In this document: positions 1-64,000 of the stretch, piece by piece | Position numbering within the stretch: position 1 is the stretch's first letter | How the letters are laid out: every line of letters begins with the position of its first letter | NCBI GenBank assembly: GCA_017484205.1 | Contig: JAFUTO010000002.1 | Span: 16,334 to 80,333 of the forward strand | Direction of reading: 5' to 3' | Source of the DNA: Bacilli bacterium | GTDB lineage: Bacteria; Bacillota_I; Bacilli_A; RF39; UBA660 | DNA: 64,000 nt | Made by a program: the position numbers and the translations under genes | Notes under the pieces: model-generated | The model's input: the letters and a program-made list of their open reading frames with translations, nothing else | Told to the model about the DNA's origin: nothing | The model's database searches: none

Positions 1-21
1 AGAAAATAATTATTGAAATAG

Positions 22-52
22 TAGGCACTCTTTTTGAGTGTCTTTATTATTT
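22..52 (+). terminator. Imperfect hairpin (aggcactc-ttttt-gagtgtct) plus U-rich tail upstream of pnp; probable rpsO-pnp intergenic terminator/attenuator
   Basis: Inverted repeat with one G-U pair, followed by ttattatttg; the position immediately 5' of pnp matches the known rpsO-pnp leader arrangement. Confidence 0.35.
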
Positions 53-79
53 GAACTCAATCGAATAAGGAGGTAAGTT

Positions 80-2215
80 ATGAAAAAAATATTTGAAAGA
101 GAATTTAGAGGAAGAAAATTAATAGTTGAACAAGGAGAATATGCTAAGCAAGCAGATGGTGCTGTATTAGTTCGTTATGGTGATACTGTAGTATTATCAA
201 CTGTAGTAGTTAGTGACAATGCTAATATATTATCTGATTTCTTCCCATTAATGGTTTTATATCAAGAAAAACTATATTCAGTAGGTAAAATACCTGGTGG
301 ATTTATTAAAAGGGAAGGTAGACCTACAGATGCTGCTACATTAGCTGCTCGTATGATTGATAGACCTATGAGACCAATGTTCCCTGAAGACTTTAGAAAT
401 GAAGTACAAGTTGTTAATACAATATTATCAGTTGATCCTGATTATTCACCAGAATTAACTGCAATGTTTGGTTCAAGTTTATGTACTTGTATATCTAAAA
501 TACCATTTGATGGTCCAATTGCTGGTGTAAAAGTAGGTAGAGTAGATGGTAAATTTATCATTAATCCAACACCGGATGAGTTAGAAAAATCAGATATTGA
601 TTTAACAGTAGCTGGTACTAAGCATGCTATTAACATGGTTGAAGCAGGTAGTAAAGAAGTATCAGAAGATGATATGTTAGAAGCCTTAATGTTTGGTCAT
701 GAAGCAGTTAAAGAATTATGTGCATTCCAAGAAGAAATAATTGGTGAAGTTGGACTAGCTAAGATGGAATATGAACACTTAGATATTGAAGATAGTCTAA
801 AAGATGAAATTTATGCTTTAGCGCATGATAGAATGGACTCTGCATTAAGAATTAAGGAAAAATTAGAAAAATATGAAGCTATAGCTAATTTAAAAGAAGA
901 GATAGTTACTAAATATGAAGAAGATAATAAAGAGTTAGATAAAGAAGAATTAAATGTTTTATTAACTAAGGTTAAATTAGTGTTAGAATCAATTGAATAT
1001 GATATATTTAGATCTATTACAGTTAATGAAAAGACAAGATCTGATGGAAGAGCAATGAATGAAATTAGACCATTATCTGCTGAAATAGATATTTTACCTA
1101 GAACACATGGTTCAGCTGTATTTACTAGAGGTGAAACTCAAGCCTTAGCTACAGTAACATTAGGTGCTTTAAATGAATATCAAGTGTTAGATGGGCTTTC
1201 ATTAGAAGCTGAAAAACATTTTATGTTACATTATAACTTCCCTCAATTCTCAGTAGGTGAAACTGGTAGATATGGTGCGCCTGGCAGAAGAGAAATAGGT
1301 CACGGTGCATTAGGTGAAAGATGTTTAAAACAAGTTATGCCTTCTGAAGATGAATTCCCATATACTGTAAGAGTAGTATCAGAAATATTAGAATCAAATG
1401 GATCTAGTTCGCAAGCTACTATATGTGCTGGTTGTATGGCATTAATGGCAGCTGGTGTACCTATTAAAAAACCAGTAGCTGGTATTGCAATGGGATTAAT
1501 TACATCAAAAGATGAAAAAGATTATACAATATTAACAGATATTCAAGGCATGGAAGACCATTTAGGTGATATGGACTTTAAAGTTGGTGGAACAAGAGAT
1601 GGTATTTGTTCACTTCAAATGGATATCAAAATTAAAGGTATAACTAAAGAAATATTAAAAGAAGCTTTAGCTAGTGCTCATGAAGCTAGAATGAAAATAT
1701 TAGATGTTATGGAAGGTGTTATAGCTAAACCAAGAGAAGAAGTATCTAAGTATGCACCAAAAACAATGACATTTATGATTAATCCAGATAAGATTAAAGA
1801 AGTTATTGGTAGAGGTGGAGATATGATTACTAAGATTATCTTAGAATCATCTAATGTTGAATCAGTAAACGACCCTAACGCTGTTAAAGTAGACTTAATG
1901 GATGATGGTAAAGTTATCATTTATCATAGTGATAAAGAAGTTATTGAAAAAACAGCTAACTGGATTAAAGATATTGCTAGAGAAGTAGAAGAAGGCAAAG
2001 TTTATACTGGTAAAGTAGTTAAAGTTGAAGATTTTGGTTGCTTCGTTGAATTATGGCCTGGTTGTGAAGGCATGGTACATGTGTCTCAATTAGATGAAAA
2101 ACGTGTAGAAAAACCTTCAGATATGGTTAAAGAAGGCGATGAAATAGTTGTTAAAGCTTTAGGATATGATAAGAAAGGTAGATTAAATCTATCTAGAAAA
2201 GAAGCTTTAAAATAG
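80..2215 (+). CDS. pnp: Polyribonucleotide nucleotidyltransferase (PNPase)
   Basis: 711 aa; two RNase PH-like domains, KH and S1 domains (C-terminal GKVVKVEDFGCFVEL...GMVHVSQL); RBS aaggagg 8 nt upstream. Confidence 0.95.
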   Translation: MKKIFEREFRGRKLIVEQGEYAKQADGAVLVRYGDTVVLSTVVVSDNANILSDFFPLMVLYQEKLYSVGKIPGGFIKREGRPTDAATLAARMIDRPMRPMFPEDFRNEVQVVNTILSVDPDYSPELTAMFGSSLCTCISKIPFDGPIAGVKVGRVDGKFIINPTPDELEKSDIDLTVAGTKHAINMVEAGSKEVSEDDMLEALMFGHEAVKELCAFQEEIIGEVGLAKMEYEHLDIEDSLKDEIYALAHDRMDSALRIKEKLEKYEAIANLKEEIVTKYEEDNKELDKEELNVLLTKVKLVLESIEYDIFRSITVNEKTRSDGRAMNEIRPLSAEIDILPRTHGSAVFTRGETQALATVTLGALNEYQVLDGLSLEAEKHFMLHYNFPQFSVGETGRYGAPGRREIGHGALGERCLKQVMPSEDEFPYTVRVVSEILESNGSSSQATICAGCMALMAAGVPIKKPVAGIAMGLITSKDEKDYTILTDIQGMEDHLGDMDFKVGGTRDGICSLQMDIKIKGITKEILKEALASAHEARMKILDVMEGVIAKPREEVSKYAPKTMTFMINPDKIKEVIGRGGDMITKIILESSNVESVNDPNAVKVDLMDDGKVIIYHSDKEVIEKTANWIKDIAREVEEGKVYTGKVVKVEDFGCFVELWPGCEGMVHVSQLDEKRVEKPSDMVKEGDEIVVKALGYDKKGRLNLSRKEALK

Positions 2216-2269
2216 GAATATTTAATAATTAAATTAATATAATATAGTGTAGTATTAATTTAATACAAG

Positions 2270-2297
2270 AAAGGTCATAGTGTTATGACCTTTTTTA
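2270..2297 (+). terminator. Rho-independent terminator of pnp
   Basis: aaggtcatag-tgt-tatgacc hairpin followed by tttttt. Confidence 0.7.
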
Positions 2298-2321
2298 TTT
2301 ACATTAATATTTAACATTACC

Positions 2322-2350
2322 TATACAAATATCATTATTTTTGGTATAAT
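2322..2350 (+). promoter_or_regulatory. Sigma-A type promoter with extended -10 (TGgTATAAT)
   Basis: tggtataat at 2342-2350; weak -35 tataca 17 nt upstream; RBS aggagg at 2361-2366. Confidence 0.45.
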
Positions 2351-2373
2351 ATTTAAAGATAGGAGGCATATAA

Positions 2374-4740
2374 ATGAAGAAAAAATATATTATCTTTTTA
2401 TTAGTTCTTTTTATGCCTTTTATGGTACTTGCAGAGGAGCAAACTGGCACAGCTGATCATGTGACAGTAAGAAGTGCGGCGACATCAAAATCTACTTGTG
2501 TTGCGAGTACTAGAGGATGCGCCGAAATAAATGGTTCAATAACTATATTAAGTGATATTATAGAAACAACTGATTCTAATGATGGTTGTCCGTCTAAAAA
2601 GTGGTATAAAGTAAAAGGTAATGATAAAGAGGATGGTAAAGAGTACGAAGGATATGGATGTTCTTCATATATAACAATTAATACCAATGTAGAACCTAAA
2701 ACAGAAGAGGACATTAAAGTTATATCTGATACTGTAATTGCTTATGGTACTATTAATAATGGTTATGTTTATTCAGAACCTGATACTGCTTCCGCTTTGA
2801 GAAGCGATCCAACTACAGAAAAAATTGCTATATTAGGTGATGCAACTAATACTAATGCTAGTGGTTGCAAAGAGATGTATAAAATTTTATATAGTAACTT
2901 AATTTCATATGCTTGTAAGGGTAATTTTACAAATGTTACTAGTGTATCTGTCATGAACACTGCTAGCATTTCATATAATTATGAAACAGAGTTAGCAAAG
3001 TTTCCTGAAAGCTATAGAAGTTATTTAAATAATTTACATAAATTGCATCCTAATTGGAGATTTTATGCTATAGATACTAATTTAAATTTTAGCGATGTAG
3101 TAGCAAGCGAGCAAAAACAAAGTTATTTATCTGGTTCTACTGATTCTGGATATTTTGTAACATTAGAACCAAACTATTATAATTGGAAAACTAATACTTG
3201 GACATCTCAAGATTCAGGCAGTTGGTATGTTGCATCAAAAGAAGCGACGGAGTATTATGTTGACCCTAGAACTTATTTAGATGAAAAACAGGTATTTGTA
3301 TTTGAAGATTCTAGAGCTTATTCTTATCAAGTGGACGCTGCTTTACAAAAAATGATTAATTATGCAGGTGCTAGTAACTTGTCTATTTCATACGATGGTA
3401 AAACATATAGCTATTACGATGCATTTAAAGCATCAGCAGCTTTTTCTAAAGTAAGTGCGATGAGTATATTAGCTAGATCTAGAGTTGAAACAGGCAAGTT
3501 TACTTCTAATAGTGTTAGTGGAACTCGTGCATTTTCATATAATGGTAATACATATTCAGGATATTACAATTATTATAATATAGGTGCATGGGCACACAGT
3601 GGAAGAGATGCTATTACTAATGGATTAATATATGCATACAATGCAGGATGGAATAATAGATATAAGGCTATTATTGAAGGTGCTACATTTATAGCTACTA
3701 AATATGTTTATTCAGGACAAGAAACACAATATTTTCAAAAATTTAATGTAAATCCATCAACTATATATAGTATTTATGGACATCAATATCAAACTAACAT
3801 ACAAGCTCCTACTATAGAAGGAACTTATGTATACTGGGGATTCCAAGATTCAGGTAATATTAATCAACCCGTAGTGTTCCATATACCAGTATATAAAAAT
3901 ATGCCAAGTAAAGCTGCAATTCAACCTACTAGTGGAAATCCAAATAACTGGCTTACATCTATTTCTGTTGATGGCAAGTCATTAACTAATTATACTGATG
4001 CTTCTGGTAAAGAAATCTTTGATGGAGATGTTTATTATAGCTATGATAATAACTGGGATGGTGTTGCTGATGCTGTTTATTCTAATAGTGTAATTAAGTA
4101 TACTGTTTCATATGATACGACTAAAATTAATATAAAAACATCACAAGCTGTATCAACTTCTACTGTAAGTAACACAGGTGATATTGCAATAAAAGATAAA
4201 ACTACTACTATTGATATAGTTGTAACAGCAGCAAACAAAACTACTAAAACATATAGATTAATTGTAACTAGGGATGATAAACCAACAACTGATGAAAATG
4301 GAAATGTTATTTATGCAGATATTGCAAAGGTATTGAGTAGTGTTAGTGTTAAATATAATTCAACATACATGTATGGTCTTGCTTTGGGTACAAGTTATGA
4401 TACAATTAAAAATGCTATTAAAAAAGTAGATAATAGTGTTACTGTTACGATAACTAAAAATAGTAATAACAATACTGGTAATTTAGCTACAGGTGATAAA
4501 ATTAGTATAAATAATGGTAAGGAAACTAAAACATACACTTATGTATTGTATGGAGATTTAAATGGCGATGGTAAAATAAGTGTCCTTGATTTAATACATA
4601 TTAGAAATATTATTTTGGATTCATCTAATCTTACAGGTGCGTATAGAGAAGCAGGAGATATTAACCATGATGGGAAGTCTAATGTTCTTGATTTGATTTT
4701 AGTAAGAAATGATATATTAGGAGATTCTATATCTCAATAG
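2374..4740 (+). CDS. Secreted dockerin-containing putative peptidoglycan hydrolase (SH3b-like + GH73/glucosaminidase-like + cadherin-like beta-sandwich + type-I dockerin)
   Basis: 788 aa; signal peptide MKKKYIIFLLVLFMPFMVLA; SH3b-like segment; ILARSRVETGKF...YNYYNIGAW...YSGQETQYFQKFNV resembles a GH73 active-site region; C-terminal duplicated dockerin repeats GDLNGDGKISVLDL.../GDINHDGKSNVLDL... Confidence 0.6.
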   Translation: MKKKYIIFLLVLFMPFMVLAEEQTGTADHVTVRSAATSKSTCVASTRGCAEINGSITILSDIIETTDSNDGCPSKKWYKVKGNDKEDGKEYEGYGCSSYITINTNVEPKTEEDIKVISDTVIAYGTINNGYVYSEPDTASALRSDPTTEKIAILGDATNTNASGCKEMYKILYSNLISYACKGNFTNVTSVSVMNTASISYNYETELAKFPESYRSYLNNLHKLHPNWRFYAIDTNLNFSDVVASEQKQSYLSGSTDSGYFVTLEPNYYNWKTNTWTSQDSGSWYVASKEATEYYVDPRTYLDEKQVFVFEDSRAYSYQVDAALQKMINYAGASNLSISYDGKTYSYYDAFKASAAFSKVSAMSILARSRVETGKFTSNSVSGTRAFSYNGNTYSGYYNYYNIGAWAHSGRDAITNGLIYAYNAGWNNRYKAIIEGATFIATKYVYSGQETQYFQKFNVNPSTIYSIYGHQYQTNIQAPTIEGTYVYWGFQDSGNINQPVVFHIPVYKNMPSKAAIQPTSGNPNNWLTSISVDGKSLTNYTDASGKEIFDGDVYYSYDNNWDGVADAVYSNSVIKYTVSYDTTKINIKTSQAVSTSTVSNTGDIAIKDKTTTIDIVVTAANKTTKTYRLIVTRDDKPTTDENGNVIYADIAKVLSSVSVKYNSTYMYGLALGTSYDTIKNAIKKVDNSVTVTITKNSNNNTGNLATGDKISINNGKETKTYTYVLYGDLNGDGKISVLDLIHIRNIILDSSNLTGAYREAGDINHDGKSNVLDLILVRNDILGDSISQ

Positions 4741-4753
4741 AAAAGGTGAAAAT

Positions 4754-6160
4754 ATGAAAAAAATAAATATAATTTTAACAATATTTCTTTCATTTTTATT
4801 CGTAGGTAATGTTAAAGCAGCTAGTGCTAAAATAACTGTTAGTCCTGCATCAAAAACAATATTAGTTGGAAATACAATTACAGTTACTGTTACAACATCA
4901 TCTACATCTACTTTGGGAGCTGTTAGTTATACTGTTCAATATAATTCAAATATATTATCTTTGACTTCAACTACTTCTCCAACAGGTGGAGCTAGAACTG
5001 TAGGATATTTTAATTCTAAAGGAAACACAACAATTTCCTATACATATACATTCAAAGCTATTTCTTCTGGTAATGCTACAATATCCATAGTAGGTGCCGA
5101 AGCAGGGGATGATAATGGAACAGCGTTATCAGTAACATCTAGTTCTGCTTCAATCAAAGTAATGACCCAAGCACAGTTGCAAGCTACATATAGTGGAAAT
5201 AACTATTTATCTGGGTTATCTATTGAAGGATATGAATTAGATCCTGCATTCAATAGAGATACGTTAGAATATAATGTAACATTAAAGCCTGAAACAGAAA
5301 ATGTTATAATATCTGCTACAAAAGAAGATTCTACTGCTAGTATTACTGGTGCTGGTGAAATAGCAGTGTCAGAAGGAGCTAATACAATTAGTATTGATGT
5401 TGTTGCTCAAAATGGTAATGTTAGGACTTATGTTATTAATGCTGTAGTTGAAGAATATGATCCGATTAATGTTACAGTGGATGGCAAAAATTATACGATT
5501 GTTAGAAGTACTAAAACACTTGAGTTTAATAATAATTTGTTTACTGCAACAAAAGAAAACATTACAGGTGAGGAAGTACCAGCATTTTATAACGAAATAA
5601 CTGATACTACTTTAATTGCTTTAAAAGACGAAGAAGGCAAGGTAGAATATTTCATCTATAAAGATGATAATTATAAAAAATTTAATGAACTTAAATTAGG
5701 TAGTGTTGATTTGATGGTTCTATCTACAAATGATATTCCTACTGAATATAAAAACGCTACTATTACAGTTAATGAAAAAGAATATGGGGCATATAAATTA
5801 AGTGATACATCTAGATTTTCTTTAATATATGGTACTAATTTAACAAACAATAATACAGGCTTATATGTGTATGATAATTTAGAAAATACATTACAAAGAT
5901 ATGATGCTGATATGGTTAATAATATGACAGCTAAAATTGATAAATTAACTAAGACTAATTATATATTGATTTTTACAAGCGCAGGTTTATTAATTTTGCT
6001 TATTGTCGCTTTGATACCTAAAAAACCAAAATCAAAAAGTGTAGATGAACAATCTATAGAGGAAACACCTGTATTAGATATTGACCAGGCAAAAGAAGAA
6101 CCAAAACCTAAGAAAGAAAAGAAACAACAAGTTAAAAAACAAGATAAAAAGAAGAAGTAA
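4754..6160 (+). CDS. Membrane-anchored cohesin-domain protein (cohesin + cadherin-like domain + conserved juxtamembrane domain + TM helix + Lys-rich cytoplasmic tail)
   Basis: 468 aa; signal peptide; N-terminal ~140 aa with cohesin-like pattern (ITVSPASKTILVGNTITVTV...YTVQYNSNILSL...ISYTYTFKAISSGNATISI); NNYLSGLSIEGYELDPAFNRDTLEYNV cadherin-like domain; C-terminal hydrophobic helix ILIFTSAGLLILLIVALI followed by a K/E-rich tail; lies 14 nt downstream of the dockerin gene. Confidence 0.6.
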   Translation: MKKINIILTIFLSFLFVGNVKAASAKITVSPASKTILVGNTITVTVTTSSTSTLGAVSYTVQYNSNILSLTSTTSPTGGARTVGYFNSKGNTTISYTYTFKAISSGNATISIVGAEAGDDNGTALSVTSSSASIKVMTQAQLQATYSGNNYLSGLSIEGYELDPAFNRDTLEYNVTLKPETENVIISATKEDSTASITGAGEIAVSEGANTISIDVVAQNGNVRTYVINAVVEEYDPINVTVDGKNYTIVRSTKTLEFNNNLFTATKENITGEEVPAFYNEITDTTLIALKDEEGKVEYFIYKDDNYKKFNELKLGSVDLMVLSTNDIPTEYKNATITVNEKEYGAYKLSDTSRFSLIYGTNLTNNNTGLYVYDNLENTLQRYDADMVNNMTAKIDKLTKTNYILIFTSAGLLILLIVALIPKKPKSKSVDEQSIEETPVLDIDQAKEEPKPKKEKKQQVKKQDKKKK

Positions 6161-6174
6161 TTCTTCTTTTTTGT
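6148..6174 (+). terminator. Rho-independent terminator
   Basis: agaagaag-taa-ttcttctt hairpin overlapping the stop codon, followed by tttttt. Confidence 0.65.
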
Positions 6175-6202
6175 ATACTATATGTCTACTTTACATTTAT
6201 TT

Positions 6203-6244
6203 TTGACAAAAGCATTTACATAATTATTGCTGCTTTGGTATAAT
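6203..6244 (+). promoter_or_regulatory. Promoter region: perfect TTGACA (6203-6208) and extended -10 TGgTATAAT (6236-6244)
   Basis: Both hexamers are visible, but their spacing is non-canonical (27 nt), so there may be two overlapping promoters; RBS aggagg precedes the ATG at 6268. Confidence 0.4.
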
Positions 6245-6267
6245 TAAGAAAATAGGAGGTATGTATT

Positions 6268-8157
6268 ATGAGGAAGTTTTTATTTTTAATACTTACATTA
6301 TTATTTATTCCTTTGTGCGCGAGTGCTGCAGAATATGATATATACGAAGATACTATAAGATACTATGGTACTATTAATTATAGCTTTGTATATTCAGAAG
6401 CTAATACTAAGTCTGTACTTGCATCCAAAGGAAATATATATGAAAGGGTAGCTATATTAGGTAATGCAACAAATGCTGATGATTTAAATGATGACTGCAT
6501 TAATATGTATAGCATTATATATCAAGAAAAAGTAGCTTATGTTTGTGCTAATAATGTTATTAATATTGTTTCTGCTGAAATATTAGAAACAAGTAATATA
6601 ACTTATAATTATGATAGGGAATTATCTAAATTTCCAGAAAGTTATAGGAGTTATATTGATACGCTACATCAACAACATCCTAATTGGAGATTTTATGCTA
6701 TAAATACTTATTTGGAATATTCAGATGTAGTAAATTATGAAAAAAATGCTAACTATATAGATAGTACAACTAATAATGTGTCATATTTTGATACATTAGA
6801 AGCTATAAATTATAACTATCAAAATGAAACTTATGTGTACCACAAAGATGGTAAATGGGTTACACCAAGTACAGAAGCAACGGCATATTTTATAGATCCA
6901 AGAAACTATTTAACTGAGGAAAAAGTGTTTGTATTTGAAGATTCAAGAACATATTCATATCAAACTCCGGAACCAGTAAAACAAATATTAAAATATGTTG
7001 ATAATAATGAAATTGATTATGCTGATGTATATAAACATGCCTCAAACTTTTCGAAACTTAGTCCATTAACTTTAATTGCAAGAGCTAGATTGGAAAATAC
7101 AACATATACAGGAAATGTAAATGAACAAATAGTAGAAAAAGCTACATATTTAGCAACTAAATATACTTATAATGGACAAGAAACACAATACTTCCAAAAA
7201 TTCAACGTAAATCCAAATACGTTAAGTAATACATATGCTCATCAATATGAAACAAATATTGAAAATCCAATTGTTGAAGCTTCCTATATATATGAAGCAT
7301 ATAAAGAAGCAGATGCGTTAGAAAATTCAATAGTTTTCCATATACCTGTATATAATAATATGCCAGGTGAAAGTTCTATAAAACCTCTTGATGGAAATCC
7401 AAATAACTGGTTATCAACTATAACTATTAATGATGAGCCAATAGATAATTTTGATGGAGATAATTATTATAGTTATGATAATAACTGGGATGGCGAGGAA
7501 GACGCAGTTTATCCTGACCATGTTATTACATATAATGCAGAATGGGATGCTGAAAGTATTACTATAGATGCGTCTGCAATATCAGAAGAAGCTGGTATAT
7601 TAGGAACTGGTGAAATATCACTTCCTGATAAAGAAACAATCGTTGATTTAGTTGTTATGGCAGAAAATAATACAACTAAAACATATCGTGTAGTTATTGT
7701 AAAAAATGATCCTCCATATCCAGATATTGATTGGGTATTGAGTCAAATTGCTATTAAATACGATGACAAATATTTAAGTGGGTTATCAATTGGTAGTGAT
7801 TATAATGTACTAAAAGATGCTATTACAAATATAAGCGACTTAGTTACAACTGAAATAACTCCAAGAGAAGGTAATACAACAGGAACTTTTGCTACAGGGG
7901 ATATGATAACAGTAACTAGTGGTCCACAAGTTCGTAATTTTACATATGTATTATATGGTGACTTGAATGGTTCTGCAACAATTAGTATAATAGACTTAGT
8001 AGCAATTAGAAACATAATATTAGATGAATCTAATTTAGAGGGAGCATATAGAGAAGCAGGGGATGTAAATCGTGACGGAAAAGTTAGTATACTTGATCTA
8101 GTAGCTGTTAGGAACGATTTATTAGGTACTCATATTGTTCAATTGCCACAAGAATAG
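6268..8157 (+). CDS. Secreted dockerin-containing paralog of 2374..4740 (SH3b-like + truncated GH73-like region + cadherin-like + dockerin); possibly catalytically inactive
   Basis: 629 aa; signal peptide; shares the KFPESYRSY..LH..HPNWRFYAI and YxGQETQYFQKFNVNP blocks with 2374..4740 but lacks ~45 aa including the YNYYNIGAW block; C-terminal dockerin whose first repeat is degenerate (GDLNGSATISIIDL). Confidence 0.6.
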   Translation: MRKFLFLILTLLFIPLCASAAEYDIYEDTIRYYGTINYSFVYSEANTKSVLASKGNIYERVAILGNATNADDLNDDCINMYSIIYQEKVAYVCANNVINIVSAEILETSNITYNYDRELSKFPESYRSYIDTLHQQHPNWRFYAINTYLEYSDVVNYEKNANYIDSTTNNVSYFDTLEAINYNYQNETYVYHKDGKWVTPSTEATAYFIDPRNYLTEEKVFVFEDSRTYSYQTPEPVKQILKYVDNNEIDYADVYKHASNFSKLSPLTLIARARLENTTYTGNVNEQIVEKATYLATKYTYNGQETQYFQKFNVNPNTLSNTYAHQYETNIENPIVEASYIYEAYKEADALENSIVFHIPVYNNMPGESSIKPLDGNPNNWLSTITINDEPIDNFDGDNYYSYDNNWDGEEDAVYPDHVITYNAEWDAESITIDASAISEEAGILGTGEISLPDKETIVDLVVMAENNTTKTYRVVIVKNDPPYPDIDWVLSQIAIKYDDKYLSGLSIGSDYNVLKDAITNISDLVTTEITPREGNTTGTFATGDMITVTSGPQVRNFTYVLYGDLNGSATISIIDLVAIRNIILDESNLEGAYREAGDVNRDGKVSILDLVAVRNDLLGTHIVQLPQE

Positions 8158-8166
8158 GGTGATTAT

Positions 8167-9543
8167 ATGAAAAAAATATATACAATTATTACAATTGTTA
8201 TATCGTTATTATTTATAACTAATGTAAAAGCTGATGGTACAAGTGCTACACTAACACCATCGCCTTTATCTTGTTATGAAGGGGAAACATGTAGTATAAC
8301 TTTGAATCTTAATTCAAATATTGAAATAGGTGGTGTTAGTTATAAACTTTCATATGATACTTCAATGTTAGAATTTGTAGATGGTAAGAAGAATAAGATA
8401 GCGGATGGTATTATACAGGTTATTGATGAACCTCGTGCTACATCTGCTTCTTATACTTATAAATTTAAATCATTGAAAACAGGTGAAAGCACAGTTAAGA
8501 TAGTGAGTATGGAAGTTTCTGATGCAAATGAAGAAATGCCAAATGATATTACCCCAAGCACATTGCCTAGTGCCTCAGTATCGATGACAACTAGACCTGT
8601 AACAGCTCCTACGACACCAACTACAACAACTAAAAAAAGTAACAATGCTAATTTATCAAATTTGTCAATTGATGGTGTATCATTGACTCCTGCTTTTAAT
8701 TCCAGTACTACTACATATACAGCAAGTTTAAACCCTGATGCAACTAGTATAAATATAAGTGCATCAACTGAAAATAGTGGTGCTAAGGTATCAGGTGCAG
8801 GAACAATACCTGTATCAAAAGGTAATAATAATATAGAAATAAAAGTTACAGCAGAAGATGGCACAACTAAAACGTATACTATTACAGCAAATGTCCCTGA
8901 TTCAACAGTAGGAACTATAAATGATAAAAATATTGTTACAAAAAGTGATGATAATCCAATCAGTGATTCGTTTTCAGAAACAACTATTAATATTGATGGA
9001 CAAGATGTGCCTGCTTATTATAATGATGCTACAGGTACTACAATAGTAGCTGTTGATAATGGTAATGGTGAAGTAGAATATTATACTGTTGACGAAGATG
9101 GGAATTTAGGAAAATATGATGAAGTTGATTCAGATAAAATAGATTTAATGTCATTAGCAGTAGCTTTAGGTGATGTTCCTGAAGGATATGTTGAAACTAC
9201 AATTATTATTGATGGTAAAGAATATAAGGCATATAAAAAAGCTGATGACTCAAGATTCGTATTATTATATGGTACAAACTTAGCGACAGGTGATACAGGA
9301 TTCTTTGTTTATGATACAGTAGATAGAACAATTCAAAAATATGATGTTGATAGTTTTAATGATTTGTTAGAAAAAAATGCTAAATTATGGATACTATTAT
9401 GGATTTTAATATTTACATGTATAGGGTTATTAATTCTATTAATAATCGCGTTAATATTATTGAGTAAAAGAGATAAAGTTATAAAAAAATATAAAAATTA
9501 TATACAAGGTAAAAAAGAGGAGATAAATGAAGAAAGAAGTTAG
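8167..9543 (+). CDS. Membrane-anchored cohesin-domain protein, paralog of 4754..6160
   Basis: 458 aa; signal peptide; cohesin-like N-terminal domain (..SYKLSYDTSMLEF...ASYTYKFKSLKTGESTVKIV); T/P-rich linker; cadherin-like domain (NANLSNLSIDGVSLTPAFNSSTTTYTASL); juxtamembrane domain conserved with 4754..6160 (DVPAYYN...GEVEY...DLM...GKEYKAYK..DSRF.LLYGTNL..TG.FVYD); TM helix plus basic tail. Confidence 0.6.
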   Translation: MKKIYTIITIVISLLFITNVKADGTSATLTPSPLSCYEGETCSITLNLNSNIEIGGVSYKLSYDTSMLEFVDGKKNKIADGIIQVIDEPRATSASYTYKFKSLKTGESTVKIVSMEVSDANEEMPNDITPSTLPSASVSMTTRPVTAPTTPTTTTKKSNNANLSNLSIDGVSLTPAFNSSTTTYTASLNPDATSINISASTENSGAKVSGAGTIPVSKGNNNIEIKVTAEDGTTKTYTITANVPDSTVGTINDKNIVTKSDDNPISDSFSETTINIDGQDVPAYYNDATGTTIVAVDNGNGEVEYYTVDEDGNLGKYDEVDSDKIDLMSLAVALGDVPEGYVETTIIIDGKEYKAYKKADDSRFVLLYGTNLATGDTGFFVYDTVDRTIQKYDVDSFNDLLEKNAKLWILLWILIFTCIGLLILLIIALILLSKRDKVIKKYKNYIQGKKEEINEERS

Positions 9544-9561
9544 TTCTTTCTTCATTTATTA
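9529..9561 (+). terminator. Rho-independent terminator overlapping the 3' end of 8167..9543
   Basis: gaagaaagaa-gttag-ttctttcttc hairpin followed by atttatt. Confidence 0.55.
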
Positions 9562-9570
9562 TGGTATAAT
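9540..9570 (+). promoter_or_regulatory. Extended -10 promoter (TGgTATAAT at 9562-9570) for the glycosyltransferase gene
   Basis: tggtataat motif 17 nt upstream of RBS aggtgg and the ATG at 9587. Confidence 0.4.
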
Positions 9571-9586
9571 AAATATAGGTGGTAGT

Positions 9587-10666
9587 ATGAAAAAAATATT
9601 AATAACTTGTTTGGATTTACATTACAATAAAATTAATAATGCAATGTTAGAATTTATTAACTGTATCGATTTAACTAAAAATGAAGTCGATTTAATAGCT
9701 ATGGAAACAGGAGAACTGCTATTACAATTAGATAAGCGAATTAATGTTACGTACTATAGAGATTATATGTTAATGCCAAGTAAGTTTTTATATAATTTAA
9801 AAAAGAAATATATAGTTGATGATTTATATAATCAACAAAGATTTGCGTTTAAAAAAGAGTACGATATTGCTATCTCATACTATGGTCATAATAACTATGT
9901 TGATATGATATCTGCGTCAGTTAAAGCTAAGAAGAAAATAATATGGGTACATAATACTATAGGCGAGGTATCAAATTATTATAGAAAGAAACTAATTAAA
10001 AAATATAAATATTTTGATAATATAGTTTTTACTACTAAGAATAACATGAATATATTCAACAACGCATTACCTTGCTATAAAGACAAGACTATATGTATCA
10101 ATAATGTTATAGATGGTAATAAAGTAATTAATTCTTCTAAAGAGAATACTACAATTAAATTAAGTCAAGATTACAATATTATAAATATATCTAATTTGAA
10201 CAAAGAAAATAATATTGATAAATTAATAGATATTCAAAAATATTTATTTTCTAAAGGAAAGAATGTAAAAATATATGTAATTGGTGATGGAAGTTTATCA
10301 TATGAAATAGCTGAAAAAATGAGAAAAAATAATTTAACTGATTCATTTATAATGTTGGGAATGCAAAAAAATCCATATAATATATTAAAACAAGCTAATT
10401 TATATATAGATGTATCATCTTCTGATAAATTCAATATAACTTTATTAGAATCAGTCGTATTAGATGTTCCATTTATTGCTAATGAAACTGTTGTTAATAA
10501 AGAAATATTATCTATAATACCTAAGAATGGTGGTAAGGTATGCAATATAGAAAATATGGGGAATGAAATTATAAAGCAAATGAAAACATATCAAGATCAT
10601 ATCCCATTTGATTATAAAAAATATGAAGATGATATTATAGAAAAAATAAATAAATTATTAAAATAA
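9587..10666 (+). CDS. Glycosyltransferase, GT4/GT1-like
   Basis: C-terminal half matches the GT1/GT4 pattern (IYVIGDGSL...EIAEKMRK..L.D.FIMLGMQKNPYNILKQANLYIDVSSSDKFNITLLESVVLDVPFIANE); start chosen at MKKILIT (RBS aggtgg) rather than the ORF-track ATG at 9527, which overlaps the upstream gene. Confidence 0.55.
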   Translation: MKKILITCLDLHYNKINNAMLEFINCIDLTKNEVDLIAMETGELLLQLDKRINVTYYRDYMLMPSKFLYNLKKKYIVDDLYNQQRFAFKKEYDIAISYYGHNNYVDMISASVKAKKKIIWVHNTIGEVSNYYRKKLIKKYKYFDNIVFTTKNNMNIFNNALPCYKDKTICINNVIDGNKVINSSKENTTIKLSQDYNIINISNLNKENNIDKLIDIQKYLFSKGKNVKIYVIGDGSLSYEIAEKMRKNNLTDSFIMLGMQKNPYNILKQANLYIDVSSSDKFNITLLESVVLDVPFIANETVVNKEILSIIPKNGGKVCNIENMGNEIIKQMKTYQDHIPFDYKKYEDDIIEKINKLLK

Positions 10667-10695
10667 AACATATAATTTAATACCATTTACATAAT

Positions 10696-10723
10696 TTGAC
10701 AAATAAAATATAAATGGTATAAT
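10696..10723 (+). promoter_or_regulatory. Strong sigma-A promoter: TTGACA, 16-nt spacer, TGgTATAAT
   Basis: ttgaca at 10696-10701; extended -10 tggtataat at 10715-10723; fires into an ORF-free GC-enriched region. Confidence 0.55.
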
Positions 10724-11270
10724 TATATTATCAATTGATGGCACATTATTCTAGTCAATTGAATTTACTATGAAGGTGGAATTAAAAAGCCACTAAAGAG
10801 CACATCTGTGAAGCTTTTGGTGCTTGCTTCTTACGCCCAGTTTGGGGTGAGTGCTGGAAGAAAGAATGCCGGGCGTCCGTAATGGCATACGAAAACGACC
10901 CTTCATTCGTGGAGACCTATCTTTGTATAACACCTATACACGTAAGTTGATGGATGTCATACGAACTAGGATTAAACCTGCTATGTGGGGAAACTTGCGA
11001 GTAGCGTAGCTTGTCTTGAGTGGACAATGGGGATAATTACTTATTTATATTATTTCTAGCTAAAATAATATAAAGGCATTATAATTTGAAACATTGTTTG
11101 CAAAAAAGAATTAATAGTAAATGTTGATGAGGAAAACTCCTAGAGTGTTAAAAATATAGGATTGCAGTGTGTACTAAGTGGTAATCAAGCCATATAGACA
11201 GCTATATTATCTTCTATAAAGGGGAACCGCTATACTGGTAACGGTATAGTAGAAGATAGAGAAATTCTGC

Positions 11271-11299
11271 TTGACCTAAGACACAAAGTTTACTATATT
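11271..11299 (+). promoter_or_regulatory. Possible internal promoter TTGACC, 17-nt spacer, TATATT
   Basis: ttgacc at 11271-11276, tatatt at 11294-11299. Confidence 0.3.
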
Positions 11300-11327
11300 A
11301 AGCCAAATTGAGATTTTTTTTGAATAT

Positions 11328-11348
11328 TAAGAGCTTATGCTCTTTTTA
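11328..11348 (+). terminator. Intrinsic terminator/attenuator immediately upstream of the RBS of 11365..11943
   Basis: aagagc-ttat-gctctt hairpin followed by ttta; lies between the candidate promoters and the ATG at 11365. Confidence 0.5.
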
Positions 11349-11364
11349 CGTTGTAGGTGATAAT

Positions 11365-11943
11365 ATGAACGATAAGGAATTTATAAAAAAGATTAAAAAA
11401 GAAGAAAAAGAACATAAAAAGAAAACTAATAAAAAGTGGATTGTTTTTGTGACTATATTATCATTAGTAATATCTATATTGTTTTCGTTATTATGTGAAA
11501 TACTTATGCCTTCAGCTAATACAATAGTTGGAATTATAGTAATGTTTTTATTTATAGGTATAGGTATAGTTTTTGACATATTAGGTGTATCTGTTACAAG
11601 TGCGGATATAAAACCTTATCATAGTATGGCAGCTAAAAAGATTAAAGGTGCTAAAGTGGCAGTTAAATTGAAACAAAATACATCTAAAGTATCATCTGTT
11701 TTTTGTGATGTTATAGGAGATATTTGTGGAATTGTATCTGGTTCTGCAGGTGTATATATAGCTTCTAAATTAGCTATATCATTAAATATTAATCCTTTAA
11801 TATCATCACTATTAATAACAGGCATTATATCAAGTATTACGATAGGTGGTAAAGCAATAGGTAAAGGATATGCTATAAATAATAGTACAATGATACTATA
11901 TGATTTTTCTAAATTCCTATCAGTATTTTATAAAATTAAATAG
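11365..11943 (+). CDS. Hypothetical integral membrane protein
   Basis: 192 aa from MNDKEF (RBS aggtga); K/E-rich N-terminus then 3-4 predicted TM helices; the ORF-track start at 11308 lacks an RBS. Confidence 0.55.
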   Translation: MNDKEFIKKIKKEEKEHKKKTNKKWIVFVTILSLVISILFSLLCEILMPSANTIVGIIVMFLFIGIGIVFDILGVSVTSADIKPYHSMAAKKIKGAKVAVKLKQNTSKVSSVFCDVIGDICGIVSGSAGVYIASKLAISLNINPLISSLLITGIISSITIGGKAIGKGYAINNSTMILYDFSKFLSVFYKIK

Positions 11944-12037
11944 TTTATAATTAGTTTACACTTATAAACTATTTTTTTATTGCAAAAGTTGAAAGTGCAA
12001 TTCTCAATATGCTATAATGATATTGGTGATAATAGAA

Positions 12038-13252
12038 ATGGACAAGAGACTAAAAGCAGTATTAGATAAAGAACTATATAGAGAGCAACATAATATTGAG
12101 TTAATTGCTTCTGAGAATTTTGTTTCAAAAGATATTATGGAATTACAAGGTAGTATCCTTACAAATAAATATGCAGAAGGATATCCACATAAAAGGTATT
12201 ATGGTGGATGTGAAAATGTAGATGTAGCAGAGGAATTAGCTATAGAGTATGTATGCAAGCTATTTAATGCAAAATATGCGAATGTACAACCACATAGTGG
12301 TTCTAGCGCTAATATGGCAGTATATAAAGCATTATTAAATCCTGGTGATAAAATAATGGGTTTAGACTTAGATCAAGGTGGACATCTAACACATGGATAT
12401 AAAGTTAGTTTTAGTGGTAAAGATTATGTAAGTGTTAGTTATGGATTAAATAAGGATACAGAATTAATTGACTATGATGAAGTAGAAAGAATTGCTATAT
12501 TAGAAAAACCAAAACTAATTGTAGCAGGTGCTTCAGCATATTCAAGAATAATTGATTTTAAAAGATTTAGAAGTATTGCAGATAAAGTAGGGGCATATTT
12601 GATGGTTGATATGGCACATATTGCAGGGTTAGTAGCCACAGGACTTCATCCTTCTCCAGTAGAATATGCTGATGTTGTTACATCAACTACACATAAGACA
12701 TTAAGAGGCCCAAGAGGTGGATTTATCTTAACAAATGATGAAGATATAATTAAAAAAATAAATAAAACTGTATTCCCTGGTATACAAGGAGGACCTTTAA
12801 TGCATGTTATAGCTGCTAAGGCTGAATGTTTCTATGAGGCATTAGATCCAAATTTTAAAACATACGGAGAACAAGTTATTAAAAATATAAAAGCAATGTC
12901 TGATACTTTTATAGAAAATGGGTATCATGTAGTATCAAATGGTACAGATAATCATTTAATTTTACTAGATGTTAAATCTAAATTAAATATAAGTGGTGCA
13001 GAAGCAGAAGAAAAATTAGGTAGAATAAATATAACTGTTAATAAAAATAAGATTCCAAACGATACATTAGGTGCAAAAGATGCTTCTGGAATAAGAATTG
13101 GTAGTCCAGCAATGACTACAAGAGGTTTGAAAGAAAAAGATTTTATAGAAATAGCTAAAATAATTATTGATGCATTAGAAAATAATGAAAGTGAACAAAA
13201 ATTAATAGAAAGGGTAGAAAAAATAGTAATGGAATATCCATTATATGAGTAA
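12038..13252 (+). CDS. glyA: Serine hydroxymethyltransferase
   Basis: [41 protein letters not shown] (PLP-lysine region) motifs; start at MDKRLKAV with RBS ggtga. Confidence 0.93.
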
Positions 13253-13261
13253 AGTGGTGTT

Positions 13262-14107
13262 ATGGGAAAATTAATAGATGGTAAAGAGTTAAGTTCAAAA
13301 ATTAAAGAAGAAATTAAAAATGAAGTCAAAGGTTTTATGATTAAACCTTGCTTAGCAGTAATACAAATTGGCGATGATGAAGCAAGTAATGTATATGTAG
13401 GCGCTAAAGAAAAAGCATGTAATGAGGTAGGCATTTATTTTAAACATTTAAAATATGATGTTAATGTTTTAGAAAAAGAAATAATTAATAAAATAATAGA
13501 ATTAAATAATGATGAATATGTTAATGGTATATTATTACAATTACCTATACCTAGTAATTTAAATGAACAACGTATAATTAATCATATAACAAGTGGTAAA
13601 GATGTTGATGGATTAAATGATATTAATGTTGGTAGATTAAATAATAATAAAGAAGGTATGATTCCATGTACAGCAGCAGGTATAATTAGGCTATTAGAAG
13701 AATATGAAGTACCTATGGAAGGTAAAAATGTTGTAATAGTAGGTAGAAGTAAATTAGTAGGTAAACCATTAATAAGTTTATTTTTAAAGAAAGATGCGAC
13801 AGTTACAGTATGTCATTCTAAAACTGAAAATTTAAGTGATATAACAAAAACAGCAGATATTTTAGTAGTAGCTACTGGTAGTAAGTGGTTAATTGGCAAA
13901 AATGATATCAAAGAAGATGCTGTAGTTATTGATGTTGGAGTTAGTAGAGTGGATGGAAAAATATATGGTGATGTAAATACTGATGAAGTTAAAAAAGTTG
14001 CATCACTTATAACTCCTTCAGTAGGTGGAGTAGGACCAATGACAGTTGCAATGTTACTTTCTAATGTTATCAAAAGTTATCACAAGATGAATAAAACAAC
14101 TAATTAA
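13262..14107 (+). CDS. folD: Bifunctional methylenetetrahydrofolate dehydrogenase/cyclohydrolase
   Basis: 281 aa; typical FolD N-terminus (IDGK..S..IK) and NAD(P)-binding VVIVGRSKLVGKP motif; adjacent to glyA. Confidence 0.9.
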   Translation: MGKLIDGKELSSKIKEEIKNEVKGFMIKPCLAVIQIGDDEASNVYVGAKEKACNEVGIYFKHLKYDVNVLEKEIINKIIELNNDEYVNGILLQLPIPSNLNEQRIINHITSGKDVDGLNDINVGRLNNNKEGMIPCTAAGIIRLLEEYEVPMEGKNVVIVGRSKLVGKPLISLFLKKDATVTVCHSKTENLSDITKTADILVVATGSKWLIGKNDIKEDAVVIDVGVSRVDGKIYGDVNTDEVKKVASLITPSVGGVGPMTVAMLLSNVIKSYHKMNKTTN

Positions 14108-14198
14108 TTATAAAACAAATTATTAAATTTTGTTTTTAATGCTATTTAGGTATTGTCAAAAATGCATATTTATGATATTATTAATATGCATTTGAAAT

Positions 14199-14275
14199 GG
14201 CGAGATAGCTCAGTTGGCTAGAGCATCTGGTTCATACCCAGCAGGTCGGGAGTTCAAATCTCTCTCTCGCTACCA
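14199..14275 (+). tRNA. tRNA-Met (anticodon CAU)
   Basis: Hand-folded cloverleaf: acceptor GGCGAGA/TCTCGCT, D-arm GCTC..GAGC, anticodon loop TTCATAC, T-arm GGGAG-TTCAAAT-CTCTC, encoded CCA. Confidence 0.85.
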
Positions 14276-14311
14276 ATATGAAAATAACTCGAACTTAATT
14301 GTTCGAGTTTT
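14275..14311. repeat. 37-bp perfect direct repeat, copy A (aatatgaaaataactcgaacttaattgttcgagtttt), abutting the tRNA-Met 3' end; contains a bidirectional terminator hairpin
   Basis: Identical 37-mer recurs at 14952-14988; hairpin aactcgaac/gttcgagtt followed by a T-run. Confidence 0.8.
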
Positions 14312-14335
14312 ATTTTGTTAAAATTAATATTTTCT

Positions 14336-14785
14336 TTATTGTTTTAAAGACTTTCTCTTTATATTTACTTCTTGACTAGTTTTTAATTCTTCAAAACTAT
14401 CACCAAATATTGTATTTCCTATTACATTTCCTATTGGTTTTTGGTTTGATCTTAATTCTAAGAAAGCTATAAGTGATTCGTATTCATCAGCTTGATTAGA
14501 ATAATCAACTAAACAATCATGACAATTTGCAAAATTATGACATCTTTCATTAAAACCACTATCACCAGGTGCGCAAAGTCCAAAATCTTCCCATTCTTCT
14601 ACCATTTCTTGGGGCGTTATTTTACCTCTTTCATGAATATTATTTATTTGTTCTTTAGTTAGTGGCTTAAATTCAGGCTTAACATAATCTTCTTCATTAT
14701 AGTTTTTTTGATTCATTTCTTTTTTTAACCATTCTTTTAAAAAATCTTTTTCTTTAATTCTTTCCTCTGATTCTTTTAGTTCCAT
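14336..14785 (-). CDS. Hypothetical Cys/His-rich small protein (CAPGDSGFNERCHNFANCHDC motif)
   Basis: 149 aa; good RBS (ggagg) upstream on the minus strand; acidic, with C-x9-C-H-x4-C-H-x-C cluster. Confidence 0.5.
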   Translation of the reverse strand: MELKESEERIKEKDFLKEWLKKEMNQKNYNEEDYVKPEFKPLTKEQINNIHERGKITPQEMVEEWEDFGLCAPGDSGFNERCHNFANCHDCLVDYSNQADEYESLIAFLELRSNQKPIGNVIGNTIFGDSFEELKTSQEVNIKRKSLKQ

Positions 14786-14951
14786 AAATTATTTCCTCCA
14801 ATTTTCTCAAGTATACCATATGTAATATTCTTTTTCAATGAATTGGTATAAAAATATATTTATTTTTCTTTGTAAATATACAATTATTATTTTAGTAATC
14901 AGTTGTTTATTAACTATTCCTAAGGTTTCGGATATACTATTTATCCGTACT

Positions 14952-14988
14952 AATATGAAAATAACTCGAACTTAATTGTTCGAGTTTT
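14952..14988. repeat. 37-bp direct repeat, copy B; also the terminator for the minus-strand lipoprotein gene
   Basis: Identical to 14275-14311; hairpin 14963-14986 flanked by A/T runs on both sides. Confidence 0.8.
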
Positions 14989-14999
14989 TTACTAAAAAT

Positions 15000-15893
15000 T
15001 TATCTAGATAACTTCTTAACTTTTATAGTATCTATATTGTTAATCATATTATTATATAATTCCATATTACTGTTTTCTACTTCTATTAAATACTTATTCA
15101 ATAAATCATCTTGTTCTATTAAGAATGAATCTACATCGCTACAATATGAATCCATTAATTTAATTAGAGTAGCATTTTCATCATCGGTTAAAATCATTTT
15201 AGCTTCACCATATTCAGTAGATAATTCTAAATTATTATTAACATCTGTGTTTATAATAAAGTGTTTATCATAATCTATCCAATACACTAATCCTCTAGTT
15301 GATTCTTTATCTTTATAATAAGTTTTATAATATTTATAACCTTTTGAGTCTGGAAGATATCTTTGATAGCTAATATGTAAACTATCTCCAATTACATCAA
15401 CATTAAAATCAACATCATCATTATATTTTCCGTATATTGAAAAAAGTTTACCATTTAACTTATAAAATAGATTTAAACTTTTATCATCTAAATTATATAG
15501 TTTTAAATGCTTGTATCCATCATTGTTGCTAAACACTGTTTCATCTGATACATATATATCATCGCCTAAATATTCGGTTATAGTATTAGATAAATAATTA
15601 GTATATGCTTTTTTATATGGTGTGAGTGTATTAATGTTAATTTCTTTACTAAATAATTCATCTATATTTACTTTATAGGCATCAATGTTTTGGTCATAAG
15701 TAGTAAAAGCATCTAATTTATTTTCTACTTTTTCTTCCGAATTATCTTCTTCTTGATTATAGATGGATATTTTAATATCTCTATTATCTTGTCCATTTCC
15801 GTCAAAAAAATTACTACCACAACCAGTTAAATAACTAGCAAGTAATATTGCAGAAGAAGATTTATATAATTTTCTTTTTAGTTCGTTGTTCAT
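15000..15893 (-). CDS. Hypothetical lipoprotein
   Basis: Lipobox LTGC after a hydrophobic signal region; start chosen at MNNELK (RBS aaggtgg). Confidence 0.55.
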   Translation of the reverse strand: MNNELKRKLYKSSSAILLASYLTGCGSNFFDGNGQDNRDIKISIYNQEEDNSEEKVENKLDAFTTYDQNIDAYKVNIDELFSKEININTLTPYKKAYTNYLSNTITEYLGDDIYVSDETVFSNNDGYKHLKLYNLDDKSLNLFYKLNGKLFSIYGKYNDDVDFNVDVIGDSLHISYQRYLPDSKGYKYYKTYYKDKESTRGLVYWIDYDKHFIINTDVNNNLELSTEYGEAKMILTDDENATLIKLMDSYCSDVDSFLIEQDDLLNKYLIEVENSNMELYNNMINNIDTIKVKKLSR

Positions 15894-16052
15894 AATAATA
15901 CCACCTTTTTTGAATAATACGTATTCTAACATTGAATATATGAAAAGTCAAGAAATACTATTTGTATTAATCGCTTTTTATTTACTTTTATATAGAAATA
16001 ATATATAATTAAGTATGAAAAGTATAATTTGTTATACTTTAAGGAGGTAAAA

Positions 16053-16253
16053 ATGAAAAATAAGTATGTAGGAATTGCTAAAGTAGGTGAAAAAGGTCAA
16101 ATAGTGATTCCTAAAGAAGCTAGGGATATGTTTGATATAAAACCAGGTGATTCTGTAGTAATTTTATGTGATAAAAAGAAAGGAATGGCTATTGTTAAAT
16201 CAGAAATAATCGAAGATACTATGAGTAAGATAATGCCTAAAGGTGATGAATAA
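16053..16253 (+). CDS. AbrB/MazE/SpoVT-family DNA-binding protein
   Basis: 66 aa; VGEKGQIVIPKEARDMFDIKPGDSV swapped-hairpin motif; RBS ggaggt. Confidence 0.6.
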   Translation: MKNKYVGIAKVGEKGQIVIPKEARDMFDIKPGDSVVILCDKKKGMAIVKSEIIEDTMSKIMPKGDE

Positions 16254-16975
16254 TGAACGCAATTGAGGTAAATAAATTAACAAAAAAATATAAAGATAAA
16301 ATCGCAGTAAATGGTATAGATTTACAAATAAAGCAAGGTGAATTATTTGCTTTGCTTGGTACTAATGGTGCAGGTAAAACAACAACAATCAAAATGTTAT
16401 CAGGGTTAATATTGCCTACATCTGGTGATATTATGATCAATAAAATGGATATGAAAAAAGATACTTTTAAGATTAAAGAAATTTTAAATGTATCGCCACA
16501 AGAAACAGCAATCGCACCTAATTTAACTGTCAAAGAAAATTTGGAGTTTATGGCAGGAGTATATCAAATAGAAAATAAAAACAAAAAGATAGATGAATTA
16601 ATTAAACTATTCAAATTGGAAGAGGTAATAAACAAAAAAACTAAAACATTATCAGGTGGATGGCAAAGAAAAGTATCAATCGCGGCAAGTTTAATTAATG
16701 ATCCTAAGATATTATTTTTAGATGAGCCAACATTAGGACTGGATGTAATTGCAAGAAAAGAACTTTGGAAAGTAATTGAAGGGTTAAAGGGTAAAATAAC
16801 TATTATATTAACTACTCATTATATGGAAGAAGCAGAAAGCTTATCCGATAGAATAGGTATTATGGTTAATGGTAATTTAGTAGATATTGGTACATCTAAA
16901 GAACTAATAAAGAAAACAAAAGCTAAAAATTTTGAAGATGCCTTTGTTAATATTGCTACTGGGGGTGAACTATAA
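16253..16975 (+). CDS. ABC transporter ATP-binding protein
   Basis: Walker A GTNGAGKTT, signature LSGGWQRK, Walker B ILFLDEPT; start overlaps the upstream stop (TAATG). Confidence 0.85.
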   Translation: MNAIEVNKLTKKYKDKIAVNGIDLQIKQGELFALLGTNGAGKTTTIKMLSGLILPTSGDIMINKMDMKKDTFKIKEILNVSPQETAIAPNLTVKENLEFMAGVYQIENKNKKIDELIKLFKLEEVINKKTKTLSGGWQRKVSIAASLINDPKILFLDEPTLGLDVIARKELWKVIEGLKGKITIILTTHYMEEAESLSDRIGIMVNGNLVDIGTSKELIKKTKAKNFEDAFVNIATGGEL

Positions 16976-17709
16976 TGAGAATGTTAAATTTTGCAAAAAG
17001 AAATTTTAAAGAATTAATAAGGGATCCGCTTAGTTTAGTATTTGAAATAGTATTGCCATTATTTTTACTATTCATATTCAAGCAAATAAATATACCAGGT
17101 GATACATATAAACTAGAAAACTTTACTCCAGGTATAATTATTTTTGGATTTTCATTTATTACTTTATTTACTGCAACATTAATAGCTAAAGATAGAAGTT
17201 CATCTCTACTTATAAGACTAGGGACATCACCAATGAAATCATCTGATTATATACTTGGTTATATATTATCTTTAATGCCGATTATTATTATTCAAGATAT
17301 ATTATTTTTTGTAGTTGCCATATTACTTGGATTAAGTTTTAGTGTTAATATTGTATATACTATTTTAATATCACTAATTATATCAATATTATTTATAGGA
17401 CTAGGTATTTTAATCGGTAGTTTAGTAAGTGAAAAAGCAACTGGTGGTATCGGTAGTATTATAGTTCAACTTGTTTGTTTTACAAGTGGTATGTATTTTT
17501 CAAAAGATTTAATTGGTAAAGGTTTTGCAAAAGTATGTGAATTTTTACCATTTGAAAGCTCATTAAATATAATTAAAGGTATATTAAATAATAATTTTGA
17601 TATTATAAGCACGAGAAATATTGTTGTCTTTTCAATATATACAGTATTAGTACTAATAATTTCAGTTATAGTATTTAAGAAAAAAATGGTAAGTGATAAT
17701 AAAAATTAA
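16975..17709 (+). CDS. ABC-2 family transporter permease
   Basis: 244 aa, six predicted TM helices; translationally coupled (TAATG) to the ATPase gene. Confidence 0.7.
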   Translation: MRMLNFAKRNFKELIRDPLSLVFEIVLPLFLLFIFKQINIPGDTYKLENFTPGIIIFGFSFITLFTATLIAKDRSSSLLIRLGTSPMKSSDYILGYILSLMPIIIIQDILFFVVAILLGLSFSVNIVYTILISLIISILFIGLGILIGSLVSEKATGGIGSIIVQLVCFTSGMYFSKDLIGKGFAKVCEFLPFESSLNIIKGILNNNFDIISTRNIVVFSIYTVLVLIISVIVFKKKMVSDNKN

Positions 17710-17715
17710 AGTATG

Positions 17716-17745
17716 AAAACTCACTAAGTGAGTTTTTTATTATTT
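17716..17745 (+). terminator. Rho-independent terminator
   Basis: aaactcact-aa-gtgagttt hairpin followed by a T-run. Confidence 0.7.
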
Positions 17746-17786
17746 TTTAAACTATTTATGATATAATTTAAATAGGAAGTGGTCTT

Positions 17787-19289
17787 GTGAAATTGGGGTT
17801 TAGAAGATTAATTATTGTTATATTTAGTTTCTTATTACAAATATCTTTTTCACTATATATATATTTATATGTGGGTGAACATATGGAAATTATTAAAGCG
17901 TTATATATTACAATAAGTATCGTAATTGTTTTAGGTATAATTAAAAGAAGCAAAAATTTATCGTATCACCTACCTTGGATAATTCTTATAATGATATCAC
18001 CAATATTTGGAGGTTTATTATACATTACAATAGGTATTAACTTAAGAAGAAATAAGGCGTTTAGTAAGATTACTAAAAACACTATAAAGGAAAAGAAATA
18101 TTTAGTTCAAGATGAAAATATTGCTTTAGAAATAGAAAAAAGAAGAAAAAGTAAACTAAAATATTTATATGATTATTGTAAATATCTAGTAACTAAAAAT
18201 AATAATTTGAAATATTATGCTTCTGGTGAAGTAGCTTATGAAGATATACTTAAAGATTTAAAAAAAGCTAAAAAATATATTTTTATGGAATATTTTATTA
18301 TAAATGAAGGCATAATGTGGAATAGTATTTTAGAAATATTAGAAGAAAAAGCTAGTTCTGGTGTAGAAGTTAGAGTAATGTATGATGATATGGGTTGTAT
18401 TCATACATTACCTAATGATTATCCTAAAATATTAGGAGAAAAAGGAATTAAATGTGTCGCGTTTAATCCTGTAAAACCATTCTTAGGAATATTTATGAAT
18501 AATAGGGATCATAGAAAGATTTTAGTTATTGATGGTGAAATTGCTTATACAGGTGGTATTAATATATCTGATGAATATATAAATAAAGTTAAAAGATTTG
18601 GATATTGGAAAGATAATGCGATTAGAGTTATTGGAGATGCTGTGTGGAGTTACACTGTAATGTTTTTAACAATGTGGAATTCATATAGTAAAGATGATAA
18701 AGATTATACTATATATAAACACGAGTTTGATAACATTGAAGAAAATGGATATACAGTTCCATATGGAGATACGCCTTTAGATGATGAAGTAACTGGCGAA
18801 GATGTTTATTTAAATATAATTAATCAAGCAAAGAAATACATATATATTTATACTCCGTATTTAATAATTGATAATAATATGCAGAATGCTTTAACACTTG
18901 CGTCTAAAAGAGGTGTTGATATAAGAATAATAGTACCTGGTATACCAGATAAGAAAGTGATTTATTCACTTACACAATCTTATTTTGCTCCTTTAGCAGC
19001 AGCTGGAGTTAAAATATACAAATATACACCTGGTTTTGTACATTCTAAAGTATTTGTATCTGATGATAAAGTCGCAACAGTAGGAACAATTAATATGGAT
19101 TATAGAAGTCTATATCTTCATTTTGAATGTGGTTTATATATGGAAGAAGTAGATGTTATTAAATATATCAAAAAAGATTTATGTGATGCGATTGATAGAT
19201 CACATTTGTTAACTAAAAAGGAAGCTAATCCTAGTATTATAAAAGCAATATGGCAATCAATACTTAGATTATTTGCACCTTTATTATAA
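17787..19289 (+). CDS. cls: Cardiolipin synthase
   Basis: Two HKD motifs (HRKILVIDGEIAYTGGINISDEY; HSKVFVSDDKVATVGTINMDYRS) and N-terminal TM helices; a GTG start is assumed, and the alternative ATG (MEIIKALY) at 17883 is also possible. Confidence 0.8.
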   Translation: MKLGFRRLIIVIFSFLLQISFSLYIYLYVGEHMEIIKALYITISIVIVLGIIKRSKNLSYHLPWIILIMISPIFGGLLYITIGINLRRNKAFSKITKNTIKEKKYLVQDENIALEIEKRRKSKLKYLYDYCKYLVTKNNNLKYYASGEVAYEDILKDLKKAKKYIFMEYFIINEGIMWNSILEILEEKASSGVEVRVMYDDMGCIHTLPNDYPKILGEKGIKCVAFNPVKPFLGIFMNNRDHRKILVIDGEIAYTGGINISDEYINKVKRFGYWKDNAIRVIGDAVWSYTVMFLTMWNSYSKDDKDYTIYKHEFDNIEENGYTVPYGDTPLDDEVTGEDVYLNIINQAKKYIYIYTPYLIIDNNMQNALTLASKRGVDIRIIVPGIPDKKVIYSLTQSYFAPLAAAGVKIYKYTPGFVHSKVFVSDDKVATVGTINMDYRSLYLHFECGLYMEEVDVIKYIKKDLCDAIDRSHLLTKKEANPSIIKAIWQSILRLFAPLL

Positions 19290-19343
19290 TTTTACAATAT
19301 ATAAAAATATGATATAATATTCATTATTCAAGGGGGAATAAAT

Positions 19344-20102
19344 ATGAATATGGAGGATATAGTTCGTCAAATAAATGAAAAAATAAAGGACAATATGGTA
19401 AATATCTCGTTAGGAGAATTAATTGATGCAGAAGATTATCAAAATTACAATTTATTTGATTATTTAAATTTTTACAAAATAAAAAGAATGAGAGAAATGG
19501 GATATATTTCGCCATTCGATGAAAAAGATTTATATAGAGCATATAAAAAATTTAATACTAAATATTTAGAACTTAGAACTTACTATGGAAGAAACGAAGA
19601 TATACTTAGTGAATGCGATGCTGCTGAAGACTATTTAAAATCTTATTCAATAAATCCATTTAAAGGTGAGCCTATAATTAAATTAGAAGATATTGTTGAT
19701 ATGGATATCACACAAAATAGTTATAATCAAATTCCTATTAATGATAATTTTAGTATAGATAAAGGTTTTGCAGAAGAAATAAATAAAAAATTTACAGAAA
19801 TAATTATCCCAAAGGAATTAGGTAATACAACTTTTATAAAAATATATAATTTACTTAAATTAGAAATGCTTGGTGAGAAAAAATATATCGCGACTGATGA
19901 TGTTGCTAGAAGTCAGGATGCATATCTAGAATATATGAATTTAGATGATCGTGATAAAAATATTCGTGAAGAATTATCTATTGATCCATATAATTTAATA
20001 TTTGATGAATTAAATATTGATATTGTTAAATTAACTGATTATTTAATTGAAAGAGATTTTGTTGGTGAGGCAAGAAAGAAAAATCGTTTAGGTAATGTTT
20101 AA
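19344..20102 (+). CDS. Hypothetical protein
   Basis: 252 aa; RBS agggggaa; no recognisable motifs. Confidence 0.5.
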   Translation: MNMEDIVRQINEKIKDNMVNISLGELIDAEDYQNYNLFDYLNFYKIKRMREMGYISPFDEKDLYRAYKKFNTKYLELRTYYGRNEDILSECDAAEDYLKSYSINPFKGEPIIKLEDIVDMDITQNSYNQIPINDNFSIDKGFAEEINKKFTEIIIPKELGNTTFIKIYNLLKLEMLGEKKYIATDDVARSQDAYLEYMNLDDRDKNIREELSIDPYNLIFDELNIDIVKLTDYLIERDFVGEARKKNRLGNV

Positions 20103-20117
20103 GAATCGAGGGATATT

Positions 20118-20729
20118 ATGAAAGAGAATTATCAACTTAGATTAGATGAAATATTAAAAAACTTAGATGAACCTAAGAAATTACTTTTGCATTCTTGTTG
20201 TGCTCCTTGTAGTAGTTATGTAATAGAATATTTATCAAACTATTTTTATATAACGGTTTTATATTATAATCCTAATATAGAACCTATTGAGGAGTACGAA
20301 AAAAGAAAAGCAGAAGAAGTAAGATTTATAAAAGAATTTAAAACTAAATATCCTGTAAATATGATAGATTCAGATTATGATAATTCAAAATATCATGAAG
20401 TAATTAAAGGATTAGAGATGGAACCTGAAGGTGGAGCAAGATGTAGTAAGTGTTTTGTTCTTAGAATGGAAAAAGCTGCTCAAGTGGCAAAAGATAATGA
20501 TTATGACTATTTTGGAACTACATTAACTGTAAGCCCTTATAAAAATAGTCAGATCTTAAATAATATTGGTAAATCTCTAGAAGAAAAATATAATGTAAAA
20601 TATTTATATAGTGATTTTAAAAAAAGAGAAGGTTATAAAAGAAGTATCGAACTTTCAAAAATATACAATTTGTATAGACAACATTATTGTGGATGTTTAT
20701 ATAGCAAAGAAAATGAAGTTAGTGATTAA
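20118..20729 (+). CDS. queH: Epoxyqueuosine reductase QueH (DUF208)
   Basis: HSCCAPCS, CSKCF and CGC cysteine motifs characteristic of the QueH Fe-S enzyme. Confidence 0.75.
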   Translation: MKENYQLRLDEILKNLDEPKKLLLHSCCAPCSSYVIEYLSNYFYITVLYYNPNIEPIEEYEKRKAEEVRFIKEFKTKYPVNMIDSDYDNSKYHEVIKGLEMEPEGGARCSKCFVLRMEKAAQVAKDNDYDYFGTTLTVSPYKNSQILNNIGKSLEEKYNVKYLYSDFKKREGYKRSIELSKIYNLYRQHYCGCLYSKENEVSD

Positions 20730-20800
20730 CTTCTTTTATTTTTTCATATAATTTTCACAAAAATAGTTTAAAATAATGTATAATTGAATTAGGTGATAGT

Positions 20801-21463
20801 ATGAATATATTAGTTGTAGATGATGAAGAATTAATTAGAAGTGTTATAAAAGAATACCTTATTAATGAAAAATATAATGTAATAGAAGCATGTGATGGTG
20901 AAGATGCAATTACTAAAGCTTTAAATAATAATATAGATTTAATAATAATGGATATAATGATGCCTAAAATGGATGGATATAGTAGTATAAAAGAAATATT
21001 TAAAACTAAAAAGATACCAGTTATTATGTTATCTGCCAGAGGCGAAGAATATGACAAATTATTAGGTTTTGATTTAGGTATTGAAGATTATGTAACTAAA
21101 CCTTTTAGTCCAAAGGAATTGGTCGCGAGAGTTAAAGTTATCTTAAAAAGAAATAAGAAAGAAATGGATTTGTTTAAGTATAAGACATTAACAATTGACT
21201 TTAAAGCGCATCAAGTATTTATTAATGATAAAGAAGTTGGTTTAACTCCAAAAGAATATGAATTATTATTATATTTTATTGATAATAAAAATATTGCTTT
21301 ATCAAGAGAACAATTATTAAATAAAGTATGGGGATATGATTTCTTTGGTGATGATAGAACTATAGACACACATATTAAAATGCTTAGAAATAATTTAGGT
21401 GAATATCGCGATATGATAGTAACTGTAAGAGGGGTGGGATATAGATTTGAAATTGATGAATAA
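20801..21463 (+). CDS. OmpR-family response regulator
   Basis: Receiver domain (VVDDEE...D at phospho-acceptor position...IMDIMMP...K) and winged-helix trans_reg_C domain. Confidence 0.85.
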   Translation: MNILVVDDEELIRSVIKEYLINEKYNVIEACDGEDAITKALNNNIDLIIMDIMMPKMDGYSSIKEIFKTKKIPVIMLSARGEEYDKLLGFDLGIEDYVTKPFSPKELVARVKVILKRNKKEMDLFKYKTLTIDFKAHQVFINDKEVGLTPKEYELLLYFIDNKNIALSREQLLNKVWGYDFFGDDRTIDTHIKMLRNNLGEYRDMIVTVRGVGYRFEIDE

Positions 21464-22829
21464 AAATAGAAGTCTAACAGCTAATGTTTGGTCATATTTA
21501 ACTTTATTTTCAATAGCTATTTTAGGCTTTTTATGGCTGTTTCAAATAGTATTTTTGGATAAATATTATGAATATTATAAAACTAAGGATTTAATAAAAG
21601 CTGCTGAATATGTAAATAGTAATTATCAAAATAATGGAATTACTAATATGGATATAATATCTCATGATTATGGTGTATGTGTTGAAATATTTGATACAAA
21701 TAATATTATCTATTCATCTAATATGTTTAGTCGTGGATGCATGTTAGAGAATAGAAACTATATGGATGAATTTATAAATAGTGATTTATCAAGTAAAACA
21801 TATAAATTGGATAATTCTAGATTAGGTAATAAAACCCTTATATATGCGACTAATATAGATGGAGTATATACTTTTGTATCTGCATCACTTCAACCATTAG
21901 ATGCGACTACTAGTATTTTAAAAAGTCAATTTATCACAGTAACTATAATAGTTTTAATTTTATCATTTGTTATTGCGTATTTTATATCAAAAAGAATCGC
22001 GAATCCCATAGTTAAAATAAATGAAGAAGCAAGTAAAATGAGTAAAGGTGAATATGATATTAAATTTGATGAAAATAGTAGTATTGAAGAGATTAATGAA
22101 CTTGCTAGAACACTAAATCATACAAGTGAAGAACTAAATAAAATAGAAGAACTTAGAAGTGATTTGCTTGCTAATGTAAGTCATGATTTAAAGACCCCTT
22201 TAACAATGATAAAGGCTTATGCTGAGATGGTAAGAGATTTAACGTATAAAGATGATTTAAAAAGAACAGATAATTTAAATGTTATTATTGAAGAAAGTGA
22301 TAGATTAAATGTTTTAGTAAATGATATTTTAACTTTAACTAAATTAGAAAATACTGAAACTAAATTAGAAGTAGAAGAATTTGATCTAAATGAACTTATA
22401 AATAGTATTTTAAGAAGATATGATATTTTAGTAAATGAAGGTTATAATTTTGTATATAAGAATAAAAAATCAGTTATAATTAAAGCTGATAAGAAAAGAT
22501 TAGAACAAGTTATATATAATTTAATAAATAATGCGGTTAACTATACCGGAGAAGACAAAACTGTAACTATAAATATTAAGGATAATAAAAATAATTATAG
22601 GGTAGAGGTTATTGATACTGGTAATGGTATTGAAGAAAAAGACTTACCATATATTTGGGATAAATATTATCATTCTAAAAAGAAACATAAAAGAAATGTT
22701 ATAGGAACAGGTGTTGGTTTATCAATTGTTAAAAATATATTAAATAATCATAACTATAAATACGGAGTAGAAAGCAAACTAAATAAAGGATCAAATTTCT
22801 ATTTTGAAATACCAAAAGAGTTGAAATAA
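21447..22829 (+). CDS. Sensor histidine kinase
   Basis: Two TM helices, HisKA H-box SHDLKTPLT, HATPase_c N/G boxes (NLINNAVNYT, GTGVGLSIVK); overlaps the response-regulator gene; TTG versus ATG start is uncertain. Confidence 0.8.
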   Translation: MKLMNKNRSLTANVWSYLTLFSIAILGFLWLFQIVFLDKYYEYYKTKDLIKAAEYVNSNYQNNGITNMDIISHDYGVCVEIFDTNNIIYSSNMFSRGCMLENRNYMDEFINSDLSSKTYKLDNSRLGNKTLIYATNIDGVYTFVSASLQPLDATTSILKSQFITVTIIVLILSFVIAYFISKRIANPIVKINEEASKMSKGEYDIKFDENSSIEEINELARTLNHTSEELNKIEELRSDLLANVSHDLKTPLTMIKAYAEMVRDLTYKDDLKRTDNLNVIIEESDRLNVLVNDILTLTKLENTETKLEVEEFDLNELINSILRRYDILVNEGYNFVYKNKKSVIIKADKKRLEQVIYNLINNAVNYTGEDKTVTINIKDNKNNYRVEVIDTGNGIEEKDLPYIWDKYYHSKKKHKRNVIGTGVGLSIVKNILNNHNYKYGVESKLNKGSNFYFEIPKELK

Positions 22830-22840
22830 TACCTCTTTTT

Positions 22841-22912
22841 TTTGTCGAACTTTGTCGAACAATGTCTAGTTTTGTCGAAGTTATTGAAAAGATGTTGAAA
22901 TAGGTATATATT
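22841..22912 (+). promoter_or_regulatory. Triple direct repeat TTTGTCGAA(c/g) (22841, 22851, 22871) followed by promoter TTGAAA, 17-nt spacer, TATATT (22884-22912)
   Basis: Three 9-10 nt repeats 10 and 20 nt apart immediately upstream of the -35; candidate operator/activator sites for the dinD-like gene. Confidence 0.4.
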
Positions 22913-22938
22913 TGTGACGATAAAAAGGAGAAAAAAGA

Positions 22939-23778
22939 ATGCAAAATAATAAATTGGAAACAATAACAAATTTGTTTCAAGGAAGTGAAATTAGAAGTGT
23001 TTGGGATAGCGATAAAGAAGATTACTATTTTAGTGTAGTAGATGTTATAGGAGTTTTGACGAACGCTAATATACCAAGAAACTATTGGAGTGATTTAAAA
23101 CGAAAATTAAAGGAAGAAGGAAGCGAACTGCACGAAAATATCGTGCAGTTGAAAATGACATCTAGAGATGGCAAAATGAGAAATACAGATGTCTTAGATA
23201 CAGAAGGCATATTTAGGCTTATAGAATCAGTACCATCACCAAAAGCAGAACCATTCAAAGCATGGTTAGCTAAATTAGGTAAAGAAAAAGTAGATGAGGT
23301 GTTTGACCCATCAAAAGGAATAGACCAAATGATTGATTTTTACCTAATGAAAGGTTATGACTTAGATTGGATTAAAGAAAGAGTTAATGCAATTATAGAT
23401 AGGAAGATATTAACTGGTACTTGGAAAGAGTTAGGAATAAATGGAAACAAAGAATATGCTATATTAACAAATGAGATATATAAAGAATGGTCTGGTATGA
23501 CCGCGAAGGAATATAAAAAACATAAAGGGATAAGAAAAGAAAATTTGAGAGATAATATGTCTGACATAGAAATAGCTTTAACTACTTTAGGAGAGATAGC
23601 AACTAAAGAAATAGCTAAGGAACAAAAACCACAAGGATTAAAAGAAAATATGAATGTTGCTAGAAGAGGAGGTCATGCGGCTAAGGTAGCTAGAGAAGAT
23701 ATAGAAAAGAATTTAGGTAAATCTGTCATAACTAAAGATAATAATTTAAATTATCGATATGATGATTTAAAAAAATAA
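22939..23778 (+). CDS. DinD-family (DNA-damage-inducible protein D-like) protein with Bro-N-like N-terminal domain
   Basis: 279 aa; C-terminal KGIRKENLRDNMSDIEIALTTLGEIATKE...ARRGGHAAKVAREDIEKNLG aligns by eye with the E. coli DinD C-terminal region; N-terminus is Bro-N/antirepressor-like. Confidence 0.55.
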   Translation: MQNNKLETITNLFQGSEIRSVWDSDKEDYYFSVVDVIGVLTNANIPRNYWSDLKRKLKEEGSELHENIVQLKMTSRDGKMRNTDVLDTEGIFRLIESVPSPKAEPFKAWLAKLGKEKVDEVFDPSKGIDQMIDFYLMKGYDLDWIKERVNAIIDRKILTGTWKELGINGNKEYAILTNEIYKEWSGMTAKEYKKHKGIRKENLRDNMSDIEIALTTLGEIATKEIAKEQKPQGLKENMNVARRGGHAAKVAREDIEKNLGKSVITKDNNLNYRYDDLKK

Positions 23779-23862
23779 CTTTTAGTGATCAGTTAAAACA
23801 AACAACCTAAAGCAGATGAAAATCTATGCTTAATATGGTATAATTAGATAGGAGATGGTATT

Positions 23863-24789
23863 ATGTTATATTTACTTTATGGTGAGGCATATCAAATAAA
23901 AAAAGAAGTAGATAAAATAATAAAAGATAATAATATTTTAGATATCAACATAAGTAAATATGACTTAGATGCATATAATTATAAGGATGTTTTAGAAGAT
24001 TGCACATCTATTTCTTTGTTTGATGATAAAAAAGCAATTATAGTAAGTAACGCATCTATATTTACATCAGCTAAAACGGGAATAGATATAGAAAAATTTG
24101 AAGAATATATACCTAATTATAATCCTAATGCCATAGTTATCTTTACTTTAGAAGATAAATTGGATGAAAGAAAGAAAACAGTAAAATTAATAAGAAAACA
24201 TGGTGTAGTTAAAGAGTTTAATACTAGTGATAATCCAAATGATATAGTTAAAAGTATGCTAGATGATTATCAAATGGATTTAAAAACAATTAATAGATTT
24301 ATAGAATTGGTTGGAAATGATACTTATAATATCAGTAATGAGTTAGATAAGCTTAAATTATATAAAGGTGAAGATAAGAATATTACAATTGAAGATGTTA
24401 ATAATGTTACTACTAATAATATTGATATAGATTTATTTAAACTTATGGATGCGATTATGGAAAATAAAAAAGAAGATGCGATTGAAAGATACCATAATAT
24501 GCTTTTATATAACACAGAACCAATACAAATTATAATAGCTTTAGCTAACAAATATAGATTGATGTATCAAGTTAAGACTTTATTTAAATTAGGTTATACA
24601 GAAGGGGATATGGCTAAAGAATTAAAACAAAGCCCTAAATATATTTTTGTTTTAAATAAACTATCCAAATCTTATAGCGCATCTTATTTATTAAATGAAA
24701 TAAAAGAATTAGCAAAATTAGATTATGATATTAAAAGTGGAAATATGGAAGATGAATTAGCGTTAGAATTGTATATTTTAAAAAAATGA
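23863..24789 (+). CDS. holA: DNA polymerase III delta subunit
   Basis: 308 aa; typical N-terminus (LYLLYGEAY.I) and delta-subunit length; the call is by overall pattern only. Confidence 0.5.
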   Translation: MLYLLYGEAYQIKKEVDKIIKDNNILDINISKYDLDAYNYKDVLEDCTSISLFDDKKAIIVSNASIFTSAKTGIDIEKFEEYIPNYNPNAIVIFTLEDKLDERKKTVKLIRKHGVVKEFNTSDNPNDIVKSMLDDYQMDLKTINRFIELVGNDTYNISNELDKLKLYKGEDKNITIEDVNNVTTNNIDIDLFKLMDAIMENKKEDAIERYHNMLLYNTEPIQIIIALANKYRLMYQVKTLFKLGYTEGDMAKELKQSPKYIFVLNKLSKSYSASYLLNEIKELAKLDYDIKSGNMEDELALELYILKK

Positions 24790-24843
24790 TTTACAAATTT
24801 AAAAAAAGTATGTATAATTAGTATTATAGGAGTGTGAAGTGTG

Positions 24844-25290
24844 ATGGAAAAAGTAAAGAAATTTTTTACTAATAAGACAACTTTAATTATCTGTTGTGTA
24901 GTTGCTGCTGTTTTAATCGTTCTATTAATTGTTCTTTTAGCTTCAGGCGGACAAGAAAAGAAGTTAGAAAAAGAATTAAAAGAATTAGGAAAGGTATATT
25001 ATGAAGAAGTATACTATGGTTCTTGGGGTGATGATGTTGATGGAAGAACTGAGTTACTTGAAAAATTCGTAACTTTAGGAATTAAAAGCGATTTAAGTAA
25101 TTTAGTAAGAGCAGTAGCAGGTAAAAATGGTCTTGCAAGTGAGGAAGAAATACTAGCTGATTTTGTTAACAGTAAAACTGGTAAACAATGTAATAGAACA
25201 AATACAAAAGTAACTTTCTATCCAAGTGAACCATTTGAAAAAACAGATTATAAAATGGAAGTACAAATTGATTGTGGATTTGAAGAATAA
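24844..25290 (+). CDS. Hypothetical membrane-anchored protein
   Basis: N-terminal TM helix LIICCVVAAVLIVLLIVLLA; RBS aggagtg. Confidence 0.5.
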   Translation: MEKVKKFFTNKTTLIICCVVAAVLIVLLIVLLASGGQEKKLEKELKELGKVYYEEVYYGSWGDDVDGRTELLEKFVTLGIKSDLSNLVRAVAGKNGLASEEEILADFVNSKTGKQCNRTNTKVTFYPSEPFEKTDYKMEVQIDCGFEE

Positions 25291-25355
25291 CATTTAATTG
25301 TTATTCTTTTTATGTATATTAAATGCTAAAAAAACAATTAAAACATTTAAGAAAG

Positions 25356-25384
25356 AAACATGGCTAAAAAACATGTTTTTTTTG
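25356..25384 (+). terminator. Rho-independent terminator
   Basis: aaacatg-gctaaaaaa-catgttt hairpin followed by ttttttt. Confidence 0.5.
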
Positions 25385-25417
25385 TTTCAAAAAATAATAT
25401 TTTTTTAACATAAAATA

Positions 25418-25446
25418 TTGATTAAAAGAGGGAAAAATTGTATAAT
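25418..25446 (+). promoter_or_regulatory. Promoter TTGATT, 17-nt spacer, (tg)TATAAT for the giant gene
   Basis: ttgatt at 25418-25423, tataat at 25441-25446; RBS aggagag at 25464-25470. Confidence 0.45.
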
Positions 25447-25480
25447 GTTATTAGTAGAAAATTAGGAGAGTAGATGTAGT

Positions 25481-28400
25481 ATGAAGAAGTACCGCGGTTT
25501 TTTGTATGTTTTTTTACTATTAGCTATGTTAATGGTTCCTTTTAATGTGGCTGAATCTAACATTCAAAATAAAGTTTTAGCGGATGAAATCATTGACTCA
25601 TCAAAATTATCTAGTTTAGTTGTTACTGGATTTGAAAATAATTTAGATCCAGAATTTAATAGTGAAACAACAACTTATAATTTGTCTCTTCCTTCTAGTA
25701 TTATTGATTTAGATATTGAAACAGAAACTATCAGTAGCGGTGCGGAAGTTTCTGTAAGCGGGAATCTATATTTAAAAAATAATACAGGATCTATAACAAT
25801 TACTGTAACAAATCCAAATGCAACTGCTCCTACTACATATACTATAAACTATACTAAAGAATCTTCAAGTGATACAACAGAATATACATTTACATCTACT
25901 AAAGATGTACAAACATTTACTACTACTAAAACGGGATTATATAAATTTGAATTATGGGGTGCACAAGGTGGACACTTAAGAAATACATACAATAATGGTG
26001 GAGGCTATACTAAAGGTGAAATATACCTTTCTTCTGGCACTGAATTATATGTTTATGTCGGTGAAGCAGGCGCTATTTCAACAACAGGAACATTTAATGG
26101 TGGTGGAGCTGGTGGTATTGGTTCTACTAATGGTTTTTCTGGTGGTGGAGCTACTGATGTTCGTTTAATTAAAGGTACAAATTGGAATGATGCTGATTCT
26201 TTAGCGTCACGTATTATGGTTGCTGGTGGAGGCGGTGGAGCTTCTGGAAATAGTAACTATGATACAGCAGGTGGTAAATCAGCTGCTGGTGGTTTAATTA
26301 GTTATACTGGTGGTTATTATACTGAACATCAAAGTGAATATGTAGTTGATGATGTAACATATTACATATATGGTGGTGCAGCTAACCAAACAAGTGGCGG
26401 AGCTGGTGGTATTAACCATTATTCTGCTACAGGTGATAATGAATCAGGTTCATTTGGTATTGGTGGTAATTCTAACTCTACATCAGGTTCTCGTGGATCT
26501 GGCGGTGGTGGTGGAGGCTACTACGGTGGTGGTGCCGGTGGTGGTACTGGTGAATCAGGATATGGCCAAGGTGGTGGTGGAGGTACATCATATATCTCAG
26601 GTCATGCTGGTTCTATTGCTATTACTGCAGTAGATGATTTAACACCAAGAAATGATTCAAATAATAATATTTGTACTGATGGTACTACTGATGTTAAGTG
26701 TAGTTATCATTATTCAGGATATAAATTTACAAATACTGTTATGATAGATGGTAAAGGATATAACTGGACTACAGAAATAGGTGAACAAGTTGGTACACCT
26801 AAAACAACTGGTACTGGTACTTATAATGGTAATAGAGATGACGGATACGCGAAAATTACACTACTTTCTACAACATCTGATGATAATTATTTAACTAATA
26901 TAACTTCATCTGATGGTACATTTACTCAAACTTTTGATCCATTAACTAGTACATATACTCTTACTTTATCTGCTTATACAGCTAAATTTACATTAGATGG
27001 TACTACATCTGATCCTTATGCATCAGTTCAAGGATTTGGTGAATATAGTATCAATTTAGGAGAAACAAAAAGAATTGATATTCTTGTTACATCAACTTCA
27101 GGAAATACTAAAATATACAAGGTAATCGCTACTAGAAGTGAATCTGAATTAACTACATCTTCTACTAAATTAAAAAGTTTAACTTTTGGTGGTGGTACTT
27201 ATACTTTAGATTTTGAACCTTTAAAATATGAATATGAAATTGATGTTCCTTTAAATACTATTGATTTAAGTGTTGAAGCAGTTACATTTGATGAAGGTGC
27301 GAGTACAAAAGTATCTGGAAATGAATATATGAAAAACTCTACAGGTACTATTAAAGTTGTTGTATCTAAAGACGGTCTAGAAGATACTACGTATAAAATT
27401 AAATATAATAAAACATTACCAGATCCAGATTTAAGTGATTTAACTCAAACATTCTCATATACAGGTAATTATCAAACATTCACTGCACCTTATTCTACAG
27501 AATATAGGATTGAACTTTGGGGAGCTGAAGGTGGATGCTATGAAAATAATGGCTGTGGCCAAGAAGGTGCTTATGTAGCAGGTACTATAACATTATCTAG
27601 AGGAACTAGACTATATGTATATGTAGGTCAAGGTCTTGCTAGCATAAATAATGCTGCATTTAATGCTACAACATCATCAACAGGAGGTGGTAATCCTGGT
27701 GGTGGAGCTACTGACGTTCGTTTAATTCCAGGTACATGGAATGATACTTATTCATTAAATTCAAGAATTATGGTTGCTGGTGGTGGTGGTTCAGGCCAAG
27801 ATGGTGACTGGGGCGGTGCTGCCGGTGGTTTGATCGGATATTCAAGTTCGCGTTCAGGTTATACTAATACTGGTGGAACTCAAACAGGCCCAGGTGTTGG
27901 TCAAGAAAATCCTACTGGATGTGCAACTGGTTCATTTGGTATTGGTTCTACTTGTGGTGCCACTGGTGGTGGTGGCTACTACGGTGGTGGTGGAGCCTCA
28001 CATATTTATGGATCAGGTTCTGGTGGTTCATCATACATCTCAGGACATACTGGTGCCGTTGCGATAACTTCAGAAGTAGATAGAACTCCAAAGGATGGTT
28101 GTACAACAGGTACTACTGATATTGAATGTAGTTATCACTATTCAGGATATACATTCACTGATACTACTATGATAGATGGTCTAGGATATAATTGGACTAA
28201 TGAAGTAGGAGAATATGTAGGTATGCCTACATGGAATGGCGAAAGTACTATGACAGGTAATACTGGTCATGGTTACGCTAAAATAGCTGTAGTTTCATTA
28301 AGTGATGATAACTATTTAACTGATATTTCTACTAATATAGGTACTTGGGATAAAACATTTAACCCTACTACTTACGTATACAATATCAGTTTGGATAAAT

Positions 28401-31400
28401 ATGAACAAAAAGTAACTGTGTCAGGTGTTACATCTGATAAAAATGCAGTTATCTCTAATTTGGGCGAATATAAAATTAAAGCAGGAGAAACTAAAGTAGT
28501 TAATTTATTAGTTACTGCTCCATCTGGAAAAATTAAAACATATACTTTAAACATTACAAGAGAAGCTTTGGTAGAAGGAGAACACAACTCTAAATTAGCT
28601 GAATTAGAAATAGAAGGTATCAAATTAGATCCAATATTCACATCATTAACAACTGAATATAATATAATGTTTAGTAAAAATATTTATGATTTAAATATTA
28701 CAGCTACACCATATGATAGTGATGCAACTGTAACTATTACAGGAGATAAATATATAACTGATGATTATAATGCAATTACAATTAAAGTAGATGCTCCTTC
28801 AGTTGAATCTACAACATATAAAATTTACTATACAAAATTAGATTATGGCACTGTTATGTACGAATATGGTTATACTGGCGAATATGAAACTTTCGTTGCG
28901 CCTTATTATGCTAATTACAAAATTGAATTATGGGGTGCTAAAGGTTCTTATAGTAGTGGTAATAATGGTGCGTATACTTCTGGAAATATTTATTTAACTT
29001 CTGGTACAACCTTATATGTTTATGTCGGTAATAAAACTGATGGTATGGCAGGTGGTTGGAACGGTGGTGGTAACGCCATAAGAAGCGATGGTTTCGGTGG
29101 TGGTGGAGCTACTGACGTTCGTTTAACTCCAACATCAAGTTTAACTACATGGAATGAAATTAATTCATTAACAAGTCGTATCATGGTTGCTGCCGGTGGT
29201 GGTGGAGCCATATCATGGGCTGGCGGAGCACAAGGTGGCTACGGTGGTGCATTAGTTGGTGGAAGCGGAGCTAACCGTGTAAGTGGAGGTTCTGCTAATA
29301 CTCCTGCTACAGGTGGTACACAAACGACAGGTGGTACTACTGTAAGAAATGGTTCTGGCGCAATGTATTCTACATCCAATGTTGGTGGATTTGGATATGG
29401 TGCTTCTGTTACAAATGGTAGCGGTACTAACTACGGTGGTGGTGCCGGTGGTGGTGGCTACTGGGGTGGTGCATCAGGTAATGACTATAGTGGTTCATTA
29501 AACTCAGGTGCCGGTGGTTCTTCATATATTTCAGGTTACTTAGGTTCTGTAGCAGTAAAATCTAATACAAATTATTTGCCACGTCTAGATTCATTAGGTA
29601 ATATCTGTGCTAATGGAACTACTGATATAGTATGTTCATATCACTATTCAGGATATGTATTTACAGATGGTGAAATGATTGCTGGTAATGCCTTAATGCC
29701 AAATTATACTGGTACTGATAGAATGACAGGCAATGCTAGTAATGGTTTTGCTAAAATTAGCATTGTAGATGTTGAATCTCAAAATGACTATTTAGATGAT
29801 TTGATATTTAAAAAATTAGATTATAGTGATGATTATTTAGTTGATTTAGGATTTGAACCTACTAAAAATAATTACACTGTTACATTAGATGAATATACTA
29901 GAGCATTTGAATTATCTGGTGAATTAGGTGATGAAAATGCTAGAGTAACTGGACTTGGTACATATACAATTGAACCAGGTGAAAGTAAAGATATTAATAT
30001 TATTGTAACTGCCGTTGATGGAAATAGTAGAACATACAAAGTTACTGTTAATAGAAAAACTATGGAAGATCACACAGCGTTACTAAAGAATTTACAAGTT
30101 GATAAATATAATTTAAATGAAGCTTTCTATTCTAAAAAATATGACTATACTGTTAATATTTATGATGTAGAAATAGATTTAGTAATTAATGCGTCTACAT
30201 TTGATAGTGATGCTGTAGTAACTGTAAGTGGAAATACTTATATCAATTCTAATACAGGTGTTGTTACAGTTAGAGTAAAACATGTGGGATTAGAAGATGA
30301 AGTATATACTATTACATATACTAAAGTTACTCCTTCAATGGATAATGTAACGTTTAATTATACAGGTGAATACCAAACATGGACTGCGCCTTTCTCTGCA
30401 AAATATAAGATTGAGGCATGGGGTGCAGCAGGTGGTGGTGGAGCCATAAATAATCACACATCTGCATCTTCAGGTGGTCTTGGTGGTTATGCTGAAGCTA
30501 CATTCAAAATATTAGAAGGAACTAATTTATACATATATGCTGGTGGAAAAGGTAGTTATGGATCTGGTTCATCTTCTTATGGTGGTGCTGTAGGAGGATG
30601 GAACGGTGGTGGTAATGGTGGTAACTCTGGATCTGGTTCAGGTGGTGGAGCTACTGACGTTCGTATGACACCTACATCTGCTAAAAATGTATGGAATGAG
30701 TTAAATTCATTATATTCAAGAATTATTGTTGCAGGTGGTGCCGGTGGTACTGATGATTCAGGAGGTACTTATAATGGAAGCAACGATGGTTCAGGTGGAT
30801 CAGGTTCTGGATTAAATGGTATGGGTGCATGGATAGATGGTACATATTATGCTTCATATGGTGGTACTCAAAGTAATGGATATGCTCTAGGTGAAGGTGG
30901 TAGCGCCACAACTAACACAGATACTGGTGGAGCTGGTGGTGGTTACTACGGTGGTACTGTTACTAATCATAGTAATGGTGGAGCTGGTGCTGGTTCATCA
31001 TACATTAAAGGATATCCAGGTGCTGATACAACATATATAAGTTACCAAGATGGTGCTGAATATATGGAAGGATCATTTAAAGAAGCACAAAATAGTGGTA
31101 ATGGTTATGTAACAATATCAATGTTAGGTATTATTTCTGATAATATTTATTTAACTGACTTAACTGTTACAACTGATTTAATTACTGATAGTTTAATTGA
31201 AGAAACATTTGATCCACAAAGTGGTAAATATACTGCATATTTGGATAAATATTCTGAATTATTCTATGTAAAAGGTACGTTATCTGATTCAAACTCTAAG
31301 GTAACTGGACTTGGTGAATATAGAATTGAACCGGGTGAAACTAAAGATATAGAAGTTACTGTTACTGCTGAATCTGGTAAAACAAAAACATATACTATTA

Positions 31401-34400
31401 CTGTATCAAGAGATGATTTTGAAGATGGAGAACATTCTACTAAATTAAAGAGTTTATATGAAGAAACTTATAGTTTAAGAGAAAACTTCTATTCAGAAAA
31501 ATATGATTATAGAGTTAATGTATATGGAAATGAAATAGATACAGTATGGCATTATACTACTTATGATCCTGAAGCTCAAGTAACAATTGAAGGTGATAAG
31601 TATCTTAAAGGACATAATGTCATTACATTTACTGTTACGTTACCAGAAGAATATGGAGTAGATCCAACTGTTTATGAAGTTGTATTTACTAAAGTTGTTA
31701 CTACTGAACCATCTAAGAATGATTATCTAAAAGAACTTAAGAGTTCAGCTGGTACACTTTCTCCAGAATATGATGTTTTAAATCAAACATATAAAGTTAC
31801 ATTAAGTTCTACTGAAACTGGTACAAGATTAACTGGTAAACTTGATGAAGGTAATGCTTATGCGACTGGTTTAGACAAATTCTATACTGTTGAGCCAGGT
31901 CAAACTAGAAATGTAGAAATTATAGTTACATCTGATTATGGTACTACAAGGACATATACAGTGGAAATTGAAAGAGCTTCTTATGATGACAGTGTTGCTA
32001 GTACAAAACTAAAATCATTAGTTATTAGTGAATATGAAACTGATATTGATTTCCAATCAGAAGTATATGAATATGATATTGTTTTACCAAAAGGTGAAAT
32101 TGATTTAACAATAAACGCAATACCATATGATAGTGATGCGATTGTTGCCATTCAAAATGATAAACATTTAGTTGCTGATGAAGGAACTGTTACTATTACA
32201 GTTACGAAAGCAGGTGTAGAAGATACTGTATATAAAATCAACTATACAAAATATGATGAATATAGTGAAGATTTTGATTATACAGGTGAATATCAAACAT
32301 TTGTAGCGCCTTATACAGGTAAATATACATTTGAACTTTGGGGTGCCCAAGGTGGTACAGGTTATTATTCAACTCAACCAACACCAGGTTTAGGTGCATA
32401 TACTAAAGGTACTATCACATTAGAAAAAGGTACTACACTATATATCTATGTTGGTGGTAAAGGTGGCAATTCTGCTAATGGGTCATCCATACCAACTGGA
32501 GGATATAATGGTGGTGGTAATGGTACTACTGATGATAGCCGTGGAGATTCAGGTGGAGCCGGTGGTGGAGCATCTGATATAAGGTATTATATTAATACTA
32601 CAGGTGTTTGGAACAACAGTAAATCACTTGCAACTCGTATTATGGTAGCTGGTGGTGGTGGTGGATCACATTCTACTAACACTACTAATAATACAGAAGC
32701 TATGAATGCTGGTGCATTAGAAGTAACAGGACAAATTTCTACTTGGACTACTGGATGGACACCAATTGTTAACCAAACAACAGGTAATGCATTCGGTTAT
32801 GGTATAACTGGAGAAAGTTATATATATTGTCATGCGATGGCCGGTGGTGGTGGTGGTTACTACGGTGGTGTAAACTTTGTAGATAGTAGTAACTGCTCAG
32901 GTAGAGCTTCTGGTGGTTCATCATACATCTCAGGTTACTTAGGTTCTGTTGCTATTACTTCAATAAATGATACAACACCTAGACTTGACAGTAACGAAGA
33001 ACAATGTATTAGTGGAACTGAAGATATCGAGTGTTCTTATCATTATTCAGGTTATATATTTACTGATACAGTTATGAAATCTGGTAATGCAGAACAACCT
33101 ACTCATGATGGCACTTCTACTCAAACTGGTAATAGTGGAAATGGATACGCTAAAGTATCTATGGAACTTTCTCAAGATGCATATTTAAATAATTTAGAAA
33201 CTGATTATGGTGTATGGAATGTTAATTTTAACCCATTACAATTAGATTATGACTTACATTTATCAGAGTATGAGGCTTATGTTAATTTAACAGGTGAATT
33301 ATCTAATCCGAACGCAACTGTTACAGGTCTAGACCGTATGTATGAACTTGCGTTAGGTGAAACTAAGATTGTCCCTGTTGTTGTAACTGCGCCTAATGGT
33401 GATACTAAAACATATACTATAACAATGCATAGAGATGACTATACAGATGAACATTCTAGTAAATTAAGTTTATTAAATGTTATTAAATATGAAGAAGGAT
33501 ATTTAGATCCTAAATTTACTCCAATAAATAATAACTATACTATTTCAATAGATAGTTCTGAAGCTGAAATTTACATTGATTATGAAACATTTGATCCTAC
33601 AGCTACTGTTACTGTAACTGGTACTGGTAGAATTATAGGTGAAAGTGGTGTTATTAAAGTAAAAGTAAGTGCTTCTGGAGTAGAAGATACGACTTATACA
33701 ATAAGTTATGTATTAGAAAGTATACCTGAAGGAACTGAATTTACATTCCCATTCACTGGTGATGTACAAGAGTTTATTGTTCCTACAACAGGATACTATC
33801 AATTAGAAGTTTGGGGTGCTCAAGGTGGTGGACGCGATACTACTACATTTAACAATGGTCAATTAGGTTATGGTGGAGCTGGTGGATATTCAACAGGTAC
33901 TATAAAACTATATAAAGATCAAGTATTATATGTTTATGTAGGTGGTAGAGGTACTCCATCTAACTCTGGACTTGCAGCCGGTGGCTTTAACGGCGGTGGT
34001 TCTTCATGGGCTTCTGACTCTGGAGATCCAGCTGCTGGTGGTGGTGGAGCTACTGATATTAGAACTGGATTAAATGATTTATATACAAGATTCATCGTTG
34101 CCGGTGGTGGTGGCGGTGGAGGAGAAGATGCTGAAACTGGTGGTATTGGTGGAGGTATTAATGGCGGAAACGGTGGAAGTGACTGCTATGGTACTCAAAC
34201 TACTGGAAGATGCGGTGCTATTTTTGGAACTGGTGCTTCTACGCCTTATGATGGCGGTGGAGGTGGCGGCGGCTGGTACGGTGGTGGTACTGCCGGTGGT
34301 AGCCAAACTATCCCTACAGGAAATAGTGGTTCCGATACATCAGGTGGTTCAGGTGGTTCAGGCTTTGTCCTAACATCTGAAACAGTATCTAATACTCCAA

Positions 34401-37400
34401 ATGGATATAAATTAGGTGAAGAATGGTATTTAGAAGACGCTAAAACTGTTGCTGGTAATGGTGTTATGCCAACTACCGATCATTTTACTATTATGTATGG
34501 TAAAGGTGGCGATGGTTATGCAGTTATAACATTACTAGAAAAAGTATCAAGAGATAACTATTTAGTTGATCTAAAATCTGATTATGGTACTTTAACACCT
34601 ACTTTTGGTTCTGATATAGAAAACTACACATTATCATTAGACGCTTATACTCCTAATTTTACATTAAGTGGTAAAGCATCTAATGCAAAAGCTACAGTAA
34701 CTGGATTTGATACATATAGTATTGAACCAGGTGAGACTAAAGTTATTAATATAGTTGTAACATCAACATCAGGTGATACAAGAACATATAAAGTTACAGC
34801 TACAAGAGATAACTTTACTGATACACATTCATCATTACTTTCATCTTTAAAAATTAATGATGGATTAGAATATGAATTAAAACCAATATTTAATTCAAAA
34901 GTTTATGAATATAATATTAAAGTATATTATAATCTAGCTGATTTAGATATTGTTACTGATGTATATGATGATGATGCAAAAGTAACAATTACTGGAAATA
35001 AACATTTATCTGACTCTGGCGTTATAACAATTACTGTAAATTGTGAAGTAGCTGGAGAAACAGTATATAAAATCAATTACACAAGAGATAAATCGTTAGA
35101 AGGATACATTCCTACTGATAAAGATGTAGTTAATACATATGATTATACAGGTAATTACCAAACATTTATTGCTCCTGATAATGGCGATTATATAATCGAA
35201 CTTTGGGGTGCCCAAGGTAACTATGCAAATAGAGGACGTTCTTATGGTGGAGCCGGTGCATATACATATGGTATTATTAATCTTCAAAAAGACCAAAAAT
35301 TATATGTTTATGTAGGTGAAAATAGAACTGATAGAAATGCTTCTTGGAATGCAGGTACTACTGGTGGATCTGGTAATGATACTGCTAATGGTGGTTCTAC
35401 TAACGGCTACGGTGGTGGTGGAGCTACTGATATTCGTTTAACACCAGGTTCTTGGAATGATCTTGCTTCATTAAAATCAAGAATCATGGTTGCTGCCGGT
35501 GGAGGTGGCGGTTCTGATTATGCTTACCCTGCCAATGGTGGTGCAGCTGGTGCATTAGTTGGTTTTGATGGTGCTAATGGAAAATATCCAAATGTAGGTA
35601 TTCCTAATGTTCCTCCAACAGGAGCTACTCAAACTAGTGGTGGTAAAACTTCAGTTATAAGTGCTTCAGGTGGTACTGGTGCTAATGGTGGATTTGGTAC
35701 TGGCGGTAATGGTAATGGTGATTGGGGTTCCGGCGGTGGCGGAGGCTACTTTAATGGTGGTGGCGGTGGTTACACGTCTAACTCTGTTGACTCTGGTGCT
35801 GGTGGATCTTCATATATCTCTGGATATACTGGATCTATAGCAATAGCTTCTGCTGATGTAACAACACCAAGAAATGACCAAGCTGGTGCGTTATGTGCTA
35901 ATGGAACAACTGATATTACATGTTCTTACCATTATTCCGGAAAGATATTTACAAATACTGTTATGCTTTCTGGTGAAGATGTTATCCCAAGTAAAACTGG
36001 TACTGGTACAAGTGTTGGTAATACTGGTAGTGGTTATGCTAAGATTATTCAAATCTTAAAAGATGAAGATAATTACTTAGAAACATTAACTAGTACTTAT
36101 GGTACATTTGATAAGACATATGATCCTTTAGTTACTGAATATACATTAACTTTAGATCAATATGATACATCATTTACACTAGAAGGTACTTTATCTAATG
36201 ATGATGCAACTGTAACTGGTTTAGGATATTATGAAATTGAAGTTGGAGAAACTAAAGAAATTCAAATAGTTGTAACTGCTGAATCTGGTGATACTAAGAC
36301 ATATACAGTTACTGCTATTAGAAATCCATTTACTGATAGTCATTCAACTAAACTAAAATCATTAAGATTATTAGATAATGAAGGTATAGCAAGTCCTTAT
36401 GGGCTAAATGAAGAATTTAACTCATTAAAATATAACTATACTGCTAATTTATATTATAATGTTATCGATTTAACAGTAAATGCAGTTCCTTATGATCCTG
36501 CAGCTACTGTTGAGATATTAGATAATTTATATTTAATAGATGACGATGGTAGAATTACTGTTAAAGTAACTGCTCCTGACACTGATCCAACATATTATTA
36601 TATTGATTATCATAAAGATGAAGATGTTGATGTTGAAGATGAATATGATTATGATTATACTGGACAATATCAAACATTTATTGCTCCTTATACAGGTAAA
36701 TACCTTTTCCAAGCCTGGGGTGCTGAAGGTGGTACTAATGGTGGTAAAGGTGCATACACTGATGGTGTAATTGCTTTAGATCGTGATCAATTAATCTATA
36801 TATATGTAGGTGGTCGTGGGGCTACTGGTTGTATTACAGCTACTGGTGGTGGATGGAACGGTGGAGGTAATCCGAGTGCTACTGGATGTTCATCATCTGG
36901 TGGTGGAGCTACTGACTTCCGTTTAATAAAAGCTAGTGAAACTAAGACAGTTTGGAATGAAATTACTTCTTTAAGAAGCCGTATTATGGTAGCAGCTGGT
37001 GCTGGAGCTGGTGAAAGTTCTGTAGGTGGAGCTGGTGGTACTATTAATGGTACAACTGCTTATAATGGTACTTACGCAACTCAAACTAGTGGATCTGCCT
37101 TTGGTTACTGTCCACAACCAACATATGATGCATCTGCCGGTGGTGGTGGCTACTGGGGTGGTACATGGCCTGGTAGAGATGCTTATCACGGTGGTGGTGG
37201 ATCATCATACATTTCAGGTTACTTAGGTACAGTTGCTGTTATTAGTAAAGATGATACATCTCCAAGATTAGATAAAAATGGTAATGCATGTACTAACGAA
37301 TCAGCGTTAAATGATATTACATGTTCATACCATTACTCAGGATTAACATTTGAAAATTCTCAAATGATTGCTGGTAATGCTATAATGCCAACTATAGATG

Positions 37401-40400
37401 GCACTGATACTATGACTGGTAAATCAGGTAATGGTTATGCTAAGATTACGCCATTATTCTATAGTAGAGATTATTATTTAACTAATATAACTGCTACTTC
37501 TGAGCTAGGAAATACTATGTTCCCAGTATTTGATCCATTAACTGATACATATTCTGTTACAATTGATAAATATGACGAATGGGTAACTATTGATGCAGAA
37601 TTATCTGATCCGACTAATTCAGTAGTTGCGGGTACAGGTGAGTATAGATTAGAAAATCCAGGAGATGAGAAAACTGTTGAATTAGTTGTAACTGCTCAAT
37701 CTGGAGAAACTAAAACTTATACAGTTTATGTTCGTAGAAATGAATTTGATACTCATACTACTAAATTAAAAGATTTAGACATTATTGGTTCAGAGGATTT
37801 GATTGATCCAAGATTCCATTCGCTAAATTATGAGTATGATATTATATTATCTTCAGGAGTTATTGATGCTTCTATTGGATATGCTAAATATGATTCAGAA
37901 GCTATCGTGACAATTACTACTTTAGAAGAAAAGAATAAAGTAGTTGGTGATGATATTTATTACTTAAAAGATGATGAAGGAACAATTATTATAACTGTTA
38001 CTTTACCTGATGAATATGTCGATCCTAATAATGAAGATACCCAACCTACAACATATATTATTAGATATAATAAGAATTTAGCAACAGGAAATGATTATAG
38101 TTACACTGGTAAATATCAAACTTGGGTAGCGCCAACTACAGGTTATTATAAATTTGAACTTTGGGGTGCATCTGGTGGTTCTGCATTTGGTACATATGCA
38201 AGTTCAAACGTTAACTATGGTGGTTATACAAGTGGTACGATGAATTTACCAAGTGGTACAACATTATATGTATATGTAGGTTCAGCAGGACAAGGTGTAG
38301 GTTCTGGATACGCTTATGGTGGATGGAACGGTGGAGGTAACAACTACACGAGTTGTAATACATCTACAGCTGGTGGTGGAGCTTCCGATATTCGTGTAGT
38401 TAATACATCTGAATTAACTATATGGAACGAGTTTGATTCACTAAAATCAAGAATTATGGTAGCCGGTGCTGCTGGTGGTCGTGGTGGATTTGGTGTTGGA
38501 GGTTCAGCTGGTGGACTTGAAAGTTACTCAGGAACTTATAATTCAACAGGAAATGGACATAGACACAGTAATCAATCTGCTGCTACTCAAACATCAGGTG
38601 GTAAATCTGATAATCATTCTAATGCGTACGGTGAAGGATGGCCTATTAATACAGATGGTTCATTTGGCTATGGTGGTACAGGTTCCGGAGGAGGATGTAT
38701 GGGTTCCGGTGGTGGCGGTGGCTACTACGGAGGAGCTGGTGCATACAACTCAGGTGCTGGATCTGGTGGTTCATCATATATTTCAGGCCATAATGGTTCT
38801 AATTCAGTTGCTGAAGAATCAACTGTGGATAATATAATTCATACAGGTTCTTCTGAACATTATTCTGGTTATGTATTTACTGATACAGTCATGATAGATG
38901 GTCAAGGCTATAATTGGACAAATGTTAAAGAAGAACAAGTTGAAATGCCAAATCCATCTGGTGGTACTTATGCACTAGGTAGAGGACAAGATGGAAATGG
39001 TTATGCTAGAATTACTCCATTAGACGAAGACAATTATTTATTAAGCCTTACTGTTACAATCGACAAGAAATTTAAAACCGATGATTTTGATAATGTAGAA
39101 GGTGCTAAATTTACACCAACATTTGATAAATTTACTAATACTTATACATTAGAATTGCCTGATCATGTAACTGATTTAACTATAGGTGCAAGACCTTCTA
39201 GTGATACAGCTACAATTGAAGGTATAGGTAATCATGAAGTATTAGCAGGTGAAAATATCTATGAGGTAGTTGTAACTGCCGAATCTGGAGAAGAAAGAGT
39301 CTATACTATTAAAGTAACTAGACCTGCTTCTAAAGAATCAAGAGCTTTAGATATTTCAGTTACTGGTTTTGTTGAAACTTTATGTAAACCATTTGAATCA
39401 CAAGGATATTGTAAGTTAACACCTGCAAGTTATGATCCTGATAATACAGATTATTATTTAAAAGTTCCATCAGGTATTAGAGACCTAGAATGGACAGCAA
39501 CAAAGATGCATGAATATCAAAAAATAACAGGTGCTGGTATTACAAGATTAGGTCCATGGTTGAATTTAATTACAATCGAGGTTCAAGCTGAATCATGTGC
39601 TTATCTTTCTGAAGGTGAAACATGTGAAGACATAACAGATTATACATACCATGTAACTAGAGATATGACAGGAGATAACTATATTGATGAATTAATCATA
39701 TATGATCCTGATATTGATATTGGTTTTGACTATTTATTAAGTGAATATTCATTTAGAGTTGAAAATCAATATACAGAGTTAGGTATGACTGTTGTTTTAG
39801 ATGACCCTAACGCGTCATATGAAATAATAGGAAACGAAAACTTTGAGGTAGGTAGTAATATTGTAGAAATCATTGTAACTGCTGAAAATGGAGAGAAAAG
39901 AACATATGTCTTAAATGTGTATAGACTTGCTAATTCAAATAAATTATTAAGTGAATTACACGTTAAGAATAGTGGTAATGAATATACATTAACCCCCCCA
40001 TTTGAAGACATTATTACATCTTATGCTTTAGATGTACCAAATGAAATAGATAATATTGATATAACAGCTACAGCAGCTTATAACAAAACATCTATATCAG
40101 GTACAGGCAATCATACACTTAAAACAGGTTTAAATGAGATACATGTTGTAACTACTGCTGAAAATGGTGAAACTGAAACATATACAATTGTTGTTAATAG
40201 GGCTAAGTCTGATAATGCTTACTTAAAGAGCTTAAGTGCTGCTGAAGGTAACTTTAATGAAACTTATGTTAAAACAAATAACAATTATACAATGACAGTT
40301 AATCCATATGTTAAGAAGTTAGATATTACTGCTATAGTAGAAGAAGAAAACGCTACTTATAAAATAACAGGAAATGATAACTTCAAAATTGGACCAAATG

Positions 40401-43400
40401 TTGTAAATATAGTTGTTACAGCAGAAAATGGTAACAGAAATACTTATACTATTACTGTAACTAAAGAGGGTAGTGAAATTAATACACTTAAATCTTTAGA
40501 AACTAATAGAGGTGATTTAACACCTACATTTAATCCAAATACAAATAATTATACAATCACAGTACCAAATGATATTACTGATATTACTGTAGCAGGCGAA
40601 ATGACTGATATATTAAGTAAAGTAACAGGTTTTGGTACATATAGATTGACTACAGGAGAAAACATTATAGCTATAACAGTAACATCTGAAACAGGTGTTC
40701 CAAATACATATACTATAACTGTATTTAGAGAATATAATAGTAATCATTATTTAGCTAGTTTGACAGTTAATAATGGTACATTAACACCTGATTTTGATAA
40801 AGAAACATCTGAATATAGAGTTAATGTTTCTAATGATGTAGAAAATATCGTTATAACTGGTATTCCAGAAGTTTCTACTACTACCGTAACAGGTAATGGT
40901 ACAAAAACTTTAGTACCAGGTGAAAATGAATTTATAATAACAGCAACTGCTGAGGATGGTTCTTCTAAAGAATACAAAGTTATAGTTACAAGGGATAAGA
41001 GTAGTAATGCTAATCTAGATAGTTTAACTATCCAAGAATCAAGAATTAATCCTACATTTAATCCTATGATAACTTCATATACAGCAAAAGTATTATATGA
41101 TATTGAAGATGTTCATGTCATAGCAATACCATCAGATCCTGAGGCAACTGTAAGTGTAGTAGGAAACACTAACCTAAGTGTTGGTGACAACACAGTAACA
41201 GTTACAGTAACTGCGCCAGATGGTACTGAAAAAGAATATGAAATAACTGTAAAAAGATTATCAGAAGAAGAAAGTCCAGACTTATATTTAGCTAGTCTAA
41301 CTGTTTCTAGTTGTACAATAGATTTCAATAAAAAGACATATTATTATGAATGTGTTTTGAATAATGAAATTAGTGAAGTAGAAATTGAAGCTACTCCAGA
41401 AGATTTAGGTGATACTGTTTTAGGAACAGGTACACTTAACCTTTCTGTAGGTGATAATATAAGACAAGTAGTAGTTAAAAACGGCGGATTTGAAAGAGTT
41501 TATACAATCAAAGTTACAAGGTTAAAGAGTACTGAATCTAGACTTAAAGATTTGATTGTTAAAGATCATACATTAGATCCAGAGTTTAATTCAGATACTC
41601 TTACATATAACCTTACAACTAAAGAGTATGAACTAGAATTTGAATTCGTTAAATTACATGATGGTGAAACTATTGAAGTAATTGGTAATGATAATTTAGC
41701 ATTAGGAAATAATGTTATTACTATTAGAGTTACATCAGAAGATGGGGCACATCAAACAGAATATGTATTAAACGTAGAAAGAACTGTAAGAGATGATAAT
41801 TACTTATCTAATTTATGGGTAGAAGATGAGACTATTTCTCCTGAATTTAATAAGTTAGTTAATAATTATAAGGTATTTGTACCTTATGAAACAACTAGTG
41901 TTATCATAGGTGCAGAAGCAGAAGATAGAAATGCAACTGTAGAAGGAACTGGTATGAAAATGGTAATACCTGGTCCTAATACATTTACAGTTCGTGTAAA
42001 AGCTGAAGATAATTCAGTACGTGAATATCGTATTACTGTGACACGTGCAGCTTCTCCAAATAACTATTTAGAGTCATTAACAATTGATGGAGAGGTATAT
42101 ACTCCAGAATTCAATAGAGAAACCCTTACATATACATTAACAGTTCCATATGAGACTGATACATTAAATATTGAAGCAATTCCTGAAGATGAGGAAGCTA
42201 CTGTCTTAGGTGATGGAGTTGTATCATTAAAACAGGGTGTTAACAATATTGAAATATATGTTACTGCTCCTAATGGAAATGTTAGAACGTATGTGGTAAA
42301 AGTCACAAGAAAAGATCCAATTACTGCAAAATTATTAAATATTGAAGTTGAAAATTATACATTGGAACCTGAATTTAAACCAGATGATCAATTGTATCAA
42401 GTTACAGTCGATTATGAAACAACTAAGTTAAACTTCATAATTACTAAGATGGATCCATATTCAACTTACGAAATAGTTGGTAATAGAAACTTTAAAATTG
42501 GATTAAATGATGTATATATTAATGTTACGGCAAGTAACAGAGTAGATACATTCCAATACCATGTAGTTGTTAATAGACAAGCTTATTCAAATACATTCTT
42601 AAGTTATTTAACAGTAAATCAAGGTGAATTATCACCTGAGTTTGAAAAAACAACTCTTACTTATAATGTTGAGGTACCAAATAATGTTGCAAGTATTACA
42701 TTAGACGGTGCGCCTGATTACCCATTATCAACGGTAACAGGATTAGGGGACTATACACTTAATGTAGGTGTAAATACTATTAAAGTAGTTGTTACATCAC
42801 CATCTGGAATTAAACGTACTTATACAGTTAACGTTAATAGAAGAAAGAGTAGTAATGCTAATCTAGAATCTATTAAATCTAATATAGGTACATTAACTAA
42901 AGATGATGAGTATACATATACATTAGTAGTACCAAAATATACTACAAATATTGGTAGAGCTAATTTCACTGTGACAACTGAAGATCCACAAGCTACTGTA
43001 TCTATGCCAGTTACAATAGATTTAACTCAAACAACGGCATATCCTATTAGAGTTACTAGTCCAGACGGAACTAGAACTAAGGAATATACAGTAAATGTTG
43101 AATTTGATTTATCACATGATGCAACTTTAGCTTCATTAATACCAAGCGTTGGTGAATTAAATCCTAAATTTGATCCTAAAACTAATAATTATCGTATTGA
43201 TCTATTTGATGATGAAGAAGAAGAATACTTTGATTTATATCTAAATGAAGTAGAAGCTACATTATTAAATAGAAGTCTTACATATCAATTAACAGAATTA
43301 GAAACTACAGCTGAAATAATGATTCAAGCTGAAGATGGAACTATTAATACTTATACTATTTTGATTGCCAAATCAAAAACTAAGGAAAAATATTTAGATA

Positions 43401-46400
43401 ACATTGTAATAACAGGTGTTACTGAAGTTGATCCAAGTATTGTATTACCATCATTCAGATCAAAAACATTTGATTATACATTAGATGTTCCTTATGAAGT
43501 TGCTAAAATTGGATTTGATATTACTAAACGTCATCCATCTCAACAAATAAAGATTTACAATAATGATGTATTACAATCTGGTGATAGTTATGCTTTAACT
43601 GTTGGAGTTAATAACTTCAGAATTGAGGTAACTAATTCATTAGGTGAAGTAACTAACTATAATTATGTAATTACAAGAGCTACAAGTACAAATGCTAACT
43701 TGAAGGTATTAGGTTTAACTGATCCTGAGATAGTATTTGAAGGTTTCAATAAAGATCTTTTAGAGTATGATGCTCAAGTTCCATATGAGTATGAAAACGT
43801 TGTTATTAATGCGATTCCAGAAGAAGAAGGAGCTAGAGTTACTATTAATGGTGCAACTTACTTAGTTGCTGATGAAGAACGTACAGTAACTATTAAAGTA
43901 ACCGCACCTGATGGTAAGACAACAAAGACTTATAAGATCAATATTTTAAGAGAACCTGAAGTTAACAACTTACTTAAAACATTAACGTTATCTTCTGGTA
44001 GAATTCAAACATTAAATCCTAAATTTAGACCAGGTCATAATGACTATACATTAACTGTTTCTAGTACAACGGCAAATCTACAAGTAGATGCATTGCCTCA
44101 ACTTGAAACTACAGTGGTAACTGGTGATTTAGGACTTGTCCCAGTAGCAACAGGTGAAAATGTTATTAAGATATATTCAACTGCTACTTATGAAGGTAAA
44201 GAATATACTAGAACTTATACAATTAATGTTACTAGATCATCTGCTGATAATGCTTTATTAGAATCATTAGAAGTATTTAATGGTACAATGGTTGAACCTT
44301 TCGATAAGACTCGTGAAAACTATACTATTAATGTTGAAAATGATGTCACATCCCTAGATTTAAAATATAAACCTGAAGATGAAGCTGCAACTGTAACTAT
44401 TACAGGTAATGAAAATTTAGGATATGGTAATGAAAATTTAGTTACTATCAAAGTTAGATCTGCAAATGGTAATGTAGTTAAGAATTACTTCTTACATGTT
44501 GTTGTAAAAGGTGAATCTAACCCTTACTTAAAAGATTTACAAATAGATGGTGTTACCGTTGATAAATTTGATAAATATATTGAAGAATATAATATTACAG
44601 TTGAAAATGCTGTTAATGATATTGATGTTTTAGGTATTCCTGAAAGTGATAATTCAACAGTAATAAGTGGTAATGGTATGCATGCTCTTACTATTGGAGA
44701 AAATTCATTTGACATTACTGTTGAGGCTCAAGATGGTGAAACTAGAAAAACTTATACTATCAATGTAACAAGAGAAGAAAATGCTTATTTGATGGGTATT
44801 GTTACTGATAGGGGTGGAGCAATTACTGATTTTGATAAATCTACATATGAATATGAACTTACAGTAGAAAATGATATAGAAGATATTACTATTATAGGTT
44901 GGGCAAGTGATATGAACGCTGAAGTTACTGGTAATGGTAAATATTTACTAGATGTTGGTGACAATCCAATCTACTTAACAGTTAAAAATGGTACAACTAG
45001 AAAAGTTTATACTGTAAACGTAAAACGTAAAGGTTCATCAAATACTAATCTTCTATATTTAACAAGTACAGATGGTGACTTAGATCCGTTATTTAGTAAT
45101 GACATTGATAACTATGAGATGCATTTACCAAATTATAAGACTAAATTAGCTTTAGCTTATGCTCCTGAGCATAATGCAACTGTACAAGTAATAAATAATA
45201 ATTTAAGTGGCACAGAATCTACAGTACAATTATTAGTTACTGCAGAAGATGGAACTACAAGAACTATTAATATTAAAGTTTATTTAGAGGATGGTGGTTA
45301 CTTCAATAGTAGATTAGCATCATTATCAGTAGCGGAAGGAGCAATATCTCCAAAATTTGATCCGGACACTCATAGTTATACATTAACAGTTAATCAAGAT
45401 GTTGAAAAAATCCATATTACAGCAGTTCCTGAAGAAACAAATTCAGTAGTAACTGGTGATGGAGAAGTTGAAATTGAATTAGGTAGAAACGAACAACATG
45501 TTGTGGTTACTGCAGAAGACGGAACTACAACTACATACACATTAATAGTATTTAGAAAGGATATGGATAATGCTGATTTAACTGGACTTTATACTGATAT
45601 CGGTGAATTAAATCCAGAATTCAATCCTAAAATTTATGAATATGAGATTGATGTTCCTGAGGAAACAAGAAAAGTTCATTTAACAGCTGTTGCTTATTCT
45701 GAAAAAACTATTGAAGGTGATGGAGATGTGTACTTACAAAAAGGTACTACTATTAGAAATATTATTGTTACATCTGAATCTGGTATATCAAATACTTATG
45801 TAGTTAAGATTAATCGTGCTTTATCAACAAATCATGATATAATTAATATTACAGAAAGTACTGGCGAGATGTCACCTATATTTAATCAGTCTACATTAGA
45901 TTATGGTTTCAAAGTAGGGGATGTTAAACCTAACTTAGATAAAACTTATGTTGTTACAAATCATGTTGAATTTGATGTTACGACATATAGTGAGCTTGCT
46001 GAAGTTATATACGAAAAAGAAGTTACAAGTACAGATGAAGATGGTAATGAAGTAGTAGAGAGAGTTACATTACCTAACAACGATGTTAGTCTAGATTATG
46101 GTAATAATAAGATAATTATTTATGCTATGTCAGAAGATGGTAATACATCAGATGAATATGTATTTAATATTTATAGAATCCATGATTTAACTAATATTAC
46201 AGTACCTGGTGATGCAACTGGACCTAATATGGAAGATGGTTCACCTAACCATATAAGTGTTCAACCTGGTGGAACATTCGATTTGCTTGCTGAAATCGGA
46301 TATACTCCAGAAGATGCTGATTTTAAAGATTTAATCTTTAAATCAAATAATACATCATTTGTAACTGTAGATGCTAATGGTATTATTACAGCAGCTGATG

Positions 46401-46930
46401 TACTTGATAAATCTACGACAATAACTGTTACAAGTAAATATTATCCTAATATTGTTAAGACAGTTAATGTTACAGTAGAAATTACATTAATTACATCAGA
46501 AGTACACGATATTCAAAGAGAATCAACTAAATATGATCCATATATTACATTTATTGAATTAAAAACATCAATTCAAGATTTCTTAGATAACCTTGATAAT
46601 GATAATAGATTCTTACATGTATATGGATTAGATGGTGTTGAAATTAAAGATTATACTAAGTTCGTAGGAACTGGTATGAAGGTTACATTAGAAAATAATG
46701 GACACACTTATGATTCACTTGATATTGTTGTAAAAGGTGATATAGATGGCGATGGATATAGTATCGCAAATGATATAGCTAAAATTAAATCTCACATATT
46801 GAAAAAATCAACACTTGAAGGAGTTGAATTCCTTGCTGCTGATATAGATGATGATGGCTATGTTGTTGCGAATGACCAAGCAAAGGTTAAGAGCTATGTT
46901 TTAAAACGTATATCATCATATATAAATTAA
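25481..46930 (+). CDS. Giant (7149 aa) secreted dockerin-bearing surface protein: nine glycine-rich domains + >40 cadherin-like beta-sandwich domains + Big_2-like domain + C-terminal type-I dockerin
   Basis: Signal peptide; nine ~350-aa Gly-rich units (ELWGAxGG ... GGGATDVRL ... SRIMVAGGGGG ... GGGGGYYGG ... GGSSYISGY ... C..GTTDI.CSYHYSGY ... GNGYAKI), each followed by two cadherin-like domains (NxYL..L......L.P.F.....Y.V ...TYT(I/V).V.R); ~25 tandem cadherin-like domains at 39300-46200; Big_2-like (FVTVDANGIITAADV..KSTTITVTS); dockerin GDIDGDGYSIANDIAKIKSHIL.../ADIDDDGYVVANDQAKVKSYVL; one uninterrupted ORF. Confidence 0.8.
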   Translation: MKKYRGFLYVFLLLAMLMVPFNVAESNIQNKVLADEIIDSSKLSSLVVTGFENNLDPEFNSETTTYNLSLPSSIIDLDIETETISSGAEVSVSGNLYLKNNTGSITITVTNPNATAPTTYTINYTKESSSDTTEYTFTSTKDVQTFTTTKTGLYKFELWGAQGGHLRNTYNNGGGYTKGEIYLSSGTELYVYVGEAGAISTTGTFNGGGAGGIGSTNGFSGGGATDVRLIKGTNWNDADSLASRIMVAGGGGGASGNSNYDTAGGKSAAGGLISYTGGYYTEHQSEYVVDDVTYYIYGGAANQTSGGAGGINHYSATGDNESGSFGIGGNSNSTSGSRGSGGGGGGYYGGGAGGGTGESGYGQGGGGGTSYISGHAGSIAITAVDDLTPRNDSNNNICTDGTTDVKCSYHYSGYKFTNTVMIDGKGYNWTTEIGEQVGTPKTTGTGTYNGNRDDGYAKITLLSTTSDDNYLTNITSSDGTFTQTFDPLTSTYTLTLSAYTAKFTLDGTTSDPYASVQGFGEYSINLGETKRIDILVTSTSGNTKIYKVIATRSESELTTSSTKLKSLTFGGGTYTLDFEPLKYEYEIDVPLNTIDLSVEAVTFDEGASTKVSGNEYMKNSTGTIKVVVSKDGLEDTTYKIKYNKTLPDPDLSDLTQTFSYTGNYQTFTAPYSTEYRIELWGAEGGCYENNGCGQEGAYVAGTITLSRGTRLYVYVGQGLASINNAAFNATTSSTGGGNPGGGATDVRLIPGTWNDTYSLNSRIMVAGGGGSGQDGDWGGAAGGLIGYSSSRSGYTNTGGTQTGPGVGQENPTGCATGSFGIGSTCGATGGGGYYGGGGASHIYGSGSGGSSYISGHTGAVAITSEVDRTPKDGCTTGTTDIECSYHYSGYTFTDTTMIDGLGYNWTNEVGEYVGMPTWNGESTMTGNTGHGYAKIAVVSLSDDNYLTDISTNIGTWDKTFNPTTYVYNISLDKYEQKVTVSGVTSDKNAVISNLGEYKIKAGETKVVNLLVTAPSGKIKTYTLNITREALVEGEHNSKLAELEIEGIKLDPIFTSLTTEYNIMFSKNIYDLNITATPYDSDATVTITGDKYITDDYNAITIKVDAPSVESTTYKIYYTKLDYGTVMYEYGYTGEYETFVAPYYANYKIELWGAKGSYSSGNNGAYTSGNIYLTSGTTLYVYVGNKTDGMAGGWNGGGNAIRSDGFGGGGATDVRLTPTSSLTTWNEINSLTSRIMVAAGGGGAISWAGGAQGGYGGALVGGSGANRVSGGSANTPATGGTQTTGGTTVRNGSGAMYSTSNVGGFGYGASVTNGSGTNYGGGAGGGGYWGGASGNDYSGSLNSGAGGSSYISGYLGSVAVKSNTNYLPRLDSLGNICANGTTDIVCSYHYSGYVFTDGEMIAGNALMPNYTGTDRMTGNASNGFAKISIVDVESQNDYLDDLIFKKLDYSDDYLVDLGFEPTKNNYTVTLDEYTRAFELSGELGDENARVTGLGTYTIEPGESKDINIIVTAVDGNSRTYKVTVNRKTMEDHTALLKNLQVDKYNLNEAFYSKKYDYTVNIYDVEIDLVINASTFDSDAVVTVSGNTYINSNTGVVTVRVKHVGLEDEVYTITYTKVTPSMDNVTFNYTGEYQTWTAPFSAKYKIEAWGAAGGGGAINNHTSASSGGLGGYAEATFKILEGTNLYIYAGGKGSYGSGSSSYGGAVGGWNGGGNGGNSGSGSGGGATDVRMTPTSAKNVWNELNSLYSRIIVAGGAGGTDDSGGTYNGSNDGSGGSGSGLNGMGAWIDGTYYASYGGTQSNGYALGEGGSATTNTDTGGAGGGYYGGTVTNHSNGGAGAGSSYIKGYPGADTTYISYQDGAEYMEGSFKEAQNSGNGYVTISMLGIISDNIYLTDLTVTTDLITDSLIEETFDPQSGKYTAYLDKYSELFYVKGTLSDSNSKVTGLGEYRIEPGETKDIEVTVTAESGKTKTYTITVSRDDFEDGEHSTKLKSLYEETYSLRENFYSEKYDYRVNVYGNEIDTVWHYTTYDPEAQVTIEGDKYLKGHNVITFTVTLPEEYGVDPTVYEVVFTKVVTTEPSKNDYLKELKSSAGTLSPEYDVLNQTYKVTLSSTETGTRLTGKLDEGNAYATGLDKFYTVEPGQTRNVEIIVTSDYGTTRTYTVEIERASYDDSVASTKLKSLVISEYETDIDFQSEVYEYDIVLPKGEIDLTINAIPYDSDAIVAIQNDKHLVADEGTVTITVTKAGVEDTVYKINYTKYDEYSEDFDYTGEYQTFVAPYTGKYTFELWGAQGGTGYYSTQPTPGLGAYTKGTITLEKGTTLYIYVGGKGGNSANGSSIPTGGYNGGGNGTTDDSRGDSGGAGGGASDIRYYINTTGVWNNSKSLATRIMVAGGGGGSHSTNTTNNTEAMNAGALEVTGQISTWTTGWTPIVNQTTGNAFGYGITGESYIYCHAMAGGGGGYYGGVNFVDSSNCSGRASGGSSYISGYLGSVAITSINDTTPRLDSNEEQCISGTEDIECSYHYSGYIFTDTVMKSGNAEQPTHDGTSTQTGNSGNGYAKVSMELSQDAYLNNLETDYGVWNVNFNPLQLDYDLHLSEYEAYVNLTGELSNPNATVTGLDRMYELALGETKIVPVVVTAPNGDTKTYTITMHRDDYTDEHSSKLSLLNVIKYEEGYLDPKFTPINNNYTISIDSSEAEIYIDYETFDPTATVTVTGTGRIIGESGVIKVKVSASGVEDTTYTISYVLESIPEGTEFTFPFTGDVQEFIVPTTGYYQLEVWGAQGGGRDTTTFNNGQLGYGGAGGYSTGTIKLYKDQVLYVYVGGRGTPSNSGLAAGGFNGGGSSWASDSGDPAAGGGGATDIRTGLNDLYTRFIVAGGGGGGGEDAETGGIGGGINGGNGGSDCYGTQTTGRCGAIFGTGASTPYDGGGGGGGWYGGGTAGGSQTIPTGNSGSDTSGGSGGSGFVLTSETVSNTPNGYKLGEEWYLEDAKTVAGNGVMPTTDHFTIMYGKGGDGYAVITLLEKVSRDNYLVDLKSDYGTLTPTFGSDIENYTLSLDAYTPNFTLSGKASNAKATVTGFDTYSIEPGETKVINIVVTSTSGDTRTYKVTATRDNFTDTHSSLLSSLKINDGLEYELKPIFNSKVYEYNIKVYYNLADLDIVTDVYDDDAKVTITGNKHLSDSGVITITVNCEVAGETVYKINYTRDKSLEGYIPTDKDVVNTYDYTGNYQTFIAPDNGDYIIELWGAQGNYANRGRSYGGAGAYTYGIINLQKDQKLYVYVGENRTDRNASWNAGTTGGSGNDTANGGSTNGYGGGGATDIRLTPGSWNDLASLKSRIMVAAGGGGGSDYAYPANGGAAGALVGFDGANGKYPNVGIPNVPPTGATQTSGGKTSVISASGGTGANGGFGTGGNGNGDWGSGGGGGYFNGGGGGYTSNSVDSGAGGSSYISGYTGSIAIASADVTTPRNDQAGALCANGTTDITCSYHYSGKIFTNTVMLSGEDVIPSKTGTGTSVGNTGSGYAKIIQILKDEDNYLETLTSTYGTFDKTYDPLVTEYTLTLDQYDTSFTLEGTLSNDDATVTGLGYYEIEVGETKEIQIVVTAESGDTKTYTVTAIRNPFTDSHSTKLKSLRLLDNEGIASPYGLNEEFNSLKYNYTANLYYNVIDLTVNAVPYDPAATVEILDNLYLIDDDGRITVKVTAPDTDPTYYYIDYHKDEDVDVEDEYDYDYTGQYQTFIAPYTGKYLFQAWGAEGGTNGGKGAYTDGVIALDRDQLIYIYVGGRGATGCITATGGGWNGGGNPSATGCSSSGGGATDFRLIKASETKTVWNEITSLRSRIMVAAGAGAGESSVGGAGGTINGTTAYNGTYATQTSGSAFGYCPQPTYDASAGGGGYWGGTWPGRDAYHGGGGSSYISGYLGTVAVISKDDTSPRLDKNGNACTNESALNDITCSYHYSGLTFENSQMIAGNAIMPTIDGTDTMTGKSGNGYAKITPLFYSRDYYLTNITATSELGNTMFPVFDPLTDTYSVTIDKYDEWVTIDAELSDPTNSVVAGTGEYRLENPGDEKTVELVVTAQSGETKTYTVYVRRNEFDTHTTKLKDLDIIGSEDLIDPRFHSLNYEYDIILSSGVIDASIGYAKYDSEAIVTITTLEEKNKVVGDDIYYLKDDEGTIIITVTLPDEYVDPNNEDTQPTTYIIRYNKNLATGNDYSYTGKYQTWVAPTTGYYKFELWGASGGSAFGTYASSNVNYGGYTSGTMNLPSGTTLYVYVGSAGQGVGSGYAYGGWNGGGNNYTSCNTSTAGGGASDIRVVNTSELTIWNEFDSLKSRIMVAGAAGGRGGFGVGGSAGGLESYSGTYNSTGNGHRHSNQSAATQTSGGKSDNHSNAYGEGWPINTDGSFGYGGTGSGGGCMGSGGGGGYYGGAGAYNSGAGSGGSSYISGHNGSNSVAEESTVDNIIHTGSSEHYSGYVFTDTVMIDGQGYNWTNVKEEQVEMPNPSGGTYALGRGQDGNGYARITPLDEDNYLLSLTVTIDKKFKTDDFDNVEGAKFTPTFDKFTNTYTLELPDHVTDLTIGARPSSDTATIEGIGNHEVLAGENIYEVVVTAESGEERVYTIKVTRPASKESRALDISVTGFVETLCKPFESQGYCKLTPASYDPDNTDYYLKVPSGIRDLEWTATKMHEYQKITGAGITRLGPWLNLITIEVQAESCAYLSEGETCEDITDYTYHVTRDMTGDNYIDELIIYDPDIDIGFDYLLSEYSFRVENQYTELGMTVVLDDPNASYEIIGNENFEVGSNIVEIIVTAENGEKRTYVLNVYRLANSNKLLSELHVKNSGNEYTLTPPFEDIITSYALDVPNEIDNIDITATAAYNKTSISGTGNHTLKTGLNEIHVVTTAENGETETYTIVVNRAKSDNAYLKSLSAAEGNFNETYVKTNNNYTMTVNPYVKKLDITAIVEEENATYKITGNDNFKIGPNVVNIVVTAENGNRNTYTITVTKEGSEINTLKSLETNRGDLTPTFNPNTNNYTITVPNDITDITVAGEMTDILSKVTGFGTYRLTTGENIIAITVTSETGVPNTYTITVFREYNSNHYLASLTVNNGTLTPDFDKETSEYRVNVSNDVENIVITGIPEVSTTTVTGNGTKTLVPGENEFIITATAEDGSSKEYKVIVTRDKSSNANLDSLTIQESRINPTFNPMITSYTAKVLYDIEDVHVIAIPSDPEATVSVVGNTNLSVGDNTVTVTVTAPDGTEKEYEITVKRLSEEESPDLYLASLTVSSCTIDFNKKTYYYECVLNNEISEVEIEATPEDLGDTVLGTGTLNLSVGDNIRQVVVKNGGFERVYTIKVTRLKSTESRLKDLIVKDHTLDPEFNSDTLTYNLTTKEYELEFEFVKLHDGETIEVIGNDNLALGNNVITIRVTSEDGAHQTEYVLNVERTVRDDNYLSNLWVEDETISPEFNKLVNNYKVFVPYETTSVIIGAEAEDRNATVEGTGMKMVIPGPNTFTVRVKAEDNSVREYRITVTRAASPNNYLESLTIDGEVYTPEFNRETLTYTLTVPYETDTLNIEAIPEDEEATVLGDGVVSLKQGVNNIEIYVTAPNGNVRTYVVKVTRKDPITAKLLNIEVENYTLEPEFKPDDQLYQVTVDYETTKLNFIITKMDPYSTYEIVGNRNFKIGLNDVYINVTASNRVDTFQYHVVVNRQAYSNTFLSYLTVNQGELSPEFEKTTLTYNVEVPNNVASITLDGAPDYPLSTVTGLGDYTLNVGVNTIKVVVTSPSGIKRTYTVNVNRRKSSNANLESIKSNIGTLTKDDEYTYTLVVPKYTTNIGRANFTVTTEDPQATVSMPVTIDLTQTTAYPIRVTSPDGTRTKEYTVNVEFDLSHDATLASLIPSVGELNPKFDPKTNNYRIDLFDDEEEEYFDLYLNEVEATLLNRSLTYQLTELETTAEIMIQAEDGTINTYTILIAKSKTKEKYLDNIVITGVTEVDPSIVLPSFRSKTFDYTLDVPYEVAKIGFDITKRHPSQQIKIYNNDVLQSGDSYALTVGVNNFRIEVTNSLGEVTNYNYVITRATSTNANLKVLGLTDPEIVFEGFNKDLLEYDAQVPYEYENVVINAIPEEEGARVTINGATYLVADEERTVTIKVTAPDGKTTKTYKINILREPEVNNLLKTLTLSSGRIQTLNPKFRPGHNDYTLTVSSTTANLQVDALPQLETTVVTGDLGLVPVATGENVIKIYSTATYEGKEYTRTYTINVTRSSADNALLESLEVFNGTMVEPFDKTRENYTINVENDVTSLDLKYKPEDEAATVTITGNENLGYGNENLVTIKVRSANGNVVKNYFLHVVVKGESNPYLKDLQIDGVTVDKFDKYIEEYNITVENAVNDIDVLGIPESDNSTVISGNGMHALTIGENSFDITVEAQDGETRKTYTINVTREENAYLMGIVTDRGGAITDFDKSTYEYELTVENDIEDITIIGWASDMNAEVTGNGKYLLDVGDNPIYLTVKNGTTRKVYTVNVKRKGSSNTNLLYLTSTDGDLDPLFSNDIDNYEMHLPNYKTKLALAYAPEHNATVQVINNNLSGTESTVQLLVTAEDGTTRTINIKVYLEDGGYFNSRLASLSVAEGAISPKFDPDTHSYTLTVNQDVEKIHITAVPEETNSVVTGDGEVEIELGRNEQHVVVTAEDGTTTTYTLIVFRKDMDNADLTGLYTDIGELNPEFNPKIYEYEIDVPEETRKVHLTAVAYSEKTIEGDGDVYLQKGTTIRNIIVTSESGISNTYVVKINRALSTNHDIINITESTGEMSPIFNQSTLDYGFKVGDVKPNLDKTYVVTNHVEFDVTTYSELAEVIYEKEVTSTDEDGNEVVERVTLPNNDVSLDYGNNKIIIYAMSEDGNTSDEYVFNIYRIHDLTNITVPGDATGPNMEDGSPNHISVQPGGTFDLLAEIGYTPEDADFKDLIFKSNNTSFVTVDANGIITAADVLDKSTTITVTSKYYPNIVKTVNVTVEITLITSEVHDIQRESTKYDPYITFIELKTSIQDFLDNLDNDNRFLHVYGLDGVEIKDYTKFVGTGMKVTLENNGHTYDSLDIVVKGDIDGDGYSIANDIAKIKSHILKKSTLEGVEFLAADIDDDGYVVANDQAKVKSYVLKRISSYIN
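25900..46200 (+). repeat. Intragenic tandem domain repeats (nine ~1.4-1.9 kb Gly-rich units, then a ~265-bp-period cadherin-like array)
   Basis: Recurring nucleotide blocks such as ggtggagctactga(c/t)gttcgttta at 26145, 27702, 29103, 30645...; tggggtgc (ELWGA) at 25956, 27518, 28930, 30418, 32338, 33810, 35203, 36714, 38160. Confidence 0.8.
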
Positions 46931-46960
46931 GATATCACAAAAGTGATATCTTTTTTATTG
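46931..46960 (+). terminator. Rho-independent terminator of the giant gene
   Basis: gatatcac-aaaa-gtgatatc perfect hairpin followed by tttttt. Confidence 0.8.
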
Positions 46961-47023
46961 ATGCATAGCACAAAAAGTAAGGATTTGCAAGAAGAAAAAG
47001 TAAGATTTTTGACGAAAAATGTC

Positions 47024-47052
47024 TTGTAAATGTAAAGTGAATATGCTATAAT
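47024..47052 (+). promoter_or_regulatory. Promoter TTGTAA, 17-nt spacer, TGcTATAAT
   Basis: -35 at 47024-47029, extended -10 at 47044-47052; RBS gggagag upstream of the ATG at 47074. Confidence 0.5.
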
Positions 47053-47073
47053 TTATATAGTATGGGAGAGTAG

Positions 47074-50000
47074 ATGAAGATGCAAAGTAGTAAGTTTAAA
47101 GGAATTTTGTTATTTTTAGTAAGTTTTATGGTATTTACAATTGTACCAACGGTTGCTAAAGCTGCAACATACAATTTTAGTTTTAGCGCATACAATTGTG
47201 GTAATAGTACATATACAGAGGATGATATAATTGATAATTGTATTCTAGAATATTATGATGGCAATTTAGCAAAGCTAAATGATGGAGTCGTTGTAGATAC
47301 AGATAAATACATCATGCTAGTTTTGGAATACGAGTATACTAGCGGTACGGGTGCAGCAGTTTTATCAGTTGATACTTCATATGATAATACTTTTGTTGAA
47401 AATTTATCATTCACTCAAACAGCTATTGATGCGGATAACCCAATTTTTACAAGATCAATTGCTAGAAAATGGAATTCTTCAACAAGTGATACTGGTAGTT
47501 TAGTTGTATTAGCTTATGATTCAGACGATGAAACTTTGACTTATGATCCAGGTGCGATTGGATTTATGTTCTTCAAAGTAAAGGACACCGCACCAGCTGG
47601 TCAAACTTTTACGTTTGCTATATCTGATGATCCTGATGATACTCGTGTCAGTGATTCCACAGGTAATATACATATCGATTGGGCAGCTTCTCCAATATCT
47701 TTCAAGGTTGCTGGATCTGCAACTTCGACTGATACTTCTTTAAAAACTTTAAATGCTAAAGGAAGTAATGCAACTGATTATTCAATTTATATGGATAATG
47801 GTTATACAACTGAATTTAGTGCAGGAACATCAAATAGAACGTTCTATGCAGTAGTTCCATATGATGTTACTTCAATTACTTTAAATGGTGAAGTAACAGA
47901 TTCTGCTGCTCAATTTATTCCAGGAAATGGTACTACTTATAGTAGAAATCATAATTTAGATGTAGGAAATAATGAAATAACATTTAGAGTTACCGCACAA
48001 AGTGGTACTACTGAGGATTATTATATTAATGTCTATAGATTAAGTAATGATGCATCATTACAGACATTAACTACTTCAGGTAATGTTACATTGAATGGTT
48101 TTGCTTCAAATGTATATAGTTATGATATTTCAACTACTTATGCAACTGTTACAACAAATGTAACATCAAAACCTACTCATGAAAATGCTTTTGTTACAAA
48201 TAGTGAAGATGTATTATGGGATAAAAATACAAGTTCAGGTAGTTATACTCAAACTTTTGCTTTACCAGGTTTTGGTACTGATGTTAATACCAAAGTTGTC
48301 AAGGTACAAGCAGAAGATTGTTTAAGTGAATATGCAAGTGTTCCAGGTAATACTTGTCATACACAAGATTATACAATTAATGTTAGTAGATTAAATCCAT
48401 CTACAGATGCAACTTTAAAAGCATTAGCTGTTGATGGAACTTCAATATTTGTAGAAGGTACTACAGATTATGATCAAGGTTCACAACCATATTCTAAATC
48501 ATCAGCTGATATAACTGCTACAGCTAACGATTCAAAAGCTACAGTAGTTGCTTCAACTGTTGGAAATAAAACATTAAATGTTGGCGATAATACTATTACA
48601 GTTACGGTAGAAGCAGAGGATTGTAAGGTAATTACTGGTTCTAATCCAAGTGGTAGTTGTCATACACAAGATTATACAATTAAATTCTATAGAAGAAGTA
48701 ACAATGCTAATTTAAATACATTAGTTGTTACTGGAACAGGTGTATCTATGAATCCTGCATTTACGGATCATAGTTATGTTGGACCATATACTGTAAGTTA
48801 TCCATCAGGAGCAACATCTGTTAATGTCAAAGCAAGTGTTGAAGAAGAACATGCCACAATTAATATTACAGGTATCGAAGATGGTATTGACTATTCCAAT
48901 TTAAGTAATCAATTAAGCATAATTGTTACTGCAGAAGATGGTAATACTAAAACTTATGTATTAAGATTTAGTAAAGTATTATCTAGAGAGTCTAGACTTG
49001 ATAGTTTAACTGTTAGCGGTGTATCATTATCTCCATCACCATTTGATCCAGATACATATACATATTCTGGTAGTGTAGATGGTAATGTTGAAAAAGTAAC
49101 TATTGGTGCAACATTAAAAGATGCTGATAAATCAACATTTATGGAAGGCTATGGACCTAGAGAAGTTGAATTAAATTATGGTGATAATACATTCTATGTT
49201 AGAGTACAAGGTGAAGCAGATGATGCCACTAGTTCATATAATGTCACAATAACAAGAAATGAAAAAACAATTAAAACATTAAAAGAAATTTCAATTGATA
49301 GTGTACCTATTGATCCATTTGATCCAGACACAATTACTTATACTGTAGATCCAGTCGATTATTCAACAACTTCAGTTACAGTTAAAGCAGTTGTTACAGA
49401 AGGCAGTGATGCTACATATACAGTATTAAATCAATCAGGTGGTGTAGCCGTAGGTGGTGTTATTAACTTAAATACAGGTGATAATACTGTTACAATAAGA
49501 GTTAGAGCTCAAGATGGTTCTACTGGTGATTATACAGTAACTATACCAAGAGAAAAGAATAATGTTGCTACTGTAGATAGTGTAACCGTATTTGGTAATG
49601 CTGCTACATGTGATAACGATACAAGAAAATGTACTATTACAGTAACAAATGATCATTCATCAATCGCACCTACAGATGTGGTTGTAATTCCAACTGATTC
49701 TAGTGCTACAGTAACTAAACCTACAGATACAAGAAATTTAGTAGTATCTACTCCAAGTAATCCAAGAACTAATACTTATATCTTCAGTGTTAAAGCAGAA
49801 GATGGTGTTACTACAAAGGAATATGAATTAATTATTACAAGAGAAGCATCAGATGATGTATCTTTGAAAGAAGTATCAGTATTTACAAATGAAGGTCAAA
49901 CTTATAGATGTACAACATTTACTGGATTTGCATGTACAATTTCAGTACCAAGTACAACTACAGGTTATACACTTTCAGCTACACCTAATTCAGGCGCAGC

Positions 50001-53000
50001 AACTGTAGATGGTACAGGTTCATTTACTATGGATGGTGCATCTGATAGTAGTCAAATTAAGGTATTAACAGTAACAGCAGAAGATGAACATAGTCAAGTA
50101 TATCAAATTAAAATTGAAAGAAGTAAATCTACCAACGCTAATTTAAAGACTATTACTATTGATGGTGTAGAAATAGATGGCTTTGATGGAGTTAATAAAC
50201 AAAATTATACTGTTACTGTTCCTGGTACTACTGAAGCAATTACATTAGGCGCTGAAGTAGATGATACAGGAAAAGCAACTATCGAAAATAGTGATACTAT
50301 TTTAGGTAGAAAAGATCTTGTTTATGGATCAGAAGGAAATGTTTATACATTAAAAGTTATTGCTGAAGCTGGCGAAGGTTCTGTTAAAACATATACAGTT
50401 ACAGTAATAAGAAGTAATAATATAGATTCTACATTATCTATGATTCAAATAGGTGGTAGTAATTTAAATGGTTTTGCATCTAACACATATGCATATAACT
50501 ATAATGATACATATTATCAAGATTTAGGTAACGAAAACCAATTAGTAGTACCTTATAATAAAACTAGCATTACTTTGTTAGGTGTTCCTACAGATACCAC
50601 TTATGGAACAGTTAAATATAATGGTACTGCATCAACTGAAGCAACAACTATAAACTTAACAACAGGTGTTAATACTATTACTGTAACGGGTGTTGCGCAT
50701 GATACAAGTAAAACAACAGATTATGTATTAAAAGTATTTAGAACATTGAATTCAAATAATTCAATTACTAAATTAGAGGTTGCTGGTGTAGAAGCTACAT
50801 GGGATGATGAAAACAACAAATATACAGTTACTGTTCCAAATAGTGTTGATAGTGTTGGAACATTAAATGTTAATGTCACATTACCTGCAAAACAAGTAGC
50901 TACAGACCCTGATGCAACTGTAACGATACCAACTATGTCATTAACAACAGATAACGTTAATAATTATCAAATTATTGTTACATCAGAAGCTGGTGAAGCA
51001 AAAACATATCCAGTTGAAATAACAAGAGCAAAATCAACTGTAAAAACATTAACTGCATTAGCTGTAACAAATGGTGCGTTCAGTCCGTCATTTACTCCAA
51101 ACACTAATGAATATACAGTTATTGTACCTGCTTCAACTACTGAATTTACAGTAAGTTATACTAAAGCAGATCCTAAAGAAACTGTAACTGGTGCTAGAAG
51201 ATATGACATGACTTCAAGCAATATGGATGTTATAGTTGAAGTTCAAGCTGAAGATCCAGAAGAACCAGTTAATAGATATACATTACATATTGAAAGAACT
51301 GAGTCAGCAGTTAATACTTTAAGTAGTATTGTTGTTAATTCAGGAGAGACTATTTATGCTTTAAATCCATTATTTAGTCCAGATAAAACTTCATATGTAG
51401 TAGAAGTACCTGGTACTGTATCACAAGTTAATATTACAGCTACACCTACAGACAGTAGATCTACTGTAACAGGTGATGGTGTTAAAACAGTAAGTAGGGG
51501 TGATAATACATTTACTATTACATCTACTTCTGAAACAAATACATTTATTAATTATACTGTTAATGTTAAAGTATTAGATAAAACAATAAATACATTAAAT
51601 AATATAACAGTAACTTTGGATGATGGAACAGTTTTACCATTAAGTCCTAATTTTGCATCTGATATTCAAAATTATACAATTGCTGATCAACCATATAGTG
51701 TTACTACAGTAAATATCGGTGTAGAAAGAACTGATAGTGATTCAACAGTTAAAATTGGTAATGTTGATTATACAATGACTGATGAAACTAATGGTATTAC
51801 AGTACCACAAAGTCTAAACGCTGGTGCGAACACAATAAAAGTTGTTGTTACAGCACAGGATGGAACTTCTAGTACATATAATATCCGTATTAGAAGAGAA
51901 GAAAACGATGATGCTACTTTAAGGACATTAAATGTTTCAGGTGGATCTTTATCACCTACATTTGCTCCTGAAATTACATCATATTCAGTAGAATTAGATA
52001 GTGATGTAACTACATTATCTCCATCAGAAGTAACTGCAATAGCTACTGATTCAAATGCAACAGTAACAAAAGATCCAACAGTTACAATAAGTGATGATGG
52101 AACTACTATATATGATATCTTAGTAACAGCTCAAAATGGTACAACAAAAACATATTCAATAACTGTATCTAGAAAGAAAAGTGCTGATGCTAAGTTGAAG
52201 AGAGTAGATTTGACTGGCGCTTCTATTAGTCCATCATTTACTCCAAACAATGATCAATATACATTAAATATTTCTTCAACATCAACAGAGTTTACAATTC
52301 AAGGTATTCCTAATCATGATAATGCTACTGTGTCATATAATGGTGTAGGATCAACAGAAGGTATTACATATCCTGCTTCAACTGATACTGTTTCTATTAC
52401 AGTAACAGCAGAAGATGGAAGTACAACAAAGACGTATACATTTAATGTTGTAACTGCTACTGCAAGAGACGCTACATTAGCTGACTTGGAAGTATTAGGA
52501 TATACTTTAGATCCTGAATTTGATACAACTACTGTTGTATATGATATTGGTGAAGTTGAGTTTGGAACAGATAGTTTAACTATTATTGCGACTCCTACAA
52601 ATACTAATGCTACAGTTAATTATTATGTAGATGGTGTTAAGCAAGATGATAATGTCGTTGATTTACCACAAGCATTAGGTAGTAAGAGTATTACAATTGA
52701 AGTTGTACCTGCTACAGGTTCAAAAGCGCAAGCTAAGTATTATTCTGTTAATTATGACATGGTTACATCTAGAAATAATTATTTAGCTACATTAATACCA
52801 AGTAGTGGTACATTAAGCCCATCATTCTCAAAAGGTAGAACTGCTTATTCAATGACAGTACCTTATGATACTGAAAGCATATCATTCCAAGTAACTACTG
52901 ATAATAACCAATCATCAGTAAGTAATGATGGTACAACATTTATGTTTACAGATGCTGAACCAGCTACTTATGTATATAATGATTTGCGTGTAGGCACAAA

Positions 53001-54150
53001 TACAATGACATTTACGGTAAGAGCTGCTAATGGTGCATTAAGAGATTATGTTGTAACTGTTACAAAGACAGGTAGAACACCATCTTCAGATGTTTATTTA
53101 TCTAGTTTAAAAGTAGATAATTATGAGTTGACACCTAGTTTTGATAAAACCGAAGAGGTTTATTCAATAGGAAGTATCCCTTATAGTTTACAAACATTAA
53201 CAGTAAGGGCTACAGGTAATTATGCAGGTCAAACAATTACGTATAGTTTAAATGGAACTGATGTTACAGCAAATGATGATGGAAGTGCAACAATTAATGT
53301 TGCTGGAACTACAGGATCTAATTTGATAAATGTTCATGTTGTAGCTGAAAACGGAACATCTACAAAAAATTATCAAATATCTTATACTAAGACGCCATCA
53401 TCTAATGCTTACTTAGCTAGTATGATAGATGGATTACATAAGATTACAAATTTCAATAAAGAAACAAAAGATTATGAAATTAGTGTTGATAGTACAGTTG
53501 GTACATTAACATTAACATTAACTACTGAAGAAGAACATGCTACTATGACTATTAATGGTACTAAACGTACTCATCAATGGGCATATGAAGCTACGAACCT
53601 AAAAGGTGGAACTAATGTTGTTGTAATATTAGTAACAGCAGAAAATGGTGATACAGCAACTTATAAATTGACTATCAATAAAGAAGGTTCAAGTGAACTT
53701 ATAACTTCTGAAGAATTTGGACATATAATAGAAGATGGTTTCATAAAAACAGCAATATTAAATGAAACTATTGGTGATTTAATGTCTAATGAATTGGATA
53801 ATGATGTTGACATGTTACAAGTTTGGGATGCAGAAGAAACTGCTGAAATAAATGATACATCTACTAAAGTTGCTACTGGTCAAATAGTTAGACTAGTTGA
53901 TAGAACAACAGGTGCAGAATTGGATAGAAAAGTAGTAGTTGTTAGGGGAGATACTGATGGCAATGGTTCAATCAATGTATTAGACTCAATTCCAATTGTT
54001 AACCAATCATTAAGAAGATTAACATTAGTTGGTGCCTATGCTCAAGCAGCAGATGTTGATAAGAATGGTTCAATCAATGTATTAGACTCAATTCCAATTG
54101 TTAATCATTCATTAAGAAGAACATTTATAGATTATACTATAGGAAGTTAA
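47074..54150 (+). CDS. Putative adaptor scaffoldin (2358 aa): N-terminal cohesin-like module + ~24 cadherin-like beta-sandwich domains + C-terminal dockerin
   Basis: Signal peptide; N-terminal ~180 aa ending ...DPGAIGFMFFKVKDTAPAGQTFTFAIS, which resembles the cohesin C-terminal strands; repeated cadherin-like units; C-terminus GDTDGNGSINVLDSIPIVNQSLRR...ADVDKNGSINVLDSIPIVNHSLRR (dockerin duplicated segments). Confidence 0.7.
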   Translation: MKMQSSKFKGILLFLVSFMVFTIVPTVAKAATYNFSFSAYNCGNSTYTEDDIIDNCILEYYDGNLAKLNDGVVVDTDKYIMLVLEYEYTSGTGAAVLSVDTSYDNTFVENLSFTQTAIDADNPIFTRSIARKWNSSTSDTGSLVVLAYDSDDETLTYDPGAIGFMFFKVKDTAPAGQTFTFAISDDPDDTRVSDSTGNIHIDWAASPISFKVAGSATSTDTSLKTLNAKGSNATDYSIYMDNGYTTEFSAGTSNRTFYAVVPYDVTSITLNGEVTDSAAQFIPGNGTTYSRNHNLDVGNNEITFRVTAQSGTTEDYYINVYRLSNDASLQTLTTSGNVTLNGFASNVYSYDISTTYATVTTNVTSKPTHENAFVTNSEDVLWDKNTSSGSYTQTFALPGFGTDVNTKVVKVQAEDCLSEYASVPGNTCHTQDYTINVSRLNPSTDATLKALAVDGTSIFVEGTTDYDQGSQPYSKSSADITATANDSKATVVASTVGNKTLNVGDNTITVTVEAEDCKVITGSNPSGSCHTQDYTIKFYRRSNNANLNTLVVTGTGVSMNPAFTDHSYVGPYTVSYPSGATSVNVKASVEEEHATINITGIEDGIDYSNLSNQLSIIVTAEDGNTKTYVLRFSKVLSRESRLDSLTVSGVSLSPSPFDPDTYTYSGSVDGNVEKVTIGATLKDADKSTFMEGYGPREVELNYGDNTFYVRVQGEADDATSSYNVTITRNEKTIKTLKEISIDSVPIDPFDPDTITYTVDPVDYSTTSVTVKAVVTEGSDATYTVLNQSGGVAVGGVINLNTGDNTVTIRVRAQDGSTGDYTVTIPREKNNVATVDSVTVFGNAATCDNDTRKCTITVTNDHSSIAPTDVVVIPTDSSATVTKPTDTRNLVVSTPSNPRTNTYIFSVKAEDGVTTKEYELIITREASDDVSLKEVSVFTNEGQTYRCTTFTGFACTISVPSTTTGYTLSATPNSGAATVDGTGSFTMDGASDSSQIKVLTVTAEDEHSQVYQIKIERSKSTNANLKTITIDGVEIDGFDGVNKQNYTVTVPGTTEAITLGAEVDDTGKATIENSDTILGRKDLVYGSEGNVYTLKVIAEAGEGSVKTYTVTVIRSNNIDSTLSMIQIGGSNLNGFASNTYAYNYNDTYYQDLGNENQLVVPYNKTSITLLGVPTDTTYGTVKYNGTASTEATTINLTTGVNTITVTGVAHDTSKTTDYVLKVFRTLNSNNSITKLEVAGVEATWDDENNKYTVTVPNSVDSVGTLNVNVTLPAKQVATDPDATVTIPTMSLTTDNVNNYQIIVTSEAGEAKTYPVEITRAKSTVKTLTALAVTNGAFSPSFTPNTNEYTVIVPASTTEFTVSYTKADPKETVTGARRYDMTSSNMDVIVEVQAEDPEEPVNRYTLHIERTESAVNTLSSIVVNSGETIYALNPLFSPDKTSYVVEVPGTVSQVNITATPTDSRSTVTGDGVKTVSRGDNTFTITSTSETNTFINYTVNVKVLDKTINTLNNITVTLDDGTVLPLSPNFASDIQNYTIADQPYSVTTVNIGVERTDSDSTVKIGNVDYTMTDETNGITVPQSLNAGANTIKVVVTAQDGTSSTYNIRIRREENDDATLRTLNVSGGSLSPTFAPEITSYSVELDSDVTTLSPSEVTAIATDSNATVTKDPTVTISDDGTTIYDILVTAQNGTTKTYSITVSRKKSADAKLKRVDLTGASISPSFTPNNDQYTLNISSTSTEFTIQGIPNHDNATVSYNGVGSTEGITYPASTDTVSITVTAEDGSTTKTYTFNVVTATARDATLADLEVLGYTLDPEFDTTTVVYDIGEVEFGTDSLTIIATPTNTNATVNYYVDGVKQDDNVVDLPQALGSKSITIEVVPATGSKAQAKYYSVNYDMVTSRNNYLATLIPSSGTLSPSFSKGRTAYSMTVPYDTESISFQVTTDNNQSSVSNDGTTFMFTDAEPATYVYNDLRVGTNTMTFTVRAANGALRDYVVTVTKTGRTPSSDVYLSSLKVDNYELTPSFDKTEEVYSIGSIPYSLQTLTVRATGNYAGQTITYSLNGTDVTANDDGSATINVAGTTGSNLINVHVVAENGTSTKNYQISYTKTPSSNAYLASMIDGLHKITNFNKETKDYEISVDSTVGTLTLTLTTEEEHATMTINGTKRTHQWAYEATNLKGGTNVVVILVTAENGDTATYKLTINKEGSSELITSEEFGHIIEDGFIKTAILNETIGDLMSNELDNDVDMLQVWDAEETAEINDTSTKVATGQIVRLVDRTTGAELDRKVVVVRGDTDGNGSINVLDSIPIVNQSLRRLTLVGAYAQAADVDKNGSINVLDSIPIVNHSLRRTFIDYTIGS

Positions 54151-54166
54151 GGGGGCGAAACGAGGT

Positions 54167-56359
54167 ATGAAAAATATGAAAAAATTAAAATCATTGGTTG
54201 CCATAGTACTAGGATTTTTCCTAGTCTATGCAACTACTGTATTTGCAGCAGGATCTGTAACTGTAGGAATGGGTGGCAATTCATCAGTTGCTGTTGGTTC
54301 TACTATTGATGTTACAATTTACCTTGATAACGTTAATGCAAGTACAGAAGGTATAATTGCTTTTCAAGGTGATATTCATTTTGATACAAATTATTTAGAA
54401 TTAGTAACAGTAACTCCTGCAAGTAGTCCTTATTCATTTGATTATGAAGTAGGTGGAACTGATGTTGTATATTTAACTGGACTTGATACTTCATTTAGAA
54501 AAGGTATCAAATCCAATACAACAATTTATACTTTCACATTTAAAGCATTAAAAAATGGTACTACAACTGTAACATTAGAAAATGTTATAGCAGGTGATCC
54601 TAGTGGTGACGTAAGTGCAAATAACTCAAGTAAAGTAATTAATATTGGTGGTAGTTCAAGTACACCAACAGTTAAAAGTAGCGATGCTGATTTAAAATCA
54701 TTAAGTGTTTCTGGTTATAATATTAGTCCTGCTTTTGATGCAGCAACAACTACTTATACACTTACTGTACCAAGTGATGCAAGCAATGTTACTATTGCAG
54801 CATTACCTTCAAGTGGTAAAGCTTCTGTTAGTGGTGTAGGTTCTAAAACTTTATCAGATGGATTAAATTCAGTAGAAATTACAGTAACAGCAGAAGATGG
54901 TACTAAAAAGACATATACAGTTAATATTACAAAAGAAGCAAGTACAGTTCCAACAACTAAGAGTAGTGATGCTACACTAAAATCATTGGAATTGGCTGGT
55001 GGATATACTGTATCACCAACATTTACTTCTGATAAAACTACATATTCATTAACTGTTCCAAATAATGTTACTTCATTAGATGTTACAGCAATTGCAAATG
55101 ATGCAAATGCTAAAGTAGAAGTAACTGGTAATACAAACTGGAAAACAGGAGTTAACCCTGTTAAAGTTACAGTAACAGCAGAAGATGGTACAACTAAAGT
55201 ATATACAGTTAACGTAACAAGAAAAGATAATACTTCAGCTGTAAGTGGAGGTACTACTCCTACTAAGAGTTCTAATAATTATTTAAAAGAATTATCTACT
55301 AAAAATGGTGATATAAGTCCAGTATTTAGTAAAACAACAAGTAATTATAGTGTTACTGTTCCATATAATGTTTCTAGATTAGACTTAAATTATTTAGTGG
55401 AAGATGAAAAATCTTCAGTTAAAATCAATGGTAATAGTGATTTTAAAGTAGAATCAGTTAACACTGTTGAAGTTGTTGTAACAGCAGAAGATGGAAGTCA
55501 AAGAACTTATACAATTAATGTTACAAGATCTTCAAAAACAGGTGAAAACTTATTAGATGATATTATTATTGGTGGTGGAAGTACAAGTTTAAATCCAAAA
55601 TTTAAACCAACAACTTATGATTATGGTATTGAATTAGATCGTAATACAACTAGTATTGATATTACACCTATAACAAGTAATCCAAATGCTAAAGTGGAAG
55701 TAACAGGTAATGAAAATTTACAAGAAGGAAATAATACTATTTTGATTAAAGTTACTGATCAAGAAGGCTTTGTTCAATATTATAAAATTAACGCTTATAA
55801 GAAAGCTACAAATGGAATTGTTCTATTTGGTATAGATTTTCCCAGGTGGATGGTTTATACGGCTATTGCGTTGGTTCCTGCCTTATTAATCCTATTAGTA
55901 CTTGCTAAAAAGAAACAAGAAAATAAGGAATTAGCACCAGCAGCTTCAACAATTGAATTCAAGCCAGAATTTAATTTCTCATCTAAAAATGGTACGGATG
56001 ATGATTATGTTGAATCAGGTGGCGTATTAAACCAAGTAGTTAAAGAAAAAGAGGAATCTCTTGAAAAAACAGCTGTTGATATTAGAGATATTCCAACTAG
56101 TGCAGTTGGTATTACTGAAGGAATATCTACTGGATTAAATAAGAGTATGATGGAAGAATATCCAAGAAAGGTTATAGAAGAAGAGCCTGAGCAAATACCT
56201 TATGATCCATATGATGATAAAGTTACAAAAGAAGAACTTATCGATGCGATTAATGAAAAAAATCCAGAAAAGTTAAAAATACTATATCAACAAGAAATGT
56301 TAAATAGAGAAAAAGAAAGAGTAAAAGAAGCTGAATATCATGAAAGACATAGAAGATAA
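54167..56359 (+). CDS. Membrane-anchored cohesin-domain protein (cohesin + five cadherin-like domains + TM helix + ~170-aa acidic cytoplasmic tail)
   Basis: 730 aa; signal peptide; cohesin-like domain (GSVTVGMGGNSSVAVGSTIDVTIYLDNV...IHFDTNYLELVTV...TIYTFTFKALKNGTTTVTLENV); TM segment WMVYTAIALVPALLILLVLA followed by KKKQENKE...; lies 16 nt downstream of the adaptor gene. Confidence 0.7.
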   Translation: MKNMKKLKSLVAIVLGFFLVYATTVFAAGSVTVGMGGNSSVAVGSTIDVTIYLDNVNASTEGIIAFQGDIHFDTNYLELVTVTPASSPYSFDYEVGGTDVVYLTGLDTSFRKGIKSNTTIYTFTFKALKNGTTTVTLENVIAGDPSGDVSANNSSKVINIGGSSSTPTVKSSDADLKSLSVSGYNISPAFDAATTTYTLTVPSDASNVTIAALPSSGKASVSGVGSKTLSDGLNSVEITVTAEDGTKKTYTVNITKEASTVPTTKSSDATLKSLELAGGYTVSPTFTSDKTTYSLTVPNNVTSLDVTAIANDANAKVEVTGNTNWKTGVNPVKVTVTAEDGTTKVYTVNVTRKDNTSAVSGGTTPTKSSNNYLKELSTKNGDISPVFSKTTSNYSVTVPYNVSRLDLNYLVEDEKSSVKINGNSDFKVESVNTVEVVVTAEDGSQRTYTINVTRSSKTGENLLDDIIIGGGSTSLNPKFKPTTYDYGIELDRNTTSIDITPITSNPNAKVEVTGNENLQEGNNTILIKVTDQEGFVQYYKINAYKKATNGIVLFGIDFPRWMVYTAIALVPALLILLVLAKKKQENKELAPAASTIEFKPEFNFSSKNGTDDDYVESGGVLNQVVKEKEESLEKTAVDIRDIPTSAVGITEGISTGLNKSMMEEYPRKVIEEEPEQIPYDPYDDKVTKEELIDAINEKNPEKLKILYQQEMLNREKERVKEAEYHERHRR

Positions 56360-56412
56360 TCATCTTCTTTTTTCTTATTAAAATAAAATAGATGATTAAA
56401 TCATCTATTTTT
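56348..56412. terminator. Two back-to-back terminators for convergent genes (agaagat-aatc-atcttct + T-run; aatagatgatt-aaa-tcatctatt)
   Basis: Hairpins with flanking T/A runs located between the convergent 54167..56359 (+) and rarA (-) genes. Confidence 0.6.
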
Positions 56413-57625
56413 CATTGAACCATCTTTTTAATTCTTCGTATCTTTCTTTAAATTTCTTTTCTTGCAATGAACTTCCATTTAATTCTAAATATTCTTTGTT
56501 TCTAATTTTATCTGGCATATATTGTTGTTTTACAAAATTGTTTGGATAGTCATGTGGGTATAGATATGTAGTAGTATTAATCCTAATATTTTCAGGTATA
56601 TTACCAGAATTACCTTTTCTTATATCTTCTAGTGCTCTATCTAAAGCGACATGTGCTGAATTAGATTTAGGGGATAAAGCCATTTCAGTAACAATTAGTG
56701 ATAGTGGTATTCTTCCTTCCGGTAAACCAACTCTTTCACATGCGTTAATAGCAGCATCTATTTTAACTCCAATAGATGGATTAGCAAGACCTATATCTTC
56801 ATAACCTATGACAGTCATTCTTCTATATATAGAATCTAGATCACCTTCTTCAATTAATCTAGCTAAATAGTGTAGGGAGGCATTAACATCACTACCTCTA
56901 ATAGATTTTTGAAACGCTGATAATAAATCATAATGCCCATCTTCATTCGCATCACTAAACAAAGCGGGTTTATTATTAATTGTTTTTAACACATCTATTG
57001 TAACTTTAAAATCAGTAGTAGAGTAGTAAGCTATTTCAAGTAGGTTATAGGCAAATCTTAAATCTCCATTTGAAAGCCTTGTTATATATTTAATTGCTTT
57101 TTCATCTATTTTAATTTTAGGAAGTAATTTCTTTTTTATAACATCATGAATAGCTTTAGATACATCTTCATCATCCAAAGGTTTTAATTCAAATATTTGA
57201 CATCTAGATCTAATAGCTGGATTAATTGAATGATATGGATTAGAAGTAGTCATACCAATTAAAGTAACTAATCCGTTCTCCAAATATGGTAGTAATAAAT
57301 CTTGTTTATCCTTATTCATACGATGTATTTCGTCCATCACAATAACAATACCTTCATACATTTTTGCTTCTTCAATAACTACATCAAAATCTTGTTTATT
57401 ATTAATAACGGCATTTAGCATTCTATATCTTAGTCCAAGCTCATTTACAATAGCTAAAGCCAAAGTGGTTTTACCAATACCTGGTTTACCATATAAAATC
57501 ATAGAAAATATTTTTTTATTTTTGGTTATATTTCTTAATACTTTATTTTCTCCAATTAAATGTTTTTGACCATATACTTCATCAATAGTGTTAGGTCTAG
57601 CAGTAAAAGCTAATGGTTCTGCCAT
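56405..57625 (-). CDS. rarA: Replication-associated recombination protein A (AAA+ ATPase RarA/MgsA)
   Basis: Walker A GKPGIGKTTLA, Walker B VIVMDEIHR, sensor motifs; N-terminus LAFTARP.TIDEVYGQKHL; start chosen at MAEPLAF (RBS aggtga). Confidence 0.85.
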   Translation of the reverse strand: MAEPLAFTARPNTIDEVYGQKHLIGENKVLRNITKNKKIFSMILYGKPGIGKTTLALAIVNELGLRYRMLNAVINNKQDFDVVIEEAKMYEGIVIVMDEIHRMNKDKQDLLLPYLENGLVTLIGMTTSNPYHSINPAIRSRCQIFELKPLDDEDVSKAIHDVIKKKLLPKIKIDEKAIKYITRLSNGDLRFAYNLLEIAYYSTTDFKVTIDVLKTINNKPALFSDANEDGHYDLLSAFQKSIRGSDVNASLHYLARLIEEGDLDSIYRRMTVIGYEDIGLANPSIGVKIDAAINACERVGLPEGRIPLSLIVTEMALSPKSNSAHVALDRALEDIRKGNSGNIPENIRINTTTYLYPHDYPNNFVKQQYMPDKIRNKEYLELNGSSLQEKKFKERYEELKRWFNEK

Positions 57626-57698
57626 AATTATCACCTATATATATTTTACCATAAATATAGAGATATTATTTTAATATTTAATAAATAAATTATTTAAT

Positions 57699-58500
57699 AA
57701 CGATACAATAAGAACTATATGGGGTAAGGAAGAAGAAAAATACTTTATAAGTGTTGTTGACTTAGTTGGTGTTGTTTCAGAAAGTAAAGCTAAACAAGCA
57801 TATTGGAGAAAATTGAAACAACGTTTAAAAGAAGAAGGAAATGAAACCGTGACAAATTGTCACGCTTTGAAACTTAAAGCACAAGATGGTAAGTATCGTA
57901 TGACTGATGTTGTTGATATTGAAGGAATGTTTAGAATTATTGAATCAATTCCTAGTAAAAATGCAGATCCAATTAAACAATGGTTAGCAAAATTAGGAAG
58001 TGAGAGAATAGATGAAACATTTGATCCTTCATTAGCGGCACAAAGAGCGATAGACTTATATAGATCCAAAGGTTATGATGAAGAATGGATTAGTAAAAGA
58101 GTTAAGTCTTTACAAGAGAGAAAAGGGTTAACTGATTTGTGGAAAGATGCGGGCATTAATGATATTGAATATGCAATTCTAACAAATGAAATTTACAAAG
58201 AATGGTCTGGCATGACTGCAAAACAATATAAATCATTTAAAGGACTTAGGAAAGAATCATTAAGAGATAATTATGTCTGATGTTGAAGTCGCTTTAACTG
58301 AACTATCAGAAATAGCAACTAAAGAACTTGTAAAAACTCAGAAGCCAGTTGGGTTAAAAGAAAATGTTAGGGTGGCAAAAGTTGGTGGTCATACTGCGAA
58401 AGTAGCTCGTGACTATTTAGAAGAAAATATAGGCTCATCAGTCGTCACAAAAGATAATAAATTAAATTATAGATACAATGATACAAAAGAGTTAGAATAA
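57699..58500 (+). pseudogene. Degraded paralog of the dinD-like gene 22939..23778 (N-terminally truncated, +1 frameshift near 58271)
   Basis: In-frame homology begins without a start codon (NDTIRTIWGKEEEKYFISVVDLVGV versus the intact copy's SEIRSVWDSDKEDYYFSVVDVIGV); frame breaks at agagataaTtatgtctga versus the intact copy's agagataatatgtctga; the C-terminal 75-aa remainder is in the +1 frame. Confidence 0.65.
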
Positions 58501-58548
58501 ACTCTTTTTACTTGTATCAAAAAATGATATAATTAATATGGTGAGAAT

Positions 58549-59427
58549 ATGAATCCGATAGAAGAATTTAAAAAATACTTACTTATTGATCGACATTATA
58601 GTGATAATACTATATCTAGTTATATGAATGATTTAGATATATATTTTGAGTATCTAAGCAAAAAGAAATTAGATTATAAAAATATCAATACTAACGATAT
58701 AAGAGAGTATTTAAAATATATAAATAACAAAGACGAAAGAACAGTAGCTCACCAAATTTCTGTTTTAAGAGGATTTTATAAATACTTAATAATGGAAAAT
58801 ACTATAAAAATAAGCCCTATGGAAAATATTGATTTACCTAAATTATCAAAGAAATTACCCAATGTACTTAGTGTAGAAGAAGTAGATAAATTATTAGATA
58901 TTAATCTTAATACAATGTATGATTATAGAAATAAAGCGATGTTAGAATTAATGTATGCTACTGGTCTACGTGTATCAGAGTTAGTTAATTTAAAATTAGA
59001 AGATGTTGATTTAAATAACGCGATTGTAAGGACAATGGGCAAAGGATCTAAGGAACGTATTGTTCCATTTGGTGATTATGCTTTAAAGGCATTATATGTA
59101 TATATTAATGAATATAGAGGATTATTTTTTAAGAAAGAAGTATCTGAATATTTATTTTTAAATAATCATGGTAAACAAATGACTAGACAAGGTTTCTTTA
59201 AAATGCTTAAAGGTATTGCATTGGAAAAAGGAATAGATGTGGAATTATCACCACATACTTTAAGACATTCATTTGCAACTCATTTGCTTAATGGTGGAGC
59301 TGATTTAAGAAGTATACAAGAGATGTTAGGACATTCTAATCTATCAACTACTGAAATATATACTAATATAAGTAGAGAAGAAATTAAGAAAAAATATCAT
59401 GAAACACATCCACATGGAGGTAAATAA
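58549..59427 (+). CDS. Tyrosine recombinase XerC/XerD family
   Basis: Conserved R..HxxR..Y catalytic region (HTLRHSFATHLLNGGADLRSIQEMLGHSNLSTTEIYT); N-terminal SAM-like domain; XerD versus XerC not resolved. Confidence 0.8.
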   Translation: MNPIEEFKKYLLIDRHYSDNTISSYMNDLDIYFEYLSKKKLDYKNINTNDIREYLKYINNKDERTVAHQISVLRGFYKYLIMENTIKISPMENIDLPKLSKKLPNVLSVEEVDKLLDINLNTMYDYRNKAMLELMYATGLRVSELVNLKLEDVDLNNAIVRTMGKGSKERIVPFGDYALKALYVYINEYRGLFFKKEVSEYLFLNNHGKQMTRQGFFKMLKGIALEKGIDVELSPHTLRHSFATHLLNGGADLRSIQEMLGHSNLSTTEIYTNISREEIKKKYHETHPHGGK

Positions 59428-60086
59428 TGGACTTATTTCAATATCAAGATTTAAAATATAAAGAATTTAATGATAAAATCCAAAATCAGAGCGTTTATCC
59501 TACTATTGGTATAAGAATACCTATTTTGAGAAAAATAGCCAGGGAGGTATCTAAAAACGATTATTTGGACTATATTAATAATAGACATACATATTGGGAA
59601 GAATATTTAATACATGGACTTATTATTGGATATATTAAGATACCTTTTAAAGATAAATTAATCCTATTAGATAATTTTATACCATATATATATGATTGGG
59701 CATTAGTTGATACTACAGTATCTAATTTAAAAGACTTTAAAAATAATCAAAGTGATGGATATAAATATATATTAAAACTTATTAATGGCAATACCTTTAG
59801 TATTAGATTTGGTTTAGTTTTGTTATTAGACTATTATATTAATGATGAATATATAGATAAAATATTTGATATAGTTTTAAATATAAAAAATGATGATTAT
59901 TATGTTATGATGGCCAAGGCATGGTTGTTATCATATACATATATGAAATATAAAGAAAAGACTATTGTCATTTTAAAAGATAAAAGATTATCTAGAAATA
60001 CAGTAAATAAAACAATATCAAAAGTATGTGATTCATATAGAGTTAGTACTATAGATAAAGAAGAAATTAAAAGATTAAGAAGATAG
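59427..60086 (+). CDS. DNA alkylation repair protein (AlkD/AlkC-like HEAT-repeat family)
   Basis: 219 aa; helical-repeat pattern typical of DNA_alkylation (PF08713)-type proteins; call by resemblance only. Confidence 0.45.
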   Translation: MDLFQYQDLKYKEFNDKIQNQSVYPTIGIRIPILRKIAREVSKNDYLDYINNRHTYWEEYLIHGLIIGYIKIPFKDKLILLDNFIPYIYDWALVDTTVSNLKDFKNNQSDGYKYILKLINGNTFSIRFGLVLLLDYYINDEYIDKIFDIVLNIKNDDYYVMMAKAWLLSYTYMKYKEKTIVILKDKRLSRNTVNKTISKVCDSYRVSTIDKEEIKRLRR

Positions 60087-60094
60087 GTGATAGT

Positions 60095-61024
60095 GTGAAA
60101 GCATTAGATGGAATGCTGGGTTTCGCGATAGGGGACGCAATGGGTGTGCCTATTGAGTTTATGGATAGAGAAATATTACTCGCAAAACCAGTTACTAAAA
60201 TGTTAGGTTATGGAAATTATGAAATAGAAAAAGGCCATTGGTCAGATGATACATCAATGTCTTTAGCAACCATGGATTCTTTAACTAAATGTAAGAAACT
60301 TGATTTAAATGATATGATGAAAAGATTTTGCAAATGGGTTAATGATGGAGAATACTCATCTACTGGGTTTGCTTACGATATAGGTGTATGTACTAAAATG
60401 GCTTTGATAAGATATTATAATGATAAAATGGCACCTTTAAAGTGTGGAGGTAAAGGTATTTCTGAAAATGGTAATGGGTCTTTGATGAGAATGTTTCCAA
60501 TAGCTTATTTTGCGTATAAAAAAGGATTAACAAATGAACAAATTGAATATTTAGCAATTACTTCTTCTAGTATTACACACGCACATGAAATATCTACATT
60601 ATCATGTTATATCTATTTGATGTATATAAATTTTATATTAAATGGATATGATAAATACGATAGTTATAATAAATTAAAAGAAATAGATTATAGTATGTTT
60701 AAAAGAGAAACATTAAAACCATTTAAACGTATATTAGGTTCTGATATATCTAAATTAACTATAGATGATATAAAATCTACAGGATATGTATTATATACAT
60801 TAGAAGCAGTATTATGGGTTATTTTAAACACAAATAACTATGCTGAAGCAATTGTTGGTGCAATAAACCTCGGTGGTGATACTGATACTATAGGCGCGAT
60901 TACTGGTTCTATAGCTGGATTATTATATGGAACTAAATCAATACCTGAAAATTGGATTAATGATTTAAAAGAATATAATTATTTACAAAAGATGTGTTCT
61001 AAATTTGAAGCATCATTAAAATAA
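60095..61024 (+). CDS. ADP-ribosylglycohydrolase family protein (DraG-like)
   Basis: N-terminal GMLGFAIGDAMGVPIEF and C-terminal GGDTDTIGAITGSIAGLLYG metal-binding motifs; GTG start with RBS aggtga. Confidence 0.75.
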   Translation: MKALDGMLGFAIGDAMGVPIEFMDREILLAKPVTKMLGYGNYEIEKGHWSDDTSMSLATMDSLTKCKKLDLNDMMKRFCKWVNDGEYSSTGFAYDIGVCTKMALIRYYNDKMAPLKCGGKGISENGNGSLMRMFPIAYFAYKKGLTNEQIEYLAITSSSITHAHEISTLSCYIYLMYINFILNGYDKYDSYNKLKEIDYSMFKRETLKPFKRILGSDISKLTIDDIKSTGYVLYTLEAVLWVILNTNNYAEAIVGAINLGGDTDTIGAITGSIAGLLYGTKSIPENWINDLKEYNYLQKMCSKFEASLK

Positions 61025-61124
61025 AATGTTATATAAAATAACATTTTTTTCATTTATAATTCTTTTTTATTTCACAATCTTTTCACATAAAATATCTATA
61101 CTTATTAGTGAAGGGAGAAAGAAT

Positions 61125-61808
61125 ATGGAAGAATTTAGAAGAGTTGAAATTAAATATTTACTAGATGAGGATCAATATCAAAGTTTAAAGAAAGAATTAG
61201 ATACTTATATTAAGCCAGATATATATCCGAATTCAGTAATTTGTAATATATATTTTGATAATGATGATTATGAATTAATCAATAAGTCAATAGATAAACC
61301 AATATATAAAGAAAAGGTAAGACTTAGAAGTTATAATACGCCTAATCATGATAGTATGGTATTTTTAGAAATAAAGAAAAAATATGAAGGTGTTGTTGGT
61401 AAAAGAAGAATTGCAGCTAGATTAGATGATATGAATGATTATTTATATAATAATAAAGAATTAAAAGATTCAGTAAATTATAGAGAAATTGATAACGTAA
61501 TAAAAAGAAACAATCTAAAGCCAAAAGTATATGTTGCTTATAATAGAGAGGCGTATTTAGGTGTAGAAGATGAATCTTTGCGAATTACGTTTGATAGTAA
61601 CTTAAGAACTAGAACTCTAGATTTAGATTTAAGTATGGGAGATTCTGGAAAACTATATTTTGATAAACCTATGTATATAGTTGAAATCAAAACATTAGAT
61701 TCAGTACCACTATACTTATCAAATATACTAAGTAAATTAAAGATATATCCTACTTCATTTTCGAAGATAGGAGCTATATATGAGAAAGGGATGATTTATA
61801 ATGTTTAA
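61125..61808 (+). CDS. VTC-domain (polyphosphate-polymerase-like) protein
   Basis: Starts RRVEIKYLL; overall VTC/CYTH-like pattern; start chosen at MEEFRR (RBS agggagaaag), not the ORF-track 61026. Confidence 0.5.
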   Translation: MEEFRRVEIKYLLDEDQYQSLKKELDTYIKPDIYPNSVICNIYFDNDDYELINKSIDKPIYKEKVRLRSYNTPNHDSMVFLEIKKKYEGVVGKRRIAARLDDMNDYLYNNKELKDSVNYREIDNVIKRNNLKPKVYVAYNREAYLGVEDESLRITFDSNLRTRTLDLDLSMGDSGKLYFDKPMYIVEIKTLDSVPLYLSNILSKLKIYPTSFSKIGAIYEKGMIYNV

Positions 61809-62457
61809 TAGTATAATAGATGGAAGTATAAGTTTACAAAGTGCATTAATAATTTTTATTAGCGCTGTAATATTAGGTTTAATTATTTCAGTAATTCATA
61901 TGAAATCAGATAAATGTAGTAAGAATATGGCAATAACACTAGCTACATTACCATTTTTAGTATCAATTGTAATTATTATGGTAAATGGTAATTTAGGTAC
62001 AGGTATCGCAGCTGTAGGTGCATTTAGTCTAGTTAGATTTAGATCAATACCTGGTAATTCTAAAGATATAGCTATGATATTCTTTGCAATGGCTGTAGGT
62101 TTAGCTTTAGGTACAGGTTATGTTGGATATGCTGTTATTGTTACAATAATTGGTTCGATTTTGATATTTATATTATCAAATACTAAATATGGTGAAAGTA
62201 ATAATAGTAGAATTCTTAGATTAACAGTACCGGAGGATGTTGATTATACTAAAGAATTCAATAAAATATTTGAAAAATATACAACTAGACATAATTTAGT
62301 AAAAGTTAAAACAACTAATTTAGGAAGTTTATTTGAATTAGCGTATGAAATTGATTTAAAAGGTAATGAAAAAGAGTTTATAGATGAACTTAGAACTCGT
62401 AATGGTAATTTAAAAGTAGCAATAGAAAGGAATGGTTTAAATAATGAAGAACTATAA
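61801..62457 (+). CDS. DUF4956-family membrane protein
   Basis: LVRFRSIPGNSKDIAMIFFAMAVGLALGTG motif with four TM helices; overlaps the VTC gene by 8 nt. Confidence 0.5.
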   Translation: MFNSIIDGSISLQSALIIFISAVILGLIISVIHMKSDKCSKNMAITLATLPFLVSIVIIMVNGNLGTGIAAVGAFSLVRFRSIPGNSKDIAMIFFAMAVGLALGTGYVGYAVIVTIIGSILIFILSNTKYGESNNSRILRLTVPEDVDYTKEFNKIFEKYTTRHNLVKVKTTNLGSLFELAYEIDLKGNEKEFIDELRTRNGNLKVAIERNGLNNEEL

Positions 62458-63967
62458 AATTATTATAGTTGTCATTATATTATTATTAGCTGGTGGAGTA
62501 GGGTACTATTTTATAAGTAAATATGATAGTACCATACCTCAAAGTGCGGTTAAAAATGCAACTAAATATGATGGTAATAAAACTACTATTAATTTAGATG
62601 ATTTAACATATGATGGTACTGGATTATCAATTGAAAATAATACTATATATATTGTATATGGTGGCACATATGAATTATCTGGCACAACCGAAGCTAATAT
62701 AGTAATTGAAACTATAGATGAAGAAGATGTTTATTTAATATTCAATGGAGTTAGTATAACTTCAGAAGAAGCCCCTATTTATATTTCGCAAGGTGATGTA
62801 TATATAACATTAGAAGATGGAACTACTAATTATATTGAATATACAAAAAAATATAGCGAAACAGAAGAAATCGATGGAGCAATATATGCATCTGATGATT
62901 TAGTGATAGATGGTACTGGATCATTAGAGGTAAAATCTACATATGATGGTATTGTATCAAAAGATACATTAACAATAGAAAATGGTACTTATGTAATCAA
63001 TGCCTCTGATGATGGTATAAGAGGTAAAGATATCTTAACTATCAATAATGGTAATTTTGAAATTACATCAGGTGGAGATGCTTTAAAATCAACAAATGAC
63101 ACAGATGCAGAATTAGGCAATATTATAATAAATGGTGGTACTTTTGAAATAACTGCATCAGGTGATGGTATAGCTGCAAATACAAATGTTACTATAGTAG
63201 ATGGTACATTCAATATCAAAACAGGTAATGGATATACTGCAACATCAAAAGCTGGTGACTTTGGAATGTGGAATAATACAACTAATAAAGATTCGAATGA
63301 TGAAAGCATCAAAGGTATTAAGGCTGGTAATTTAATCACTATAAGTGGTGGCACATTTACTTTAAATACTGAAGATGATGGGATCCATTCTAATGGTAAT
63401 ATTACAATAAGTGGTGGTAAATTTACTATTTCAAGTACTGATGATGCTATTCATGCAGACGGATTAGTAGAAATTAATGGTGGCGAATTTACAATTACTG
63501 CAAGTGAAGGAATTGAAGCTACTTATGTAAAAATAAATGATGGTAATATTACTATTGATGCAACTGACGATGGTATAAATGCAGGAAATAAATCTAATAG
63601 TTATTCAACTACTGTAGAGATTAATGGTGGAAATGTTACTATAAAAATGGCCAGCGGTGATACTGATGGTATTGATTCTAATGGTAATTTATATATTAAT
63701 GGTGGTACAATTAATATCACTTGTAATTCTCCATTTGATTATGATGGTGAAGCTAAATATAACGGAGGAACACTTATTGTTAATGGTAGTCAAACAACAT
63801 CTATTACTAATCAAATGATGGGTGGCCAAATGGGTGGAATGCAAGGCAATATGAATATGGCTCCACAAGAAGGAACTCAAGATAACATGCCACAAGGTAA
63901 TATGAATCGTGGAATGCAAGAAAATGGTCAAAATAATATGCAACAAGGTAGGGGAGGAAGAAGATAA
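62444..63967 (+). CDS. Membrane-anchored extracellular parallel beta-helix repeat protein (carbohydrate-binding-like) with M/Q/G/N-rich C-terminal tail
   Basis: N-terminal TM anchor; ~10 repeats of the [ITxxGG.FTI...DDGI.(A/S)] type typical of right-handed beta-helix; tail GGQMGGMQGNMNMAPQEG...; overlaps the DUF4956 gene by 14 nt. Confidence 0.55.
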   Translation: MKNYKIIIVVIILLLAGGVGYYFISKYDSTIPQSAVKNATKYDGNKTTINLDDLTYDGTGLSIENNTIYIVYGGTYELSGTTEANIVIETIDEEDVYLIFNGVSITSEEAPIYISQGDVYITLEDGTTNYIEYTKKYSETEEIDGAIYASDDLVIDGTGSLEVKSTYDGIVSKDTLTIENGTYVINASDDGIRGKDILTINNGNFEITSGGDALKSTNDTDAELGNIIINGGTFEITASGDGIAANTNVTIVDGTFNIKTGNGYTATSKAGDFGMWNNTTNKDSNDESIKGIKAGNLITISGGTFTLNTEDDGIHSNGNITISGGKFTISSTDDAIHADGLVEINGGEFTITASEGIEATYVKINDGNITIDATDDGINAGNKSNSYSTTVEINGGNVTIKMASGDTDGIDSNGNLYINGGTINITCNSPFDYDGEAKYNGGTLIVNGSQTTSITNQMMGGQMGGMQGNMNMAPQEGTQDNMPQGNMNRGMQENGQNNMQQGRGGRR

Positions 63968-64000
63968 TTCTTCCTTTTCTTTTATGAAAATTATGTGAAA

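Follow-up and report, generated by a model that had tools for sequence, protein, structure and literature searches.

Two independent loci with predicted monovalent cohesin-dockerin coupling to membrane anchors in a Bacilli bacterium

We find that the window, the whole 64,000-nt stretch of DNA that was analyzed from an uncultured gut bacterium, carries two independent cell-surface systems and not one: locus A (2374-9543), a two-gene operon duplicated in tandem (H1-C1 and H2-C2), and locus B (25481-56359), which comprises three genes, here called the giant, the adaptor, and the anchor. All seven genes lie on the plus strand. In each system, monovalent cohesin-dockerin coupling would connect secreted proteins to a bitopic membrane anchor, a reading that we regard, with the roles proposed below, as moderately probable. 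If it is true, the plug-and-socket modules of cellulosomes have been reused to tether wall-cutting enzymes and to hang a giant fiber on a membrane anchor. An earlier note on this DNA had instead described a single, integrated, cellulosome-like hierarchy of several tiers. The seven open reading frames that it listed are all present, exactly at the coordinates given here. However, 16 kb of DNA with housekeeping genes separates the two loci, and each is found without the other in other genomes; for these reasons we treat them as independent. Every cohesin protein is monovalent, and nothing resembles a multienzyme scaffoldin. About 16 kb of the span 2374-56359, which the note had taken as one system, belongs to housekeeping genes unrelated to either locus, and an OLE RNA is also encoded in this span.

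A six-frame scan of the window revealed exactly four dockerins and four cohesins, with no further module of either type. All four duplicated-segment dockerins pass the Pfam Dockerin_1 gathering cutoff of 22.9 bits: H1 (2374-4740) scores 40.1 bits, H2 (6268-8157) 41.3 bits, the adaptor (47074-54150) 30.5 bits when its C-terminal segment is scanned, and the giant (25481-46930) 24.9 bits on its C-terminal 249 aa, a score that drops to 20.6 bits if the domain is scanned within a 2649-aa piece. In every dockerin, two Ca-loop motifs of 12 residues follow each other at a spacing of exactly 34 residues. The loops read DLNGDGKISVLD and DINHDGKSNVLD in H1 and DIDGDGYSIAND and DIDDDGYVVAND in the giant, and the first loop of H2 is degenerate (DLNGSATISIID). 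Three dockerin classes differ in their helix residues, which are kept across species within each class.

The cohesins are also real; the Pfam Cohesin model matches one of them directly and two at the family level. The anchor cohesin (54167-56359, residues 33-159, nt 54263-54643) exceeds the Pfam Cohesin cutoff (42.1 bits, E = 1.3e-10), and its family profile matches the Clostridium perfringens NagJ cohesin (PDB 2w1n, 2jh2, 2o4e, and 2ozn) with E values of 6e-8 to 3e-7. As single sequences, the modules of C2 (8167-9543; 22.1 bits, slightly below the cutoff) and C1 (4754-6160; 18.2 bits) do not reach it, but 13 of the 15 members of their family match Pfam Cohesin, the best matches of the family profile are solved cohesins, and this profile aligns with that of the anchor family at 98.8% probability.

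All seven proteins share a signal-peptide-like N terminus and a cadherin-like domain. A second hydrophobic segment, C-terminal and with a Lys-rich or basic tail behind it, occurs in C1, C2, and the anchor alone; this upholds the earlier assignment of three type I membrane proteins anchored by a C-terminal TM helix, neither by SLH domains nor by LPXTG. Also borne out was the lack of plant-biomass cargo: a GH73 peptidoglycan hydrolase is the only enzyme, and the other proteins are repeat rich and adhesin-like.

That enzyme is H1 (788 aa, MBR1376260.1), a secreted protein with a signal peptide. It contains two SH3b-like regions (the SH3_3 match is weak), a GH73 N-acetylglucosaminidase domain recognized by structure and NCBIfam matches (about residues 200-510, nt 2971-3903), a weak cadherin-like domain followed by a predockerin module, and the dockerin (residues 726-782, nt 4549-4719). 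H1 matches the Staphylococcus aureus Atl glucosaminidase 6fxo (E = 5.7e-12), SagB 6u0o/6fxp (E = 4e-7), and AtlE 4pi7; the Pfam Glucosaminidase model gave no match. Because its score against the NCBIfam SagB model (42.6 bits, E = 4e-11) is far under that model's curated cutoff of 425 bits, H1 appears to be a more distant GH73 protein and not a SagB orthologue. Residue E372, in a VETG motif, is invariant across the family, and family membership suggests a role as an autolysin. C1 (468 aa, MBR1376261.1) starts 13 nt after the H1 stop codon. This type I membrane protein comprises a signal peptide, a cohesin (residues 23-140, nt 4820-5173), a cadherin-like domain (residues 155-229, nt 5216-5440), a beta-rich domain for which no structural neighbor is known (residues 232-402, nt 5447-5959), and a TM helix (residues 403-421, nt 5960-6016) ahead of a Lys-rich tail.

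The second copy of the operon, preceded by a promoter-like site at 6215-6244, is altered. H2 (629 aa) is an H1 paralogue with 44% identity; in a pairwise alignment with H1, the first SH3b-like region is missing from H2 and 49 aa are deleted from its GH73 catalytic core. The deleted segment carries the family-invariant residues Y398, N399, N402, A405, G417, L418, and A421, and no GH73 match to H2 was found in PDB-derived or NCBIfam searches. Given the deletion, H2 is probably noncatalytic, so that of the two hydrolase-dockerin/cohesin pairs proposed earlier, only the H1 pair has an intact GH73 domain. The H2 dockerin occupies residues 563-619 (nt 7954-8124). C2 (458 aa), whose start is 9 nt past the H2 stop codon, is a C1 paralogue (37% identity) of identical architecture, with its cohesin at about residues 20-148 (nt 8224-8610) and its TM helix at residues 413-431 (nt 9403-9459); the 3' end of the C2 gene runs into a GT1 glycosyltransferase gene (9527-10666), overlapping its start. 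The dockerins of H1 and H2 are closely alike, while the cohesin modules of C1 and C2 are just 28% identical, which makes one-to-one specificity within locus A doubtful.

The two-gene unit of locus A is widely conserved. Every one of the 80 metagenomic loci with an H homologue carries a dockerin motif, and 78 of them have an adjacent downstream ORF, mostly at a spacing of 8 to 16 nt. When the 78 loci were grouped into 27 clusters at about 70% identity, the downstream ORF matched the cohesin-module HMM in 22 clusters and had a strong C-terminal hydrophobic segment in 25. The pair also occurs in distant Bacilli and in Lachnospiraceae contigs, and the hydrolase family is essentially absent among 2.9 million viral contigs. 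In relatives, the pair is found in conserved housekeeping neighborhoods, beside ezrA, tagO-type, or teichoic-acid genes. Adjacency of dockerin and cohesin genes is thus strongly conserved in other genomes; within the window, the spacing of 9 to 16 nt reported earlier holds for three of four cases (13, 9, and 16 nt), but the giant and the adaptor are separated by 143 nt.

The giant (7149 aa, MBR1376281.1), which opens locus B behind a promoter-like site at 25418-25446, is secreted and has a signal peptide. Up to about residue 4500, about 9 glycine-rich domains of the ALK/LTK type alternate with cadherin-like domains; beyond this point follow about 22 cadherin-like domains, Big_2, and the dockerin (residues 7085-7141, nt 46733-46903). 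Pfam recognizes nine ALK_LTK_GRD stretches, 9 + 22 Cadherin-like stretches, Big_2, and Dockerin_1, and glycine content rises and falls in alternation along the protein. Since the 143-nt gap after the gene holds a terminator-like hairpin (46929..46952, plus strand, immediately 3' of the gene) and a promoter-like site (47024-47052), the giant gene appears to be its own transcription unit, apart from the adaptor-anchor pair. Overall, the promoter-like and terminator-like sites agree with a division into the units H1-C1, H2-C2, the giant alone, and adaptor-anchor.

The adaptor (2358 aa, MBR1376282.1) has a signal peptide, a divergent cohesin-fold module at its N terminus (residues 31-215, nt 47164-47718) bearing an additional helix and a pair of invariant Cys residues, about 17 cadherin-like domains, and a dockerin (residues 2292-2338, nt 53947-54087). 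As the earlier note had claimed, a cohesin at the N terminus and a dockerin at the C terminus occur in one and the same protein, and a chain from giant to adaptor to anchor is therefore architecturally possible. The anchor (730 aa, MBR1376283.1) starts 16 nt past the adaptor stop codon; this type I membrane protein has a signal peptide, the cohesin, four cadherin-like domains recognized by Pfam, a TM helix (residues 562-580, nt 55850-55906), and a 150-aa cytoplasmic tail with no match in Pfam. The tail carries the motif IPYDPYDxxVTKxELIDAI...KLKxLxxQxxLN, starting near nt 56195, which is conserved in 20 homologues representing 9 distinct tail variants and suggests an intracellular partner. The order of giant (ALK_GRD, cadherin-like, and dockerin), adaptor, and anchor recurs in another species (GCA_022769985.1), whose adaptor has the same Cys-pair N-module plus a dockerin. 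A wolf-gut contig also has the adaptor followed by an anchor-type gene; in that relative, the giant gene is not adjacent to the adaptor.

The sequences show domain identities, topology signals, and a conserved gene order; from gene order and adjacency, we infer the following binding partners and roles. In system A, the Sec-secreted SH3b-GH73 glucosaminidase H1 would be captured through its terminal dockerin by the single distal cohesin of C1 and thereby kept close to the membrane of the producing cell, at a set distance, where it may provide controlled autolysin activity in glycan-strand trimming, wall turnover, or daughter-cell separation. H2, having lost part of the GH73 core, would act with C2 as a regulatory or wall-binding variant. 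System B would form a long nonenzymatic fiber, in which the giant dockerin plugs into the N-terminal cohesin of the adaptor, the adaptor dockerin plugs into the anchor cohesin, and the four cadherin-like domains of the anchor push its cohesin outward. Points against this reading are the separate transcription unit of the giant gene, its lack of adjacency to the adaptor gene in the wolf-gut relative, the subthreshold single-sequence scores of the C1 and C2 cohesins, and the missing Pfam Glucosaminidase match of H1. Relatives have extra cohesin-TM genes and our view covers the window only, so other partners may exist elsewhere in the genome.

An alternative is a single multi-tier cellulosome-like complex of all four dockerin and four cohesin proteins, with binding across loci. 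The modules do belong to the same families and follow the same anchoring logic, their numbers balance at 4:4, and the cadherin-like domain recurs throughout; however, we consider this quite unlikely given the distance and housekeeping genes between the loci, their separate occurrence elsewhere, the distinct dockerin classes, and the monovalence of all cohesin proteins, which leaves no scaffold able to gather several cargos. Locus B might be wired otherwise, with adaptors polymerizing head to tail (the dockerin of one in the cohesin of the next) into a noncovalent filament, or with the giant dockerin bound directly to the anchor and the adaptor N-module serving as an adhesive tip; this we judge unlikely.

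The GH73-dockerin proteins could also be antagonistic lysins directed at competitors' walls, with the cohesin membrane protein as retention or immunity partner. Adjacent genes for an enzyme and a binding protein look like effector-immunity pairs, SH3b domains target peptidoglycan, and the module is duplicated and diversified in locus A. Yet no secretion-system or toxin-delivery genes are nearby, the pair sits in conserved housekeeping neighborhoods in relatives, and an enzyme tethered to the membrane of its producer would not reach other cells, making this explanation very unlikely. A last alternative would be that the dockerins are orphan Ca-binding modules that do not bind these cohesins, adjacency reflecting coexpression of surface proteins that share cadherin-like domains. 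Partnerless dockerin-like and cohesin-like modules are common outside cellulosomes (PMC11557425 lists several), but the dockerin-cohesin gene order is conserved in 27 sequence clusters spanning two or more bacterial classes, and the 4:4 stoichiometry is hard to explain without interaction; we consider this reading highly improbable.

Our preferred reading of two tethering systems has precedents, and a claim of novelty would be overstated: published work already includes TM-anchored single cohesins, cohesin-dockerin systems that are not cellulolytic, and a GH73-dockerin/cohesin pair. In Ruminococcus bicirculans, a noncellulolytic gut Firmicute like the host of locus A, a GH73 enzyme is associated with the sole dockerin and the sole cohesin of the genome (PMC4611034, citing Wegmann et al. 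2014), and the pair serves GH73, not plant-fiber enzymes. This is probably the same two-gene module; the mention there is in passing, with no description of a membrane-anchored cohesin partner, conserved operon structure, breadth of distribution, or a degenerate duplicate, as found for locus A. GH73 entries also appear in dockerin tables for R. albus strains (PMC4081043). TM-anchored single-cohesin "scaffoldins" have been predicted in Ruminococcus difficilis, R. sp. HUN007, and JE7B6/zg921/zg924 (PMC13463774) and in H. luporum, C. cibarium, and Lachnoclostridium sp. MSJ-17 (PMC11557425). Like C1, C2, and the anchor, they combine a single cohesin with a C-terminal TM helix that replaces SLH or sortase, and some of their hosts are likewise noncellulolytic. 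They serve many dockerin enzymes, e.g., amylases, whereas here each anchor would serve one GH73 protein or a giant nonenzymatic fiber, and the anchors differ in having cadherin-like domains, a beta domain without structural neighbor, or a conserved cytoplasmic motif.

Among solved structures, the nearest to the anchor-type cohesin (full-length profile match, E = 6e-8) are those from the noncellulosomal C. perfringens NagJ/NagH toxin complexes (2ozn, 2o4e, 2jh2, and 2w1n), in which monovalent cohesins also mediate pairwise assembly of noncellulolytic secreted proteins; there, both modules are on secreted glycoside hydrolases against host glycans, without membrane anchor, adaptor chain, or GH73. 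The ScaA-ScaB-ScaE and ScaC proteins of R. flavefaciens and the ScaB adaptor of A. cellulolyticus resemble locus B in forming a serial dockerin-cohesin chain to a cell-bound protein and in having an adaptor with both modules. Unlike these hierarchical cellulosomes, locus B has no multivalent scaffoldin, CBM, or plant-polysaccharide enzymes, its anchor uses a TM helix and not sortase or SLH, and its "cargo" is a 7149-aa structural protein. The S. aureus GH73 protein SagB functions together with SpdC, in a complex tethered to the membrane (PDB 6u0o and 6fxp). As proposed for H1-C1, a glucosaminidase is held by a partner membrane protein and acts on membrane-proximal peptidoglycan; SagB, however, is itself equipped with a TM helix, and its partner within the membrane is a polytopic CAAX-like protein, whereas the H1 tether would be an extracellular cohesin-dockerin plug.

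A six-frame scan of the window with three module HMMs and a loop-pair pattern found exactly four cohesins and four dockerins. The cohesin-dockerin observation is real and beyond chance, and the seven ORFs claimed for it in the earlier note are all present, with exact coordinates, on a metagenome-assembled chromosomal stretch of 25-36% G+C. In the NCBI records (proteins MBR1376260.1 to MBR1376283.1; locus tags IJ565_00380 onward), the labels are "hypothetical" or "cadherin-like beta sandwich domain-containing protein," and none carries a cohesin annotation. Locus A (2374-9543) encodes the secreted dockerin proteins H1 (2374-4740) and H2 (6268-8157) and the cohesin/cadherin-like/transmembrane (TM) proteins C1 (4754-6160) and C2 (8167-9543). 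Locus B (25481-56359) encodes three proteins referred to here as the giant (25481-46930), the adaptor (47074-54150), and the anchor (54167-56359).

All four of the predicted C-terminal dockerins scored above the gathering score of Pfam Dockerin_1 (PF00404; 22.9 bits): H1 with 40.1 bits, H2 with 41.3, the adaptor with 30.5, and the giant with 24.9, the last on its C-terminal segment only (last 249 residues; 20.6 bits inside a long fragment). Each has a duplicated EF-hand-like calcium loop (D-x-[ND]-x-[DN]-G-x5-D) followed by a helix, and in all four the two 12-residue loop motifs are spaced by exactly 34 residues. The first loop of H2, DLNGSATISIID, is degenerate, lacking the Asp5-Gly6 pair. 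Residues of the post-loop helix fall into three classes: LDL[IV]x[IV]RN in H1 and H2, GYxxAND[IQ]AK[IV]KS in the giant, and LDSIPIVN in the adaptor of the window, whose orthologues differ and are LDAVKIVNHYLGK-like. Class-specific features are retained in orthologues of other species, and the classes fit three putative dockerin specificity groups.

The four cohesin modules claimed, exactly one in each of four proteins, were recovered by routes of differing directness. The anchor module (aa 33 to 159) matched Pfam Cohesin (PF00963; gathering score, 24.1 bits) with 42.1 bits and an E value of 1.3e-10, and a profile of 13 anchor-type modules matched, from end to end, the solved noncellulosomal cohesin of Clostridium perfringens NagJ (E = 6e-8 to 3e-7). 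As single sequences, C1 (18.2 bits) and C2 (22.1 bits) both fell below the gathering score, and their support as cohesins comes from their family: 13 of its 15 members match Pfam Cohesin at an E value of ≤0.01 (best, 5e-8), the top matches of the family profile are solved cohesins (3l8q at 4e-4, 5g5d, 2y3n, and 1tyj), and hhalign links it to the family of anchor-type modules (98.8% probability, E = 6e-17). The nine-stranded beta-sandwich (jelly-roll) fold of cohesins was found. The N-terminal module of the adaptor (47164-47718) had no Pfam match at an E value of ≤10, no PDB match by phmmer or profile search, and a probability of 0.7% against the anchor cohesin family in hhalign; a word-indexed homologue search returned no match, not even its own protein. 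Its assignment as a cohesin-fold module came only through an exhaustive HMMER search followed by structure prediction. With just 3 homologues among 1.84 billion representatives, its family is extremely rare; a further match from the exhaustive search, P0125, was a low-complexity false positive and was dropped. The module also has features atypical of canonical cohesins, namely, two invariant cysteines (C12 and C26, module numbering), an extra alpha-helix at 19 to 31, and a low-confidence insert at 96 to 111.

All seven proteins have a signal-peptide-like N terminus. A second, C-terminal hydrophobic segment occurs only in C1 (aa 403 to 421), C2 (aa 413 to 431), and the anchor (aa 562 to 580), and the Lys-rich stretch that follows it indicates that these three are type I membrane proteins. 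The anchors terminate in a TM helix with a basic tail, and neither an SLH domain nor an LPXTG motif was detected, which bears out the proposal that a TM helix, and not SLH or LPXTG, provides the anchoring.

The gene arrangement departs from the earlier note in two respects. Tight spacing of a dockerin gene and the cohesin gene after it (9 to 16 nt) holds for three genes, with gaps of 13, 9, and 16 nt, but not for the giant, which is separated from the adaptor by 143 nt containing a terminator-like hairpin. Promoter- and terminator-like sites fit four putative transcription units: H1-C1, H2-C2(-GT1), the giant alone, and adaptor-anchor. The GT1-family glycosyltransferase gene (9527-10666, +) shares its first 17 nt with the 3′ end of C2 and is therefore probably cotranscribed with H2-C2. 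Nor do the seven genes form the single unified system that had been claimed; they make up two loci, between which (9543-25481) lie unrelated genes: that for GT1, OLE RNA, a probable OapA-like gene, glyA, folD, tRNA-Met, an ABC transporter, cardiolipin synthase, queH, a two-component system, a Bro-N protein, and holA. The OLE (ornate large extremophilic) RNA (10722-11322, +) is full length (Rfam RF01071, 378 bits, model positions 1 to 616), with a perfect −35/−10 promoter-like site beside it at 10696-10723. Directly 3′ of it, an ORF (11308-11943, +) encodes a 211-aa membrane protein with a weak CNNM-domain match, probably an OapA-like OLE-associated protein. Both lie within the 2374-56359 span and have no relation to the cohesin-dockerin genes. 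The Bro-N (phage antirepressor-like) gene (22939-23778, +) sits among housekeeping genes, immediately upstream of holA and locus B.

Hydrolase-like cargo had been proposed for both dockerin proteins of locus A; the proposal stands for H1 and is doubtful for H2, whose core is degenerate. The central domain of H1 matched Staphylococcus aureus Atl (6fxo) with an E value of 5.7e-12, SagB (6u0o/6fxp) with 4e-7, and AtlE (4pi7) with 1.6e-5. It also matched the NCBIfam SagB model at 4e-11, yet far under that model's equivalog-type cutoff, and no Pfam Glucosaminidase match was reported. E372 (VETG) corresponds in the alignment to the Glu of the LLETG motif in Atl and SagB and does not vary among 12 family members. 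With GH73 homology, the catalytic Glu in an E-[ST]-G motif, and an intact core, the domain is, as judged from sequence, a GH73 N-acetylglucosaminidase. The SH3b-like regions N-terminal to it are weak here, and relatives have clear SH3_3 matches. H2 is a 44%-identical paralogue without the first SH3b-like region and had no match to characterized GH73 catalytic domains. Its Glu is retained (RLEN), and the core is not intact: relative to H1 aa 373 to 421 it has lost 49 residues of the GH73 core, including seven family-invariant positions, so that H2 is probably not an active hydrolase. It looks like a pseudoenzyme kept with its own putative cohesin partner. C1 and C2 are 37% identical, and this value together with that for H1 and H2 identifies locus A as a tandem duplication.

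The GH73-dockerin family is widespread: the protein collection contains more than 635 relatives, and a metagenome scan confirmed at least 558 stretches. In a sample of 80 metagenomic loci of H homologues, the dockerin loop motif was present in every homologue, and an adjacent downstream ORF was present in 78, the remaining two lying at contig ends. When the 78 loci were clustered at ∼70% identity (27 clusters), the downstream ORF matched a cohesin-module HMM (E < 1e-3) in 22 clusters and had a strong C-terminal hydrophobic 19-mer in 25. The pair also occurs in Hadza and other human gut contigs, in a Lachnospiraceae-type contig, and in GCA_947623925.1, and in one relative it adjoins ezrA. Genes adjoining the module in relatives are of TagO type (Glycos_transf_4), TagF type, LytR-CpsA-Psr, or EzrA; these neighbors hint at a link of the module to wall-polymer synthesis or division.

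Several other readings of these genes were considered. Were the system a cellulosome or amylosome, a multivalent scaffoldin and polysaccharidase cargo would be expected. Monovalent adaptors do occur in ruminococcal cellulosomes. All four cohesin proteins of the window carry a single cohesin, and none is a scaffoldin with two or more; no plant-polysaccharide enzyme was found, GH73, which acts on peptidoglycan, being the sole catalytic domain among the window's four dockerin proteins; and the seven proteins yielded no CBM. We reject this reading, and the claim that the cargo is not cellulolytic holds for the window's proteins. Attachment differs as well, since cellulosomes and amylosomes use SLH domains or sortase (LPXTG), in contrast to the TM helix and basic tail found here. 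TM anchoring would make sense in a host that lacked a cell wall, in the manner of Mollicutes; that reading finds no support, as shown by the peptidoglycan hydrolase with SH3b domains encoded at the locus and by the TagF-type, TagO-type, LytR-CpsA-Psr, and EzrA genes beside the module in relatives. A phage origin of the GH73-dockerin genes was rejected likewise: 2.9 million viral contigs gave one weak match, and the family is essentially missing from them. The parts stand as described in the earlier note, as does their noncellulolytic, TM-anchored nature; unity and novelty were overstated. Noncellulolytic cohesin/dockerin organisms and single-cohesin proteins with a C-terminal TM helix were already reported computationally in 2024 and 2026 (PMC11557425, PMC13463774), and dockerin tables of Ruminococcus albus include GH73 (PMC4081043). 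In the literature we found no report joining dockerins to giants with cadherin-like (PF12733) or ALK-type glycine-rich (PF12810) domains and none treating the GH73-dockerin/cohesin-TM operon as a conserved module.

In the giant of locus B, about nine ALK/LTK-type glycine-rich domains alternate with cadherin-like domains, and about 22 more cadherin-like domains, Big_2, and the dockerin follow. Cadherin-like domains number about 17 in the adaptor and four in the anchor. The three would form a noncovalent fibre in which the anchor holds the adaptor and the adaptor holds the giant, a scheme whose every binding step we infer from gene order and domain identity. The cytoplasmic tail of the anchor (150 residues, 55907-56356) contains, from about 56195, the motif [ILV]PYDPYDxxVTKxE[LI][IVF]DA[IL]...KL[KQN][MI]LxxQ[DE]xLN, which has no Pfam match. 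It was found in 20 anchor-type homologues (nine distinct tail variants) that are only ∼27 to 40% identical overall, and also in the anchors of two relatives of locus B, L004 and L008. This conservation suggests a cytoplasmic binding partner.

Locus B is rarer than the locus A pair. The giant-adaptor-anchor order recurs in GCA_022769985.1 ("Tenericutes bacterium"), where the giant combines ALK_GRD, cadherin-like, Big_2, and dockerin domains and the adaptor keeps the Cys-pair N-terminal module and dockerin. In a wolf gut contig, the adaptor is followed by an anchor-type protein, two more cohesin proteins, and ezrA, with no giant gene nearby. A single-protein contig search returned only three loci, matched through the cadherin-like domain alone. 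Extra single-cohesin genes directly follow the anchor in L004 (15559-17973) and L008 (12201-13895); they encode cohesin/cadherin-like/TM proteins of 503 and 564 aa and a 244-aa Pfam-Cohesin protein. These have no evident dockerin partners, so cohesins and dockerins are not always matched 1:1. In L004, two Bro-N genes precede the adaptor homologue.

Cohesin-dockerin pairs are among the strongest noncovalent protein links and, to our knowledge, have been studied almost only as builders of fiber-degrading enzyme complexes. The modules described here, which come from a low-GC lineage of gut Bacilli that has not been cultured, seem to serve two different purposes, namely, holding an autolysin at the membrane and carrying a giant adhesin-like fibre. 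A broader reading, which we put forward tentatively and think rather unlikely to hold in full, joins two proposals. In one, the GH73-dockerin/cohesin-TM operon would be a general, so far unrecognized means of hydrolase positioning in gut Firmicutes (Bacilli MAGs, Lachnospiraceae, and ruminococci), an extracellular plug-and-socket tether setting the distance between hydrolase and membrane and degenerate paralogues acting as regulators. In the other, serial cohesin-dockerin links would build a noncovalent pilus-like fibre of more than 9,500 residues, made of glycine-rich and cadherin-like domains, on a bitopic anchor whose PYDPYD...KLKxL motif would couple it, mechanically or by signaling, to an intracellular partner. 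The most valuable leads are the proposed autolysin-tether operon, which is widespread, and the proposed three-protein giant fibre with its cytoplasmically conserved anchor. Because the autolysin module is common, with at least 558 confirmed relatives, it offers a testable hypothesis for control of wall hydrolysis in poorly studied gut Firmicutes. The putative new orthogonal cohesin-dockerin pairs may serve protein engineering, and a beta domain without structural neighbor and the conserved cytoplasmic motif of the anchor also merit study.

Downstream of locus B (58549-59427 and 61026-63967, +) lie genes for a XerC/D-type recombinase, an ADP-ribosylglycohydrolase, a VTC and DUF4956 pair, and a Cthe_2159-type carbohydrate-binding protein, the last ending 33 nt short of the window end.

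Follow-up and report, generated by a model that had tools for sequence, protein, structure and literature searches.

A tandem copy of a predicted secreted hydrolase that lacks part of its catalytic domain raises the question of whether it still cuts and, if not, what it might do instead. We asked this of P2, an ORF at positions 6268 to 8157 on the plus strand of the window (the whole stretch of 64,000 nucleotides that was analysed). P2 starts at an ATG and encodes 629 amino acids (MBR1376262.1), as a sequence-only reading of this DNA had described. Its host is one uncultured gut Bacilli genome, a MAG with 28% GC. The reference for our comparisons was the intact paralogue P1 (2374 to 4740, plus strand; 788 amino acids; MBR1376260.1), which was characterized through PDB sequence matches, an AF2 model, and Foldseek.

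Two tandem proteins of the GH73 family

P1 consists of a signal peptide, two SH3b-like modules, a GH73 glucosaminidase domain, a cadherin-like module, an unassigned module, and a type I dockerin. P2 aligned with P1 at 49% identity across the full length of P2, and all of the indels between them were in frame. The dS between the two was 0.5 to 1.0 or undefined (NG86 dN/dS), near saturation, leaving only the relative ordering of domains usable. Of the two N-terminal SH3b-like modules of P1, the first is absent from P2, a difference of about 88 amino acids that the sequence-only reading did not mention. Its single SH3b-like module (6340 to 6567, plus strand) was placed by the alignment gap relative to P1 and by SH3_3 at this position in homologues; Pfam on P2 itself was below significance for this module. 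The cadherin-like beta-sandwich module of P2 (7396 to 7707, plus strand) was recognized by phmmer with the cadherin-like module of the anchor proteins and by PF12733 in homologues, and it keeps 24 of 25 family-conserved positions.

In relatives, which are uncultured Bacilli, there is a single hydrolase-anchor pair directly after pnp, and the positional orthologues of P1 are the hydrolases directly downstream of pnp. This genome carries a diverged tandem second pair, P2 and the anchor C2. In a neighbor-joining tree with 200 bootstraps, 63 replicates placed P2 basal to 26 taxa and 48 paired it with P0002 as its sister; P1 by itself did not rank with the sister groups recovered most often for P2. 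Thus, with P2 unplaced, the tree does not separate a lineage-specific duplication with acceleration from an older or imported cassette.

We then considered the family assignment. In a phmmer search against the PDB, P1 matched AtlA-gl (6fxo, 5.7e-12), SagB (3.7e-7), and AtlE (1.6e-5), and it matched the NCBIfam SagB model at 4e-11, far under the cutoff of that model. The Pfam Glucosaminidase model matched neither P1 nor P2 at an E value of ≤0.1. A sequence search of the PDB with P2 found no GH73 match, and by sequence P2 is linked to the family only via P1. Foldseek connected both proteins to SagB (3e-12 for P1 and 1e-7 for P2), with the lysozyme-like alpha-helical core fold present. Because Pfam and NCBIfam made no GH73 call above cutoff, the assignment comes from the sequence and fold searches of the PDB: P1 matches solved GH73 enzymes by sequence, and both P1 and P2 match by fold. 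The GH73 assignment suggested by the sequence-only reading was therefore borne out.

The solved S. aureus proteins SagB (6fxp/6u0o), AtlA-gl (6fxo), and AtlE (4pia) belong to this fold and sequence family. Several features are common to them and to the family of P1 and P2: a catalytic Glu that closes the central helix within an ETG context, a loop of the type YYNFYG(V/I)GA, a GQxTxY motif, and a motif like Y-A-(S/T)-D. All three have the L-lobe, or beta-lobe, whereas P2 does not. The family of P1 and P2 also differs from them in having Y-x-T-N in place of YATD, a large N-terminal domain extension, SH3b-like and cadherin-like modules, and a dockerin instead of a transmembrane anchor or repeat-based wall binding. 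The catalytic domain of Clostridium perfringens Acp (5wqw, 8yxn) is likewise an intact glucosaminidase with a beta-lobe, and it has no dockerin.

The beta-lobe is missing from P2

The alignment located the deletion precisely. In P1, 57 residues (T373 to R429) lie between the catalytic Glu E372 (in RVETG) and Y430 (in YKAIIEG). This block, encoded at 3490 to 3660 on the plus strand, holds a hairpin, a YYNYYNIGA loop, and the helix NGLIYAYNAGW, and it has no counterpart in P2. Only 8 residues (N277 to V284) lie between E276 (in RLENT) and N285 (in NEQIVEK) of P2. These form the linker NTTYTGNV, the deletion junction (7096 to 7119, plus strand), which was modelled with a pLDDT of about 83 to 84. 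The net in-frame loss is thus 49 amino acids. The sequence-only reading had described an in-frame deletion of about 45 amino acids; the in-frame loss stands, and the size needs correcting. The deleted block that it quoted was also about 7 residues too long, as KAIIEG is kept in P2 as EQIVEK. A 9-amino-acid shortening at P1 residues 331 to 339 was considered as a second P2-specific change and was rejected, since that segment varies in length across the family.

What P2 has lost is the whole beta-lobe: a beta-hairpin, the invariant YYNxxNIGA loop, and one helix. The AF2 model of P1 has the hairpin (strands 200 to 202 and 205 to 207) and the helix (226 to 237) between the catalytic helix and the connecting helix. 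In the model of P2, a helix at 167 to 176 is followed by E177, with neither hairpin nor helix at the deleted site. With pLDDT values of 95 for P1 and 92 for P2, the models show that what is missing is precisely the stretch of hairpin, loop, and helix that separates two core helices. AlphaFold confidence is no proof of folding for a deletion variant. The beta-lobe forms one half, or wall, of the active-site groove, recognizes the lactyl/peptide side of MurNAc, and is present in every GH73 enzyme and lysozyme compared in the structural literature (PMC5330529, PMC4752226, PMC7170848).

Next, we examined how unusual this deletion is. When the 120 best homologues were aligned, the segment holding the deletion was 95 to 123 residues long in 119 proteins and 57 residues long only in P2. 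This gap in length is neither alignment noise nor ordinary family variation, and the beta-lobe is present in P1 and in the 119 other homologues. The deletion took out 21 of the 23 block positions that are conserved at ≥90% in the 119 homologues. Among these are N399, N402, and W426 (119/119 each), Y398 (117/119), and A421 (118/119); the lost residues include three of the domain's twelve family-invariant residues. The proposal that the deletion strikes a part of the GH73 domain that is conserved and central to its function was thus correct. A junction-spanning query found no other carrier of the deletion in 1.84 billion representative proteins (132 representative hits). Six apparent junction-spanning matches all hold the full YYNFYNIGA block and were discarded as alignment artefacts. 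A contig search with a profile from the P1/P2 alignment recovered just two distant loci, at 30 to 32% identity, and no other genome carrying two pairs.

A singleton deletion in a tandem gene could come from the assembly or binning, as a collapsed or chimeric contig of two paralogous copies. Tandem paralogues are prone to collapse or mis-joining in MAG assemblies, and a contig look-up for P2 gave no independent record. However, P1 and P2, at 49% protein identity, are too diverged to collapse, and the junction is in frame and falls exactly between two secondary-structure elements. Records from NCBI, ENA, and Logan assemblies (3 contigs) carry the identical P2 sequence, and GC content does not shift along the region. 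We therefore consider an artefact very improbable.

Retained catalytic residues and constraint

The sequence-only reading had held that P2 lacks the catalytic core. This did not fit the residues that P2 retains. The N-terminal part of its alpha-lobe (6589 to 7095, plus strand), which ends in the catalytic helix and E276 (codon 7093 to 7095), keeps 34 of 37 conserved positions plus all 8 in the catalytic helix. The C-terminal part (7120 to 7377, plus strand), which contains the connecting helix EQIVEKATYLATKY, the GQETQYFQKFNVNP motif, and HQYETN, keeps 30 of 38. The E372 residue of P1 aligns with the Glu of ETG in AtlA-gl and SagB and is invariant in 119 of 119 homologues. P2 keeps this general acid as E276, which closes a helix in the model. 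The connecting-helix aromatics, GQETQYFQKFNVNP, and HQY(E)TN, the equivalent of YATD, are kept as well. That last motif reads HQYQTN in P1 and HQYMTN in the family consensus; the Tyr is kept in P2, and the Asp is replaced by Asn family-wide. A D-to-N change in YATD lowers activity in AtlA-gl (PMC7170848), whereas in AtlWM it caused no loss of activity, as cited in PMC4633669.

It had also been suggested that the deleted block contains the second catalytic residue, in a YxxxGxxxA motif. In FlgJ, Auto, and E. faecalis AtlA, a second Glu is indeed located in the beta-lobe (PMC4752226, PMC9108991). We found no conserved acid in the lost block: Asp or Glu occurs in at most 37 of 119 homologues at any column, and the hairpin of P1 has none. 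"YxxxGxxxA" was not found as a GH73 motif in the GH73 literature that we searched. The suggestion is thus only partly right, since it is the lobe that was lost, and not a conserved second carboxylate. For AtlE and LytB, the nearest relatives with a solved structure, a single Glu suffices; AtlE has only one essential acidic residue (PMC5330529, PMC4633669).

P2 could still be a hydrolase of peptidoglycan or of another glycan, with an open groove and a substrate-assisted Glu that would act on a different or bulkier substrate or would need a partner such as C2. The retained Glu, catalytic helix, aromatics, and YATD-like Tyr agree with this, as does the single-Glu mechanism of AtlE and LytB. LytB remains active although its beta-lobe is much reduced (PMC4633669), which shows that activity can survive a shrinking of the lobe, and the physiological activity of SagB requires a membrane partner (the SagB-SpdC complex is deposited as 6u0o). 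However, the pneumococcal LytB GH73 domain (4q2w, 7pj3) keeps a groove-shaping lobe element, whereas the 8 residues that remain in P2 are too few for any lobe. The family-invariant N399, N402, and W426 are absent, as is the entire left wall of the groove, and a beta-lobe is found in every GH73 and lysozyme structure compared (PMC5330529). We consider continued hydrolysis rather unlikely. Since one wall of the groove is lost though the catalytic Glu is kept, P2 is probably non-cutting.

Outside the deletion, P2 keeps about 89% (139/157) of the family positions conserved at ≥90%, compared with 49% identity overall. In the remnant of its GH73 domain, 29% of sites depart from the family plurality, compared with 13 to 26% in intact orthologues. 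Substitutions at near-invariant sites lie at the junction (T373N, Y430N, and G436K, the last a Gly in 118 of 119 homologues), and the C-terminal alpha-lobe has two further unusual ones, A478N and Q473E. The clustering at the junction suggests that the site was remodelled once the lobe had been lost. P2 does not resemble a decaying gene, given an ORF of 629 codons that is intact in a genome of 28% GC, together with the conserved positions that are kept. Constraint on P2 outside the deletion is evident; the deleted form itself is known from one genome.

We also looked for expression and export signals. Upstream of P2 (6236 to 6259, plus strand), by consensus matches only, there is a candidate extended -10 element, TGGTATAAT, at 6236 to 6244, with a -35-like TTTACA at 6215 to 6220, and a strong candidate ribosome-binding site, AGGAGG, at 6254 to 6259, 8 nucleotides before the ATG. 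These signals are homologous to those of P1, where TGGTATAAT is found at 2342 to 2350. A Sec signal peptide, MRKFLFLILTLLFIPLCASA (6268 to 6327, plus strand), was predicted by eye.

These observations bear on whether P2 is a functionless relic, in which a recent, lineage-specific lesion struck a redundant duplicate and the conserved residues reflect constraint from before the deletion. P2 is a singleton among the 120 homologues and in the search of 1.84 billion representatives, the cluster to which it belongs contains no other member, and the intact copy 1.5 kb upstream makes it redundant. Its catalytic Glu and groove residues are intact, as expected after a recent loss, and the divergence of the remnant is close to that of the intact orthologues. 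However, the ORF, promoter-like site, ribosome-binding site, signal peptide, and dockerin of P2 are all intact, as is its partner gene C2, and every indel relative to P1 is in frame. The rare substitutions at the junction suggest time and adaptation since the deletion. A relic is therefore possible but unlikely. That the catalytic Glu and most alpha-lobe groove residues are conserved is unusual for an old pseudoenzyme and is compatible with a recent deletion or with residual or altered activity.

Dockerin, anchors, and a probable non-catalytic role

P2 carries a type I dockerin at 7954 to 8124 (plus strand), identified by Pfam PF00404 and by PDB dockerin matches. The sequence-only reading had called its first repeat degenerate, with one Asp lost. 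Loop 1, DLNGSATISIID (7960 to 7995), which corresponds to DLNGDGKISVLD in P1, has the ligands D1, N3, S5, and D12. Thus, D1, N3, and D12 are kept, and the Asp at position 5 has indeed been replaced by Ser. In 89 of the 93 homologues that could be parsed, this position is Asp, and P2 is the only one with Ser, a residue that EF-hands accept as a ligand there. A G6-to-A change in the same loop also occurs in 6 full-length homologues. Loop 2, DVNRDGKVSILD (8062 to 8097), has D1, N3, D5, and D12. The Dockerin_1 model (PF00404) scored 41.3 bits for P2, covering profile positions 1 to 57 of 57, and 40.1 bits for P1, against a cutoff of 22.9. The loss of an Asp was therefore upheld and the degeneracy was not.

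The anchors are less clear. C1, the anchor of the first pair (4754 to 6160, plus strand; 468 amino acids), has a signal peptide, a cohesin-like module, a cadherin-like module, a C-terminal domain, a transmembrane helix, and a charged tail. C2, the anchor of the second pair (8167 to 9543, plus strand; 458 amino acids; MBR1376263.1), runs from a signal peptide through a diverged cohesin-like module (8233 to 8586), a cadherin-like module (8653 to 8889), a C-terminal domain, and a transmembrane helix (9385 to 9462) to a short charged tail. The Pfam Cohesin model matched neither C1 nor C2 at an E value of ≤0.1, and NCBIfam likewise made no cohesin call above cutoff for them. Within the anchor family, PF00963 (Cohesin) matched 4 of 26 members, with a best value of 3.1e-6, and the match in the L003 orthologue was flagged as weak. 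The anchor-family profile matched PDB cohesins at E values of 0.002 to 0.3, over the first ~50 residues only. Within the second pair, divergence is greatest in the cohesin-like module of C2, whereas the dockerins of P1 and P2 share 70% identity. The claim that P2 is loaded on its own cohesin anchor had adjacency as its basis, and the weak cohesin assignment of 8167 to 9543 does not carry it. Giant ORFs downstream were considered as scaffoldins with more cohesins and were rejected, as cadherin-like repeats are all that they have in common with the anchors.

Taken together, the most likely reading, to which we give a probability of about one half, is that P2 is an expressed, dockerin-tethered, catalytically dead or crippled derivative of a GH73 enzyme. 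P2 is the hydrolase half of a strongly diverged second tandem copy of a two-gene module. The first gene of the module encodes a putatively secreted GH73 glucosaminidase that ends in a dockerin, and the second encodes a membrane-anchored protein that carries a cohesin-like module. The beta-lobe has been excised in frame, and the 8-residue linker now joins the helix of the catalytic Glu to the connecting helix. The alpha-helical lobe that is kept, with its Glu, aromatics, and Y-x-T-N, is predicted to fold as in solved GH73 enzymes, with one groove wall and the family-invariant Asn/Asn/Trp gone. P2 is probably secreted and may be tethered to the surface via its dockerin, and productive binding and cleavage of glycan strands would be lost. 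The non-catalytic role that had been proposed for P2 is the most likely one. P2 might serve as a peptidoglycan- or wall-binding module, or it might be a competitor or regulator that fills cohesin sites otherwise holding active P1.

A more specific version is that P2 and C2 form a regulatory module. The dead GH73 domain would still bind peptidoglycan via its alpha-lobe and SH3b-like module, and the P2 dockerin, with recognition helices near-identical to those of P1, would compete for or sit on cohesin anchors and so tune the site and amount of P1 autolysin display. We regard this version as doubtful. The dLytM factors EnvC and NlpD are degenerate peptidoglycan-hydrolase domains that serve as regulators. 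They resemble P2 in concept, since catalysis is lost and a hydrolase-derived domain is kept for binding or regulating wall hydrolysis. However, they have a LytM/M23 fold, have lost metal ligands rather than a lobe, and are conserved in many species, unlike the singleton P2. Searching the literature for pseudoenzymes among peptidoglycan hydrolases yielded only the Csp pseudoproteases.

The design of a GH73 enzyme with a dockerin and a cohesin partner has already been noted in Ruminococcus bicirculans, where a GH73 enzyme goes together with the only dockerin and the only cohesin of the genome, a non-cellulosomal arrangement like that of P1 and C1 (as cited in PMC4611034). The likeness is one of description: that account is a genome annotation of a single pair and reports no lobe-less paralogue. 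The practical weight of the finding is limited, as the deleted form comes from a single MAG and is a one-genome curiosity. If P2 does work non-catalytically, it would be a natural domain of the GH73/lysozyme fold that survives without its beta-lobe. The mechanism of GH73 enzymes is still debated between a single Glu and two Glu residues, and P2 would be a ready-made construct for the share of the lobe in binding versus catalysis. For the organism, this reading, if true, would mean that an autolysin is displayed and controlled through a cohesin-dockerin pair outside cellulosomes.

Organization of the tandem hydrolase-anchor locus

Positions 2374-9543 hold four ORFs, all in the same orientation: the intact GH73-dockerin hydrolase P1 (2374-4740, + strand, 788 aa, MBR1376260.1), the adjacent membrane anchor C1 (4754-6160, +, 468 aa), the paralogous hydrolase P2 (6268-8157, +, 629 aa, MBR1376262.1), and the anchor of the second pair, C2 (8167-9543, +, 458 aa, MBR1376263.1). 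NCBI lists P1, P2, and C2 under a MAG named "Bacilli bacterium." Identity is 49% between P1 and P2, whose alignment runs from end to end, and 37% between C1 and C2. GC is uniform at ~0.28-0.30 over all four genes. In the positional orthologues from five related metagenomic loci, one hydrolase-anchor pair immediately follows pnp and is itself followed, where the contig extends that far, by a glycosyltransferase, a CNNM-like gene, glyA, and folD. In the window the pair is present twice, in tandem, and the only two dockerins and two cohesin-like modules of the whole window are those of P1/P2 and C1/C2.

Upstream of each copy of the pair we found an extended -10 TGGTATAAT and an AGGAGG-type RBS. 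This -10, followed by a strong RBS, lies at 2342-2350, 6236-6244, and 9561-9569, before P1, P2, and the glycosyltransferase, whose start is probably ATG 9587 (MKKILITC...) rather than the listed 9527. A 37-nt inverted repeat with a 16-bp stem (9523-9559) spans the C2 stop codon and scored as terminator-like on the minus strand only in our scan. Farther downstream, a 7154-aa ORF (25466-46927, +), over which GC climbs to 0.33-0.38, carries at least 33 cadherin-like beta-sandwich repeats. The same repeats occur in the ORFs at 47074-54147 (+, 2358 aa) and 54143-56356 (+, 738 aa). They are all that the anchors share with these giant ORFs; queries with the anchors and P1 detected no cohesin-like or dockerin modules in the three.

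The C terminus of PNPase is ~93% identical between the related locus L004 (2-676) and the window (80-2215), while the hydrolases next to pnp (L004 834-3164 and P1) are only 59% identical. Thus, the hydrolase-anchor module evolves fast, much faster than its neighbours. P1 orthologues show 69-74% identity; against P2, all members of the close homologue group fall at 41-52%. P2 forms the longest branch of the tree (root-to-tip 0.95 versus 0.75-0.87), and its placement in the tree is ambiguous. Therefore, the second pair may have arisen by local duplication followed by acceleration, or it may be an older or imported second cassette; both origins are compatible with the tree.

Absence of the beta-lobe from P2

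Pfam and NCBIfam made no call for the hydrolase domain of P1 or P2. However, P1 matched solved GH73 glucosaminidases in sequence (S. aureus AtlA-gl 6fxo, 5.7e-12; SagB, 3.7e-7; AtlE, 1.6e-5; C. perfringens Acp, 1e-3), and AlphaFold domain models built from 94-95 homologues were confident (pLDDT 95.0 for P1 and 92.1 for P2). Thus, the GH73-like assignment proposed in the sequence-only reading is upheld, which makes P2 a derivative of this family. The P1 model runs from the catalytic helix, ending at E372, through a loop, a beta-hairpin, the YYNYYNIGA loop, and the helix NGLIYAYNAGW to a connecting helix. In the P2 model, the catalytic helix ends at E276 and only 8 residues precede the connecting helix. 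The absent segment corresponds to what is termed the "L-lobe" in AtlE and SagB and the "beta-lobe" in FlgJ, Auto, and AtlA. Every GH73 and lysozyme structure compared has this lobe, which comes after the catalytic Glu and lies on the cleft side recognising the MurNAc lactyl/peptide (PMC5330529).

The catalytic Glu is separated from the following conserved helix by 57 residues in P1 (T373-R429) and by 8 in P2 (NTTYTGNV), a net in-frame loss of 49. The sequence-only estimate of ~45 aa was close, but the block quoted as lost was ~7 residues too long; KAIIEG of P1 is not deleted and has the P2 counterpart EQIVEK. When the 120 top database homologues were aligned, this segment measured 95-123 residues in every protein but P2, which had 57. 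The lost block holds 23 positions that are at least 90% conserved over the 27 closest homologues, and 21 of these are deleted, with N399, N402, and W426 (each 119/119), Y398 (117/119), and A421 (118/119, all P1 numbering) among the deleted residues. A 121-residue query spanning the junction returned 132 hits from 1.84 billion representative proteins, nearly all of which aligned downstream of the junction only or in two separate stretches. Six hits appeared to span the junction and were rejected as deletion carriers, since all six have the full YYNFYNIGA block. We found no description of a GH73 without the beta-lobe in the literature searched and no instance in the sequence searches. That the deletion was created by misassembly is highly improbable, because three assembly sources yield the identical P2 protein and P1 and P2 differ too much to have been collapsed. 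The deletion is genuine and sharply bounded; P2 is a structural variant of an enzyme type already known, and it is confined to one MAG.

P1 and its orthologues also have two N-terminal SH3b-like modules. The first (2434-2700, ~88 aa) is absent from P2, which has thus lost a putative wall-binding module besides the beta-lobe.

Retained catalytic residues and possible fates of P2

P2 keeps the general-acid Glu, the sole residue identical across GH73 structures; all enzymes in which it has been mutated lost activity (PMC5330529, PMC7170848). Conserved positions are kept at 8/8 sites in the catalytic helix, 34/37 in the N-terminal part of the domain, and 30/38 in the C-terminal part, including GQETQYFQKFNVNP and HQYETN. 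To say that P2 lacks the catalytic core was therefore an overstatement. The deletion had also been said, provided that the domain is GH73-like, to remove the second catalytic residue region. A second carboxylate is present in the hairpin of FlgJ, Auto, TM0633, and E. faecalis AtlA (PMC4752226, PMC9108991) but is unused by the closest solved relatives, AtlE (PMC5330529) and LytB (PMC4633669). In the lost block, Asp or Glu reaches at most 37/119 at any column, with none in the P1 hairpin. Thus, the position was right and the label was not. In the whole P1/P2 family, the YATD of GH73 is Y-x-T-N (consensus HQYMTN; HQYQTN at 3787-3804 in P1, HQYETN at 7246-7263 in P2). An AtlA-gl D217N mutant, which carries the same Asp-to-Asn change, is strongly impaired (PMC7170848), though D-to-N does not lower activity in AtlWM (as cited in PMC4633669), and the activity level of even intact family members is in question.

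We asked what these losses would mean for P2. By substrate-assisted catalysis with its retained Glu, P2 may still have some residual or altered activity, a reading that is less likely than the other two below; a reduced lobe can suffice, as in LytB (PMC4633669), but P2 has lost one groove wall and three invariant residues. We place the probability at about one half that P2 is expressed, secreted, and tethered through its dockerin, that these losses abolish productive substrate binding and cleavage, and that it then works without catalysis, binding the wall or serving as a competitor/regulator. A recent relic with no function is a lesser but credible possibility, and the deleted form is known from one genome. 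The features of P2 argue against long-term neutrality. Its 629 codons are intact at 28% GC, and it keeps 139/157 family-conserved positions outside the deletion, against 49% overall identity. Of all parts compared between P1 and P2, the GH73 parts and the dockerin have the lowest dN, with dS near saturation. In the GH73 remnant, 29% of sites depart from the family plurality, compared with 13-26% in intact orthologues outside the P1 clade. Rare substitutions are grouped at the junction: T373N, where 27/27 close homologues have Thr; Y430N; and G436K, where 118/119 have Gly. This grouping hints at remodelling after the deletion.

Proposed tethering of P2 and possible meaning of the lobe loss

The P2 dockerin comfortably passes the Pfam model (41.3 bits; P1, 40.1). 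Its first loop keeps D1, N3, and D12 and has Ser at position 5, found there in P2 only among 93 homologues, although five others have Ser in loop 2; G6-to-A is shared with six intact homologues. Ser is an accepted position-5 ligand in EF-hands. Thus, one Asp is indeed lost, but calling the repeat degenerate was too strong. Between the two dockerins, helix positions 10/11 change conservatively (VL to II or IL), and R17-N18 is unchanged. The dockerin (7954-8124, versus 4540-4719) is the best-conserved module of the second pair, at 70% identity, and the cohesin-like module (8233-8586, versus 4820-5173) is the worst, at ~25% to C1 and all orthologues, which are mutually 42-69% identical. Such asymmetry would be unexpected had the two pairs co-diverged into separate specificities.

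C1 and C2 had no Pfam Cohesin match, 4 of 26 relatives matched PF00963, and a family profile matched PDB cohesins at E values of 0.002-0.3, which weakly suggests a cohesin identity. Given this and the divergence of the C2 module, the claim that P2 is loaded on its own anchor stands on adjacency, and cross-docking on C1 is equally possible. The same base design, a GH73-dockerin with a single cohesin partner, was recorded earlier for a non-cellulolytic Firmicute, Ruminococcus bicirculans (as cited in PMC4611034). For the wider field P2 is of moderate to low interest; researchers on the structure and enzymology of GH73 could use it as a natural lobe-deletion construct.

Follow-up and report, generated by a model that had tools for sequence, protein, structure and literature searches.

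OLE (Ornate Large Extremophilic) RNAs rank among the largest and most highly conserved non-coding RNAs of bacteria with a biochemical function that is still obscure. For the full-length form of this RNA, Puerta-Fernandez et al. 2006 is reportedly the reference. Three types have been described, namely full-length OLE, variant 1 (TANB77) and variant 2 (RF39) (Fernando and Breaker 2024, PMC11332333). Variant 1 has short P7, P8 and P9 helices and often lacks the OapB site in P13, and variant 2 contains neither P7 nor P8; the gut lineages with variant OLEs are uncultured, have reduced genomes and are largely devoid of OapB and OapC (PMC11332333). As a ribonucleoprotein bound to the membrane, OLE exerts its function in trans (PMC12265935, PMC7936274). 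Its partner OapA has four transmembrane segments, a cytoplasmic cluster of positive charges, weak homology to the CNNM domain of MpfA and two strictly conserved aspartates, whose mutation (PM1) is dominant-negative (PMC12265935, PMC11332333, PMC7936274). OapB requires a GNRA tetraloop and a bulge in P13 (PMC7936274). The OLE RNA of C. acetobutylicum was found to be a homodimer by cryo-EM (PMC12286853), and it has recently been proposed that OLE is a dimer which possibly even extends through the membrane. GOLLD, ROOL and the raiA motif resemble OLE in being large and highly structured and in having an obscure biochemical function, and GOLLD and ROOL form homo-oligomers as OLE does (PMC12286853).

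Identification of the RNA region

The window, i.e. the whole 64-kb stretch of DNA that was analyzed, contains a region which an earlier note had described as a candidate structured non-coding RNA or large regulatory leader that follows a strong promoter and ends at a terminator. We scanned the whole window with cmscan against Rfam 15 at the gathering threshold and obtained two matches, a tRNA at 14199-14272 and RF01071, the OLE RNA family, at 10722-11322. The latter lies on the plus strand, as do all features described below unless stated otherwise, and reached 378.1 bits (E = 1.6e-107; gathering score, 50). It spans positions 1-616 of the 616 positions of the model and is untruncated. The note had proposed such a scan as well as a covariation search in related genomes; the former named the region at once as OLE RNA, and the latter, based on 69 OLEs, supported almost every helix, so that the proposal of a large structured RNA was borne out by both. 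The families that the note had excluded by eye did not include OLE.

When the structure of the model was projected on the window, 147 of the 159 RF01071 pairs were present, 136 of them as canonical pairs. The minimum free energy (MFE) of 10730-11349 was -161.9 kcal/mol compared to -138.4 ± 5.7 kcal/mol for dinucleotide shuffles, which corresponds to a z-score of -4.1, and none of 20 shuffles was as stable. The unconstrained MFE fold recovered the same architecture as the OLE model. Furthermore, about 180 columns were invariant across all 69 aligned OLEs, including the copy in the window. We therefore regard it as almost certain that 10722-11322 is an OLE RNA gene and that 11365-11943 is oapA, the gene of its membrane-protein partner. 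Evidence against the identification as OLE was not encountered.

The functional elements of OLE found in the window comprise the closing helices P1 and P3, P4a, the junctions J4a/5 and J6/7, the palindromic L9.3 loop and the helices P12 to P14.1. Some elements that lie outside the Rfam model are nevertheless present, namely P1, P3, the self-complementary L9.3 loop (AGCU) and the k-turn strands. GOLLD, ROOL and the raiA motif had no Rfam match in the whole window, and the architecture and the conserved nucleotides of the RNA are specifically those of OLE. Two deviations from RF01071 outside P13 were noted: the window copy lacks the small hairpin of model positions 424-435, and its J5/6 is 1 nt shorter than the consensus. 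The OLE in the window is well formed and ordinary for a known class of RNA, and standard annotation suffices to detect it. Since standard Rfam annotation finds this copy and the 2024 survey had already catalogued thousands of OLEs, including the reduced forms from the gut, its discovery adds nothing fundamental.

In sequence composition, the region was as the note had stated. The GC content was 0.47 at 10800-10999 and 0.38 at 10700-10899, compared to 0.18-0.25 in the immediate flanks and 0.299 in the whole window. The region of about 620 nt had been called free of open reading frames (ORFs), and the longest ORFs within 10724-11307 encode 52 amino acids on the plus strand and 46 and 36 amino acids on the minus strand. 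As no ORF on either strand exceeds 52 codons, this description holds at any sensible threshold. The three ORFs, located at 10851-11009 (plus strand, GTG start codon), 10793-10933 (minus strand) and 10917-11027 (minus strand), might be taken as genes of small proteins that were missed by ORF thresholds. However, none of them has an ATG start codon combined with an evident ribosome-binding site (RBS), they overlap helices whose sequence variation compensates at the level of the RNA, and the match to the RNA family explains the region completely. The chance that the region serves to encode small proteins thus appears negligible.

Conservation in related genomes

Related loci were collected by scanning species-representative genomes with an OapA alignment, which yielded 80 loci (best 55% identical), nearly all of them from uncultured gut metagenome-assembled genomes (MAGs). 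In 18 of the first 20 loci, Rfam detected an OLE directly upstream of the OapA gene on the same strand, and with an nhmmer profile built from those OLEs, an OLE was found upstream of the OapA homolog in 76 of the 80 loci. None of the four loci lacking an OLE contained masked sequence, and in the three of them that were examined (L011, L019, L073), oapA followed immediately after another ORF, which left no room for the RNA.

For the covariation analysis, 69 full-length OLEs including the window copy were aligned with MAFFT and the projected model pairs were counted. In this set, 85.4% of the pair cells were standard-paired, whereas only 38.6-46.4% were paired when the 3' partners were slid by 1-3 columns. 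Double-sided, i.e. compensatory, changes occurred in 120 of the 156 pairs, and none of 500 column shuffles attained any of the observed covariation measures. Support by covariation was obtained for each of P4a, P5, P6, P7, P8, the P9 arm, the GAGGAAA hairpin, P12, P12.1, P12.2, P13, P14 and P14.1. Covariation was weak in a local hairpin at the 5' end and in the distal stems of P9, which are rich in AT and poorly aligned by MAFFT. The set of 69 OLEs independently reproduces the covariation of P1, P3 and the L9.3 kissing loop that was reported from cryo-EM.

The relatives also form a continuum of reduction: P7 is short in L003, L004, L015 and L028, and the distal P9 arm is missing in L037, L057, L058 and L069. 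They are gut and bioreactor MAGs labelled as Bacilli, Mollicutes, Erysipelotrichaceae or Oscillospiraceae. Occurrence of OLE outside the Bacillota, as implied by the name 'Candidatus Scybalousia', which points to the Bacteroidales, and by Muribaculaceae titles, was considered and rejected, since these labels were judged to reflect unreliable binning or naming of MAGs.

Structure of the 5' domain

The whole RNA is closed by P1, which is formed by UGGC at 10739-10742 and GCCA at 11302-11305. In a test that does not depend on an alignment, an exact complement of the 5' strand was present within the last 45 nt in 65 of the 69 OLEs, with covariation through four pair types (UGGC/GCCA, UGGU/ACCA, UGGA/UCCA and CGGC/GCCG). 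P1 was also predicted by the unconstrained MFE fold. On the MAFFT alignment it was paired in just 16.9% of the cells, because the 3' tails are misaligned. Adjacent to the 5' strand of P1, a local hairpin CAAUUGA/UCAAUUG (10732-10738 with 10755-10761) can form, which was paired in 58% across the relatives and which we do not list as a part of the structure; in the MFE fold its 5' arm, 10732-10738, pairs instead with AAUUGA in the 3' tail.

P3 is a perfect 9-bp complement of AUUUACUAU at 10763-10771 and AUAGUAAAU at 11114-11122 and encloses domain 1. It was paired in 84% of the cells over the 69 sequences, with many compensatory changes, and was likewise present in the MFE fold. P3 is the helix that was proposed to span the membrane (PMC12265935). 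The P4a hairpin at 10775-10794 consists of GGUGGA and GCCACU and carries the loop AUUAAAAA. It was 92% paired with double changes in five of the six pairs, and the loop UAAAA was invariant. P4a is the published binding region of OapA (PMC12265935, PMC12286853).

The k-turn strand of J4a/5 (CAUC-UGU-GAAG) is located at 10795-10813 and has its partner strand CGUGGAGACC in J6/7 at 10908-10917. The k-turn is the site of OapC (YbxF), and J6/7 is the partner strand found by cryo-EM (PMC9723947, PMC12286853). At the base of P5, the sequence matches the pattern of a k-turn with a C-G pair in the C-helix, a 3-nt bulge and tandem G-A/A-R pairs, J6/7 of the window reading GUGGAGA. The core C-NNN-GA-RR was found in 68 of the 69 sequences and GGAGA of J6/7 in 65, the window having both. 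With respect to the partner in J5/6 that had been assigned to the k-turn earlier, C85-G144 is kept and the linker is 1 nt shorter.

The P5/P5.1 hairpin at 10814-10860 contains 20 pairs, which were 90.7% paired and of which 11 were double-changed, and its GCCCA loop at 10835-10839 was invariant. P6 extends from 10864 to 10908 and includes the conserved loop region AAUGGCAU at 10881-10888, which was almost invariant. P7, at 10916-10970, is of full length with 17 bp and a terminal loop of 20 nt; 85.8% of its cells were paired and 14 pairs were double-changed. The P8 hairpin at 10978-11004 was paired in 99.1% of the cells with double changes in nine of 11 pairs.

The P9 arm, comprising P9 to P9.3 at 11013-11110, is capped by L9.3 with the palindrome UAGCUA at 11057-11062 (AGCU at 11058-11061). 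In the cryo-EM structure, bridge B3 of the homodimer is a symmetric kissing loop of L9.3, which covaries among GGCC, GAUC and AGCU (Kretsch et al. 2025, PMC12286853). All 65 relatives that keep the arm had a 4-nt palindrome containing G or C in L9.3 (GGCC, AGCU, GUAC or CUAG), compared to 45% in shuffles. Judged by its sequence, L9.3 of the window is therefore a putative homodimerization kissing loop. In 9-10 of the 65 relatives, the palindrome is GUAC.

As P7, P8 and P9 are complete, the copy in the window belongs to the full-length type. It shares with this type a length of about 600 nt, the presence of P1, P3, P4a, P5 to P9.3 and P12 to P14.1, the GCCCA and AAUGGCAU loops, the GAGGAAA hairpin, the k-turn strands, the palindromic L9.3 and the location of oapA directly downstream. 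Assignment to variant 2 was rejected, because P7 and P8 are present and covary; this variant occurs in a similar type of host, low-GC uncultured gut Bacilli.

The 3' domain and a truncated P13

A small conserved hairpin GAGGAAAACUC at 11129-11139 is followed by conserved CUAGAGUGU. The hairpin was 100% paired and its sequence was almost invariant. The 3' domain at 11149-11301 contains P12 (11149-11159 with 11293-11301), P12.1 (11168-11172 with 11281-11285), P12.2 (11185-11190 with 11269-11274), P14 (11208-11215 with 11251-11258) and P14.1 (11229-11237 with 11242-11250), the latter with a GUAA tetraloop at 11238-11241. These five helices were paired in 92-100% of the cells and almost all of their pairs were double-changed.

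P13 at 11192-11207 (AUAUAG-ACAG-CUAUAU) is truncated. It consists of 6 bp closed by an ACAG loop and has neither a GNRA tetraloop nor the single-nucleotide bulge. The window copy differs from the full-length OLE in P13, the missing 424-435 hairpin and the J5/6 shortened by 1 nt. Without the tetraloop and the bulge, the primary OapB site as defined in B. halodurans is missing; the secondary, weaker site that was published for OapB, the GNRA loop of P14.1 (here GUAA), is kept. Among the relatives, a P13 with GNRA loop and bulge folds in 57 of 68, and most of the others still hold G-GNRA-C; among the 69 OLEs, the P13 site is missing only in the window and in L012, L052 and L069. The closest relatives (L083, L085, L086 and L087, with OapA 78-82% identical) have the same short P13 stem with different loops (UUA, AUA and UUCA). 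As all four lack the P13 site, the loss characterizes the clade and does not stem from an error in sequencing.

With variant 1, the window copy has only the loss of the P13 site in common, and an assignment to this variant was rejected, as P7 (17 bp plus a loop of 20 nt), P8 and the P9 arm have their full length. Because loss of the P13 site has already been reported for variant OLEs (PMC11332333), the absence of the OapB site does not exclude membership in the OLE class.

The reduced features might alternatively mark a decaying, non-functional remnant of OLE in a reduced genome. The lost tetraloop and bulge of P13, the lost 424-435 hairpin and the shortened J5/6 would agree with decay, as would the reduced forms of OLE that are known from gut bacteria with small genomes (PMC11332333). 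However, 136 canonical pairs and the invariant columns are retained, the promoter is a perfect consensus sequence and conserved (see below), and oapA is intact with all residues that are invariant in the family. Moreover, the close relatives differ from the window by compensatory changes and share the truncated P13 stem with different loops, which is indicative of a modified RNA under purifying selection and not of decay. We therefore consider it very improbable that the RNA is a remnant.

For a functional OLE with a modified P13, the missing OapB site together with the absent 424-435 hairpin and the short J5/6 indicates that the particle may differ in composition from the one of H. halodurans. 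The complex in this lineage probably works without OapB at the P13 site. Such a mode of action agrees with the published remark that gut lineages with reduced genomes are largely devoid of OapB and OapC. No Pfam match for KOW (OapB/YbzG) or L7Ae (OapC/YbxF) was obtained in ten ORFs of the window, small ones included, which says little about the genome, because the window covers only 64 kb and these genes are normally not linked to ole. We tentatively suggest, at somewhat less than even confidence, that the window copy and its closest relatives represent a sub-lineage of otherwise full-length OLEs that specifically lacks the P13 OapB site and keeps P7 to P9, the k-turn, the dimerization loop and OapA. 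Should oapB be missing from the genome as well, this sub-lineage would have a naturally occurring OLE particle that is independent of OapB. Such a particle would be intermediate between the full-length type and variant 1 and would reveal the parts that the complex can do without. Being specific to the clade, the loss marks the OapB site of P13 as dispensable in nature, and its occurrence in an otherwise full-length OLE is the sole mildly new point of this analysis.

The downstream gene and expression of the locus

The gene at 11365-11943 starts 43 nt past the end of the RNA match, on the same strand as ole, with an RBS (AGGTGA) at 11355-11360 and an ATG start codon at 11365. Its product of 192 amino acids has four hydrophobic segments, a lysine-rich N-terminus with 11 lysine or arginine residues within the first 24 residues, and a basic loop between the second and third transmembrane segment (eight lysine or arginine residues in 35). 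D71, D115 and D119 (in CDVIGD) were invariant in an alignment of 23 homologs. The matches to CNNM/DUF21 (19.5 bits, below the Pfam cut-off of 28.4) and to TIGR01218 of NCBIfam (16.6 bits) were both sub-threshold, and a sequence search of the PDB with the protein gave nothing meaningful, the best hit being an unrelated eukaryotic protein (E = 0.19). As no curated OapA model was apparent in Pfam or NCBIfam, membership was argued from features and synteny by comparison with the description of the OapA proteins studied so far, and by these the protein fits OapA. An identical protein in NCBI, from a MAG recorded as 'Bacilli bacterium', is annotated only as hypothetical protein and could now be annotated as OapA; the contig is a metagenome scaffold of 116 kb (ENA ERZ28654966, scaffold_197).

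The sigma-70 promoter of ole at 10696-10723 consists of a -35 region (TTGACA) at 10696-10701, a 16-nt spacer and an extended -10 region (TG-TATAAT) at 10715-10723. It had been recognized before in exactly this form and is the sole 12/12 match in 10300-12300. In L083, L085, L086 and L087 it is kept while the sequence upstream diverges, and in 54 of the 69 OLEs an 11-12/12 promoter match, usually with TG, ended where the OLE model begins, compared to at most 9/12 in coding controls. From the promoter spacing we infer a transcriptional start at about 10730, two bases before the first helix.

With respect to the 3' end, a terminator had been claimed just upstream of the small membrane-protein gene, and a modest hairpin followed by a U-tract is indeed present shortly before this gene. 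In this terminator-like element at 11329-11349 (AAGAGC-UUAU-GCUCUU plus UUUUA), the hairpin spans 11329-11344, has a stem of 6 bp including three G-C pairs, and precedes TTTTTACG. The element was the sole terminator-like site in a 2-kb scan, in which 0.6 were expected, and its stability was -8.0 kcal/mol (z = -3.4). The hairpin is kept in the close clade, and a comparable hairpin with T-tract was found in just 23 of the 69 wider relatives. Probably, 11329-11349 represents the 3' end of OLE and a leaky terminator, and the OLE transcript would accordingly extend from about 10730 to about 11349, which gives a probable length of roughly 620 nt. For oapA, no convincing promoter of its own was found, the only candidate (10/12) being located at 11271-11299 within a conserved part of OLE. 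Most likely, expression of oapA therefore depends on read-through at the weak terminator.

This arrangement could also be read as a cis-acting regulatory leader, riboswitch-like or an attenuator, that controls oapA and perhaps glyA-folD via the terminator, and the earlier note had considered a large regulatory leader. It is true that the RNA immediately precedes a gene of the same orientation, that the terminator-like hairpin is located 5 nt before the RBS of oapA, and that oapA lacks a strong promoter of its own. Nevertheless, the RNA is a full-length match to a family known to act in trans, and its fold is self-contained, being closed by P1 without involvement of the terminator, which moreover has a counterpart only in the minority of relatives given above. 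In several relatives, 345-2123 nt separate OLE from oapA, and glyA is preceded by a promoter of its own (11/12 match, 11989-12018). In the Rfam scan of the whole window, none of the riboswitch families attained the gathering score. The leader part of the earlier proposal was therefore abandoned; a leader function is highly improbable, and the RNA is best regarded as a trans-acting OLE.

Genomic setting and presumed function

The neighborhood of ole in the window consists of a glycosyltransferase gene, ole-oapA and glyA-folD and differs from the cluster of isoprenoid and DNA-repair genes in H. halodurans (nusB-folD-xseA-xseB-ispA-ole-oapA-dxs). A further difference is that ole in the window has its own strong promoter, whereas ole of H. 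halodurans is located within a long polycistronic transcript (PMC12265935).

The presumed mode of action can be outlined by analogy with two distant model species, Halalkalibacterium halodurans and Clostridium acetobutylicum, from which all steps are carried over. The OLE transcript of roughly 620 nt would fold into two domains and might form a homodimer, held together by the L9.3 kissing loop along with further bridges. Dimers of OapA would bind OLE near P2 and P4a and might hold the RNA at, or possibly through, the cell membrane. As a ribonucleoprotein, OLE may help the cells to cope with short-chain alcohols (ethanol), cold, excess Mg2+ and poor carbon sources. This mechanism and the stress roles follow PMC12265935 and PMC10898510. 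Hosts of OLE belong to the Bacillota and are typically anaerobes or extremophiles. The host of the window copy is a MAG from gut or bioreactor and no obvious extremophile; the literature already extends OLE to anaerobes, and an anaerobic lifestyle of this host is suggested by its habitat.

OLE variation among related loci

The L9.3 loop, through which OLE RNA dimerizes by a kissing interaction, reads AGCU in the window copy. In the alignment of related OLEs, ten loci (L003, L004, L009, L022, L029, L041, L047, L050, L051, and L065) carry a GUAC palindrome, mostly as UGUACA, in this loop (A2 columns 428-437). The passage on L9.3 palindromes in the cryo-EM study of OLE lists GGCC, GAUC, and AGCU, and GUAC is not among them (Kretsch et al., 2025). 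The GUAC palindromes represent further covariation support for the intermolecular L9.3 kissing loop.

The L084 contig (L084:430-1158) encodes an OapA identical to that of L083, and the 3′ third of its OLE is likewise identical to L083, while the 5′ two-thirds resemble the L003/L004 type, with a short P7 and a GGUAAC P13 loop. The L084 OLE is either a chimeric assembly or the result of recombination within ole. In L087 (L087:800-1511), a close relative, a 26-nt deletion removes the distal part of P6 together with the AAUGGCAU loop, which is nearly invariant in other OLEs. Either the assembly is wrong at this point or L087 has a naturally P6-truncated OLE.

OLE was absent upstream of the oapA homolog at four of the 80 loci (L011, L019, L026, and L073), none of which contained masked sequence. 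At the three loci examined for gene context (L011, L019, and L073), the oapA homolog is located immediately downstream of another ORF. In these four cases, OLE may be encoded elsewhere or may have been lost, or the oapA homologs may be paralogs.

Among L018, L023, L037, L038, L043, L054, L061, L070, L071, and other loci, several contigs carrying OLE and oapA bear Muribaculaceae or Bacteroidaceae MAG titles, and 'Candidatus Scybalousia', the title of one relative's record, is placed in the Bacteroidales in the NCBI taxonomy. These contigs are probably mis-binned or mislabeled Bacillota; a 2024 survey suspected the same of its own non-Bacillota hits (PMC11332333).

Genes and promoters in the vicinity of ole

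The region immediately upstream of ole (window 2374-10666, +) resembles a gene cluster for the cell surface or for glycosylation. In it, four consecutive genes for secreted-looking proteins of 788, 468, 629, and 458 amino acids are followed by a GT4-type glycosyltransferase gene (9527-10666, +), which overlaps the preceding ORF by 17 nt. A polynucleotide phosphorylase with RNase PH, KH, and S1 domains is encoded at 80-2215 (+), 8.5 kb from ole. PnpA is one of the candidate OLE partners named previously (PMC12265935), and the proximity of the two genes may be a coincidence.

Within the conserved 3′ domain of OLE, a promoter-like sequence (TTGACC-N17-TATATT, 10/12 matches; 11271-11299, +) could be an internal oapA promoter or a mere by-product of AT-rich conserved RNA sequence. 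A near-consensus promoter (TTGAAA-N18-TG-TATAAT, 11/12; 11989-12018, +) precedes glyA, encoding SHMT, and folD (12017-14107, +). The ATG of glyA at 12017 overlaps the -10 box of this promoter, and gene callers place the start at 12038 instead (404 amino acids). The gene order oapA-glyA-folD is kept in the closest relatives. Shortly downstream of folD lies a tRNA gene with anticodon CAU (14199-14272, +; 66 bits).

Other genes of the window

The gene for a small DNA-binding protein of the MazE/AbrB type (16029-16253, +) adjoins those of a pair of ABC transporter proteins. A protein with a BRO-N domain, a type that is often phage-derived, is encoded at 22939-23778 (+). Almost half of the window is occupied by three successive ORFs of 7149 (uninterrupted; 25481-46930, +), 2358 (47074-54150, +), and 730 amino acids (54167-56359, +). 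The N-termini of all three products are signal-peptide-like, which makes giant proteins of the cell surface, or giant adhesins, their probable identity.

Follow-up and report, generated by a model that had tools for sequence, protein, structure and literature searches.

The region of interest lies in a 64-kb window (the whole stretch of DNA analyzed, 64,000 nucleotides) of a contig from a ruminant-gut metagenome assembly; the GC content of the window is 30%. Genes for QueH, an OmpR/PhoB-family response regulator (20801-21463), and a HAMP histidine kinase (21447-22829) lie upstream. Downstream are a gene for a Bro-N-domain protein (22939-23778) and then holA (23863-24789). Between the kinase and Bro-N genes (window 22830-22941, TACCTCTTTTTTTTGTCGAACTTTGTCGAACAATGTCTAGTTTTGTCGAAGTTATTGAAAAGATGTTGAAATAGGTATATATTTGTGACGATAAAAAGGAGAAAAAAGAATG), there are three exact matches to TTTGTCGAA on the + strand, at 22841-22849, 22851-22859, and 22871-22879. 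Tandem Repeats Finder reported positions 22841-22879 as a period-10 array of 3.9 copies with the consensus TTTGTCGAAC. A degenerate unit, AATGTCTAGT, occupies 22861-22870 and brings the array to approximately four units at 10 bp. The features of the region are given below, with the repeat units named after the 0A box, the binding site of Spo0A.

22814..22842, + strand: remnant of the kinase-operon terminator, a weak hairpin followed by T8 (from folding energy)
22843..22849, + strand: 0A box 1, TGTCGAA, perfect consensus; center at about -74 from the predicted start site
22845..23837, + strand: insertion of ~1 kb (~993 bp) relative to related genomes, comprising the array, promoter, Bro-N gene, and 3' tail; boundaries uncertain by a few bases
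22853..22859, + strand: 0A box 2, TGTCGAA, perfect, 3 bp after box 1; center at about -64
22863..22869, + strand: degenerate unit TGTCTAG, 5/7 versus the consensus, in register; center at about -54
22873..22879, + strand: 0A box 4, TGTCGAA, perfect, ending 4 bp before the -35 hexamer; center at about -44
22883..22899, + strand: weak units in the same 10-bp register, TATTGAA (22883-22889) overlapping the -35 hexamer and TGTTGAA (22893-22899) in the spacer
22884..22912, + strand: predicted sigma-A promoter, TTGAAA-17 nt-TATATT (consensus scan only)
22924..22930, + strand: ribosome-binding site AAAGGAG, 8 nt before the ATG at 22939
22939..23778, + strand: Bro-N-domain gene (Pfam), 279 amino acids, with weak DinD-like similarity at the C terminus; presumed regulated gene

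An earlier note on this DNA had reported the triple repeat at 22841, 22851, and 22871, and exact matches were found at all three positions. Its general inference, that phased direct repeats upstream of a promoter mark the site of a multimeric regulator, is upheld here. The promoter that it proposed, TTGAAA-17-TATATT, was also recovered, although our scan called 43 sites in the window compared to 44.3 in shuffled sequences. Because the scan is no richer in sites than the shuffles, the promoter is a prediction from a consensus match; its position is supported by the AAAGGAG at 22924-22930 and the ATG at 22939. Transcription would start near 22919-22920. Relative to this predicted start site, the array spans about -77 to -41 and ends 4 bp upstream of the predicted -35 hexamer.

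Across both strands of the 64-kb window, only three copies of the core heptamer TGTCGAA were found, all of them within the array, and there was no other 0A box. Dinucleotide shuffles contained a mean of 2.4 TGTCGAA per window, located anywhere. Thus, the clustering and phasing of the array are far beyond chance, and from the shuffle rate we calculated, rather than simulated, a probability of ~1e-8 to 1e-6 for three independent copies in a 10-bp register within 40 bp. The null to consider realistically is tandem duplication and not chance, given that the first two units share the same 10-mer. The intergenic region was identical in 3/3 available strain copies and therefore gives no sign of selection on the array. 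A one-mismatch variant of the heptamer, TGACGAA, is present within the Bro-N coding sequence at 23056-23062, ~135 nt past the predicted transcription start. As at box 4, the sequence before it is AGTTTTG.

To place the array in its genomic setting, we compared the window with its closest relatives by kinase sequence (69-78% identity; L091-L094). These loci have the gene order QueH-(BacA)-regulator-kinase-holA. In L092 and L094, the gap between the kinase gene and holA is only 38 bp and holds a strong terminator hairpin and the holA -10. The junction sequence in L093 is identical to that of L092 and L094 and ends in a cut open reading frame (ORF), while L091 ends before holA. Comparing window 22845-23837 with L092 5975-6040 and L094 6390-6450 defined a segment of ~993 bp in the window, with the T-tract of the kinase terminator to its left and the holA -10 to its right. 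The array is thus the leftmost part of an insertion. No target-site duplication, terminal inverted repeats, or flanking repeats were found around it. The terminator in the window (22800-22845) had a folding energy of -3.7 kcal/mol (z -0.26), no better than shuffles, compared to -11.4 kcal/mol (z -4.2) in L092. With the kinase terminator so much weaker than in the relatives, read-through into the Bro-N gene is possible.

The variable genes beyond holA encode KilA-N and ORF6N proteins in L092, and giant surface proteins in the window. ORFs 25481-46930 (7149 amino acids) and 47074-54150 (2358 amino acids) carry repeated glycine-rich (ALK_LTK_GRD) and cadherin-like modules, and the proteins of 2374-4740 and 6268-8157, near the giant ORFs, end in dockerin domains. 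This set is unusual for a Bacilli genome.

The product of 22939-23778 matched Bro-N only in Pfam and had no match in NCBIfam. Pairwise comparison with Escherichia coli DinD gave 25% identity over 71 C-terminal residues (E 1e-4). The protein has thousands of homologues at 63-77% identity. In 80 loci from different species, the neighbors of the homologue were never those of the window and none of the loci was syntenic. Its context differs in every genome, and the Bro-N gene acts as an independent unit that carries its own promoter. No TGTCGAA array was found upstream of the homologues in these 80 genome loci or in five further contigs, with the closest metagenome homologues included. Perfect boxes were enriched: there were 4 in 24.6 kb of sequence upstream of homologues versus 0.054 per kb elsewhere in the loci (~3-fold), all 4 oriented with the gene. 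The full-length protein family was almost absent from sequenced phages, with 4 weak matches in 50,697 records, all of them unannotated fecal "Bacteriophage sp." fragments, and the promoter region had no DNA match in sequenced phage genomes.

A second type of element was common upstream of the homologues. Allowing one mismatch or fewer, a LexA-like palindrome, GAAC-N4-GTTC, was present in 16/82 upstream regions (~20%) compared to 1.7% of shuffles (the loci include L008, L012, L029, L038, L043, L053, L054, L062, and L078). The distance from these palindromes to the start codon is 30-94 nt; in the examples inspected (e.g., L029 and L038), they fall between the -35 and -10 hexamers. Part of the Bro-N family thus appears to be SOS regulated. 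The copy in the window lacks such a palindrome.

The repeat in the window matches a different site. The 0A box is 5'-TGTCGAA-3', Spo0A~P works as a dimer, and sites mapped by footprinting contain two boxes 3 bp apart (PMC2731898). Clostridioides difficile Spo0A has the same specificity, which depends on G2, C4, and G5, and consensus boxes are located at -75 of spo0A and -78 of sigH in that organism (PMC3485338). The effect of a box is set by its position, and upstream boxes can activate (bioRxiv 10.1101/2025.01.21.634141). The array in the window has three exact TGTCGAA heptamers (22843, 22853, and 22873) in a tandem direct repeat with 3-bp gaps and a 10-bp period. The weak unit TGTTGAA at 22893 shares its single deviation with the TGTtGAA variant among the footprinted boxes of phage Nf (PMC2731898). 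A literature search with extended TTTGTCGAA-type strings matched primer sequences only.

We believe that the repeat is a putative array of Spo0A-binding sites, at about -77 to -41 of a sigma-A-type promoter that drives the Bro-N gene, so that this gene, within an insertion of ~1 kb, would be controlled by Spo0A~P. We put the probability of this reading slightly above even, at roughly 0.55. The match to the consensus, the spacing, the position, the insertion, and the use of such arrays at spo0A and comK genes elsewhere (see below) are direct observations. That the host has Spo0A, that it binds at the array, and in which direction it regulates are inferred. The array is best filed as a further instance of a known site type, the Spo0A-box array.

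The likeness to Spo0A-controlled promoters of Bacillus subtilis and C. difficile (abrB, spo0A, sigH, and spoIIA/E/G) is close. The heptamer is identical, the boxes are in direct repeat with a 3-bp gap, and several boxes of graded quality lie at about -75 to -40, proximal to a promoter that is a predicted one in the window. Natural targets are described as mostly degenerate (PMC3485338), and with three perfect boxes the array in the window is stronger than most of them. It differs from these promoters in its target, a Bro-N/DinD-like gene that is not known to be connected with sporulation, and in its host, an uncultured Bacilli lineage in which Spo0A is presumed.

In the model that we propose, Spo0A~P would accumulate at the transition to stationary phase or sporulation, and head-to-tail Spo0A~P dimers would fill the two box pairs cooperatively. 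Bound Spo0A~P would most likely activate the promoter from the -44 box that abuts the -35 hexamer, as at Spo0A-activated sigma-A promoters. The weaker units TATTGAA and TGTTGAA over the -35 hexamer and spacer, which may be occupied to some degree, might dampen expression when Spo0A~P is high. The inserted gene would then be expressed as cells enter stationary phase or sporulation. We propose that the ~1-kb insertion between the kinase gene and holA either brought in the array, promoter, and gene together or was assembled from them. A functional site would add the Bro-N/DinD-like gene to the Spo0A regulon of this uncultured Bacilli lineage from the gut. It would also be a clean natural example of how a small insertion that replaces the promoter puts one gene family under different global regulators (LexA in many genomes and Spo0A here). 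In other respects, the array is a routine transcription factor site.

We looked for comparable architecture elsewhere, beginning with heptad pairs in the fetched loci. Pairs of TGTCGAA-N3-TGTCGAA or TGTCAAA were present in L033 and L031 upstream of unrelated genes. In these two loci and in the viral contigs L143 and L116, box pairs had identical geometry, with the second box beginning 16 nt before TTGACA. We scanned viral contigs with TGTCGAANNNTGTCRAAC. Among the matches listed, many were in intergenic promoter regions of low-GC phages, beside diverse small accessory genes. This distribution together with the heptamer itself points to Spo0A. 0A boxes are known in phages (PMC12991052), and the frequent intergenic box pairs in low-GC phage contigs fit this known use. 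Like the 0A boxes of phages phi29, Nf, and SPO1, the array in the window follows the consensus, which in those phages is often paired 3 bp apart, and sits at a predicted promoter of putatively mobile DNA, where expression would follow the Spo0A state of the host. Unlike them, it belongs to a cassette of a single chromosomal gene and not to a phage.

In families of low-GC phage contigs (L103, L114, L145, L148, L162, L174, L187, L191, L193, and L204), a 0A-box pair was positioned 50-60 nt upstream of divergent genes for small zinc-ribbon or membrane proteins. A TATAAT-like hexamer 2 nt or less after these pairs suggests Spo0A-repressible promoters.

We then scanned metagenomes for three boxes with TGTCGAANNNTGTCGAAN{3,23}TGTCGAA. 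Many of the matches listed were plain 10-bp microsatellites or high-GC arrays, so a TGTCGAA array alone is not diagnostic of Spo0A. Three of the arrays with differing spacers stand out. In L225 and L218, the triple array again has a 10-bp period. It precedes, by 140 nt in L225, a gene whose product combines a receiver domain with a Spo0A_C domain (157 bits) and, by 52 nt in L218, a ComK gene. In L230, a triple array is found upstream of parA/soj. The first two show the architecture of the window at recognized Spo0A targets, and triple boxes at a spo0A gene are as autoregulation predicts. Another contig family (L318), with an apparent array before a Spo0A-like receiver, was dropped from consideration since the contigs break or are chimeric there.

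Several other arrays from the same scans deserve mention. In gut metagenomes, a triple 0A-type array at L296 4531-4557 is immediately upstream of an 814-amino-acid ORF that reads by eye as Cas3-like. Further triple arrays precede genes for zinc-ribbon membrane proteins of 524-540 amino acids and an ORF read by eye as glyceraldehyde-3-phosphate dehydrogenase (L288 and L261; L283 and L265). In environmental contigs of 40-50% GC (L233, L239, L248, L255, L325, L333, and others), the sequence GGTGAGCTCT is followed by a microsatellite, (TGTCGAACCA)n, and then by GGGCTGAC. This GGTGAGCTCT-(TGTCGAACCA)n-GGGCTGAC element recurs in many unrelated contigs and is unrelated to the Firmicute arrays.

A working Spo0A site depends on the regulator being present in the host. 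We found no spo0A or recognizable sporulation gene in ~74 kb (the 64-kb window plus ~10 kb of downstream flank; ~45 genes). Judged by their Pfam labels, the genes called in L091-L094 likewise included neither spo0A nor sporulation genes, and L225 was the only fetched locus with spo0A. By our own estimate, the chance of seeing none among ~45 genes is 5-15% if a few percent of genes were sporulation genes. This lack is mild evidence against a spore former. If Spo0A is absent, the array would be a transfer relic from a spore former or phage, or it would be read by another protein. The array could also serve as a cheap marker, its presence predicting Spo0A in the organism or in the donor of the cassette.

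A relic is a possible, though on balance unlikely, explanation. Here the array would be inactive in its present host, either because a Bro-N cassette moved horizontally from a spore former or phage into a host lacking Spo0A or because the repeat is a by-product of slippage at the junction. The whole segment is inserted and absent from relatives, no sporulation genes were found in the ~74 kb, and Bro-N homologues are in a different context in each genome, as a mobile single-gene cassette would be. The first box also spans the apparent junction with the host T-tract, and the identity of units 1 and 2 could reflect a recent slippage duplication. However, three perfect heptamers, each with a CpG, have been kept at a genomic GC content of 30%. 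A diverged unit sets the fourth unit apart from the first two, which rules out a fresh simple duplication. An arbitrary slippage product is also unlikely to match a known 7-bp consensus exactly, at the right spacing and close to the promoter; by our own estimate, a random 10-bp unit would do so with a probability of ~1e-3.

Two further outcomes, even counted together, strike us as distinctly improbable. In one, the host belongs to a reduced Bacilli lineage without Spo0A, and the array would indicate a hitherto unrecognized regulator with Spo0A-like specificity in nonsporulating Firmicutes. In the other, the 279-amino-acid Bro-N/DinD-like gene would be a mobile single-gene cassette rewired between stress regulons, LexA type in many genomes and with a Spo0A-box array here. 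Were the cassette rewired in this manner, its product, possibly a modulator of RecA or of prophage repressors, would be switched on by the master regulator of sporulation and stationary phase and not by DNA damage.

Proteins other than Spo0A were considered as binders of the array. OmpR-family regulators bind direct repeats with a 10- to 11-bp period upstream of or overlapping the -35 hexamer. The genes for an OmpR/PhoB-family regulator (20801-21463) and its kinase are immediately upstream, and the Bro-N gene could be a target of this two-component system. The array does have 10-bp direct repeats near the -35 hexamer, and, like the Pho box (CTGTCAT-N4-CTGTCAT), it consists of direct repeats about one helical turn apart with a TGTC core, upstream of or abutting the -35. 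However, the orthologous loci (L091-L094) have neither the array nor the Bro-N gene, and no TGTCGAA is present upstream of the regulator operon. A different direct repeat is conserved there. The sequence TTCATA-N5-TTCACA, with an 11-bp period, is common to the window (20743-20759) and L091-L094 (about 4297-4315 in L091 and at equivalent positions in L092-L094), ~20 nt upstream of the -10 of the regulator operon. Conserved in five loci, it is the likelier recognition site of the OmpR-family regulator and a candidate autoregulatory box. We therefore rejected the two-component operator and hold it to be quite improbable.

We give equally little credence to the idea that the array is the site of another heptad-repeat regulator, such as a CtsR-like repressor, or that the Bro-N protein autoregulates its own gene. 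The CtsR operator is RGTCAAA-N3-RGTCAAA, a direct repeat of heptads separated by 3 bp. The layout is that of the array and 5/7 positions match; however, the other 2/7 differ in every unit, compared to 7/7 for Spo0A in three units. The gene context differs as well, with no ctsR or clp genes nearby. Judged by eye against what we take to be their consensus sites, CtsR, PurBox, TnrA, Rex, cre, the DnaA box, and MraZ all fit more poorly than the 7/7 of Spo0A. In favor of autoregulation, Bro-N domains are predicted to bind DNA, and the gene that directly follows the array encodes one. Against autoregulation across the family, none of the Bro-N homologues inspected has such an array.

The earlier note had also called the gene dinD-like and had suggested an atypical LexA-like or damage-responsive operator. 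The name draws weak support from the short DinD match and from the LexA-like palindromes at some homologues, while Pfam reports Bro-N only. The operator did not survive tests of palindrome, consensus, and position. Every unit holds CGAAC or CGAAG, and the array shares the pentamer CGAAC with the Firmicute LexA (Cheo) box, CGAAC-N4-GTTCG. However, the half-sites are direct in the array and inverted in the Cheo box. Over the 130 nt that precede the gene, the best CGAAC-N4-GTTCG match had 3/10 specified positions wrong, and the best GAAC-N4-GTTC core had 2 mismatches, which ~23% of shuffles equaled or bettered. The array is also upstream of the -35 hexamer, not between -35 and -10 as are the homologue palindromes that were read. 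Despite the ~20% of homologues with LexA-like promoter palindromes and the weak DinD similarity, an atypical LexA operator built from three CGAAC half-sites is highly improbable, and this candidate was rejected.

Among the Bro-N homologues, one from L216 (532-1677, P0002) is 381 amino acids long and has an internal duplication of ~100 residues, in which EGSEL...RLIESVPSPKAEPFKLWLA...DEVFDP occurs twice.
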